A stretch of DNA of 29,185 bases from a virus. Taxonomy: Duplodnaviria > Caudoviricetes. The notes under the pieces are model-generated. The model was not told where the DNA came from, did no database searches, and saw only the letters and a program-made list of their open reading frames with translations. A program made the position numbers and the translations under genes. The stretch spans positions 1 through 29,185 of IMG/VR virus record IMGVR_UViG_3300022666_000097; one strand, given 5' to 3'. Within the stretch, counting starts at the first letter, position 1, and every line of letters starts with the position of its first letter. Positions 1 to 29,185 of this stretch are shown one piece after another.

Positions 1-266
1 CCATAATGACGATCATATATATGCCAACACTTAAATCCTGATAAATTAACGGTATATATTCGCGAAGGTCTCCATCCCCATTGTTCATCGATCGGAAAAC
101 CGTCTATATATTCATTAGTATCAATAAAACACGATAAAATGTGTTGATTATCGTACATGGGATCGGCAGGAATAGCCAATATATGTTCATGCAATAAATA
201 CAGTACAGGAGGTCTAACCTCATCAAGTATCATGATTTCATTCTTTCCGGTTCCAATAATATGCAA
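1..266 (-). CDS. Hypothetical protein, runs off the window edge; paralog of 533..841
   Basis: Not in the ORF track. TTG start at 266 after GGGGTGA; my translation MHIIGTGKNEIMILDEVRPPVLY..LAIP..HIL..WGW is open to base 1 and aligns with MHIIGTSGNKVIVLETKPAVYY..LAIP..HIL..WGW. Confidence 0.75.
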   Translation of the reverse strand, partial: MHIIGTGKNEIMILDEVRPPVLYLLHEHILAIPADPMYDNQHILSCFIDTNEYIDGFPIDEQWGWRPSRIYTVNLSGFKCWHIYDRHY

Positions 267-267
267 A

Positions 268-558
268 TTAGTCACCCCTTTCTTCTGGAAATTCTTCATA
301 TATCAAATTTTGGTAATATTCCCAAGCTGTGTTCATATCATCATATTTAATTATATTGTTTTCATGCAATACGATTATTTTGGATCCAATCACTTTCATG
401 ATGATTTCGGATTTTTTATTTCCTTCCATGTCTAATAAGTTCATGCGTATTATACCATATCGCCGCAATTTCTTAATTGCCATCAACTTCAAATGGACTA
501 ATTTAAGACGATATACATCAAGATAATTCATTTCATTTCCTTTTTGTGTTCCGATCAT
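268..558 (-). CDS. Hypothetical protein (start uncertain)
   Basis: ORF packed tightly between co-oriented neighbours; no recognisable motif. Confidence 0.55.
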   Translation of the reverse strand: MIGTQKGNEMNYLDVYRLKLVHLKLMAIKKLRRYGIIRMNLLDMEGNKKSEIIMKVIGSKIIVLHENNIIKYDDMNTAWEYYQNLIYEEFPEERGD

Positions 559-841
559 ATACTTCTTTTATTATGGATAAATATTCGATTCCCTTTTCCA
601 TATCACAAAACATATACCACCCGCGATAATTTTGCATATTTATTCCATCTGCCATCCGCCGGGACCACCCCCAATCGAAGTTTAATCGGGTATCCCCTAT
701 AATCGTATTTTTATCCATGAATTGTGGAAGAATATGATCCTTGCCAGGAATGGCAAGCAAACCATTCGAAACATAATAATATACTGCTGGCTTGGTTTCA
801 AGAACTATGACCTTGTTTCCCGAAGTTCCTATTATATGCAT
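533..841 (-). CDS. Hypothetical protein; paralog of 1..266
   Basis: Start moved to ATG 841 (MHIIG) because the paralog begins at the same residue. Confidence 0.7.
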   Translation of the reverse strand: MHIIGTSGNKVIVLETKPAVYYYVSNGLLAIPGKDHILPQFMDKNTIIGDTRLNFDWGWSRRMADGINMQNYRGWYMFCDMEKGIEYLSIIKEVYDRNTKRK

Positions 842-845
842 AAGA

Positions 846-1247
846 TCACTTCCCATGGATTGATATCGATTTTATTCTATTAAATATTCTAACAATGCGT
901 CTTTTAATTCTATTTATAATATATACTCTATACAGTATGCGAAACTCTCGTTCTATGTCACGTTCCGAATACGATGAATAGGTACTTTGTTGAACATGTC
1001 GAAATCCCGGTTTACGTATACCACTGCCCCATGTATTCCATAATCTTTCTCCGAATAATCGAGTATTCGACGATTGATATATTTTCAATATTTTTCCATG
1101 TGATGAAGGGATAAAAATACACATTGCATAATAAGGATAATTATCTCCATAATAACCATGATACTTAATAGTTCCATATACTAATGGAAGACTATTAGTA
1201 ACATATGTAACCGTACCATCTTCACTGTACAGTTCATTGATTTTCAT
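846..1247 (-). CDS. Hypothetical protein
   Basis: ATG at 1247 follows an AAGGGGG RBS-like sequence; operon packing. Confidence 0.6.
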   Translation of the reverse strand: MKINELYSEDGTVTYVTNSLPLVYGTIKYHGYYGDNYPYYAMCIFIPSSHGKILKIYQSSNTRLFGERLWNTWGSGIRKPGFRHVQQSTYSSYSERDIEREFRILYRVYIINRIKRRIVRIFNRIKSISIHGK

Positions 1248-1317
1248 GATGCCCCCTTGATTATTGAATGTCGCCAATTCTTTGGTTCAAAAAAATCAGA
1301 TATCTTTCTTATCCTTC

Positions 1318-1548
1318 CTATGATTCTATTATTTTCCCAACTGTTATTTGACTATTATTATCCAGGAAGATATCCATCCAACAAACGGATTCTGATTCAT
1401 TCCATCCGGAAAAATCTGCCCTTTCAAATATTTCAAAACAGTTGTTCATAGCTTCATCAAGCTCACTAAATTCTTCTTGCATATTTCCTATTACCAAGGT
1501 ATACATCGATCTCATCTCCCTCTTTTCATATGATATGTGGATTATCAT
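1318..1548 (-). CDS. Small acidic hypothetical protein (true start probably a later ATG)
   Basis: ORF just downstream of a BRE/TATA element at 1553-1570. Confidence 0.5.
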   Translation of the reverse strand: MIIHISYEKREMRSMYTLVIGNMQEEFSELDEAMNNCFEIFERADFSGWNESESVCWMDIFLDNNSQITVGKIIES

Positions 1549-1552
1549 TAGA

Positions 1553-1570
1553 TCTATAAATAGATTTCGG
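1553..1570 (-). promoter_or_regulatory. Archaeal BRE/TATA promoter
   Basis: CCGAAATCTATTTATAGA on minus; the core GAAATCTATTTATA recurs at 21176 on plus. Confidence 0.55.
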
Positions 1571-1587
1571 ACCTTAGAATTCGATTA

Positions 1588-1612
1588 TAATAAAAAAATA
1601 TAAAAAAGAAAT
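1588..1612 (-). terminator. U-rich archaeal-type terminator after queC
   Basis: T-tracts on the minus strand immediately after the queC stop. Confidence 0.4.
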
Positions 1613-1614
1613 AT

Positions 1615-2298
1615 TCAATGGGATAAATACATTATTGGATCTGTCATTCCATTGATGGTAAATGCTTCCATTCTTTCTATACAAGTCGGACAGACACCAC
1701 ATGATTGTCCAGCATTATAACATGACCTGGTAAGCTCATATGGCACACCCAATTCCAAACCAATCTTGACAATATCGCCCTTGGTTAGATGAATGAAAGG
1801 TGCTTCTATTCTAACAGGATGCCATAATGTTGAAATTCTGGTTGTTTCATTCAGTGATTCCAGGAATTCAGGACGGCAATCCGGATATAAAGAATGATCT
1901 CCGCTATGCGCCGCATACATCACGGAATCAATGCCCCTGGCAGCAGCTATTCCGACTGCTATCGATAACAGAATTTGATTCCTATTAGGAACTACTGTTA
2001 TCTTGGCAGATTCATCAGTGTAACCACATTCCGGAACTTCGATATCAGGATTAGTCAACGCGCTGGAATCTATATACTTGAACACCGGTCTGACATCAAC
2101 TATATCATGTCGGATATCAATACCGAGGTCAGGATCCTCTTTCATGAACTTTATCATCTTCTGGGCGTATTCTATTTCTTGCCGATGTCTTTGGCCATAA
2201 TCAAAGGTTATAGCTTCGACATCATAACCGTCGCTGTATAGCTTCCAAAGAAGAGTGGCAGAATCCATACCACCGGAATATATCAAAAGAGACTTCAT
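1615..2298 (-). CDS. queC: 7-cyano-7-deazaguanine (preQ0) synthase QueC
   Basis: SGGMDS PP-loop, FDYGQRH, VPNRN, YPDCRPEF, SCY..CGVCPTC Zn site. Confidence 0.96.
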   Translation of the reverse strand: MKSLLIYSGGMDSATLLWKLYSDGYDVEAITFDYGQRHRQEIEYAQKMIKFMKEDPDLGIDIRHDIVDVRPVFKYIDSSALTNPDIEVPECGYTDESAKITVVPNRNQILLSIAVGIAAARGIDSVMYAAHSGDHSLYPDCRPEFLESLNETTRISTLWHPVRIEAPFIHLTKGDIVKIGLELGVPYELTRSCYNAGQSCGVCPTCIERMEAFTINGMTDPIMYLSH

Positions 2299-2846
2299 TT
2301 TAATAGCTCCAATGTTTCCGATTTGAGACTAGAATTTTCTTTAAATATGCCACGAACAGCAGAACTTTCGGTAATTCCCGGTATCCTTGCTCCCCGTACA
2401 GTCATACAAGTATGATGAGCATTTACCTTCACCATGACTCCCCGAACCCCTGGTATCCAATTCATAAGATAATCGGCTATTTGAGCTGTCATATTTTCTT
2501 GAAGTTGTGGTCTAGAAGCAAATTTCCGAACAGTTCTTGCTACTTTACTAAGCCCCACAATATGAGTCGATGGAATGTAAGCAACAGCGGCAGTTCCCGA
2601 AAATTGCATCAAATGATGGTTACAAAATGATGTGAATTCTATATCTTTTACCATAATTAAATCATCACTAAGGGCTGGAAATATGCCTTTTCCGTGTTCC
2701 AATTCATCCCAATCTCGCCATGATTTGAATTCATCCATCATGCGACGAATCCGGTCAGGAGTATTCATTCTTGCTTCATCATCGAATAATTCTATTGGAA
2801 AATATAATCCAATCTGGCTAGGAACTTCGCAACAGTCTTCGCTCAT
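2295..2846 (-). CDS. folE: GTP cyclohydrolase I
   Basis: TPDR, SFCNHHL (CEHH-like), GLSKVAR, PQLQE, HTCMTVRG. Start set to ATG 2846, which overlaps the queD stop (ATGA). Confidence 0.93.
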   Translation of the reverse strand: MSEDCCEVPSQIGLYFPIELFDDEARMNTPDRIRRMMDEFKSWRDWDELEHGKGIFPALSDDLIMVKDIEFTSFCNHHLMQFSGTAAVAYIPSTHIVGLSKVARTVRKFASRPQLQENMTAQIADYLMNWIPGVRGVMVKVNAHHTCMTVRGARIPGITESSAVRGIFKENSSLKSETLELLK

Positions 2847-3250
2847 GCTGATTCCTTTGCATAATTGTCTTCGGATTCTTTTACAGTTACTTCTATCCAA
2901 TCATCATTATGAAGGTTTGCCATAATTGATATATCCCGAAGTATTTCTTTTGCTATATTTTCAGCAGTTGGATTCTTTTCATCCATTTTTGTTACTGCCA
3001 ATCCCATCTTTTCGAATACCGGTACTAATGGATCCTCGCTATTAAAGATTGCTCGATGATCCCACTTTTGTTTGAAGTATTCTTTGATTCTTCTGTAATC
3101 CAACAACATGCCGCATTGATCTAATGGATTATCAGAATCTATCGTTATGCAAACAGACCATGAGTGACCATGGCACATATTGCAACTTCCCGAATATCCA
3201 AATAACCGGTGTGCTGCATCGAAGGTTACTTTCTGTTGTAGTTCAGTCAT
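2843..3250 (-). CDS. queD: 6-carboxy-5,6,7,8-tetrahydropterin synthase QueD
   Basis: FDAAHRL, C..HGHSW, LDY, WDH, NPTAENIA, C-terminal VKESE. Confidence 0.95.
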   Translation of the reverse strand: MTELQQKVTFDAAHRLFGYSGSCNMCHGHSWSVCITIDSDNPLDQCGMLLDYRRIKEYFKQKWDHRAIFNSEDPLVPVFEKMGLAVTKMDEKNPTAENIAKEILRDISIMANLHNDDWIEVTVKESEDNYAKESA

Positions 3251-3308
3251 TATTTTCTTCTCCTTAAATTCGATTCAAAAAAGATTATATTCAAATGTTA
3301 TTCTCTTG

Positions 3309-3323
3309 GTATTTAAAGGTTTT
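3309..3323 (-). promoter_or_regulatory. Archaeal BRE/TATA promoter of queD-folE-queC
   Basis: AAAACCTTTAAATAC on minus, overlapping the end of the upstream transglycosylase gene; nearly identical to 6770-6784. Confidence 0.65.
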
Positions 3324-4461
3324 GCCATCCAAATAAATTGCTTTCAAAACTATTATTATTAGGTTTAACAAATAAATCATGATAATGATCATAAACATAT
3401 CTTGATCCATGTTTATCAAAATCATCGAATATACTAGTTACATTCTGGATAAGATCTTTTTCTCCCAGTGCTTTCGCATATTCTGGCAAGACTTCCATAT
3501 CATCTACAAAGCATTCTATCATGCGGTTGACTTCCAAATATTGATATAAGTTGTGGAAGCTGACCAAAAGTGATGTAATTGGAGTATAATTATAAATATC
3601 TCCTATATTCATACTGGAACATACTGGACAATCACATGGCATACCAATCATAGAATGATCGCTGGATTTTTCTCCCAAGCTAACGAATTTCTTAATATCA
3701 AGCGGAAATCCATACGACATAAACTGGTAGCCTTTTGCCCAACTGCTGCTATCGAAGGTAAGAGCAGAATCATATTTGTTTGCCAACATAGATAATGATA
3801 TCATATTAGCAGGGGCACTCACTCCGAAGAAGTGACAATTATTCAGCACGGATTCTTCTCCCCTTTCTATCAAATATAGATAGGCCACTAGTTTCAAGTA
3901 TACGTTAGTACTGGGATGAATACCTAATGCCCATCCATCGAAGCTAAAATCTTTCACTACATGATACCATTGATCTATCTGATCATATGTCTTTCCATGC
4001 AAAACATTGTATAATTTAAAGTCATAATTTTGTCTATTTTCTTCGAATATTTTAAAATTCCGGCACGATTCTGACAAAGCTGCATCAAAATCCATAAAAC
4101 TAGGAGGTACATCCAAGTTCATACCGATGTCAGAGTTCCGTTCCAACCATCTCAGTATTTGAATCGCATTTAAGTCAACTGGTTTCCCCTTTCTTTCGAA
4201 TGTCATCATCTGAAAGCCGCCACTGTCTCCCAATATTATAGTATCATCGGGATACTTCATGCGACTTCGATGGTCATAATCTTCTTCATATGACAATCTA
4301 TAGTATGCATTTTGGAGAATTATATTATAATCAAAGAATGATTTTCCAGGATTAAAGAATTCAAAATTTCTGCCGGCAAATTCTTGATGTCGTAACCAAT
4401 GATACATCGTGTGGTTACAAATTGCGGGAACATAATTCGAACCTTTCGGAATTGTTTTCAT
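3313..4461 (-). CDS. dpdA: TGT/DpdA-family guanine transglycosylase, paralog A
   Basis: GDSGGFQ, MNLD, VLHG, GWALG, HFFG, TFDSSS, CDCPVC-x21-H; next to the preQ0 genes. Start at ATG 4461 (MKTIPKG) matches the paralogs. A DNA substrate is inferred. Confidence 0.82.
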   Translation of the reverse strand: MKTIPKGSNYVPAICNHTMYHWLRHQEFAGRNFEFFNPGKSFFDYNIILQNAYYRLSYEEDYDHRSRMKYPDDTIILGDSGGFQMMTFERKGKPVDLNAIQILRWLERNSDIGMNLDVPPSFMDFDAALSESCRNFKIFEENRQNYDFKLYNVLHGKTYDQIDQWYHVVKDFSFDGWALGIHPSTNVYLKLVAYLYLIERGEESVLNNCHFFGVSAPANMISLSMLANKYDSALTFDSSSWAKGYQFMSYGFPLDIKKFVSLGEKSSDHSMIGMPCDCPVCSSMNIGDIYNYTPITSLLVSFHNLYQYLEVNRMIECFVDDMEVLPEYAKALGEKDLIQNVTSIFDDFDKHGSRYVYDHYHDLFVKPNNNSFESNLFGWQNL

Positions 4462-4463
4462 TT

Positions 4464-5600
4464 CTACCAACTCCTAAATAAATTAGTTGGTTTGATTCTA
4501 TTTTCTGGTTTTGGAACAAATAATTTCTTATATTTACTATATATATATTCTGTATTATAATTATCAAAATCATTTAATATATTGACTATATCTGATATTA
4601 ATATATTTTCGTTTACTGATTTCCCGTATTGGATTAAAGCTTGCATATCATCTGCCAATGCATTTATCATTCTATTGGTTTCTATGAATTGATATAAATT
4701 ATGATATGATATTAATGATGGGGACATTGTGTCATATTTATATATTTCTTTTATGTCAGTAGACTGGCATACTGGACAATCGCATGGCAAACTTTTCATA
4801 GAATTTTTTGTTTGTCCTAATCTAGATCTATGCCTAACGTCCAATGGAAAGTAATAATCCGAAAATCTGTACCCAGTAGCCCAAGTGCTACTATCAAATG
4901 TTAATGATAGATCAAATTTTTTACTTAACATACTTAGTGCGATCATGTTATCCATGGAACTTATTCCGAAAAAATGAGTATTTTGGTATATCGACTCTTC
5001 TCCATGTTCCAATAGATATAAAAATGATAATATCTTTAAATAAGTATTCGTATGAGGCCGAATTCCTATTGCCCACCCATCAAAATCGAAATCTTTTACA
5101 TGAGAATACCAAGTTATTATGTCATTATATGATTTTCCATGCAATATATTATACAGCTTAAATATATAATTTTCTCTATTATTTTGAAATAATTCAAAAT
5201 TTTGAATAGATGTCCTTAAAGAATATTCAAAATTATCGGTGGGCGGGCTATCTAAATTCATTCCGATGTCTGCATTATTTTCCATCCATCTAAGTATTTT
5301 TATAGGATCTATATTTATACTAGTACCTTTTTTATTTGCCATCATTATTTGAAAACCGCCACTATCTCCTATCAATACCATATCATCAGGATAATTCATT
5401 CTGGACCGATGATTATTATCTTTTTCTGACGATGATATATCATATGCATTTATTAATTGCATATCATAGTCAAAGAATGAATTTCCTTTATCAAAGAATC
5501 TAAATCCTATATCATTATACATCATATTGGTCATTTGGCATTTTAAAGTATGACTAGATACCGCCGGAACATAATTCGACCCCTTTGGTATAATTTTCAT
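4464..5600 (-). CDS. dpdA: TGT/DpdA-family guanine transglycosylase, paralog B
   Basis: GDSGGFQ, MNLD, ILHG, GWAIG, HFFG, TFDSST, CDCPVC-x21-H; ATGA overlap with paralog C. Confidence 0.82.
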   Translation of the reverse strand: MKIIPKGSNYVPAVSSHTLKCQMTNMMYNDIGFRFFDKGNSFFDYDMQLINAYDISSSEKDNNHRSRMNYPDDMVLIGDSGGFQIMMANKKGTSINIDPIKILRWMENNADIGMNLDSPPTDNFEYSLRTSIQNFELFQNNRENYIFKLYNILHGKSYNDIITWYSHVKDFDFDGWAIGIRPHTNTYLKILSFLYLLEHGEESIYQNTHFFGISSMDNMIALSMLSKKFDLSLTFDSSTWATGYRFSDYYFPLDVRHRSRLGQTKNSMKSLPCDCPVCQSTDIKEIYKYDTMSPSLISYHNLYQFIETNRMINALADDMQALIQYGKSVNENILISDIVNILNDFDNYNTEYIYSKYKKLFVPKPENRIKPTNLFRSW

Positions 5601-6748
5601 ACTATTTCTCCTGATGAAATAAAAGACATCATATTGTTACCTGGATTGCTCATGTCCCGCAAGACCATACTATGCCGGAAGTTATCATAGACATGACTGA
5701 CGCCCTTTTTCTGGATTTGATCAATAATTATTCTGGCTATCCTAACAGTCTTTTCTTCACCAACCGACTTAGCATATTCCATAAATACGATATCATCGGA
5801 TACCATATTGTTTATCATTCTATTTACTTCTATGTACTGGTATAGATCATGCAGAAGAAGGGATACATAAGCACCTGGACTTTCTTGGGAATACAAATCA
5901 TCGATCTCTAACCGTCGGCAAACCGGACATCTACAAGGAATTGATTGCATGGTCTTCTTTGCATCTCTTCCGAATTCAATACCATATCGTATATCTTTCG
6001 GGAAATAAAACCGTCGGTATCTCATTCCGGTTATATAACTGCTAGAATCGAAAGTCATCGAACCTCCGAATTCATGACTAAGCATAGCAAGTACTAGCAT
6101 ATTCTTGATACCGCTTACCCCGAATAAATGAAAGTTGGTTTCCCAATGGGCAGCATTATTTTCCCTAAGGAACATATAACCGATTATTTGCAAATAGATA
6201 TTATCTGCCGGTCTAGCCCCAAAAGCCCATCCATCGAATTCATAATCTTTCACACCAGAATACCACTTGATCATCTCGGGTAATGTTTTTCCATGCAGGA
6301 CATTATATAATTTAAAGTCATAATTTTCTCTATTATTCTGAAATACGGTGAAATTTTCTTGACTCGTTTTCAAAGACTTATCAAAATTTGTCCAAGGAGG
6401 ACTGTCCAGATTCATTCCGATGTCTGCATTATTTTCCATCCAACGGAGTATCTGAAGTGGTGTTATGCCTATGTCTTGGCCACCTAATTGTGCCTTTGCG
6501 ATCTGAAATCCTCCGCTGTCTGCTATCAGACAATATTCTTTCGGATATCCATATGCTTCCCTAAAATCTGGCGTCTGTTTATCGATCTCATAAGGAACCG
6601 TCGTTAAAAGATATGGATATTGAAAAACAGATTCCGGAGTAAAGAATTTACTATCCTTTCCTTTAAAAATGAAGTCCTTTTCTTTCCAGCGGGTTTCTGC
6701 CGTACTGACCGCTGGAACAAAAGTAGCTTGTTTTGGTAACACAATCAT
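5597..6748 (-). CDS. dpdA: TGT/DpdA-family guanine transglycosylase, paralog C
   Basis: ADSGGFQ, MNLD, VLHG, GWAFG, HLFG, TFDSSS, CRCPVC-x22-H. Start at ATG 6748 (MIVLPKQATFVPAVS) from paralog alignment and promoter position. Confidence 0.82.
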   Translation of the reverse strand: MIVLPKQATFVPAVSTAETRWKEKDFIFKGKDSKFFTPESVFQYPYLLTTVPYEIDKQTPDFREAYGYPKEYCLIADSGGFQIAKAQLGGQDIGITPLQILRWMENNADIGMNLDSPPWTNFDKSLKTSQENFTVFQNNRENYDFKLYNVLHGKTLPEMIKWYSGVKDYEFDGWAFGARPADNIYLQIIGYMFLRENNAAHWETNFHLFGVSGIKNMLVLAMLSHEFGGSMTFDSSSYITGMRYRRFYFPKDIRYGIEFGRDAKKTMQSIPCRCPVCRRLEIDDLYSQESPGAYVSLLLHDLYQYIEVNRMINNMVSDDIVFMEYAKSVGEEKTVRIARIIIDQIQKKGVSHVYDNFRHSMVLRDMSNPGNNMMSFISSGEIV

Positions 6749-6769
6749 AAAATTATAGTGATTACGATA

Positions 6770-6784
6770 GTATATAAAGGTTTT
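6770..6784 (-). promoter_or_regulatory. Archaeal BRE/TATA promoter of the transglycosylase operon (probably leaderless)
   Basis: AAAACCTTTATATAC ends about 21 nt before ATG 6748; no RBS visible. Confidence 0.65.
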
Positions 6785-6823
6785 GGTAACCAAAAATATA
6801 AAAGAAAAGGAGGATAATTCTAT

Positions 6824-7477
6824 TTAGATATATCCCAGTGGTTCGCCCCCTTCCACGAACTGGACATGGATCTGTCCGGCATTGATCAGGTGCGGGAAAT
6901 CCTTCCCTGCTGAGATCAACCGATTCCGAACACTATTCACGGCAGGTTCATCCATACCAGAAGCTCGCAAAGTATTGGCAATAGCTCCCGTGATGGCAAA
7001 TCGATTTCTCTTCATCTCGGAAATATCAAGAACCGGCTTTCCTACCGATTCTTCCGGAACTGTCCGGATCTCCCGGAGTTCAGCAACGGTAGGTGGTTTC
7101 ATAATCACCACTTCTTTTTTCGGCATTTCTGGTGCCTTGATATCCATGACCTGAGCCGCGGGAAGATCCTGAATCAAGACCAATGCCTTATCGGGTTCTG
7201 GTTCAGGCGTCCTGATCTGCTGACCAGATTCATCAACGATGACTTCGACCAATGCTGCCTTATCGGTATGCAGAACCTTCCTCATGTTGTGGCGGAATGT
7301 ATTGCTGAAACTCAACTTCGGAACTTCAGCAATGACATTAGAGGGGAGAGGATCCCCGACATGCACTGCAATGTGACTCGTCTTCGGCGTTCCTTTTCTG
7401 CTGAGTCCCTTGTCAACCTGATAATACTGCACTTCTCTTCCGCATATCTTGCACTTATCTGCTTTTTCGCCTTCCAT
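6824..7477 (-). CDS. Two-domain hypothetical protein with CxxC..H N-domain and Pro/Glu-rich linker; paralog of 7495..7893
   Basis: CKICG..AVHVG; C-domain NRFAITGAIANTLRASGMDE; GAGG RBS; visibly more GC-rich than its neighbours. Confidence 0.8.
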   Translation of the reverse strand: MEGEKADKCKICGREVQYYQVDKGLSRKGTPKTSHIAVHVGDPLPSNVIAEVPKLSFSNTFRHNMRKVLHTDKAALVEVIVDESGQQIRTPEPEPDKALVLIQDLPAAQVMDIKAPEMPKKEVVIMKPPTVAELREIRTVPEESVGKPVLDISEMKRNRFAITGAIANTLRASGMDEPAVNSVRNRLISAGKDFPHLINAGQIHVQFVEGGEPLGYI

Positions 7478-7494
7478 AAATCTCGCCTCATATC

Positions 7495-7893
7495 TTAATG
7501 ATTTCTGATGACTGTCATGCCGTACTTGGCAGCGGTTTCGATGTTGGTATCGTAGTTGCTGCCTCTCGCGAACATCTCTTTTCTGACTTCGTTCGCGGTC
7601 TTTTCATCCATGCCACCGTCTTTCATGACATTGATGATGTCGGTGATCATGGTGAACCGATTCATTCCGGTTGCATCGAAGACCATCTTGGCTTCATTCC
7701 CATCATGGGGAATCATTTCCCGCAGGTTCTTGCGGTAGGTCGCGCTAATCTCATGGATGTCAATCATGACGGCGTCTGTTGGCATTTCTCCTTCATGGAA
7801 TGCTCTCTTGATTGTTCGACCTTCCTTATTGATCTTAGCATATACGACAGGCTTTCCGCAAACCGGACATGTGTTTTTCTTATTGTACATCAT
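7495..7893 (-). CDS. Hypothetical protein; compact paralog of 6824..7477
   Basis: CPVCG..AFHEG; NRFTMITDIINVMKDGGMDE; GAGGTGG RBS. Confidence 0.8.
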   Translation of the reverse strand: MMYNKKNTCPVCGKPVVYAKINKEGRTIKRAFHEGEMPTDAVMIDIHEISATYRKNLREMIPHDGNEAKMVFDATGMNRFTMITDIINVMKDGGMDEKTANEVRKEMFARGSNYDTNIETAAKYGMTVIRNH

Positions 7894-7944
7894 TTCTTAT
7901 CCACCTCAATTCATTTCTTGACAATACCATATATCCCGTTATGC

Positions 7945-7961
7945 CTATATAAAGGTTGTGG
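7945..7961 (-). promoter_or_regulatory. Archaeal BRE/TATA promoter
   Basis: CCACAACCTTTATATAG on minus, upstream of 7893. Confidence 0.6.
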
Positions 7962-7984
7962 AAAAATCGACCATAATCAAGTAA

Positions 7985-8073
7985 AATTTATAAAATAAAT
8001 AAAAAATAAACATCCCCCGACAAAATAATAAAAACAAAAATTAAACAATGTCGTGAATTTATTTAGATTCACG
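7985..8073 (-). terminator. Hairpin plus long U-rich tract ending the clamp/clamp-loader operon
   Basis: Inverted repeat CGTGAAT (8052-8058) / ATTCACG (8067-8073) followed on minus by several T-runs. Confidence 0.45.
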
Positions 8074-8086
8074 GACGTACGGAAAT

Positions 8087-8554
8087 CTAGAAACTGAATA
8101 AGCTGCCTTGCCCCTTGATTGATTTCTTTTCCTTCTTTTTTATTTTGGTATTTATTTCTGGCAATTTTAATAATTTTCTTTCCTTGTTTTCTAATCCCAA
8201 AGCATCAGCCACTTCACTCCAGTCTATATATTCTAGCATCCTATGGTTATGATCGAATTCTTGAAGAGACCAACCATAATATAGCATGATCAAAACCTTT
8301 TTTAATTCCATGATTTTATCTGTTTTTTCTTTGCTTCCTTTAGGATACTTCATGAATGCATTTTTATCCCGAATCCCAACCAATAGCATCTTGCATGCCA
8401 TATCCGGCGGAATAAAGAATAATCTCTTATTTACTTCGGAACACCAGTCTAGATCCACCAGACTCGCGCTAGACCATCGCAAAAGAGGATAGATGAATTT
8501 AGTATCTACCTTCCCGATGTCACCGGATTTGAGGTTTTTAAAGCTTTCAAACAC
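8087..8554 (-). CDS. Probable clamp-loader small subunit, T4 gp62-like
   Basis: Directly after the RFC ATPase; GTG 8554 after GGAGG. Pattern YPLLRWSS..EVN..FMKYPK..YYGWS recalls gp62; ends QGSLFSF. Confidence 0.6.
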   Translation of the reverse strand: MFESFKNLKSGDIGKVDTKFIYPLLRWSSASLVDLDWCSEVNKRLFFIPPDMACKMLLVGIRDKNAFMKYPKGSKEKTDKIMELKKVLIMLYYGWSLQEFDHNHRMLEYIDWSEVADALGLENKERKLLKLPEINTKIKKKEKKSIKGQGSLFSF

Positions 8555-8556
8555 CT

Positions 8557-9432
8557 TTATGCCTCCTTCATTAATTGGGCTAACATCGCTTCGATCAAGA
8601 TTTCTTTTATCGCGACCTGGCTCATCCATTGGTATTTATCAGACAAAATACATATAAATGTTTGATATTTTTCTGGCGGCAATCTTTCATAAGCTATGTT
8701 ACTTAAGTCCCGACAGAATTGATCATAATCTGGACATTCATCCAGTAATGTTTGTCTAGCTAATATAAAATTCTTTTCACAAATTAACGAAAATATCTTT
8801 TCTGCCAAATTTATTTCGTCATGGAACTTTGATAATAATACTCCATCTCGATGTTCCTCTATGGAATTGATGGCAGATCTTAAATCACTACCAGTTCTGG
8901 CAACGATCTTATCAAGAGCTTCTTTTTCATATGGTATCTTTTCTTGCACACAAATATATTCCAGTCGATGCAATATATCTTCTCGCGGGATATTTCCGAA
9001 TTTTATTAGGACACATCTAGATTTTAATGGTTCTATTATTTTGTTCAAATAATTACAAGTCAATATAAATCTTGTATTTCTGGAATAAGTCTCCATCGTA
9101 TTGCGAAGGGCCGTCTGAGCATCTCCCGTTAGGTGGTCAGCTTCATCAAGGAATACTATCTTGATATTTCCATCTTTACTGCGATTACTGGCAAATTCTT
9201 TGACTTTATCTCGGACGGTATCAATTCCGCGTTCGCTGGATGCATTCAATGTTAGTACATCACACCCTAATTGTCGGATTATGATCTTGGCCAGGGTTGT
9301 TTTTCCAGTTCCTGCTGTTCCGTGCAACAATAGATGCGGCAACGAATCATCAATTTCTATTTTAGCATCGAATCCCAAAAGATCATCAAGTGTTTTGGGT
9401 CGATATTTTTCGGTAAGTAGTGGCAAATTCAT
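8557..9432 (-). CDS. rfcS: Clamp-loader AAA+ ATPase (RFC small subunit / gp44-like)
   Basis: EKYRP, Walker A GTAGTGKTT, LNASSERGID, Walker B FLDEAD, AQTALR, SRC arginine finger. Confidence 0.95.
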   Translation of the reverse strand: MNLPLLTEKYRPKTLDDLLGFDAKIEIDDSLPHLLLHGTAGTGKTTLAKIIIRQLGCDVLTLNASSERGIDTVRDKVKEFASNRSKDGNIKIVFLDEADHLTGDAQTALRNTMETYSRNTRFILTCNYLNKIIEPLKSRCVLIKFGNIPREDILHRLEYICVQEKIPYEKEALDKIVARTGSDLRSAINSIEEHRDGVLLSKFHDEINLAEKIFSLICEKNFILARQTLLDECPDYDQFCRDLSNIAYERLPPEKYQTFICILSDKYQWMSQVAIKEILIEAMLAQLMKEA

Positions 9433-9459
9433 CTCTCCCAAAAAATTAAAAACTTGGAT

Positions 9460-10179
9460 TTATTCTTCTTCGGACTCTGCTTCCGTATCTATGATCGGAG
9501 ATATCATCCATTTGATTGTGCTGTCAGGATCCCGGCTAGTAATCAATATCGGATAATTATCATTAAAAGCAACATTTAATTTACCTGACATGACCGTTAT
9601 AAATTCCAAAAATGTTGATCCAAACCGGGCAACGACATTCTTGTAATCGACTGCAGTCTTTGCCGTCAATTGGTTAAAGTTGTCTTCGCCTGTCGTTATG
9701 TAGAGAATATTGTCCTTGACTTCGGCAATCACACCGACCTTCCCGGTGCCCAAAATCTGGGTATTCTTTTTGACAGCTGCCCAAATTCTAGAATCAAGTT
9801 CGAAACCACCATCATGACCTAGTGTTGGCAATTCTGGTAGATCGCATTCTAAATATGCTTCGTCCGGCATGATGAGTTTGCCTTCATTGCCCTCGGAACT
9901 CAAAATAAAGACATTATCTCGCTTTGATAATTCTACATTTCCATTCATGTTATTTAGGACACTTATGAGAGTAGTCATGTTCTTGATTGGAATATTCATC
10001 TGGCTGTAATCTATAAAATTTGTTGCCTTCAGGATACCAGTAACTGCGCCCGCATTTGTAACATCCTTCACGGTTAATGTCAATCCATCGGGACCGAATT
10101 TCAGAATGCCATCTGATATATTTCCATTTATCGTTACCTTTTTTATAAAGTCACTTAATGTCTTGCTATTTATTTTCAA
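9460..10179 (-). CDS. DNA sliding clamp (PCNA/gp45-like)
   Basis: 239 aa directly upstream of the clamp loader; LKFGPDGLTLTVKD N-terminal pattern and YPILI..WMISP C-terminal pattern; TTG start after AGGAG. Confidence 0.82.
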   Translation of the reverse strand: MKINSKTLSDFIKKVTINGNISDGILKFGPDGLTLTVKDVTNAGAVTGILKATNFIDYSQMNIPIKNMTTLISVLNNMNGNVELSKRDNVFILSSEGNEGKLIMPDEAYLECDLPELPTLGHDGGFELDSRIWAAVKKNTQILGTGKVGVIAEVKDNILYITTGEDNFNQLTAKTAVDYKNVVARFGSTFLEFITVMSGKLNVAFNDNYPILITSRDPDSTIKWMISPIIDTEAESEEE

Positions 10180-10239
10180 TTATTATACTCTCCTAATATT
10201 TTTTTCTATTGCTTTATGAATCTAAAAAAGGAATGACTA

Positions 10240-10256
10240 GTATTTAAAGATTATGG
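10240..10256 (-). promoter_or_regulatory. Archaeal BRE/TATA promoter of the clamp operon
   Basis: CCATAATCTTTAAATAC on minus. Confidence 0.6.
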
Positions 10257-10616
10257 TCAAGTCCGATTTTTATATTTCACATAAATTGCTCGACATCCTG
10301 ACCAATCAGATACTTTACCTGCTACATCTATTGTTCGGGTCCTGATCCAGAAGGTTCCTGCCGATTTCCAAGTATGCGTTTCGGAAATTACTTTGTCAGA
10401 TGGTTTAAAATCCGTTATGGTTCTGGTTCCGTCGTTCCAATCAAATTCATAACGGAATTGATCGCCTTCGAAATCTACAGCTTGGGTCCAATATCTATAC
10501 GGTTCACCAACTATGCAATCAATAGTTCCACGTGGTATGGCTGGTATCGGAGTGTAATTGATTCCTGATGCTACAGACATTATACCAATTACTATGATTG
10601 ACAGAAATATTCTCAT
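10257..10616 (-). CDS. Secreted single PKD/Ig-like domain protein
   Basis: Hydrophobic signal peptide; D.EGDQFRYEFDWNDGT, THTWKSAGTF, SDWS. Confidence 0.8.
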   Translation of the reverse strand: MRIFLSIIVIGIMSVASGINYTPIPAIPRGTIDCIVGEPYRYWTQAVDFEGDQFRYEFDWNDGTRTITDFKPSDKVISETHTWKSAGTFWIRTRTIDVAGKVSDWSGCRAIYVKYKNRT

Positions 10617-10639
10617 AGATGCTATTATGGCCGTTCTTA

Positions 10640-10655
10640 GTATTTAAAAGTTTTT
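10640..10655 (-). promoter_or_regulatory. Archaeal BRE/TATA promoter (probably leaderless)
   Basis: AAAAACTTTTAAATAC ends about 23 nt before ATG 10616. Confidence 0.6.
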
Positions 10656-10697
10656 AATTCCATGTATATTATTAAATCCTTTAGTATGAAAAAGAAT

Positions 10698-11084
10698 TTA
10701 AGATAAGATACTAATTGTTCCGGATAGTACCTTATCAATTACCACATACTCGGGTGCCATGATGCACATTAAATATTGATGAAATAGTATATCAAATACG
10801 AAAGCACTCGACAATCCCATGAAAATAACTGCTATTATAGACCATATAGCTGCTCCTTCTCTTCCCATACCAGATCTATCGGGTTGATAATTTTTATACC
10901 ACTTCCAACAATATTTAGCAGTGATCACAGCCATTATGATCCCAAACAGCATTGCTATCATTCCAGCAATTCCGTCGACTACCGTACCTTTTACAGCAAT
11001 TTCATAACTGTACGAGGTTACATTTTTGGTACCATTTACTACTGAACCTATCATCTCGGGTGTCAAATCCATACTATTCCTCAT
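10698..11084 (-). CDS. Membrane protein with two predicted TM helices
   Basis: Two hydrophobic stretches (GIAGMIAMLFGIIMAVITA; AIWSIIAVIFMGLSSAFVF); start overlaps the queE stop. Confidence 0.7.
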   Translation of the reverse strand: MRNSMDLTPEMIGSVVNGTKNVTSYSYEIAVKGTVVDGIAGMIAMLFGIIMAVITAKYCWKWYKNYQPDRSGMGREGAAIWSIIAVIFMGLSSAFVFDILFHQYLMCIMAPEYVVIDKVLSGTISILS

Positions 11085-11740
11085 TACTTTCCTTTGTTTC
11101 TAATATGAAGACGATCACAATAATTCGTTCCCAATCGCATCGCGATCTTCCAGGTCATCGGTCCACTAATATCAAGTTGGTGTCGTTCTGCGCCTCCCGG
11201 CATCAGCCAAATTTTGTTTGCAGGAAGTTCATACAATTCGATACATTCTTTTATTTCGCTCTGGAGATACATCCAAGGTTGGGTTCCTATCACAAACTTG
11301 AAATGAACATTATCAAGATCTTTCCAATTACTGAAATAATCCCGGCGATCCTGTGGAGATGGTATCGAATCCTTCTTAGGACTGATCACCAAATATCGGA
11401 ACATTTCCAAGTATTCGGAATCATTATTCTTTATGAGTCCATTCGTTTCAATATCAATATATCTAGTATTGATACAGGTCATGACTTCTTTCCAGTCATG
11501 AAGAAAAGGTTCTCCTCCGGTAATTACCACCCGGCAATTATCATTCTGTCGTGAAAGCATTTCATTTATGCGAAAGATTAATCTGTCATTGGTCATCATT
11601 TCATGCCGACTATGATTGGTGTCACAATTACTGCAATGCAAATTACAGCCAGAACTCCTAACAAATATGACTGGTTGTCCCATAGCAGGACCTTCTCCCT
11701 GTATGGAATAGAATATTTCGTTTATCGGAATTTCAGACAT
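11084..11740 (-). CDS. queE: 7-carboxy-7-deazaguanine synthase QueE (radical SAM)
   Basis: EIFYSIQGEG, CNLHCSNCD, ITGGEP, IETNG, SPK, RLH. Start at 11740 (or 11746); the longer ORF crosses its own promoter. Confidence 0.93.
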   Translation of the reverse strand: MSEIPINEIFYSIQGEGPAMGQPVIFVRSSGCNLHCSNCDTNHSRHEMMTNDRLIFRINEMLSRQNDNCRVVITGGEPFLHDWKEVMTCINTRYIDIETNGLIKNNDSEYLEMFRYLVISPKKDSIPSPQDRRDYFSNWKDLDNVHFKFVIGTQPWMYLQSEIKECIELYELPANKIWLMPGGAERHQLDISGPMTWKIAMRLGTNYCDRLHIRNKGK

Positions 11741-11759
11741 AATCATTGATTTGAATTCG

Positions 11760-11794
11760 GTATATATAAAGCTTTTGTAGAAACAAATATATAC
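11760..11794. promoter_or_regulatory. Divergent archaeal promoters (queE on minus, small-ORF cluster on plus)
   Basis: AAAAGCTTTATATATAC on minus (11760-11776) and GAAACAAATATATAC on plus (11780-11794), each about 20-23 nt from an ATG. Confidence 0.55.
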
Positions 11795-11816
11795 CATGGA
11801 AGTCCTATGATAGACC

Positions 11817-11945
11817 ATGAAACCAAAAATGAAGCCAAAGAAAACATGCAAATTTTGCGGCCATCCTATAAAATCGCCATATGGCAGACAAGGAAATCTG
11901 TGTTCCAAAAGATGTCATGATGCTATAAGAAGAGAAGAAATGTAA
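11817..11945 (+). CDS. 42-aa Zn-finger microprotein (CxxC..CxxxC)
   Basis: Not in track: MKPKMKPKKTCKFCGHPIKSPYGRQGNLCSKRCHDAIRREEM. Confidence 0.6.
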   Translation: MKPKMKPKKTCKFCGHPIKSPYGRQGNLCSKRCHDAIRREEM

Positions 11946-12014
11946 CTGGATTCACCAAGAATTGCCAGCATCATATATGATGAAGAAGATGCATGAAAAC
12001 CATGGTGCGATGAT

Positions 12015-12215
12015 ATGAAACTTAAACACCATACAAGATTTTTATTTCAAAGAATATTATCATTTGAATATAATGGATATAATATTTCTATCGGGATTTC
12101 TCCCCTTCGCGGAATGAAAACCGGTCACTATGGATCCAAACATCCTAATTTCTTGGGCGGACAATGTTGGAACAGAAAATTTCATATACTATGGATATGT
12201 AAATACCGGATATGA
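12015..12215 (+). CDS. Small basic hypothetical protein
   Basis: GGTG RBS; fills the plus-strand gap; T-tract near 12304 downstream. Confidence 0.45.
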   Translation: MKLKHHTRFLFQRILSFEYNGYNISIGISPLRGMKTGHYGSKHPNFLGGQCWNRKFHILWICKYRI

Positions 12216-12310
12216 GAAAAAATATAGTACCGGGAATTCCAACCGCACCGACTCCGATCATCCCGATTCCACATATTCCGTTCCCAAAAGGAAAATAATT
12301 CCGTTTTTTT

Positions 12311-12925
12311 TTAAAATTCAATATAATCATTCAAAAATTCTTCATATCCTGTTTTCAATTCAGATGCAGTAAAGTATTTCAAGATAGCTTTCTGATCGGG
12401 ATTTCTGTCCAAGAAACTATCTAAATATACAAATGCTACTTGCGGTCTTTCTCTTAATGCATGCCAATATGCACCGGCTTGTTTGATATGCGTATCATAA
12501 GGAACTCCTGTCTTGATATCGATAAGAGTAAGGTCACCGTCTATCCGGCATAACAAATCAAGACGACCGGCATATCTAGGTTCATGGCAAAATAATGCCG
12601 TTTCTACGCATATCGGACTTATATTTAGATCGAGTTGTTCCCACATATCAAGACATCGCCTGATTCGTTCTATTACTTCATCCCGTTTGACTCCATATAT
12701 ACCGTCCCGGGGCAATGGAATCAATTCCCGGGAATACCTCCTTAGAATGTGATAATGAACCAGAGTTCCTATGGACATTGATGGAGTTGTTCTAATAGGC
12801 TTTCCTTCATTCTTCTTTTTTCCGATGATTGTAGTCACCGAAGGATACTTATCATCGCCCAGGCAATAGAATCTGCCTTGTTTTGATTCATCGACTGTAA
12901 ATCTGGAATTGTTCTTTATTATCAT
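12311..12925 (-). CDS. PD-(D/E)XK nuclease (RecB/Cas4-like viral exonuclease)
   Basis: YPSVTTI, GTLVH, VE, YAGRLD, IDIKT, Q..AY. Confidence 0.88.
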   Translation of the reverse strand: MIIKNNSRFTVDESKQGRFYCLGDDKYPSVTTIIGKKKNEGKPIRTTPSMSIGTLVHYHILRRYSRELIPLPRDGIYGVKRDEVIERIRRCLDMWEQLDLNISPICVETALFCHEPRYAGRLDLLCRIDGDLTLIDIKTGVPYDTHIKQAGAYWHALRERPQVAFVYLDSFLDRNPDQKAILKYFTASELKTGYEEFLNDYIEF

Positions 12926-13080
12926 ACCATCACCGTATATTGATCACGTATTGCATCTTCTATTTGTTTTTGACAATCTTCGCAAAGATCAACATAAAAA
13001 GATCCATTTCGGACTTGAACTAGATGACATATTCCCCGTCCGCATCTATTACAATAAATTGGGATATCAATTTCGACCAT
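12922..13080 (-). CDS. Small Zn-finger protein
   Basis: CNRC..CEDC; ATG 13080 after AGGAG; ATGA overlap with the nuclease. Confidence 0.6.
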   Translation of the reverse strand: MVEIDIPIYCNRCGRGICHLVQVRNGSFYVDLCEDCQKQIEDAIRDQYTVMV

Positions 13081-13165
13081 ATTACCAATCTCCTTCCATG
13101 TACATATATGATGGATCAAGCATAATAAAAAATTTCTGCAATCCCAAACATATCAATGCACCAAA

Positions 13166-13438
13166 TTAAATTATTCCCGGATACCAGTTATTAAGTACTC
13201 CTCGGACATTACTGATTTCATAATAAATGAACAATAATGAATAAGGAACGTTCCTAATGATTATAAATTCATATAACATGACTCCATTTGAAAAAATCCA
13301 AGCAAAAAATCCCAACCCACGCCACCAAGCATCCAAACTAGGAGCATAGGTAGCTCCTATAATTGCCAATATCATGACAAGATACTGTACAAGATGTTGT
13401 TTGATATCAGTAAATGCAGCATTTATTCTTTTCCGCAT
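13166..13438 (-). CDS. Small membrane protein (about 3 TM)
   Basis: Three hydrophobic segments; the GFFAWIFSN pattern loosely recalls PnuC/PQ-loop half-transporters (unverified). Confidence 0.6.
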   Translation of the reverse strand: MRKRINAAFTDIKQHLVQYLVMILAIIGATYAPSLDAWWRGLGFFAWIFSNGVMLYEFIIIRNVPYSLLFIYYEISNVRGVLNNWYPGII

Positions 13439-13551
13439 ATGATTACCTTTTCTTTAGAATCATGGTGAATTTCATCCAATACCTTCTTTTCCCAATTCGA
13501 ACCAGTTCCGCAAAACATACAAACAGTATTAGCTGTTTCCAAAATAATCAT
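13423..13551 (-). CDS. 42-aa Cys-containing microprotein
   Basis: Not in track: MIILETANTVCMFCG..ICGKE; ATGA overlap with the upstream ORF. Confidence 0.4.
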   Translation of the reverse strand: MIILETANTVCMFCGTGSNWEKKVLDEIHHDSKEKVIICGKE

Positions 13552-13694
13552 CTCCCGAATTCGAACAAATTAGATTCACCACTATCCATGAACGTCATAC
13601 ATATGGGACCATATCCACGGCGTCTGCTATCGATATCATGCAGCAATCGACCACATCTCCTGCACCTGATATGCAAAAAATTATTGGTTTCCAT
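13548..13694 (-). CDS. 48-aa DUF6011-like Zn-finger protein
   Basis: Not in track: METNNFLHIRCRRCGRLLHDIDSRRRGYGPICMTFMDSGESNLFEFGR; same CxxCGR.L...S..RG.GPIC motif as 28798..29130. Confidence 0.75.
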   Translation of the reverse strand: METNNFLHIRCRRCGRLLHDIDSRRRGYGPICMTFMDSGESNLFEFGR

Positions 13695-14172
13695 ATTGTT
13701 CTATTACCCATTTAAGACCGGGAGCCCCATATATTCGAACTTTCGGATTCGGAACTACCATATTATAGTTTCTGTTGACTAACGCAATCTGATCATATGA
13801 CTTGAATAGGGGGTAATCTTCGACCAGTATATCTCCCTTTTGTAAAAATTTGAGTTTTTCATCAGGTCCACTAGTATATACTACTTGATATGGAATCTTC
13901 AATTTCTTTTCCAGCCACCTTTCGGTATACGGAATCCATGAATCTAATTGATTGGTCAATATAAAAATACTGTCCAGACTTGTATTTACAACATGCAACA
14001 TATCTTCATATGCCGGCAATCTTTCACATACTGATGGATCTTCATTTACAATCTGGATAACTGACTTGCCGTTCTTTTTGGCATCCCATTTGAAGGGTTC
14101 ATGACCTAATACTGATGTTCCTAATACTCGGAAAACTCCATCTAAGTCAAAATATAACACATTGATCACCAC
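13681..14172 (-). CDS. HAD-family 5'(3')-deoxyribonucleotidase-like protein
   Basis: FDLDGV motif I, ILT motif II, K..ILVED motifs III/IV. Confidence 0.75.
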   Translation of the reverse strand: MVINVLYFDLDGVFRVLGTSVLGHEPFKWDAKKNGKSVIQIVNEDPSVCERLPAYEDMLHVVNTSLDSIFILTNQLDSWIPYTERWLEKKLKIPYQVVYTSGPDEKLKFLQKGDILVEDYPLFKSYDQIALVNRNYNMVVPNPKVRIYGAPGLKWVIEQYGNQ

Positions 14173-14191
14173 ACTATTATTATCTTTATTA

Positions 14192-14377
14192 TCATTGTAC
14201 TATCCATGGCATCAATTTTTTGGTTAATTTTTCTTTTTCTTCTTCGGTGATTTCACTGGATATGGAAAACATTCCACCACATTTCGTGCATCTACTATGT
14301 CCGACCATTCTATTGTATTTCCAAATAGTATTTTCGCCGCATGCCAAACAAAATCTTGTCGATTCTGGTGGTGTCAT
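14192..14377 (-). CDS. Zn-ribbon protein
   Basis: CLACG..CTKCG; AGGAGG RBS. Confidence 0.7.
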   Translation of the reverse strand: MTPPESTRFCLACGENTIWKYNRMVGHSRCTKCGGMFSISSEITEEEKEKLTKKLMPWIVQ

Positions 14378-14437
14378 TCATTACATTCCTCCTGTTTCAG
14401 TGATCGAATTTTTCATAATTTTCAGTATCAATAAAAA

Positions 14438-14454
14438 GTATATAAATCTAATGG
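14438..14454 (-). promoter_or_regulatory. Archaeal BRE/TATA promoter
   Basis: CCATTAGATTTATATAC on minus in the intergenic gap. Confidence 0.5.
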
Positions 14455-14464
14455 TCACATCATA

Positions 14465-15382
14465 TCAATAATCATTCTTGGTTATTCCTCCGTATTGGTA
14501 TGCATATCGAAATTCCGGAACCAAATTAACTGGTCTTCCATCTAACATATTATATTTTAGTATAAGACCGCAAATATCAGAACTTCCATATGAATCTAAT
14601 ATATACTGGTCCGGTGATTGAAAACACCCTACTCCGATTATCGTGGAATTCATAAATGATTTTATTACTTTGACATTATGACAGTGACCACCTAGGAAAA
14701 TATGACCAAATTGTCCTTCACTCATTAGTTTAAGGACGCGATTTTTCATCCGCTTGGTTCTGTTTTCACCAGGGGCTGCACACGATCCGGCACAATGATT
14801 TGCTGCCAATATAATATTTCCAGGTCCAATAATAGGAGTACCTCTTTTAACATAAGTAAGATCAGATCTTAATTCTTCTAATCGGTGGCAAAAATCATAA
14901 TCGACGCCCTCTAATTTGACCAAAGAAACATCATGGTTTCCCTTAGTAAAATAATTATGATCAAATCCATCTGGATAATTCCTAATAACATAGTCTTCTA
15001 TTTCTGAAGTGTCATTCAGAAACCGTTTTTTATCATGATCTTTATATGTCATTATTCCGTCTATGATATCTCCGCAATGTATCAGAGTCTTTATATCCCG
15101 ATCTTTGCAGTCACCAATAAATGCATCAAAGATAGATTTCTGTTGGTAAATACTTCCCCAGTGAGTGTCCGAAACTACAGCGATTTCATAATACGGAAGA
15201 TCGAAATCATTTGATACTGTTCGGGTGGTCTTCGGACTAGGAAGACCACATTCATACCACTTTTTGGACCAAGCATCCCGGGAAACCCCCATTAACTTTG
15301 CAGAATCCTTGAAATTCAAACACCGGGAATATATTTCCAAGAGATCGAATTGGTCGCATTCATCAAATGGTTTATAAGTCAT
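14465..15382 (-). CDS. Calcineurin-like metallophosphoesterase with N-terminal HTH-like segment
   Basis: SDTH, GDIIDG, GNHD, H, GHCH; N-terminal SAKLMGVSRDAWSK. Confidence 0.88.
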   Translation of the reverse strand: MTYKPFDECDQFDLLEIYSRCLNFKDSAKLMGVSRDAWSKKWYECGLPSPKTTRTVSNDFDLPYYEIAVVSDTHWGSIYQQKSIFDAFIGDCKDRDIKTLIHCGDIIDGIMTYKDHDKKRFLNDTSEIEDYVIRNYPDGFDHNYFTKGNHDVSLVKLEGVDYDFCHRLEELRSDLTYVKRGTPIIGPGNIILAANHCAGSCAAPGENRTKRMKNRVLKLMSEGQFGHIFLGGHCHNVKVIKSFMNSTIIGVGCFQSPDQYILDSYGSSDICGLILKYNMLDGRPVNLVPEFRYAYQYGGITKNDY

Positions 15383-15388
15383 GGTATT

Positions 15389-15895
15389 TTATTCGGCAAC
15401 ATCTACTATTTCTGGCTTTTCTAATAAATATGGAAATTCTACTGGTGTTCGACTATTCACATTAGTATAGCAACATCCATTTTTGTCTCTAAATACACGA
15501 CCTTCAATATTATAACATTCGTAACTTCCGTCAGGCATCAATTCCTTAAAGATTTGACTGCATCGATTATTTTGCCAACATGTATCACTGATTTGGTTCC
15601 ATTCATCGTTTGTGCCTCTTAATGGACGAAGCGGTTCATACTTTGCCAATGTGCTAAATAAGTCTATACAGAACGGAGCCGATAATCCCGAATGTCCTTG
15701 TGTTGCAAAAACTTTTACCAATTCGAGTACATGATTCGCCATCATTTTATTCATTTCATCGCCATCAAAGTAACCAGCAAATTCTAGTTCTCGGTTGGCA
15801 TGTTTATATAATGATGATTCTTTGGGATCATGATATTCTTCTTTTGGAACATATTCATAATTATCATCGGTGTATGTTAATTCTTCTTGTATCAT
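15389..15895 (-). CDS. Hypothetical protein of viral type
   Basis: Clean ORF in operon; the F..QGHSG.SA and WQN.RCS..FK pattern resembles uncharacterised phage proteins. Confidence 0.75.
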   Translation of the reverse strand: MIQEELTYTDDNYEYVPKEEYHDPKESSLYKHANRELEFAGYFDGDEMNKMMANHVLELVKVFATQGHSGLSAPFCIDLFSTLAKYEPLRPLRGTNDEWNQISDTCWQNNRCSQIFKELMPDGSYECYNIEGRVFRDKNGCCYTNVNSRTPVEFPYLLEKPEIVDVAE

Positions 15896-15900
15896 TATAA

Positions 15901-16137
15901 TTACTCCGATATTTTATTTTCTGCATAAAATTCTTCTTTTGGTATGGTTTTCATCCAAACAAATCTAACTTCCCGAACAACCTTTCCTAGTTCATGAATC
16001 GCAGAACATCCAGTTGGTTTGCATCCAATCAGTACATGATCATTGACAAATATAGTAAAGTTAGTTTTGCGAACATTATCACCATTATTCATGACATCGA
16101 ATACTTTTATCATTTTTTTGAAATCAGATTCATCCAT
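15901..16137 (-). CDS. Hypothetical protein (start uncertain; track uses TTG 16203)
   Basis: ORF in operon; ATG 16137 avoids overlap with 16158..16304. Confidence 0.5.
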   Translation of the reverse strand: MDESDFKKMIKVFDVMNNGDNVRKTNFTIFVNDHVLIGCKPTGCSAIHELGKVVREVRFVWMKTIPKEEFYAENKISE

Positions 16138-16157
16138 GATGAATTTGCCTTTGTGAT

Positions 16158-16304
16158 CTATAATTCCGGGTACACTAAAGATTCGTTGCGAAGTTCCGGC
16201 CAATGATTAGTATCTTTAATGCCACCGATTATTGTGATACTTGTATCATTATCGTCTATATTAAATGAATATTTTCCATACAAGTAATTCAAATTGACTA
16301 TCAT
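16158..16304 (-). CDS. 48-aa hypothetical protein
   Basis: Not in track; GGGTGA RBS then MIVNLNYLYGKYSFNIDD..YPEL. Confidence 0.4.
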   Translation of the reverse strand: MIVNLNYLYGKYSFNIDDNDTSITIIGGIKDTNHWPELRNESLVYPEL

Positions 16305-16385
16305 AATTTCAAATCACCCTATTTAATATTAGTATTTCTATATCCAATCCAATAAAACTCAACGAATCGCCATATTCCATAAAAG

Positions 16386-16976
16386 TCACCTGGATGGAAT
16401 TACATCTTTGATACCATTCTGATCAGTAACTACATTAACCAAAGATCCTACTGGATAACCTTCGGACTGCAACTTTTTGGAACTTCCATTCTTTTCTATC
16501 AAGGTATAAGCACCTTTACAATCAATATCATTATTTCGGAGTGTATCAAATATTGCTCGCAAAGTTCCGCCGGTGCTTACAACATCATCAACTATTATTA
16601 CTGTATCTCCTGATTTTAGACCATTTATATACATTACGTTCTTGGAATATCCCGTTTGTTGATTTAATTCAAGTTCACCCGGCAACCCATACTTGCGCTT
16701 TCTGATTACTAACCATGGTACATCAGTAATGTATGATAACATGGTAGCTATAGGAAGTCCCATTGCTTCCGGTGCTAAAATATAATCACACCACTTGAAC
16801 ATATCGGGATCGATGCCGTACATCATTTCTGTACAAACATCCTTCAGGAACAGGGAATCAATAGGAAGCACTCCATCTGACAGGGAATAACAAAAATAAG
16901 GATAATCTCCCTTCCAGACGATGGGAGATCCCTTAATCGAATCAATCAATCTATTTATGGTTTGCATAAAAGTCAC
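16386..16976 (-). CDS. hpt: Archaeal-type purine (hypoxanthine/guanine) phosphoribosyltransferase
   Basis: YPYF..SDG, EAMGLP, RKRKYGLPGE, TGYSK, PRPP loop IVDDVVSTGGT. Confidence 0.88.
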   Translation of the reverse strand: MTFMQTINRLIDSIKGSPIVWKGDYPYFCYSLSDGVLPIDSLFLKDVCTEMMYGIDPDMFKWCDYILAPEAMGLPIATMLSYITDVPWLVIRKRKYGLPGELELNQQTGYSKNVMYINGLKSGDTVIIVDDVVSTGGTLRAIFDTLRNNDIDCKGAYTLIEKNGSSKKLQSEGYPVGSLVNVVTDQNGIKDVIPSR

Positions 16977-17896
16977 ATTCGCATAACTTTGTCGGGCAAG
17001 ACATCCCGATATTCATTGCACACATTTTCGGTAATTTCGACATCCTTTATGCAATGATCAATGATATAATCCAAGTCTGATTCGCTTCTTCCGTATGCAG
17101 CACCATTCCATTCTTTCATACCGAGTCTAGTCTTGCTGGCGTATTCGGGATGTTTAAATTGTAAGATTTGATTAATTTGGTCGAGTCTCCGGCTACTGGC
17201 TTTAATATACCGTTTGGTTGTGAACCACAAATCCAAGTGCTTTTTCTTACCCATCCAATCGATGTCATGCATCTTGCATTTTGTATATAAGTAGGGGATA
17301 TCAAACAATTTTCCAAAAAACGTCAGGCAACCATCATACTCCCGCATTACATCAACGATATCTGTCACGGTTTGAATTTCTGCTTCAAATAAATCTGGAA
17401 CCGATAGATCGGTTCTAAAAACAATTGGTTTTTCACGAGTTCCATAAGTATGGATACATGCCCCCAATATTACACCAAAATCTGCCTTTAATGATGAAGT
17501 TTCTATATCAAGAGTTGCCACTCGCATTTCATCAGGATCCAAAAATACATCAATGTTGGCACTCTTGGTAAAGAATTTTTTACTCCGAACCAACATTCTG
17601 GAAGCAACATCTTGAGTAACAATTTCTACAGGAAGTTCATTATTACACTTATAATATATAAATCTATTTTTATCTGTTTTGATTCGATGTATCTTTCCCG
17701 CATTTGCCAAATTTGCTAGAGTAACTCTAATTGGTTTAAATTTATCTTCGTCTCTGGTATTTATTCCCAGTTGATTTGCACACCAAGCACTGCTTCCGGC
17801 ATGATTTCTGATGGAACTTAAATCATTTAAGGTGTCTATATCGTCAGGTTCTCCAGTTGGAAGAATTTCCAATATTTTCTTTGATAGTTCCGTCAT
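16973..17896 (-). CDS. RNase H-like DEDD 3'-5' exonuclease (YprB-like) with N-terminal winged-helix-like domain
   Basis: LDIET, TFFGKLFDIPYL, HLDL, HCIKDV; N-terminal VTLANLANAGKIHR. Confidence 0.82.
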   Translation of the reverse strand: MTELSKKILEILPTGEPDDIDTLNDLSSIRNHAGSSAWCANQLGINTRDEDKFKPIRVTLANLANAGKIHRIKTDKNRFIYYKCNNELPVEIVTQDVASRMLVRSKKFFTKSANIDVFLDPDEMRVATLDIETSSLKADFGVILGACIHTYGTREKPIVFRTDLSVPDLFEAEIQTVTDIVDVMREYDGCLTFFGKLFDIPYLYTKCKMHDIDWMGKKKHLDLWFTTKRYIKASSRRLDQINQILQFKHPEYASKTRLGMKEWNGAAYGRSESDLDYIIDHCIKDVEITENVCNEYRDVLPDKVMRM

Positions 17897-17910
17897 TTCG
17901 TATTTTTCTC

Positions 17911-18237
17911 CTATTTTTTCCTAAGTATCCAGACTATTTGGATTGGTTTGAATAACATCGACATCAAATAATTGCCGGATTCATCAATTTTGACTTCAAT
18001 ACCGGCACTATTTTTGACACCATTCTTTATTTCTTCTTCTAGTTTATCGATGGCATCTGTACCTGATTCTTCCCATGCTGTTACTATGTCATGTAGTCGT
18101 GTTATATCTTCCTTGTATGATTTAAAAAACTGTAATAGTTGTTTAAATTGATCTGCTAAAAATTTGCTCATTCTTTTTTCTCCGTGACGACCTATTATTT
18201 GTTCAAGCGATCTAACTTCCATGTTGGCATCGGTCAT
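17911..18237 (-). CDS. Hypothetical protein (start 18237, 18222 or 18171)
   Basis: The track's N-terminal extension lies in the GC-rich IS right end; ATG 18237 follows GGGTGG. Confidence 0.5.
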   Translation of the reverse strand: MTDANMEVRSLEQIIGRHGEKRMSKFLADQFKQLLQFFKSYKEDITRLHDIVTAWEESGTDAIDKLEEEIKNGVKNSAGIEVKIDESGNYLMSMLFKPIQIVWILRKK

Positions 18238-18247
18238 AGCCACCCGC

Positions 18248-18461
18248 GTCAACGGAAGCCTAGCTTTGGGCCTTCGCTCAAAGCCGATGGTGGCGAGTGT
18301 GAACAAATCTGACCTGTCCTCACTTAGCCTCGGGCCAGGCAGGATAAATAGCTTTGGGCCGTGGCACGTGCGAACAAATATGTTCCTGCTTCATTCCCCA
18401 GGCTTTTGCCCACAAGTCCACAGGCTCTACGGAGCTGCCCGCCCCTGATGATCTTTAATTC
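18248..18461 (-). ncRNA. Putative TnpB omegaRNA scaffold / IS200-IS605 right end
   Basis: GC-rich stretch after the tnpB stop with GAGCCTGTGGA..TGAAGCAGGAA, hairpin GCTTTGAGC-GAAG-GCCCAAAGC and candidate ends GTTCAC (18299) or GTTGAC (18248). Confidence 0.65.
18261..18379. repeat. Imperfect direct duplication within the omegaRNA region
   Basis: TAGCTTTGGGCC exact at 18261-18272 and 18349-18360; GTGGCGAGTGTGAACAAAT (18290-18308) vs GTGGCACGTGCGAACAAAT (18361-18379), 16/19 identical. Confidence 0.75.
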
Positions 18462-19514
18462 TTATATAGTAGTTGCAACACAAAGCTGATCTATTCCGAT
18501 AGCCCTGATATTGATTGCCGCGTTGATATCCCTGTCATGGATAGCCCCACATTTAGGACATTTCCATTCACGAATATTCAAGGACATCTTTTCTTCCTTA
18601 TGACCACAGCAATGACAAATCTTTGATGAAGGTTCCCATTGACCTATTTCTATTATCGTCTTGCCTGACCATTCTGCTTTGTACTTGATTTGCCTGATAA
18701 ATTCCGACCATCCCGCATCACTTATTGATTTAGCTAAATGATGATTCTTTAACATGCCGGATATGTTAAGTGATTCCAAGACAATAGCATCATATTCATC
18801 AACCAATTTCCGAGATAGCTTGTGCTGGAAGTCTAATCGCTGATTGGCTATCTTTTCATGCTGCTTGGCAACCTTCAATCGGGCCTTTTCTGAATTCTTG
18901 GAACCTTTCTGCTTTCTGCTGAATCTTTTCTGGAGAACCACTAATCGTTTTTCGGATTCTCTATAAGGCTGGATGCCATCTATCTTATCACCTTTCGATG
19001 TGGTGATATAAGATAACAATCCTACATCTATACCTATGATGTTTTCATTGGACACTGGTTTTGAAATCGGTTTTTCCAATCCATCATCCACTTGAAAAGA
19101 TACATAATACTTCCCACTCTTGGTTTTCGATATGGTAGTAGTTTTTATCTTTCCGATAATTGGTCTATGTAACCGAATTTCAATATCCCTTATTTTAGTT
19201 ACCGAAAGCATACATGATTTAGTATCTAACTTAACATTTTCGCCTTGAAATTGGATGGATTGATTATCTCTTAACTTCTTTGGAGTCGGATAACCTCTTC
19301 TGTTGCCATTCGTATCCGATTTGAAGAAGTTCTTAAATGCGGTTCCAAGATTTCGCAAACTAGAACGAAGAATCTTATCTGGCACCTCGTTTAACCATGC
19401 CTGTTCATCCTTGAGTCCAAGCATTGATTTCAATCCATCGGGTAACTTGTCTGCCTTTCTGGTTTTGGCCGACGTGAGCAGCACGCTACATTTGGTAGCA
19501 TCAATCCTAAACAA
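18462..19514 (-). CDS. tnpB: TnpB RNA-guided endonuclease body lacking the N-terminal HTH (possible pseudogene fragment)
   Basis: WLNEV..L..AFKNFF, RuvC-I GIDVG, RuvC-II VLE, Zn finger CHCC..CPKC, RuvC-III HDRDINAAINI; weak TTG start. Confidence 0.92.
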   Translation of the reverse strand: MFRIDATKCSVLLTSAKTRKADKLPDGLKSMLGLKDEQAWLNEVPDKILRSSLRNLGTAFKNFFKSDTNGNRRGYPTPKKLRDNQSIQFQGENVKLDTKSCMLSVTKIRDIEIRLHRPIIGKIKTTTISKTKSGKYYVSFQVDDGLEKPISKPVSNENIIGIDVGLLSYITTSKGDKIDGIQPYRESEKRLVVLQKRFSRKQKGSKNSEKARLKVAKQHEKIANQRLDFQHKLSRKLVDEYDAIVLESLNISGMLKNHHLAKSISDAGWSEFIRQIKYKAEWSGKTIIEIGQWEPSSKICHCCGHKEEKMSLNIREWKCPKCGAIHDRDINAAINIRAIGIDQLCVATTI

Positions 19515-19528
19515 CTCTAAAGAGGTAT

Positions 19529-20026
19529 CTAGTAAGCCGCTGCCTGAGCAACGTGGCTATCATAGTATTGAAGGCCTGTTTTCAGGTCCATTAGAAATAA
19601 TTCCTTTTTGAAGTGTATATCAAGTAGGTCGTTATTGCAGCTAATTTTCGCTAGCATATCTAGTGTTCCTGCATAAGGTGGATTTTTATTAAATAGCGAC
19701 GTTTCTACAAAAAACGGCTGAATACTTAAATGTAAGTCATTCCACATTTTTATGCAGCGATTTATTCTGCCATAAACTTCTTCCCTTGGTATATTCCAGA
19801 TAGGATTACACGACACTGGTAATACATTCTTAGAATAACGACCAAGTATTTTTTTGTGGACAATGGTTCCTATGTGGGCACTAGGCCCAGGTCCCTTTGA
19901 TTTACCGGTATTCTTTTTGTGTCCAATAATTGTAGTTACAGAAGGATATGGTATTTCGTCTTTAAAATAAAATCGACCATTTGGCGTTTGCTTCCTGTAA
20001 TACGCAGATTTATCATTAACAAGCAT
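19529..20026 (-). pseudogene. PD-(D/E)XK nuclease, paralog of 12311..12925, C-terminally truncated
   Basis: YPSVTTIIG, GTIVH, VET, YAGTLD, MDLKT, QAAAY then TAG where the paralog has TGG and about 50 further residues. Confidence 0.7.
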
Positions 20027-20034
20027 TGTATCAT

Positions 20035-20169
20035 CTAGTCCAGGAAAGTATTTGTTTCTTTGTCATAGAAACCGCGGTCATTGTGGACGTAATCGCTATA
20101 ATCGTAATATGGTAGTTTCTTTCTTTTTATTATTATAATAGTGTATCCAAGAATGTTTATAACGATCAT
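20035..20169 (-). CDS. 44-aa hypothetical protein
   Basis: Not in track: MIVINILGYTIIIIKRKKLPYY..FLD; fills the gap between methyltransferase and nuclease. Confidence 0.5.
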   Translation of the reverse strand: MIVINILGYTIIIIKRKKLPYYDYSDYVHNDRGFYDKETNTFLD

Positions 20170-20173
20170 AGTA

Positions 20174-20956
20174 TCATCTTATAAATTTTTCTAATGGTAT
20201 TGGTATTTCTTTTATTCTTTTATTTGCTATATCGACATATTTTTGTTCTTTTTCTATGCCAATAAAGTGTCTATTTGTGTTTATGCAAGCTATTGCGGTT
20301 GTTCCTGATCCAATGCAGTTATCAAGAACCAGATCGCCCTCGTTGGTGTAGGTCTTGATGAGATATTCGAAGAGGGCGACGGGCTTTTGCGTGGGATGTA
20401 GTCGTTTTGTGTGATTACATTCTGCCATTGATGAATTAAATTTTAGAACAGAAATCGGATATTTTTCAGTAAAAACTTTGTTTGTTGTTATTTCTTTGGA
20501 AGCAAATTGATTATGACTTTCTGGGTTTCGTATTGTTTTAAATTTCCAGTTACTTGCATCTAGTGGCATTGATCTCTTCTGTTTTTGCGGATTATATTTA
20601 ATCGCATTGTTTCCAAAGACTAAAATATCTTCATGTGCTTTCAATGGTTTTATATTTGCCAATTGAAAATCGGAACCATATCCTTTATCCCAACATAGTG
20701 AATATTTAAACATTTTTAGATTATTTATTACTACCATACTTGTAAACGGTTGGCTTGCCGTTAGCACAATCGCACTCCGGTCCTTAATCAGTCTCTTATA
20801 TTCCTTCCAAAGAGGCTCAAAAGGAATGACATGATCCCACTTGCAGGCGGTTGTTCCATAAGGGAGATCACATAAAATCATGTCTATTGACTTATCGGGA
20901 ATTAATGGCATTAATTCTAAACAATCCCCTTGATGTATTCTATCTATTTCTAACAT
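20174..20956 (-). CDS. DNA amino-methyltransferase (N6-adenine/N4-cytosine, beta class), apparently orphan
   Basis: GDCLELM, catalytic DLPY, HPTQKP, SAM motif LDNCIGSGTT, IGIE; start at ATG 20956. Confidence 0.92.
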   Translation of the reverse strand: MLEIDRIHQGDCLELMPLIPDKSIDMILCDLPYGTTACKWDHVIPFEPLWKEYKRLIKDRSAIVLTASQPFTSMVVINNLKMFKYSLCWDKGYGSDFQLANIKPLKAHEDILVFGNNAIKYNPQKQKRSMPLDASNWKFKTIRNPESHNQFASKEITTNKVFTEKYPISVLKFNSSMAECNHTKRLHPTQKPVALFEYLIKTYTNEGDLVLDNCIGSGTTAIACINTNRHFIGIEKEQKYVDIANKRIKEIPIPLEKFIR

Positions 20957-20960
20957 ATTA

Positions 20961-21116
20961 TCATTTCCTATAGTGGTATTTTTGTATTGCCATAATTGAC
21001 CATAAATTCCAGACATATCTAGCGGCCCCAAAGCATTTAACCAAGGTCCGCTGTTGATCTTCGGTTGGATATATCCGAAACTTATAAGCCCGCATCATTC
21101 TTTTCTTAATCTCCAT
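20961..21116 (-). CDS. tnpB: Stand-alone TnpB N-terminal HTH fragment (HTH_OrfB_IS605-like), 51 aa
   Basis: Not in track: MEIKKRMMRAYKFRIYPTEDQQRTLVKCFGAARYVWNLWSIMAIQKYHYRK; the AYKFRIYPT..Q..L...FG..RYVWN signature is typical of TnpB N-termini. Confidence 0.88.
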   Translation of the reverse strand: MEIKKRMMRAYKFRIYPTEDQQRTLVKCFGAARYVWNLWSIMAIQKYHYRK

Positions 21117-21152
21117 TTCCTGTCTTGATAGAAATAGAATAATCGCATTCTA

Positions 21153-21194
21153 GTATTTAAACGTTTTGGTAAATAGAAATCTATTTATATAACC
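21153..21194. promoter_or_regulatory. Divergent archaeal promoters
   Basis: CCAAAACGTTTAAATAC on minus (21153-21169) and GAAATCTATTTATATAACC on plus (21176-21194). Confidence 0.6.
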
Positions 21195-21212
21195 AATGCC
21201 TATCATCATGTA

Positions 21213-21422
21213 ATGAATCCGAAATTTGCTAGACTAGGCAATGATGAAGAATCCCTGTTGAATATTCTTCCCGACAAACCATTTATGACTCGGGATGTTT
21301 CCGAGAAATATGGTACCCAAAGAACTGTTCGCATACTAGCAAGTTTAGAAATAAAAGGTCGAGTAAAGTATGTCGAAATGACCGGCGAACAAAAAAGATA
21401 TAAATTATGGGAAAAGATCTGA
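21213..21422 (+). CDS. Small winged-helix-like DNA-binding protein
   Basis: LLNIL..P..TRDV..TVRILASLEIKGRV pattern; promoter upstream. Confidence 0.65.
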   Translation: MNPKFARLGNDEESLLNILPDKPFMTRDVSEKYGTQRTVRILASLEIKGRVKYVEMTGEQKRYKLWEKI

Positions 21423-21427
21423 TTGCC

Positions 21428-21553
21428 ATGAGACCTAACAAGAAAACCCGGGAAAAGGGAGTTAGACGAACTCGTCGGGACCCCATAGGATATGATCGGA
21501 TAACTTTAAAGACAATATCAGAATTGAAGAAAGAATTGCAGGATGTCGAATAA
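21428..21553 (+). CDS. 41-aa basic microprotein
   Basis: Not in track: MRPNKKTREKGVRRTRR..QDVE; TAATG overlap with the next gene. Confidence 0.45.
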   Translation: MRPNKKTREKGVRRTRRDPIGYDRITLKTISELKKELQDVE

Positions 21554-21906
21554 TGCGAATGTGGAACGTATATCCGGGATTTATGTGCCGCCAACATCTC
21601 CTCGGCGAACATAGAGAAATCCATACCATTGTTGGAATGATGCAAAAAGGAAGAAAAATATCGGGAACCAAATACATTACAAACAGACTCATAGAAATTC
21701 ATTCCCTTGATGCAAGACATCAAGAATTAATACGAGAAATGCTAAGTCGTGGTTATCATCACAATTCACCATTTCCGCACGATCTAGTATTATGGAGAGA
21801 AGGTAACATCGATCCCGATAAAAATATACTGGAATTGATGGATAGATGTCCTGAATGCCGAAAACGAATTATATCATATTATCAAAAATATGATATAGTC
21901 CCATAA
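21553..21906 (+). CDS. Pyrimidine-dimer DNA glycosylase / T4 endonuclease V-like family protein
   Basis: MRMW.V.P....RQHLLGEHREIH, RHQELIREMLSRGYHHNSP, C-terminal CPEC. Confidence 0.8.
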   Translation: MRMWNVYPGFMCRQHLLGEHREIHTIVGMMQKGRKISGTKYITNRLIEIHSLDARHQELIREMLSRGYHHNSPFPHDLVLWREGNIDPDKNILELMDRCPECRKRIISYYQKYDIVP

Positions 21907-21907
21907 T

Positions 21908-22048
21908 TTATTTTATGTGCATGATATTTCCGGATCTGAATTTTATAATTATTTCTTCTATACTATCTCCGTCGCATTGAATAATTTCAGTAAATTGTTG
22001 CTTATCTTGTCGTGATAATGATAGTCTGCGTTCTACTTCTTCGGCCAC
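21908..22048 (-). CDS. 46-aa hypothetical protein
   Basis: Not in track; AGGTGA RBS then GTG, MAEEVERRLSLS..MHIK. Confidence 0.45.
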   Translation of the reverse strand: MAEEVERRLSLSRQDKQQFTEIIQCDGDSIEEIIIKFRSGNIMHIK

Positions 22049-22053
22049 TTATA

Positions 22054-22179
22054 TCACCTTATCATTATTCGAAATGATCGTTTCAAATGATTATATTCTT
22101 TCAATGGAACTAGTACCATATTATCTTTAACATTTTTAATTATAATTTCATATCCCAATAATTTGATTGTTCTTGCCAT
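22054..22179 (-). CDS. 41-aa hypothetical protein
   Basis: Not in track; GGTGA RBS; MARTIKLLGYEIIIK resembles the N-terminus of 20035..20169. Confidence 0.45.
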   Translation of the reverse strand: MARTIKLLGYEIIIKNVKDNMVLVPLKEYNHLKRSFRIMIR

Positions 22180-22228
22180 ACAAAATCACCGGATCTGATT
22201 TGAATCACTTTTCGATATTTCCATAATT

Positions 22229-25200
22229 TTATTTAAATGCAAATAATCCCACTTTTTGTTTCCTTGGTTTGATTACTTCTTTTGGTTTCTCGACTTCTTC
22301 ATATCCAAATAATGATTCTTGGTCGAGAATCTTTTTTCCAGTATTTATATCTATTCCTATAGCTTCGAAAAGTCTTTCCAATGGCGGTTTCAATTGATTT
22401 TCGATATACCACTCAGAATCTATCCGGCCGTTACCATGATTTCGTATCCATTCCGGAGTATCAACCAATTCACTAATGTTACCTCTGGATGCACCTGGTA
22501 ATGCCATATACATAGCACGGTCTCCCAAACCATATGGTTGTTCGCCCCGGGATTGCATCTTCTTGCATACGGTAACATGAGGCTGTACATTCTTATATTT
22601 ATTTAAGTCACCGACCTTTCGGCTTAGAATTAATTTATTGGCAAGGTCATCATTTGTTCTTATGTCCTTCAAGCCGCGAACTTCTTCTATAACAGAATTA
22701 GTAAGGTTCCATGCCCCAGTTACATCACCTTCCTGCAAGACCATATGGAGAACCTTGTCCATGGTTTCGCCGACTAATTTAACCCAATCTCGCCGGCGGA
22801 CTTCAATACCCCTGTATTTCATTTTGTCTTTCCATCTATCTTTTGATGGTTCAAAGATCCACATGGCATATCGTTTCTTTTCGAAAATAATTGCTCTTTC
22901 TGCCCAGCATTCAAAATCGATTTCCATAGGTGGAGGAAGTTTCGTTAGCATAGCATCATGAATAATTTTTGCCTTTTCCTTACCTTCGTCTGGTGTTTTT
23001 ATATTATTCAATTTTATAAATACACTATCTGTATTATGTAATAATATTTGCCCACAACTATCAACAAACATATGATCATTATCAACAGTTATATCATAAA
23101 CATAACCATCATATTCTTCTTCTATTATCTTTGTTGATACTTGGTTGTCATCATGAGAATATGTTTCCCGTAGTCTATATTCGCCTTTCGATTGATTATA
23201 AGAAAGGCTATATTTTTTGTTCATCATATTCAATAACAGAGTTAAATCACTTATTAGTTCCAATGAAAGGCTGCTATATGAAATCCTTCCTTTTTTATCA
23301 ATACTTCCATCACCTTTAAGCATATTTTCATATATTATTTGTTGATAGTGGGTGTCTATATTGAAAACAAAATCAGGCAATCTTTTATTTCGACAACCTT
23401 GCCCACAAAGAGCCGAAAAAAATGCGCATGTAAATTGATTTCCAATTCTCAATGATAACGTATTATCTTCATATTCATGATCCTTATAATACTTTAATTC
23501 TTTGTTAGTTCTTAGTATATTGGGATATATCATATTGGTTACTAAACTAAAATAATCATCTCGTAATTGTCTTAACCATTCTTCATCACCGCAAGATATA
23601 CTAAATATGGCATTTCCACAAGAATTTGTCAAGTGATTAGACGCAGCACCTTCGGAAACGAATGCTCCCATCAATCTACATAATTTTTCTAAATCATTCC
23701 CCGATACATATCGTTTTATACTTACTTCATTCTTTCTATTTGTCCATCCAAATGAAATTCTCTTACCATTATCCACTAGCTTAAAACATACTATTTTTTC
23801 CCTCTTTTTATATACAATACCATATTTATAATGTTTAATATATTTATATAAATCAATGATATTGTTCGAATCATGATCTATGTTTTCTATAATACTAGCA
23901 ATTTTCCTTTTCCCTATTATATCAGTTGGTTTTGTTTCAATTAATCTATCATCCAAATATGTCATTATTGAATGATCTTCGGTTACTCTAGTTTCTCCAT
24001 ATTTCTGAATAACACGATATATTCGTTTGGAATTTTTATGCCTCATCACACATCTAATAGAATTCCATACTGGATTAAGATCGGTATCGAATGATAATGC
24101 AAAATATTCTCCTTTGCATACCGCATATTCTTTTTCGCCATGCAAAATTATACCGTTCGAAGATAATTCATCAAATAATGATTCCATATTTCGTATAACA
24201 ATATTTCCATCGGATTTTTTTAGTGTAACAAATCGATCAGCAGTTACACTGTCTCCCCCAACTACCCTACAATCTACCAATGATTCAGCAGTTTCTTTAG
24301 TCAATGCAATTGCCATTCTGCCAACTGATGTTACTGAATTTGCGAGCCTAGGTTCATATAAACGGCCACTCGGAGCCCCAGTATACCCATAAAATGAATT
24401 CAATAAAATCTTGACTGCATATTGTTGATTATCGTAGAATTCTTTCTCGTCTTGGTCATCGGTTTCCTTCATCATCTTCTTCAATGCGACTCTTTTATTA
24501 TATAACCGAGTTAAGATCCTAGGCATTATTCCTTCATAGACAGAATGATCAGAATATCTTACGTTATTCGGAGCTAGAATCGTCTTAATTCCGACATTTT
24601 CGTCATCGATGATAGATGACCAACATATATTGAACGCCCTTATAGCCGAAGGATAAAGACTCTTATAGTCCATTACGATAAGTTTTTCCTGGAGTCCTCT
24701 TTCTGGTTCAAAAACTGTAGCTCCCTCTACTGATTCTCCCATTTGTTTTTTTCGTGTTTTCAATGGCCATAATCTATCTTCTTTATAGAATTCTTTCAAC
24801 AATAATGATTCTATCCGGCGAGATTGTCCACCATTGATAACTTCATGCAATAACAATCCTGATTCTTTACTGATACTAATATATCGATCTATTAATTTTA
24901 ATTGGTTTATTATATCTTGTAAAAGATCTGCATCCCTGACAGCATAATCTATGAATTCTTGAAGTTCTGATTCACTTCCTTCCAGCCATATATGCCGCAT
25001 CTGACTAGCTTTGATATCCAACTTAGGACGATTCAATAATTCCTTGGATACATTTTCCAAGCTGTAACTATTCAAAGAATAATTATTTTTGATAGCTTCC
25101 AGTAAATCGATTGATACCCGTCCTATAATATTGACTTCTCGCTTGCTTCCGAATTCTTTAATAACAAACGGCGATCCATCGCGCCCAAAATTATTACATA

Positions 25201-25945
25201 CTTGCAATATATCCATTCGTTCTAATATATACGGATAATCGAACATAAATCCATTGAATGACATAATAACATCAGGATCATAATCCTTTATTATATCACA
25301 AAATGTTTCCAGCATCCAATATTCATCATTGCAAAATTTTATGACTTCATTATCATTACCATGCTTTGCAACTAATACCATCGATTTCCCATTATTAAAA
25401 CTAATCGAAATCATGATAATGGGATCTTCTTTCGGATTCGGAACTCCTGACACCGGAGGGCATACTTCGATATCGAATCCTAGTATTCTGATCGGAGCAT
25501 CTTCTTGGATATCAAGACCCTTTATTTCATTACCATCAGTTTCAATCCATTGCATACCACCGATATTAAAATCTGTTAAAAATCTTTGCGTCGCGTAAAG
25601 AACATCTGCTTCGTAACATTCTTCTATGAATTCAGATCCTTGCAGAAAGTCGCGAACTCTCGGAACTTGACTCGGTTGATAAACAATAACTTTGATAACT
25701 TTGGTTTTTTCGGTCTGGAATCCAATGGGAAGAAATTTCATAACCGGATGAAAACTTTCTACTTCCGGAATTTCTTCCAAGATCCTGCATGCCATATCGA
25801 AATCTGTTGGTTTTATATAAAAATATGGCGCGAATCCAGATACAACATGACTGACAGAAGATCCATCATCGGATCTACCATACATCATAATGCCAGGCTT
25901 ATTATTATTATTAATATATTTTGTACTTATTAGTTGAAATTTCAT
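22229..25945 (-). CDS. polB: Family B DNA polymerase precursor with one intein (832 aa after splicing)
   Basis: Exo I FDIE, Exo II FNGFMFDYPY, Exo III YAVRD, motif A DYKSLYPS, motif B KILLNSFYG, motif C GD/TDS split by the intein, KKRY. Confidence 0.97.
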   Translation of the reverse strand: MKFQLISTKYINNNNKPGIMMYGRSDDGSSVSHVVSGFAPYFYIKPTDFDMACRILEEIPEVESFHPVMKFLPIGFQTEKTKVIKVIVYQPSQVPRVRDFLQGSEFIEECYEADVLYATQRFLTDFNIGGMQWIETDGNEIKGLDIQEDAPIRILGFDIEVCPPVSGVPNPKEDPIIMISISFNNGKSMVLVAKHGNDNEVIKFCNDEYWMLETFCDIIKDYDPDVIMSFNGFMFDYPYILERMDILQVCNNFGRDGSPFVIKEFGSKREVNIIGRVSIDLLEAIKNNYSLNSYSLENVSKELLNRPKLDIKASQMRHIWLEGSESELQEFIDYAVRDADLLQDIINQLKLIDRYISISKESGLLLHEVINGGQSRRIESLLLKEFYKEDRLWPLKTRKKQMGESVEGATVFEPERGLQEKLIVMDYKSLYPSAIRAFNICWSSIIDDENVGIKTILAPNNVRYSDHSVYEGIMPRILTRLYNKRVALKKMMKETDDQDEKEFYDNQQYAVKILLNSFYGYTGAPSGRLYEPRLANSVTSVGRMAIALTKETAESLVDCRVVGGDSVTADRFVTLKKSDGNIVIRNMESLFDELSSNGIILHGEKEYAVCKGEYFALSFDTDLNPVWNSIRCVMRHKNSKRIYRVIQKYGETRVTEDHSIMTYLDDRLIETKPTDIIGKRKIASIIENIDHDSNNIIDLYKYIKHYKYGIVYKKREKIVCFKLVDNGKRISFGWTNRKNEVSIKRYVSGNDLEKLCRLMGAFVSEGAASNHLTNSCGNAIFSISCGDEEWLRQLRDDYFSLVTNMIYPNILRTNKELKYYKDHEYEDNTLSLRIGNQFTCAFFSALCGQGCRNKRLPDFVFNIDTHYQQIIYENMLKGDGSIDKKGRISYSSLSLELISDLTLLLNMMNKKYSLSYNQSKGEYRLRETYSHDDNQVSTKIIEEEYDGYVYDITVDNDHMFVDSCGQILLHNTDSVFIKLNNIKTPDEGKEKAKIIHDAMLTKLPPPMEIDFECWAERAIIFEKKRYAMWIFEPSKDRWKDKMKYRGIEVRRRDWVKLVGETMDKVLHMVLQEGDVTGAWNLTNSVIEEVRGLKDIRTNDDLANKLILSRKVGDLNKYKNVQPHVTVCKKMQSRGEQPYGLGDRAMYMALPGASRGNISELVDTPEWIRNHGNGRIDSEWYIENQLKPPLERLFEAIGIDINTGKKILDQESLFGYEEVEKPKEVIKPRKQKVGLFAFK
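23033..24250 (-). mobile_element. Intein (406 aa) with LAGLIDADG-type homing endonuclease in polB motif C
   Basis: GGD|SVTAD..VTEDHS..LMGAFVSEG..MLKGDGS..VYDITV..LLHN|TDS; visibly more AT-rich than the exteins. Confidence 0.93.
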
Positions 25946-25956
25946 ACTGTCCTCAT

Positions 25957-26163
25957 TTAATTAATTATTTTTATCCAAGTAATATTAATAACTATTCCCA
26001 ATGCCGCAATACAAATTTTCATTGATGTATCAATATCATCATTATATACTGTCAATACCGAAGTCGTTGCAATCAACGGCAAAAATGCTATAACTATCAC
26101 GAAAACGACTACTAGACTGTTCGTAATCGAATCTATCCAATCCCAATCATTGGATTTTGGCAT
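25957..26163 (-). CDS. Small 2-TM membrane protein
   Basis: AGGAGGTGA RBS; two hydrophobic stretches. Confidence 0.65.
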   Translation of the reverse strand: MPKSNDWDWIDSITNSLVVVFVIVIAFLPLIATTSVLTVYNDDIDTSMKICIAALGIVINITWIKIIN

Positions 26164-26202
26164 GTTATCACCTCCTATAAAAAATATATATAAACATTGT
26201 GG

Positions 26203-26391
26203 TCAATCTGTTTCCATTACTTCGGTATATTGAATATCTCCTACATGTTCGACTTCATAATCTTCTTTCTTTAATGATGTTTTTGTTATTTCTACCGCAT
26301 CCTCGGGCGATTTAGCATCTACGTAAGCTATAGCAGATGCAATTGCTGTCACAACTACTGCTACTTTATATGATTTCATTTCCTTTGTCAT
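26203..26391 (-). CDS. Small hypothetical protein
   Basis: GAGGG RBS; V.A.S.EDA.E pattern common in small viral proteins. Confidence 0.6.
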   Translation of the reverse strand: MTKEMKSYKVAVVVTAIASAIAYVDAKSPEDAVEITKTSLKKEDYEVEHVGDIQYTEVMETD

Positions 26392-26409
26392 TGTTAATTT
26401 CCCTCATTT

Positions 26410-26658
26410 CTAATCTTTATTTACCACATACTTCCATTTTTCATTTCTACTTTCCAACCAATATGCCAAAATACATAACATCAACCATACTATTTCCAAT
26501 ATTATTGACTTTATTGATATTTCCCACAATATAATAATAGGAAGTAACATAAATCCTATTATAAACATCCAACTAATCATATATATCAAATATGTAACAT
26601 ATGGATCTAGTTTCTTTCCAATACCCAAATTCTCAACCTCCGAATAATTCTTGCTCAT
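26410..26658 (-). CDS. Small 2-TM membrane protein
   Basis: Two long hydrophobic stretches. Confidence 0.6.
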   Translation of the reverse strand: MSKNYSEVENLGIGKKLDPYVTYLIYMISWMFIIGFMLLPIIILWEISIKSIILEIVWLMLCILAYWLESRNEKWKYVVNKD

Positions 26659-26677
26659 TATATCTATTTAAACCTTT

Positions 26678-27163
26678 TCACCAGACTTCATCATTTATGT
26701 ACTTACTCAGATTATGTATAGTATAGTAACCAACCCACGATGCTCTGCCGTGCCATCTTACTGAATTAACATAAGTAATTCGTTCAATACGAAAGATTCC
26801 GATTCGTTTGGATGCCATTCCAGTACAGACATAATCAAGTTCTTGTATTCTAGTACTGGTTGGTCCGGTTCCCCATAATGGGAAACTTTTTTGTCTTGCT
26901 CTGAATTTATCATCCACTCCTTCAAATGCATCCATACAAATGAAATTAGCAAGATTAACATAATTAAATATAGGTCTTCGTGCCATAAACTTCCTCCTGA
27001 CCTTTGATGGTTCCTTTATTTTCTTAATATCATTTTCACTAAGTTTTGCAAACATCATCCAATACACTAAACTATATACTTCACTGTTTTTAATACTATC
27101 CAACCATTTATATATATTTATATAAATTCTATCGATAATATTAAAAATTGAAATATATTTCAT
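26678..27163 (-). CDS. Hypothetical protein
   Basis: AGGTGA RBS; starts 4 nt after the helicase stop. Confidence 0.65.
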   Translation of the reverse strand: MKYISIFNIIDRIYINIYKWLDSIKNSEVYSLVYWMMFAKLSENDIKKIKEPSKVRRKFMARRPIFNYVNLANFICMDAFEGVDDKFRARQKSFPLWGTGPTSTRIQELDYVCTGMASKRIGIFRIERITYVNSVRWHGRASWVGYYTIHNLSKYINDEVW

Positions 27164-27166
27164 GTC

Positions 27167-28798
27167 TCACCTTCCCCATATGAATGCTTCCTTAAACCAA
27201 TCAGCGAACAAATAATTAAAACTCCTATAGAACCATCCAAATGACTCATCCAATATATATGTTTCGCTGTAATCATCGGGAGATCTAGTGGCTCTACCGC
27301 ATGCTTGTTGCACTAATGTAGCCAGACTCAAGTTATACCATTTTTTGTTATCATATGCATTTCTCTGTTCCACATATGCATCATATGGATTCATGAAAGG
27401 TGCTTTGGCTATGACATTCATTGGATATTCTGGACCATCCAATGATAATCCTTCTTCGTAGCGAACTGACAAAAATATTGCATCATCCAATCTTTGCCAG
27501 TGCAATAAACTACCTTCCCTGTCTGTTCGATCTTGTAGAATAACATTCCTATGTAAATGATATAAGTGTTCAGATAGTAATTCAGCTACCGCATATGATC
27601 CACAATGTACCAATGTTTTTCTACTATATAGATCATGAAGGAACTTTATCTTTTCTGCCATCAATGGTGCTGTCTTTTCTTTGACATTGTTATTCATCTT
27701 ACCGACTGGTGTGTAATGAATCAGTCGCCTCGACTTATCAATGGGATGTTTCATGACGACAGATTCATAATCATTTGTCAGTAATGATGTAGTCGGAGTT
27801 CCGGATGCCAAAATAACGAATTCCTTATCACGAATCAAGTCCTGAAATGGCAACCTTGCATCCATCAAGCGGAAATAAGTCTTTATGGTCGGAACTTTCT
27901 TACCAATGTTAGGATTCCATACATCTTCTTTTTCGCCAACTAACGCATACTTTACACCAGAATTGATATATCGCAATGCTCTGCCGCATGCCATAGCTTG
28001 ATTGTTGACATGCATGTAGTCAGAACTCATTCTCCTCAATTTCTTGATTTCTTTGTCATCTGGTTTTCCATTACCATCGTTAAATAATTCTTTCCGATAT
28101 GATGAGCATGCTACTTTCAGATCCTGTGACAACAATCTCAATTCATCATATCTGCGTTCTATATGATTAGTAATATCGAACCGGGCTTTATCGGTTGCCA
28201 AATATGTATTGGTAGATTTAAGCAAGGCATCTACTTCTTTCCAATTCCGACTGTTCGGGATCTTCTTATCCATACCAAGGTCAATACTGGTTCTTTCGAT
28301 CAATGCATTTTCAAGTTCCGTAGATTCATCTATCATTAGGACTTGAGTATCCCCATTGATCGTAGGATCCATCAAATATCTGGCAAAGGTTGTTGCCCCG
28401 AATTTCGCTTCATGAAATTTCCTCTTGGCCATCCGATATGTACAATCATCACAACTTACGAATCCTTCTTCCTTGGAAGAAAAAGGACATTCAGCGGCAG
28501 TACACCCTTCGATTGCTTCACAACTATAATTTGACTTGCCAACTAATTTCGGAAGATCAAATAAATTACCCTGTTCGATTAAACTTACTTGAGGAGATGT
28601 AAATCTAATATTCTCCATCGCGAATTCTTTTTCTAGTATTCTTCCCACGCAATATAAAATGACCGTCTTTCCAGCTGCCGTGGGGGCATCCAATTCGATG
28701 ACTTGCTTTTCGTGTTCGAAAGCAGATATAATATCATGAATGGCTTTTTCTTGACCCGCCCTAAAAGAATTATATGGACTATATTTTTCATATGCCAT
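27167..28798 (-). CDS. SF2 helicase, DinG/XPD-like, with Cys cluster
   Basis: R.GQ Q-motif, APTAAGKT, Cys cluster (C..C..CP..CDDC.Y), IDEST, SGT, EGLSL, QACGRATRSPDDY..YILD. Confidence 0.88.
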   Translation of the reverse strand: MAYEKYSPYNSFRAGQEKAIHDIISAFEHEKQVIELDAPTAAGKTVILYCVGRILEKEFAMENIRFTSPQVSLIEQGNLFDLPKLVGKSNYSCEAIEGCTAAECPFSSKEEGFVSCDDCTYRMAKRKFHEAKFGATTFARYLMDPTINGDTQVLMIDESTELENALIERTSIDLGMDKKIPNSRNWKEVDALLKSTNTYLATDKARFDITNHIERRYDELRLLSQDLKVACSSYRKELFNDGNGKPDDKEIKKLRRMSSDYMHVNNQAMACGRALRYINSGVKYALVGEKEDVWNPNIGKKVPTIKTYFRLMDARLPFQDLIRDKEFVILASGTPTTSLLTNDYESVVMKHPIDKSRRLIHYTPVGKMNNNVKEKTAPLMAEKIKFLHDLYSRKTLVHCGSYAVAELLSEHLYHLHRNVILQDRTDREGSLLHWQRLDDAIFLSVRYEEGLSLDGPEYPMNVIAKAPFMNPYDAYVEQRNAYDNKKWYNLSLATLVQQACGRATRSPDDYSETYILDESFGWFYRSFNYLFADWFKEAFIWGR

Positions 28799-29130
28799 TA
28801 ATTATTGCCTCCTTTCGGATCAACCTGATCAATGAATTTCTGCCAAAACTCAGTAAATTCATCCGGCGGAAGGCTTTCTAACCATTTCTTAATTCCCACT
28901 GGTCTGCCTTTTTTTACACCTTGTCTATAATTCTGATATAATTCTGATAATCCACTTTCGATATGTTCGCGACCTGGCATCGATCCATAATTTTCTATAC
29001 ATATCGGACCTACTCCCCGAATCCTGGACAATGAATTATCCAAGGTCCTGCCGCACCAATAACATGTAATTATTCCGTCACCCTTTGGTTTGACTCTGAA
29101 AATTTCCCGGCCTTTTATCTTCAAGGTCAT
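28798..29130 (-). CDS. DUF6011-like Zn-finger protein
   Basis: CYWCGRTL...SRIRGVGPIC; TAATG overlap with the helicase. Confidence 0.75.
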   Translation of the reverse strand: MTLKIKGREIFRVKPKGDGIITCYWCGRTLDNSLSRIRGVGPICIENYGSMPGREHIESGLSELYQNYRQGVKKGRPVGIKKWLESLPPDEFTEFWQKFIDQVDPKGGNN

Positions 29131-29185
29131 ATAATTTCCAGATAATCCTTGTTCGACCTTCCGGCTGAATTCTTCAAACGCAACA

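Follow-up and report, generated by a model that had tools for sequence, protein, structure and literature searches.

Gene organization of the array

The window analysed here, a stretch of 29,185 nt, represents about 21% of the genome of an uncultured, archaeal-type virus, and additional modification genes may lie beyond it. Its minus strand carries three adjacent ORFs of the TGT/DpdA type in the order C-B-A, followed by QueD, FolE and QueC genes, with a QueE-like gene 4 kb upstream (Table 1). A preliminary description had claimed three adjacent, intact and tightly coupled paralogues at this position, and both parts were confirmed: catalytic and zinc residues are present in all three, the stop codon of C and the start codon of B overlap in the sequence ATGA (5597-5600), and 2 bases separate the stop codon of B from the ATG of A (4461). 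In the ORF listing, C covers 5597-6793 (398 aa) if TTG 6793 is used as start, and A covers 3313-4470 (385 aa) with the alternative start TTG 4470.

Table 1. Genes and predicted promoter element of the array region (window coordinates)
Feature	Coordinates	Strand	Remarks
QueC (7-cyano-7-deazaguanine synthase, makes preQ0)	1615..2298	-	Pfam 214 bits; TIGR00364 187.6 vs cut-off 150.3
FolE (GTP cyclohydrolase I)	2295..2900	-	Pfam 162.9 bits; NF006826 163.4 vs cut-off 162
QueD (6-carboxytetrahydropterin synthase)	2843..3250	-	Pfam PTPS 83 bits; AAGGAG upstream of ATG
Paralogue A, DpdA-like transglycosylase	3313..4461	-	382 aa from ATG 4461; pocket loop G-I-H-P
Paralogue B, DpdA-like transglycosylase	4464..5600	-	378 aa; pocket loop G-I-R-P
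Paralogue C, DpdA-like transglycosylase	5597..6748	-	383 aa from ATG 6748; pocket loop G-A-R-P; G-x-R-x-R kept
TTTATATA box, predicted archaeal TATA element for array	6771..6778	-	22 nt upstream of C start codon
QueE-like radical SAM enzyme (7-carboxy-7-deazaguanine synthase)	11084..11746	-	PHROG 2076, 140 bits

A single promoter had also been proposed for the array. The box in front of C fits this proposal, its promoter role being a prediction only. The window contains 18 copies of this pattern (6.5 expected), and the box recurs 16-22 nt upstream of both candidate QueE ATGs. A sigma-70 promoter scan was uninformative (37 sites, 31 expected). From metatranscriptome run X15, we recovered only small contigs over 5591-5746, 6210-6559 and 6834-6900, possibly as a result of DNA carry-over.

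The viral preQ0 gene set by which a DpdA context is recognized (FolE, QueD, QueE, QueC) is complete beside the array. QueD scored 77.9 bits against TIGR03367, under the cut-off of 89.25, and the QueE-like enzyme scored 51-70 bits against the NCBIfam QueE models, each time under the model's own cut-off. The QueE-like ORF reaches 11908, with ATG 11746 or 11740 as likely start. Synteny of a QueE-PCNA-RFC-...-TGT(1-3)-QueD-FolE-QueC module was observed in 11 related loci. No DpdB or DpdC partner was detected among the 30 window ORFs by Pfam scan.

As for the host, the archaeal-type purine phosphoribosyltransferase of the virus shares 37-48% identity with genes in 115 of 201 genomes, within one archaeal phylum, and names no host. 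The contig of one family member (L181), which carries transposases and a D5-like primase, was assigned to the bin of a Methanotrichaceae MAG, only a hint of a link to this family.

The array proteins share the TGT fold and catalytic residues

All motifs listed in the preliminary description were found in the three proteins: DSGGFQ, MNLD, LHG, FDSS and C-x-C-x-x-C followed by a His. Since each of A, B and C matches the profile of the family at E<=1e-150, they are not chance matches. All 41 family members share D79, D117, D236, C273, C275, C278 and H300 (B numbering); of 193 aligned proteins, 187 retain one and 191 the other catalytic Asp. In the alignment to 1iq8, the catalytic Asp coincide with D95/D249 and the zinc Cys with their counterparts. 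Matches to Pfam TGT (PF01702, cut-off 26.3 bits) reached 30.4 for A and 36.5 for B, while C fell short with 23.2.

The AF2 model of B (pLDDT 92.3) has the TIM barrel and the zinc subdomain of the TGT fold. It resembles ArcTGT 1iq8 (Z 25.3), bacterial TGT (23.8), QTRT2 (22.6) and DpdA 7ui4 (22.6), compared to Z<=13.1 for unrelated barrels. No PUA or other tRNA-binding C-terminal extension had been recognised earlier; accordingly, none was matched in A, B or C by Pfam at E<=0.01, and the C-terminus of the B model consists of helices only. None of the three matches a PHROGs family at E<=0.001 or a PADLOC family at E<=1. Motifs, alignments and model together show that A, B and C are TGT-family paralogues with all catalytic and zinc residues intact.

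By profile score, the array family lies closer to viral DpdA2 and DpdA3 than to tRNA enzymes

The proteins had been called archaeal-TGT-like. This holds for fold and motifs but not for family, as the family profile is far closer to published DpdA3 and DpdA2. It scored 100.1 bits with PA5oct QCG76197.1, 66.7 with BCSR5 QRE00062.1 and 28.8 (E 7.5e-8) with nt-1 DpdA2, against 17.1 bits for archaeal ArcTGT and 8.8 for bacterial TGT. Hutinet 2023 (Suppl. Data S1) lists QCG76197.1 as DpdA3 and QRE00062.1 as DpdA2. By hhalign, the family was matched to the PA5oct protein with a probability of 99.4%; this protein stood for DpdA3 (phiST/CP220/PA5oct type) in the comparison. A phylogeny, proposed earlier as a check, placed the tRNA enzymes on a separate branch (support 100) and the array family in its own clade (support 94), outside the nt-1 and BCSR5 branches, both of which are very long.

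The tRNA enzyme models were matched far below their cut-offs: 35.1, 43.1 and 46.7 bits with ArcTGT/TgtA TIGR00432 (cut-off 350), and 20.8 and 22.9 bits for A/B with bacterial TIGR00430 (cut-off 306.75), which C did not match. As a counterpoint to a DNA reading, the best single matches by fold and NCBIfam are to the tRNA enzyme ArcTGT.

For DpdA1, neither CAjan nor 9g gave a match to the family profile at E<=10, and hhalign to the CAjan DpdA gave a probability of 2.8% (E 0.016). The Pfam TGT model turned up no candidate in CAjan, 9g, nt-1 or HVTV-1, a result of little weight. For the haloarchaeal DpdA4 (DUF6610, PF20314), no match was obtained, PF01702 being the only Pfam match at E<=0.01, and nothing was matched in HVTV-1 (DpdA4) at E<=10. 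DpdA1, DpdA4 and bacterial DpdA identities were thus rejected for the array family by the tests run. Together, profiles and tree suggest that the array family forms its own clade, nearest to DpdA2/DpdA3 and distant from the tRNA enzymes.

At least one paralogue might nevertheless act on tRNA, for example at the archaeosine position of the host, rather than on DNA. Archaeal hosts use preQ0 for tRNA archaeosine, ArcTGT is the best match in sequence and fold among solved or curated families, and conserved Arg residues, possibly contacting nucleic acid, are lost from A and B. We consider this very improbable in view of the low scores (35-47 bits with TgtA, only 17 bits for ArcTGT with the family profile), the missing C-terminal tRNA-binding domains, the lack of a tRNA gene in the window and the location of the array within the replication module. 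Profile scores, the tree split and the absence of PUA/C-terminal domains instead favour enzymes acting on DNA.

Copy number varies among related viruses

A survey for loci with several dpdA genes, suggested in the preliminary description, was productive: in related viral contigs, the corresponding slot is occupied by 1, 2 or 3 copies. A and B share 53% identity, A and C 39%, and C shares 39-41% with A and B; dS between paralogues is saturated. C-type and A/B-type genes are old paralogues, produced by two duplications, the first separating C from A/B and the second A from B. Each copy is under purifying selection, with dN/dS values of 0.105 for A (vs L004), 0.03 for C (vs L011) and 0.024 for B (vs L002, based on 10 changes only).

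A C-type gene is the sole copy in L008, and single copies occur in other clades (L010, L012, L094, L181). In L006/L007, an intact copy branching basally to A/B (SH-aLRT 83) is preceded by a broken one. B is missing from the near-identical L004/L005, where the lone downstream gene consists of 39 nt of B and then A; the 1139-nt deletion leaves a chimeric B/A 5' end. In one metagenome (run X7), a contig skipping exactly 1139 nt (4422 to 5562) was found together with contigs covering B. B was lost by recombination of its 5' end with that of A.

These observations bear on whether the paralogues could form a heteromer like eukaryotic QTRT1/QTRT2, in which C-type and A-type proteins would obligately depend on each other. 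According to Hutinet 2019, TGT-family enzymes work as dimers, and the B model resembles QTRT2. Each of the four informative contexts (window/L002, L004/L005, L009 and L006/L007) has its A/B-type gene downstream of another copy, a broken one in the case of L006/L007, and the genes are translationally coupled. Unlike in QTRT2, however, every catalytic residue is kept in all copies. A C-type gene stands alone in L008, the intact copy of L006/L007 persists beside a decayed partner, and B is gained or lost between strains. Two fused TGT domains, which would have pointed to partnership, were not found in any of the seven proteins checked, namely L016 and the six two-stretch proteins among the 150 best family representatives. 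All seven carry an insert within one domain, with intein hallmarks at DSGGFQ in the four sequences read (P0052, P0053, P0123 and L016). The comparative data (solo copies, strain-level loss of B, a decayed copy) thus argue against an obligate form of the heteromer entertained in the preliminary description, an arrangement that we regard as improbable. Since C-type genes occur alone, some clades keep a single copy, one partner has decayed and B can be lost, independent action of each enzyme appears better supported.

Clade-specific changes in the base pocket

The differences reported between the paralogues were all recovered, both in the loop (GIHP, GIRP and GARP) and in LDVPP of A vs LDSPP of B and C. 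In a profile alignment, which is uncertain by one position relative to solved TGTs, the family loop aligns with the G-V-V-P loop of ArcTGT. In ArcTGT, and in bacterial TGT with its corresponding loop G-G-L-A-V, this loop presumably points towards the 7-substituent. Of 192 family proteins, 109 have Lys, 15 His and 12 Arg as the variable loop residue. All A-type rows have His, B and the paired C-types have Arg, and single-copy relatives have Lys. In addition, the otherwise conserved Arg residues of the G-x-R-x-R behind the nucleophile Asp are replaced in A and B, both of them in A. As the loop residue is clade-specific and these Arg residues are replaced in A and B, a diverged specificity of the paralogues is suggested.

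The variable copy number, on the other hand, is also compatible with plain redundancy, a counterpoint to the diverged-specificity reading. The copies would then share one specificity and serve for dosage or as spares against a host counter-measure targeting the enzyme, as the range of 1-3 copies, the decayed copy and the strain-level deletion might indicate. The paralogues are old, however (39-53% identity, saturated dS), each under purifying selection, and differ by conserved changes beside the active site. Since redundancy does not predict such clade-specific changes, it is disfavoured and we consider it the least probable explanation.

Alternatively, the paralogues could insert different bases instead of recognizing different sites, with the pocket-loop residue selecting among products of the pathway, for instance preQ0, ADG (the amide) or CDG (the acid). 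The clade-specific conservation of this residue agrees with such a role. It is Asp in the sole close relative with QueF as adjoining gene, the broken second copy of which has Glu, and Glu in the distant L023, which also encodes QueF; QueF makes preQ1, bearing a positive aminomethyl group. This link between loop residue and 7-substituent comes from one virus (two contigs) and one distant locus, and two viral scans for further QueF-linked relatives of the Asp-loop enzyme gave the same two contigs only. Phages described in Hutinet 2023 carry dCDG and dADG. The window, however, holds genes for preQ0 only, with no amidotransferase, QueF or decarboxylase detected by Pfam scan, and L034 has QueF together with a non-acidic loop residue, in what is a very small sample. 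A purely base-selecting role thus seems unlikely, although less so than the other alternatives.

Proposed role in DNA modification

Taken together, we infer a DNA substrate, preQ0 as base, independent action, different specificities and an anti-restriction role, and give this combined reading a probability of roughly 0.55. Guanine in the viral DNA would be swapped for preQ0, or a close 7-deazaguanine, by the predicted DpdA-like enzymes A, B and C. The preQ0 would be supplied by the adjacent FolE-QueD-QueE-QueC pathway. Each enzyme would act alone and differ from the others in sequence context or base preference, and the wider range of modification may provide broader protection against host restriction.

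More tentatively, and at less than even odds, the locus could represent a modular DNA-modification system. DpdA cassettes in variable number, each with its own specificity (context and/or 7-substituent through K/H/R/D), would be gained and lost by unequal crossover. If so, viruses would tune the number of guanines replaced and the base used, and natural series of paralogues would reveal the determinants of DpdA specificity.

What determines the DNA motif and base choice of DpdA is the question addressed by this clade. According to published work, DpdAs differ in motif and very strongly in modification level, and efforts to test DpdA3 and DpdA4 were unsuccessful in E. coli (Hutinet 2023). In this clade, genomes that are otherwise syntenic carry natural sets of one, two or three paralogues, some strains differ by one cassette only, and a candidate pocket residue tracks the end product of the pathway, all of which yields testable predictions on specificity. 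It also extends the candidates for 7-deazaguanine DNA modification to viruses of sludge and digester metagenomes, probably infecting methanogens.

Comparison with known systems

ArcTGT of P. horikoshii (1iq8/1j2b), whose substrate is preQ0, is the best fold match of B, over 305 residues, and the sole PDB sequence match to the array family (E 1.8e-5). In contrast to B, it carries C-terminal domains: residues 1-345 of the model align to 27-355 of a 577-residue chain. ArcTGT/TgtA proteins measure 577-582 aa, compared to 378-385 aa for the array proteins. Bacterial DpdA (7ui4), which belongs to the Dpd restriction-modification system and is a DNA preQ0 insertase according to its PDB title, has the same fold as B but gives no PDB sequence match to the array family.

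Viral DpdA2/DpdA3 (nt-1 YP_008125322, BCSR5, PA5oct) are homologous to the array family. Both groups have FolE/QueD/QueE(/QueC) nearby, lack tRNA-binding domains and fall on the same side of the tree, apart from tRNA TGTs. They differ in sequence (about 25% identity), in length (378-385 aa in the array vs 450-544 aa) and in the CxCxxC...H zinc site, which is present in the array proteins and absent from the PA5oct protein. The array is found in archaeal-type viruses in 1-3 tandem copies, whereas the published DpdA2/DpdA3 genomes (Hutinet 2019 and 2023) list one copy each.

The absence of a described triplet, as stated in the preliminary description, still stands for the literature searched (not all reviews were reached) and for two published catalogues. 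Tandem dpdA genes are rare but not unique, an independent doublet being already in GenBank: in Microbacterium phage Megan (NC_073368), gp02 and gp03 form a tandem DpdA1-type pair before QueC-like, QueD, QueE and FolE genes, of which we found no discussion in the literature searched. The Megan pair differs from the array in subfamily (it matches CAjan DpdA1), in its two copies and in its bacterial host. The features new here are the variable copy number (1-3), the deletion of B with formation of a chimera, the decayed copy, the clade-specific loop residue and the old split of C from A/B.

Organization of the three-gene array

The paralogs C, B and A are read in that order from the minus strand and are tightly coupled, as the preliminary description had stated: the C stop and the B start overlap in ATGA, and a gap of 2 bases lies between the B stop and the A start. 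A shares 53% identity with B and 39% with C. All three match Pfam TGT, A (30.4 bits) and B (36.5 bits) above the 26.3-bit cut-off and C (23.2 bits) below it. Every motif listed in that description was found, and the lack of a PUA or C-terminal tRNA-binding extension was borne out by a Pfam scan, which detected no PUA or TGT C-terminal domain in A, B or C.

A TTTATATA box precedes the C start codon by 22 nt, and another precedes the likely QueE start by 16–22 nt; the window contains 18 occurrences of this motif (6.5 expected). These boxes look like archaeal TATA promoters, predicted to yield leaderless or short-leader mRNAs. The 11-mer GTTACCAAAAC is present twice, once directly before the TATA-like box and once just within the C coding sequence. 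The two genes immediately upstream of the array are distant paralogs of each other (31% identity over 83 residues of their products, E 2e-8). Both products have an N-terminal CxxC zinc-ribbon-like start and no family in Pfam, NCBIfam or PHROG, and the position of the genes ahead of the TGT slot is kept in the related loci L002, L008, L009 and L011.

Coordinates of the features discussed (window unless a locus or accession is given)
Feature	Position	Strand	Remark
Paralog A	ORF 3313-4470	minus	likely ATG 4461, 382 aa; adjacent to B
Paralog B	4464-5600	minus	378 aa; between C and A
Paralog C	ORF 5597-6793	minus	likely ATG 6748, 383 aa; adjacent to B
GTTACCAAAAC copies	6781-6791, 6730-6740	minus	
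Upstream gene pair	6824-7477, 7495-7893	minus	
PD-(D/E)XK nuclease, first copy	12311-12925		
Tad3-like gene	15389-15895	minus	
Phosphoribosyltransferase	16386-16976	minus	archaeal-type, hypoxanthine/guanine
TnpB/Cas12f-like gene	18462-19514	minus	IS605 family
PD-(D/E)XK nuclease, second copy	19529-20026	minus	
Family-B DNA polymerase	22229-25945	minus	
Family member with intein	L016:8462-10954		
Pathway genes with homing-endonuclease domains	L009:3357-4517, L006:8603-9808, L004:2245-3438		
Neighbors of single-copy TGT genes	L010:4922-6642, L010:10297-10914, L094:13523-14131		
NCTB protein	LT598654 (9883-10716)		
Vibrio phage 2.275.O protein	MG592671 (330426-330887)		

Relationship to TGT and DpdA proteins

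An AF2 model of B (pLDDT 92.3) was closest to ArcTGT (1iq8, Z 25.3), followed by bacterial TGT (23.8), QTRT2 and the bacterial DpdA 7ui4 (both 22.6) and Cap10 (17.3), with unrelated barrels at 13.1 or less; Foldseek agreed. ArcTGT was also the sole PDB sequence match (E 1.8e-5), with catalytic Asp and zinc Cys aligned. Scores for the tRNA enzyme families TgtA (35–47 bits, curated cut-off 350) and Tgt (at most 23 bits, cut-off 307) fell far short.

A profile built from 41 family members scored the proteins of PA5oct (QCG76197.1) at 100.1 bits, BCSR5 (QRE00062.1) at 66.7 and nt-1 (YP_008125322) at 28.8, compared with 17.1 for archaeal ArcTGT and 8.8 for bacterial TGT; it found nothing in CAjan, 9g or HVTV-1. 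With hhalign, the family gave 99.4% against the PA5oct protein and 2.8% against CAjan DpdA1. Hutinet 2023 (Supplementary Data S1) lists the PA5oct protein under DpdA3 and the BCSR5 protein under DpdA2, and Hutinet 2019 founded DpdA2 on the nt-1 protein. The window family differs from the PA5oct protein in having kept the zinc motif. No match to DUF6610 (Pfam scan) or in PADLOC was obtained for A, B or C. In the phylogeny suggested in the preliminary description, a 50-row tree from a quick search with long nt-1 and BCSR5 branches, the two tRNA enzymes split off (support 100) and the window family grouped as a separate clade (support 94) next to the DpdA2 and PA5oct groups.

The family is large and without a name, with 2283 representatives (50% clustering) at E<=0.001 and 581 at E<=1e-30. 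In four members (in L016, P0052, P0053 and P0123) an intein splits the catalytic DSGGFQ motif between GDS and GGFQ, and in some of them the insert is large enough for a homing endonuclease. By tblastn, B also matched unannotated proteins of phage NCTB (E 3e-6) and Vibrio phage 2.275.O (E 9e-4). Both phages appear with preQ0 genes and without DpdA in the table of Hutinet 2019, and these proteins are candidates for the missing transglycosylases.

Pathway genes and source of the window

QueD, FolE and QueC directly follow A and QueE lies 4 kb upstream, QueC and FolE passing curated NCBIfam cut-offs; the preQ0 gene set is thus complete. The phosphoribosyltransferase (NF040646, 189 bits, cut-off 200) could return guanine freed by the exchange to the GTP pool feeding FolE. 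In relatives, pathway genes carry fused or inserted homing-endonuclease domains, NUMOD3 and endonuclease I ahead of QueD and HNH ahead of FolE; the FolE ORF of L004, too, has roughly double the usual length.

The window is a linear record (29,185 bases, an estimated ~21% of the genome) with nearly all genes on the minus strand. Its module includes a small subunit of archaeal-type RFC (219.8 bits; the equivalog cut-off, 303, is not reached), an intein-containing family-B polymerase and the archaeal-type purine phosphoribosyltransferase. The gene between RFC and QueE, with no match in Pfam, PHROG or NCBIfam, is read as PCNA-like from this position and its conservation across related loci. Proteins of relatives are encoded on 137–148 kb contigs, and near-identical DNA (at least half of the sampled words) was present in 14 runs labeled as sludge, biofilm, biogas, digester or wastewater metagenomes. 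A contig that encodes one family member was binned with a Methanotrichaceae MAG. We take the source to be an uncultured virus of archaea that may infect methanogens.

The polymerase intein has LAGLIDADG-like signals (Pfam Intein_splicing and LAGLIDADG_3, each under its cut-off). The TnpB/Cas12f-like gene stands directly behind the second PD-(D/E)XK copy, which is 44% identical to the first, ends at a position matching residue 153 of 204 and looks cut short by this insertion. A strong match to Pfam Tad3 (129.6 bits), an inhibitor of type I Thoeris defence, was found here in an apparent archaeal virus.

Copy number and history of the paralogs

Gene order is conserved among related viral contigs as QueE-(membrane, PKD)-PCNA-RFC-orf180-orf132-orf217-TGT-QueD-FolE-QueC. 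In the window and in L002/L092 (one contig, 99% identical), the TGT slot is occupied by C-B-A. L004 and L005 have C-A there, L009 has a C-type and an A-type gene, L006/L007 a broken and an intact copy, and L008 a lone C-type gene; L010, L012 and L094 each have a single gene from other clades. In single-copy relatives, a radical SAM and a glycosyltransferase gene directly upstream of the TGT gene and a thymidylate-synthase-like gene nearby hint at further DNA modification.

In a 65-row tree, C-type genes formed one clade (SH-aLRT 96) and A-type genes with B another (100), the window's A being sister to B (95), which implies two old duplications. Between A and B, dN is 0.39 and dS is saturated. 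Among close strains each copy is conserved, as judged by dN/dS (synonymous/non-synonymous changes in brackets): 0.105 for A against L004 (55/30), 0.03 for C against L011 (30/4) and 0.024 for B against L002 (9/1).

Copies are also lost. In L006/L007, the broken copy is disrupted by an in-frame stop and a frameshift and is identical between both contigs over 1200 nt. The gene after the end of C in L004 begins with 39 nt identical to the window's B and continues as A, with the switch in the shared string TCGAATTATGTTCC; this junction is the footprint of one 1139-nt unit deleted by recombination between the B and A 5′ ends. When public contigs were placed on the window, one contig of metagenome run X7 lacked precisely 1139 nt (4422 to 5562; depth 22.7) and further contigs of this run covered B (depth 8–10), so that both forms coexist in one sample. 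An obligate heteromer of the paralogs is therefore unlikely: C-type and A/B-type genes each occur alone, partner copies decay or are deleted, and catalytic residues are lost in no copy.

Divergence of the paralogs

The base-pocket loop G-x-X-P differs among the paralogs, as first noticed from the sequence alone. It aligns, with an uncertainty of one position, with G-V-V-P of ArcTGT, which we take to face the 7-substituent. Of 192 family proteins, 109 have Lys at position X, 15 have His and 12 have Arg. Lys occupies 22 of 23 aligned rows of single-copy relatives and the unpaired C-type gene of L008, His all 10 A-type rows, and Arg is found in B and in those C-types that occur together with an A-type (window, L009). 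In L006/L007, with a QueF gene directly downstream (Pfam, 49 bits), X is Asp in the intact gene and Glu in the broken one; the distant L023 also combines QueF with Glu, whereas L034 has QueF and no acidic loop residue. Given these mixed cases, the idea that the loop residue tracks the 7-substituent is a lead rather than a result.

The residue right after the nucleophile motif is Trp in the A/B clade and Tyr or Phe elsewhere. In the conserved G-x-R-x-R, both Arg are replaced in the window's A and the second in B; the matching Arg of bacterial TGT presumably contact the RNA backbone.

Taken together, C, B and A are most likely transglycosylases that would each modify DNA independently, with specificities that have diverged and would widen protection from restriction. 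The main rival is that they would be divided by inserted base instead of DNA site; the two splits are not mutually exclusive. Activity on tRNA is a less probable alternative.

Rarity of tandem arrays among known systems

A survey for loci with several dpdA genes, also suggested earlier, covered at most ±10 kb around each gene. More than one TGT-like ORF was present in 8 of 170 viral and metagenome loci holding such an ORF, that is 7 contigs, all close kin of the window; the 32 genome loci and the reference phage loci had a single copy each. Our literature search for multiple DpdA copies found no matching paper. Part 1 of the two-part table of Hutinet 2019 gives a single DpdA per virus. Among the 91 viral genomes of Hutinet 2023 (Data S1), none has two entries in one DpdA column and only Mycobacterium phage Knocker has two columns filled, which the main text does not mention. 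A CAjan DpdA1 search of GenBank phages returned 240 places in 237 records, hence at most 3 records with two places. One of these is Microbacterium phage Megan, in which two adjacent annotated genes lie beside QueC-like, QueD, QueE and FolE genes.

Follow-up and report, generated by a model that had tools for sequence, protein, structure and literature searches.

A C-terminal peptide shared by DNA polymerase, a clamp-loader-associated protein and DpdA-like transglycosylases of a virus as a probable clamp-docking motif

In eukaryotes, the maintenance methyltransferase DNMT1 and the uracil-DNA glycosylase UNG2 are DNA-modifying enzymes tethered to PCNA. In the viral DpdA systems (DpdA1 to DpdA4), as described in the relevant parts of two reports (PMC6884629, PMC10516641), a transglycosylase (TGT) catalytic domain without tRNA-binding domains is encoded beside FolE, QueD, QueE, and QueC in the viral genome. 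Insertion of 7-deazaguanine is called a post-replication event in a portion of the later report (Hutinet 2023, PMC10516641), and term searches of Hutinet 2019 (PMC6884629) and Hutinet 2023 (PMC10516641) found neither "clamp" nor "PCNA." Our literature search returned no paper linking DpdA-like transglycosylases to a clamp via C-terminal tails of the kind described below. In T4, according to the section of PMC2988020 on this subject, gp43, gp55, and gp33 carry C-terminal clamp-binding motifs that are alike and interchangeable. The part of PMC3504372 that treats PIP boxes gives their consensus as Q-x-x-aliphatic-x-x-aromatic-aromatic, places them usually at the extreme terminus and in archaeal partners mostly at the extreme C-terminus, and describes a QL(S/D)LF-like form that binds one Sulfolobus PCNA.

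We analyzed a stretch of viral DNA of 29,185 nucleotides (the window), on whose minus strand all of the genes and peptides described here are located. Like the viral DpdA systems, this 29-kb contig encodes a TGT catalytic domain beside genes for preQ0 synthesis; unlike them, it carries three TGT/DpdA-like paralogs in a row. Paralog A (3313..4470, 385 aa) matches Pfam TGT with an E value of 2.8e-7, and its NCBIfam matches to tgt_general and TgtA are each below cutoff. Paralog B (4464..5600, 378 aa; Pfam TGT, E 3.8e-9) is 52% identical to A, and paralog C (5597..6793, 398 aa) matches Pfam TGT below cutoff (E 4.3e-5) and TgtA with an E value of 1.6e-12. The paralogs have no match in PHROGs and share only 21 to 29% identity with TGTs of cultured phages. 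When 36 homologs including all three paralogs are aligned, the DSGGxQ, D237, and CxCPxC..H (C276/C278/C281/H303) columns are invariant; we take these to be the catalytic and zinc-binding sites of TGT. With these motifs intact, the paralogs also lack the tRNA-binding C-terminal domains: of the 582-aa arcTGT 1iq8, the family profile matches the catalytic region and nothing else. The predicted preQ0 gene set is full, comprising QueC (1615-2298; Pfam QueC, E 1.6e-63), FolE (2295-2900; Pfam GTP_cyclohydroI, E 6.7e-48), QueD (2843-3250; Pfam PTPS, E 2e-23), and a QueE-like radical SAM enzyme (11084..11908), which matches NCBIfam QueE models with E values of 2e-19 to 1.7e-13, none of which reaches the cutoff. 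From this gene context together with the clamp-type tail described below, we infer that the TGT substrate is DNA, in line with the argument of a first-pass annotation of the window that clamp tethering points to a DNA substrate; a tether of this kind would favor DNA over tRNA.

The first-pass annotation had also placed a sliding clamp at 9460..10179, and both profile and structure comparisons identify its product, a protein of 239 aa whose C-terminus is acidic, as a two-domain clamp of the PCNA fold. The protein itself has no Pfam match; among the 138 members of its family, 19 match the Pfam beta-clamp C-terminal domain, 11 PCNA_N, and 4 PCNA_C. The family profile matches archaeal PCNAs with E values of 3.7e-23 to 1e-20, those between 4e-23 and 1e-21 covering the full length, and the AF2 model (pLDDT 96.6, pTM 0.92) aligns in Foldseek with PCNAs at TM scores of 0.70 to 0.81 and with viral PCNAs and T4-type clamps at 0.74 to 0.81. 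Adjoining the clamp gene is that of an RFC/gp44-like AAA+ clamp loader (8557..9441, 294 aa), which has Pfam AAA, DNA_pol3_delta2, and RFC lid domains and matches phrog_168 (clamp loader; E 4e-71).

Right after the loader lies a gene for a small protein of about 155 aa (8087..8554), delimited by a GTG start at 8554 behind AAGGAGG and by alignment with homologs of 152 to 159 aa; the longest ORF extends to 8629. The protein has a K-rich linker ahead of its terminal QGSLFSF and is presumed to be a clamp-loader accessory subunit, a role that fits its position after the loader, its size, its clamp-type tail, and, weakly, an Atlas lead (0.88) that points to a cluster where Phage_clamp_A (PF16790) is present in 34% of the proteins. 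The label "gp62-like," used for this protein in the first-pass annotation, found no support in sequence comparisons: the protein has no match in Pfam, PHROGs, or PDB, its best PDB profile match being an unrelated protein at E 0.07, and six homologs yielded nothing relevant in Pfam even at E ≤10, with neither T4 gp62 nor Phage_clamp_A among the matches. Two further genes matter here, those of an intein-containing family B DNA polymerase (PolB; 22229..25945, 1238 aa; Pfam DNA_pol_B, E 3.9e-82, and an exonuclease domain) and of a 48-aa DUF6011 zinc ribbon (13548..13694; Pfam DUF6011, E 6.8e-12).

One C-terminal peptide, L-F-x-aromatic, recurs in PolB, the loader-associated small protein, the zinc ribbon, and two of the TGTs, paralogs A and B; translation placed each of the peptides listed next at the coordinates given. 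PolB has two copies, a terminal KVGLFAF (22235-22255) and an upstream QESLFGY (22301-22321), and QGSLFSF (8090-8110) forms the final 7 aa of the small protein. Paralog A has ESNLFGW (3325-3345) 3 aa ahead of the stop, paralog B ends with PTNLFRSW (4467-4490; final 8 aa), which carries one extra residue relative to the L-F-x-aromatic spacing, and the zinc ribbon has ESNLFEF (13557-13577) 2 aa ahead of the stop. The weaker NNMMSF of paralog C (5621-5638, 7 aa ahead of the stop) stands as a variant because its clade retains N[MIL]xS[FWY], as in RNMFSY, SNLWSF, NNISSWF, KNINSYF, and ANMNSF. The PLEKF proposed as another variant in the methyltransferase is an L..F to which the homolog data lend no support. 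The tail is thus shared with the replisome, as had been claimed, through PolB and the protein encoded after the loader; a polymerase and a loader-associated subunit are the two textbook clamp clients.

We then measured how often the motif occurs at C-termini across the window, a check that the first-pass annotation had called for. LFx{1,2}[FWY] was found within the last 10 aa of 5 of 46 minus-strand ORFs, which were hand-picked and include a few short ORFs that may be spurious, compared to 0.22 expected from a background of 40 in 8,197 interior sliding windows. The binomial P value of 3e-6 is generous because the pattern was defined after the data were seen. The N-termini of the same ORFs had no match (0/46), and random end positions never gave five hits in 2,000 trials (maximum, 4).

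Conservation in homologs provides an independent test beside this post hoc enrichment, and here the tails hold. Among 33 PolB homologs (53 to 99% identity over the last 239 aa), all 33 have a terminal [LI]Fx[FW] no more than 7 aa from the stop, and 32 have a second copy of the motif 27 to 36 aa upstream. The 11 small-subunit homologs (42 to 100% identity) without exception terminate in L[FL]xF, preceded by a K-rich linker whose sequence varies. For the TGTs, [LIM][FW]x{1,2}[FWY] occurs in the last 20 aa of 27 of 79 homologs, compared to 36 of 1,370 interior windows (2.6%) and to shuffled tails, for which 500 rounds gave 3.3 hits on average and never more than 9, and a strict or weak form occurs in the last 30 aa of 49 of 68 full-length homologs; because the homologs are related, these counts are not independent events. 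In a TGT tree computed after trimming of the last 30 residues, the motif is scattered over most clades. The remaining 19 full-length TGTs fail both patterns in the last 30 aa, and in three of them lysine-rich, acidic ends replace the motif. In several relatives, the TGT tails (NLSAIL, NLNGIK, NLSKFK) are unlike the LFxF of the same virus's PolB and small subunit. Both of these observations count against a clamp-docking reading.

The tail is also modular and occurs on proteins outside the core families. In three other lineages, the zinc-ribbon homologs have VQTDLFAFETERD or VQTDLFQYEVKDDT at their ends, so that this tail is present in four lineages including that of the window, and in one relative a fusion of an SNF2 helicase and a DNA methylase also ends in the motif. 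A 121-aa protein of unknown function carries it as well. What we observed directly is a terminal motif that is enriched at C-termini and conserved across five protein families.

These data bear on whether the peptide has a shared function at all. If the TGT C-terminal segment were part of the enzyme's own fold or of a dimer interface, the likeness to the other tails would reflect composition and chance. The TGT linker is short, with about 11 residues between a conserved helix and the motif, which leaves room for part of the tail to pack against its own enzyme; F, L, and N are common in this AT-rich genome, and plus-strand frames show LFx{1,2}[FWY] at 4 of 176 ends; and the mismatched TGT and polymerase tails of some relatives point in the same direction. 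We nevertheless consider this explanation very improbable, given that the motif is enriched over both interior windows and shuffled tails and that four other unrelated families end in the same peptide. In addition, the TGT motif persists although it lies anywhere between 0 and about 17 residues from the stop and follows linkers of differing sequence, and linkers ahead of the motif differ in sequence and length among homologs. Within single loci, moreover, tail variants appear to match, as judged by eye and without statistics: GLFSFEK of PolB, NLFDFT of the small subunit, and NLFRYI of the TGT in L039; QQVKSIFDF of PolB and KQRGIWDY of the TGT in L054; VKNIFDF and KQVGIFNF, respectively, in L017; and RNKLF and KRGLF, both directly followed by the stop, in L021.

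The closest precedents for such peptides are PIP boxes and the T4 tails. Like a PIP box, the motif is a short linear one at an extreme terminus, in a virus with a PCNA-fold clamp, and has an aliphatic residue followed by an aromatic one three positions later; this spacing is present in both PolB copies, the small subunit, TGT A, and the zinc ribbon (L..F, L..W, or L..Y), with M..F instead of L..F in TGT C. Among the window tails, the PIP glutamine is found only in QGSLFSF and QESLFGY, and some distant TGT homologs read KQxxIFxF. Unlike a PIP box, the motif has F directly after the aliphatic residue, no window tail has the aromatic at position 8, and TGTs A, B, and C, like the zinc ribbon, lack Q. 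The missing TGT glutamine and second aromatic count against a clamp-docking reading. Some relatives' tails end at L-F, like the QL(S/D)LF form quoted in the relevant part of PMC3504372. As in T4, to judge from the corresponding section of PMC2988020, polymerase and nonreplicative proteins of one virus share near-identical short hydrophobic terminal peptides on variable, probably unstructured linkers. In that account, T4's own trimeric clamp, served by a gp44/62-type loader, reads the peptides; here the loader matches phrog_168, and binding of the tails to the clamp is putative. In contrast to T4, the putative additional clients in the window are not transcription factors but enzymes of DNA base exchange together with a zinc ribbon. 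By profile, moreover, the clamp lies nearer to archaeal PCNA, the tails lack marked acidity, and PolB has two motifs.

Because tail-clamp binding is so far putative, the peptide might instead dock on another hub, such as the loader, a helicase, a single-strand-binding protein, a replication compartment, or a chaperone, or serve as a protease tag. The differences from a standard PIP box (TGTs A, B, and C without Q, no position-8 aromatic) and the presence of the motif on the zinc ribbon and the 121-aa protein fit such a role. We regard it as improbable, since the motif is invariably kept in two families, the polymerase (33/33) and the loader-associated subunit (11/11), terminal clamp-docking peptides are an established function of polymerase- and loader-type proteins (PMC2988020 and PMC3504372, in the parts cited above), and the conserved block holds no other candidate hub.

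That block keeps the order QueE, clamp, loader, small subunit, TGT(s), QueC in relatives, with the QueE-like gene at its upstream end and syntenic. A clamp homolog is present at 15 of the 17 distinct loci whose sequence extends 6 kb or more upstream of the TGT, several of these 15 being near-duplicates of one lineage. This clamp-TGT linkage argues against binding of the tails to a host clamp (a beta clamp in a bacterium, PCNA in an archaeon), instead of or besides the viral PCNA, as do the virus's own clamp, loader, and small subunit and the presence of the tail on a small subunit expected to act on the viral clamp. On the other hand, the Q-x-[SD]-L-F tails (QGSLF and QESLF in the window, QTDLF in relatives) resemble the QL(S/D)LF beta-clamp consensus as given in part of PMC3504372, and the viral clamp profile is closest to archaeal PCNAs, so that a host PCNA could share the pocket. 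Weighing these points, we consider host-clamp binding unlikely, if slightly less so than docking on another hub. Modification would then track DNA with host clamps, with no built-in restriction to viral DNA. The first-pass annotation had proposed such a restriction, and with it self/non-self targeting; nothing supports either claim, and a host clamp could equally accept the tails.

We therefore favor, with a probability of roughly 65%, the reading that the tails are PIP- or T4-type clamp-docking motifs that tether the DpdA-like transglycosylases to the viral PCNA-like clamp. This was the core of the first-pass reading, which stands with respect to a real, enriched, and conserved tail and a PCNA-fold clamp beside a loader, but not with respect to the gp62 label and the methyltransferase variant. 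Under clamp docking, the loader and small subunit would place a trimeric clamp on primer-template junctions, and PolB would grip it by one or both tails. The TGT paralogs, along with the zinc-ribbon protein, would compete for whichever pockets of the ring are still free, or for clamps that stay on the DNA once the fork has passed, and guanine would be exchanged for a preQ0-derived 7-deazaguanine on new duplex DNA, near replication in time and space. Such a tether would raise the local concentration and coverage of the TGTs. The arrangement would resemble that of DNMT1 and UNG2, in which a DNA-modifying or base-excising enzyme is tied to the fork by a short PCNA-binding peptide; the analogy is functional only, since the enzymes, the domain of life, and the motif positions all differ.

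A broader interpretation, which we hold tentatively and at somewhat less than even odds, is that viral DpdA insertion is co-replicative. TGTs of many unrelated lineages would have acquired the peptide by which their own polymerase holds the clamp, and the clamp would act as a toolbelt carrying up to three specialized base-exchange paralogs and other modifiers, such as the helicase-methylase fusion, just behind the fork. If true, this would account for the very high guanine replacement in some viruses, and mutation of the tail would offer the field a direct handle.

The first-pass annotation had listed L-F-x-aromatic peptides at or near the C-termini of several window proteins, and we found all of these peptides where it had placed them. 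They end transglycosylase (TGT) paralogs A (ESNLFGW) and B (PTNLFRSW), the small protein encoded after the clamp loader (QGSLFSF), a zinc ribbon (ESNLFEF), and the family B polymerase (PolB), which has two (QESLFGY and KVGLFAF). Our hand-picked set of 46 minus-strand ORFs comprises 9,071 residues and contains eight matches to LFx[FWY], four of them at ≤3 residues from a C-terminus and a fifth 23 residues before the PolB end. When the pattern was widened by one residue so as to take in paralog B, it was present in the last 10 residues of 5 of the 46 ORFs against 0.22 expected, a genome-wide C-terminal enrichment of the kind that the annotation had envisaged, for a pattern defined post hoc. None of 2,000 random-end control trials got to five, and the widened pattern matched 40 of 8,197 interior windows, none of the 46 N-termini, and 4 of 176 ends of plus-strand frames. 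Because the pattern was picked after the data were seen, conservation in relatives is the fair test. We rejected LFADW, 9 aa before the stop of the helicase, as a tail, given its position inside the Helicase_C_2 match (residues 392 to 536 of 543). The 285-aa N6/N4 DNA methylase (20174-21031) has no convincing tail; its proposed PLEKF variant is unsupported, with no homolog of the protein found by BLAST in viral loci L001 to L021.

The window, which is the entire record for this genome, covers part of the genome of an uncultured tailed-virus-like entity, with all plausible genes on the minus strand, and contigs with proteins homologous to the window's reach about 140 kb. We identified genes with Pfam, PHROGs, and NCBIfam, among them QueC, FolE, and QueD (1615-3250) and a QueE-like radical SAM enzyme. 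Three TGT paralogs stand in a row (A, 3313-4470; B, 4464-5600; C, 5597-6793). Between TGT C and the small protein lie two zinc-ribbon-like proteins with N-terminal CxxC starts and no family match (6824-7477 and 7495-7893); their homologs in relatives (L008, L012, and others) are 23 to 53% identical, and they may be part of the modification module. Pfam also identified an XPD-like helicase and the intein-bearing PolB (22229-25945). A Tad3-family protein (type I Thoeris inhibitor; 15389-15895, Pfam E = 6.7e-38) is a counter-defense gene beside DNA-modification genes. NCBIfam assigned a purine phosphoribosyltransferase (16386-16976), which scores 192 bits with an adenine subfamily model and 189 bits with an archaeal hypoxanthine/guanine model; we speculate that it could return guanine freed by base exchange towards GTP, the precursor of preQ0. 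TnpB (18462-19514; OrfB_IS605 plus a Cas12f1-like TNB domain) adjoins a 165-aa PD-(D/E)XK exonuclease (19529-20026), a 44%-identical paralog of another of the window's nucleases, the 204-aa PD-(D/E)XK exonuclease at 12311-12925. No tRNA genes were found in the 29,185 bases.

The TGT proteins retain the invariant columns of their family, DSGGxQ, a later aspartate, and C-x-C-P-x-C...H, in all three paralogs, and we take these to be the catalytic and zinc-binding residues. A family profile aligned with the 582-aa archaeosine tRNA-guanine transglycosylase 1iq8 over the catalytic part only (E = 1.5e-12); the viral proteins, at about 380 aa, are without the tRNA-binding domains of 1iq8. As judged from sequence, this architecture together with the adjoining FolE, QueD, QueE, and QueC is the DpdA pattern. 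The paralogs had no match in PHROGs, and the similarity of paralog A to proteins of cultured phages was limited to 21 to 29% identity with jumbo-phage TGTs. The best cultured match, from Vibrio phage vB_VcorM_GR11A, was dropped for its 529-aa length and other architecture.

The proposed docking partner is the 239-aa protein at 9460-10179, which has no family match in Pfam, PHROGs, or NCBIfam and taken alone is barely like PCNA (E = 0.06). A library-wide profile search yielded 476 relatives, from which we built a 138-sequence alignment. Pfam detected the beta-clamp C-terminal domain in 19 individual members of this alignment, PCNA_N in 11, and PCNA_C in 4, and the profile matched archaeal PCNAs over their full length (E = 4e-23 to 1e-20). 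The structural model computed from the same alignment (pLDDT 96.6, pTM 0.92) superposed on PCNAs with TM scores of 0.70 to 0.81 and on viral PCNAs and T4-type clamps with scores of 0.74 to 0.81; it supersedes a poor 20-sequence model (pLDDT 62.7, TM about 0.38). The adjacent RFC/gp44-like clamp loader (8557-9441) was assigned by phrog_168 (E = 4e-71). Among relatives, clamp, loader, and small subunit follow QueE and closely precede the TGT gene(s). Of 17 distinct loci that extend at least 6 kb upstream of the TGT, 15 contain a clamp homolog; several of these loci are near-duplicates of one lineage, and the two without a clamp homolog are the most distant TGT-like loci. The loader homolog at L027:4853-6745 has 630 aa rather than the usual 290 or so and may contain an intein or insertion.

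The tail is most strictly conserved in the polymerase and in the small protein. We recovered 33 PolB homologs, 53 to 99% identical over the last 239 residues, and every one has [LI]Fx[FW] no more than seven residues from the stop. The window PolB carries two tandem motifs about 22 residues apart. Since a second copy is kept 27 to 36 residues upstream in 32 of the 33 homologs, across a freely variable lysine/proline-rich spacer, a single PolB molecule could occupy two pockets of the clamp or pass one of them on. The intein (residues about 627 to 971, with LAGLIDADG traces) is absent from most homologs (801 to 866 aa) and present in four of about 1,233 to 1,242 aa. For the small protein (ORF 8087-8629, next to the loader), alignment with homologs of 152 to 159 aa places the start at a GTG at 8554, 7 nt after AAGGAGG and immediately past the loader stop codon. 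In all 11 homologs from viral loci (42 to 100% identical), a lysine-rich linker leads to a C-terminus that is exactly L[FL]xF, and further copies in metagenome loci likewise have L[FL]xF ends. The label "gp62-like" that this protein had been given is a positional guess that no sequence method reproduces: we found no gp62 homology in Pfam, PHROGs, NCBIfam, or PDB sequences. In its Atlas neighbor cluster, 34% of members have Phage_clamp_A, which is a lead only.

Conservation extends, less uniformly, to the transglycosylases. Single-sequence scans of IMG/VR returned only near-identical contigs, and an alignment query was needed for wider relatives. The TGT homologs number 79, paralogs B and C counted in. 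The pattern [LIM][FW]x{1,2}[FWY] is present in the last 20 residues of 27 of the 79, compared with 2.6% of interior windows of the same proteins, and shuffled tails gave a mean of 3.3 matches and a maximum of 9. Conservation in relatives, the fair test, thus supports the motif. Omitting two fragments (P0017 and P0025) and the nine most distant members (P0071 to P0079) leaves 68 full-length homologs. The strict form occurs within the last 30 residues of 26 of them, a weaker form (N-[LIM]-x-x-hydrophobic or aliphatic-x-x-aromatic-hydrophobic) in 23, and neither form in 19; among these 19, several have related end peptides and three have lysine-rich acidic tails. When the last 30 residues are left out of tree building, the motif still turns up across most clades. 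The clade of paralog C keeps N-[MIL]-x-S-aromatic, so what had been described as a weaker variant, the paralog C ending NNMMSF, represents a conserved form. One relative has, upstream of its intact TGT gene, a second one (L010:8675-9752 and L011:5242-6319) that is broken up into ORFs of 105, 103, and 195 aa; it looks like a decaying paralog, and its last piece still ends in FKNLSGIK.

Within single loci, we compared tails by eye, without statistics. Locus L039 pairs GLFSFEK in PolB with NLFDFT in the small subunit and NLFRYI in the TGT. In three loci where we found no small subunit, the PolB and TGT tails are QQVKSIFDF and KQRGIWDY (L054), VKNIFDFQNGK and KQVGIFNF (L017), and RNKLF and KRGLF, both directly before the stop (L021). 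This match is not general: two relatives are mismatched, with GLFSFS in PolB, TLLDF in the small subunit, and NLSAIL in the TGT of G002, and GLFSFT, TLFEF, and NNISSWF, respectively, in G003.

Other proteins also carry the tail. The 48-aa DUF6011 zinc ribbon of the window (13548-13694) has homologs in three other lineages (L010:1118-1270, L012:56-211, and L027:368-559) that keep VQTDLF[AQ][FY] near the end. Zinc ribbons of 48 to 63 aa with a clamp-type tail thus occur in four lineages and may be small DNA- or clamp-associated factors; a second DUF6011 protein in the window (28798-29130) is without such a tail. A second kind of tail-bearing DNA-modifying enzyme, seen in one relative, is a 759-aa fusion of an SNF2-type helicase and an N6/N4 DNA methylase (L044:1962-4241, plus strand), which ends in DSKSLFDFCDQKL. 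A 121-aa protein without a Pfam match (L015:16457-16822; same ORF in L033, L036, L047, and L060) ends in PGTLFVW in all five loci and might likewise dock at this site.

Two families keep the peptide invariably, those of PolB and of the small protein that follows the loader, and these are exactly the expected holders of a sliding clamp via a terminal peptide. There are precedents for such docking in the available text of two papers: T4 gp43, gp55, and gp33 have highly similar, freely exchangeable C-terminal clamp-binding motifs (PMC2988020), and PIP boxes usually lie at the extreme terminus, in archaeal partners mostly the extreme C-terminus, and one Sulfolobus PCNA also accepts a variant resembling QL(S/D)LF (PMC3504372). 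Given this invariance and these precedents, docking is the simplest reading. We therefore propose, with a probability of about 0.65, that viruses of this group dock proteins on the clamp by means of the L-F-x-aromatic tail, with the TGTs, the zinc ribbon, and, in one relative, the SNF2/methylase fusion as further candidate clients. Our confidence is limited because the tails are not canonical PIP boxes and because the TGT tails of some relatives differ from that of the polymerase. If docked, the TGT paralogs would act on DNA and would work wherever clamps sit, whether at the fork or behind it, and the tether would help them cover the genome. The first-pass annotation went further and proposed restriction to viral DNA, with self/non-self discrimination. 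Nothing supports this, and we do not accept it: a tether would provide no discrimination if a host clamp also bound the peptide or if clamps were put on host DNA by the viral loader.

In viruses, 7-deazaguanine modification of DNA is described as a post-replicative base exchange that DpdA carries out, and the available text of PMC10516641 gives no account of how the enzyme locates an entire genome and covers it. A term search of the two main DpdA papers, that one included, found neither "clamp" nor "PCNA," and in literature outside subscription journals we found no link of DpdA, 7-deazaguanine insertion, or transglycosylase to a sliding clamp, PCNA, or PIP-box. What is new here is thus probably a known docking principle applied to a new class of client. 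The proposal predicts that the clamp is bound by tail peptides and that modification is lost in tail mutants, and the tail offers a practical marker to separate DNA-acting from tRNA-acting TGT homologs in metagenomes. If the proposal is true, the sliding-clamp toolbelt would gain a new client class beside the late-transcription factors of T4, and the docking tail would be a mechanism by which the transglycosylase is put on newly replicated DNA.
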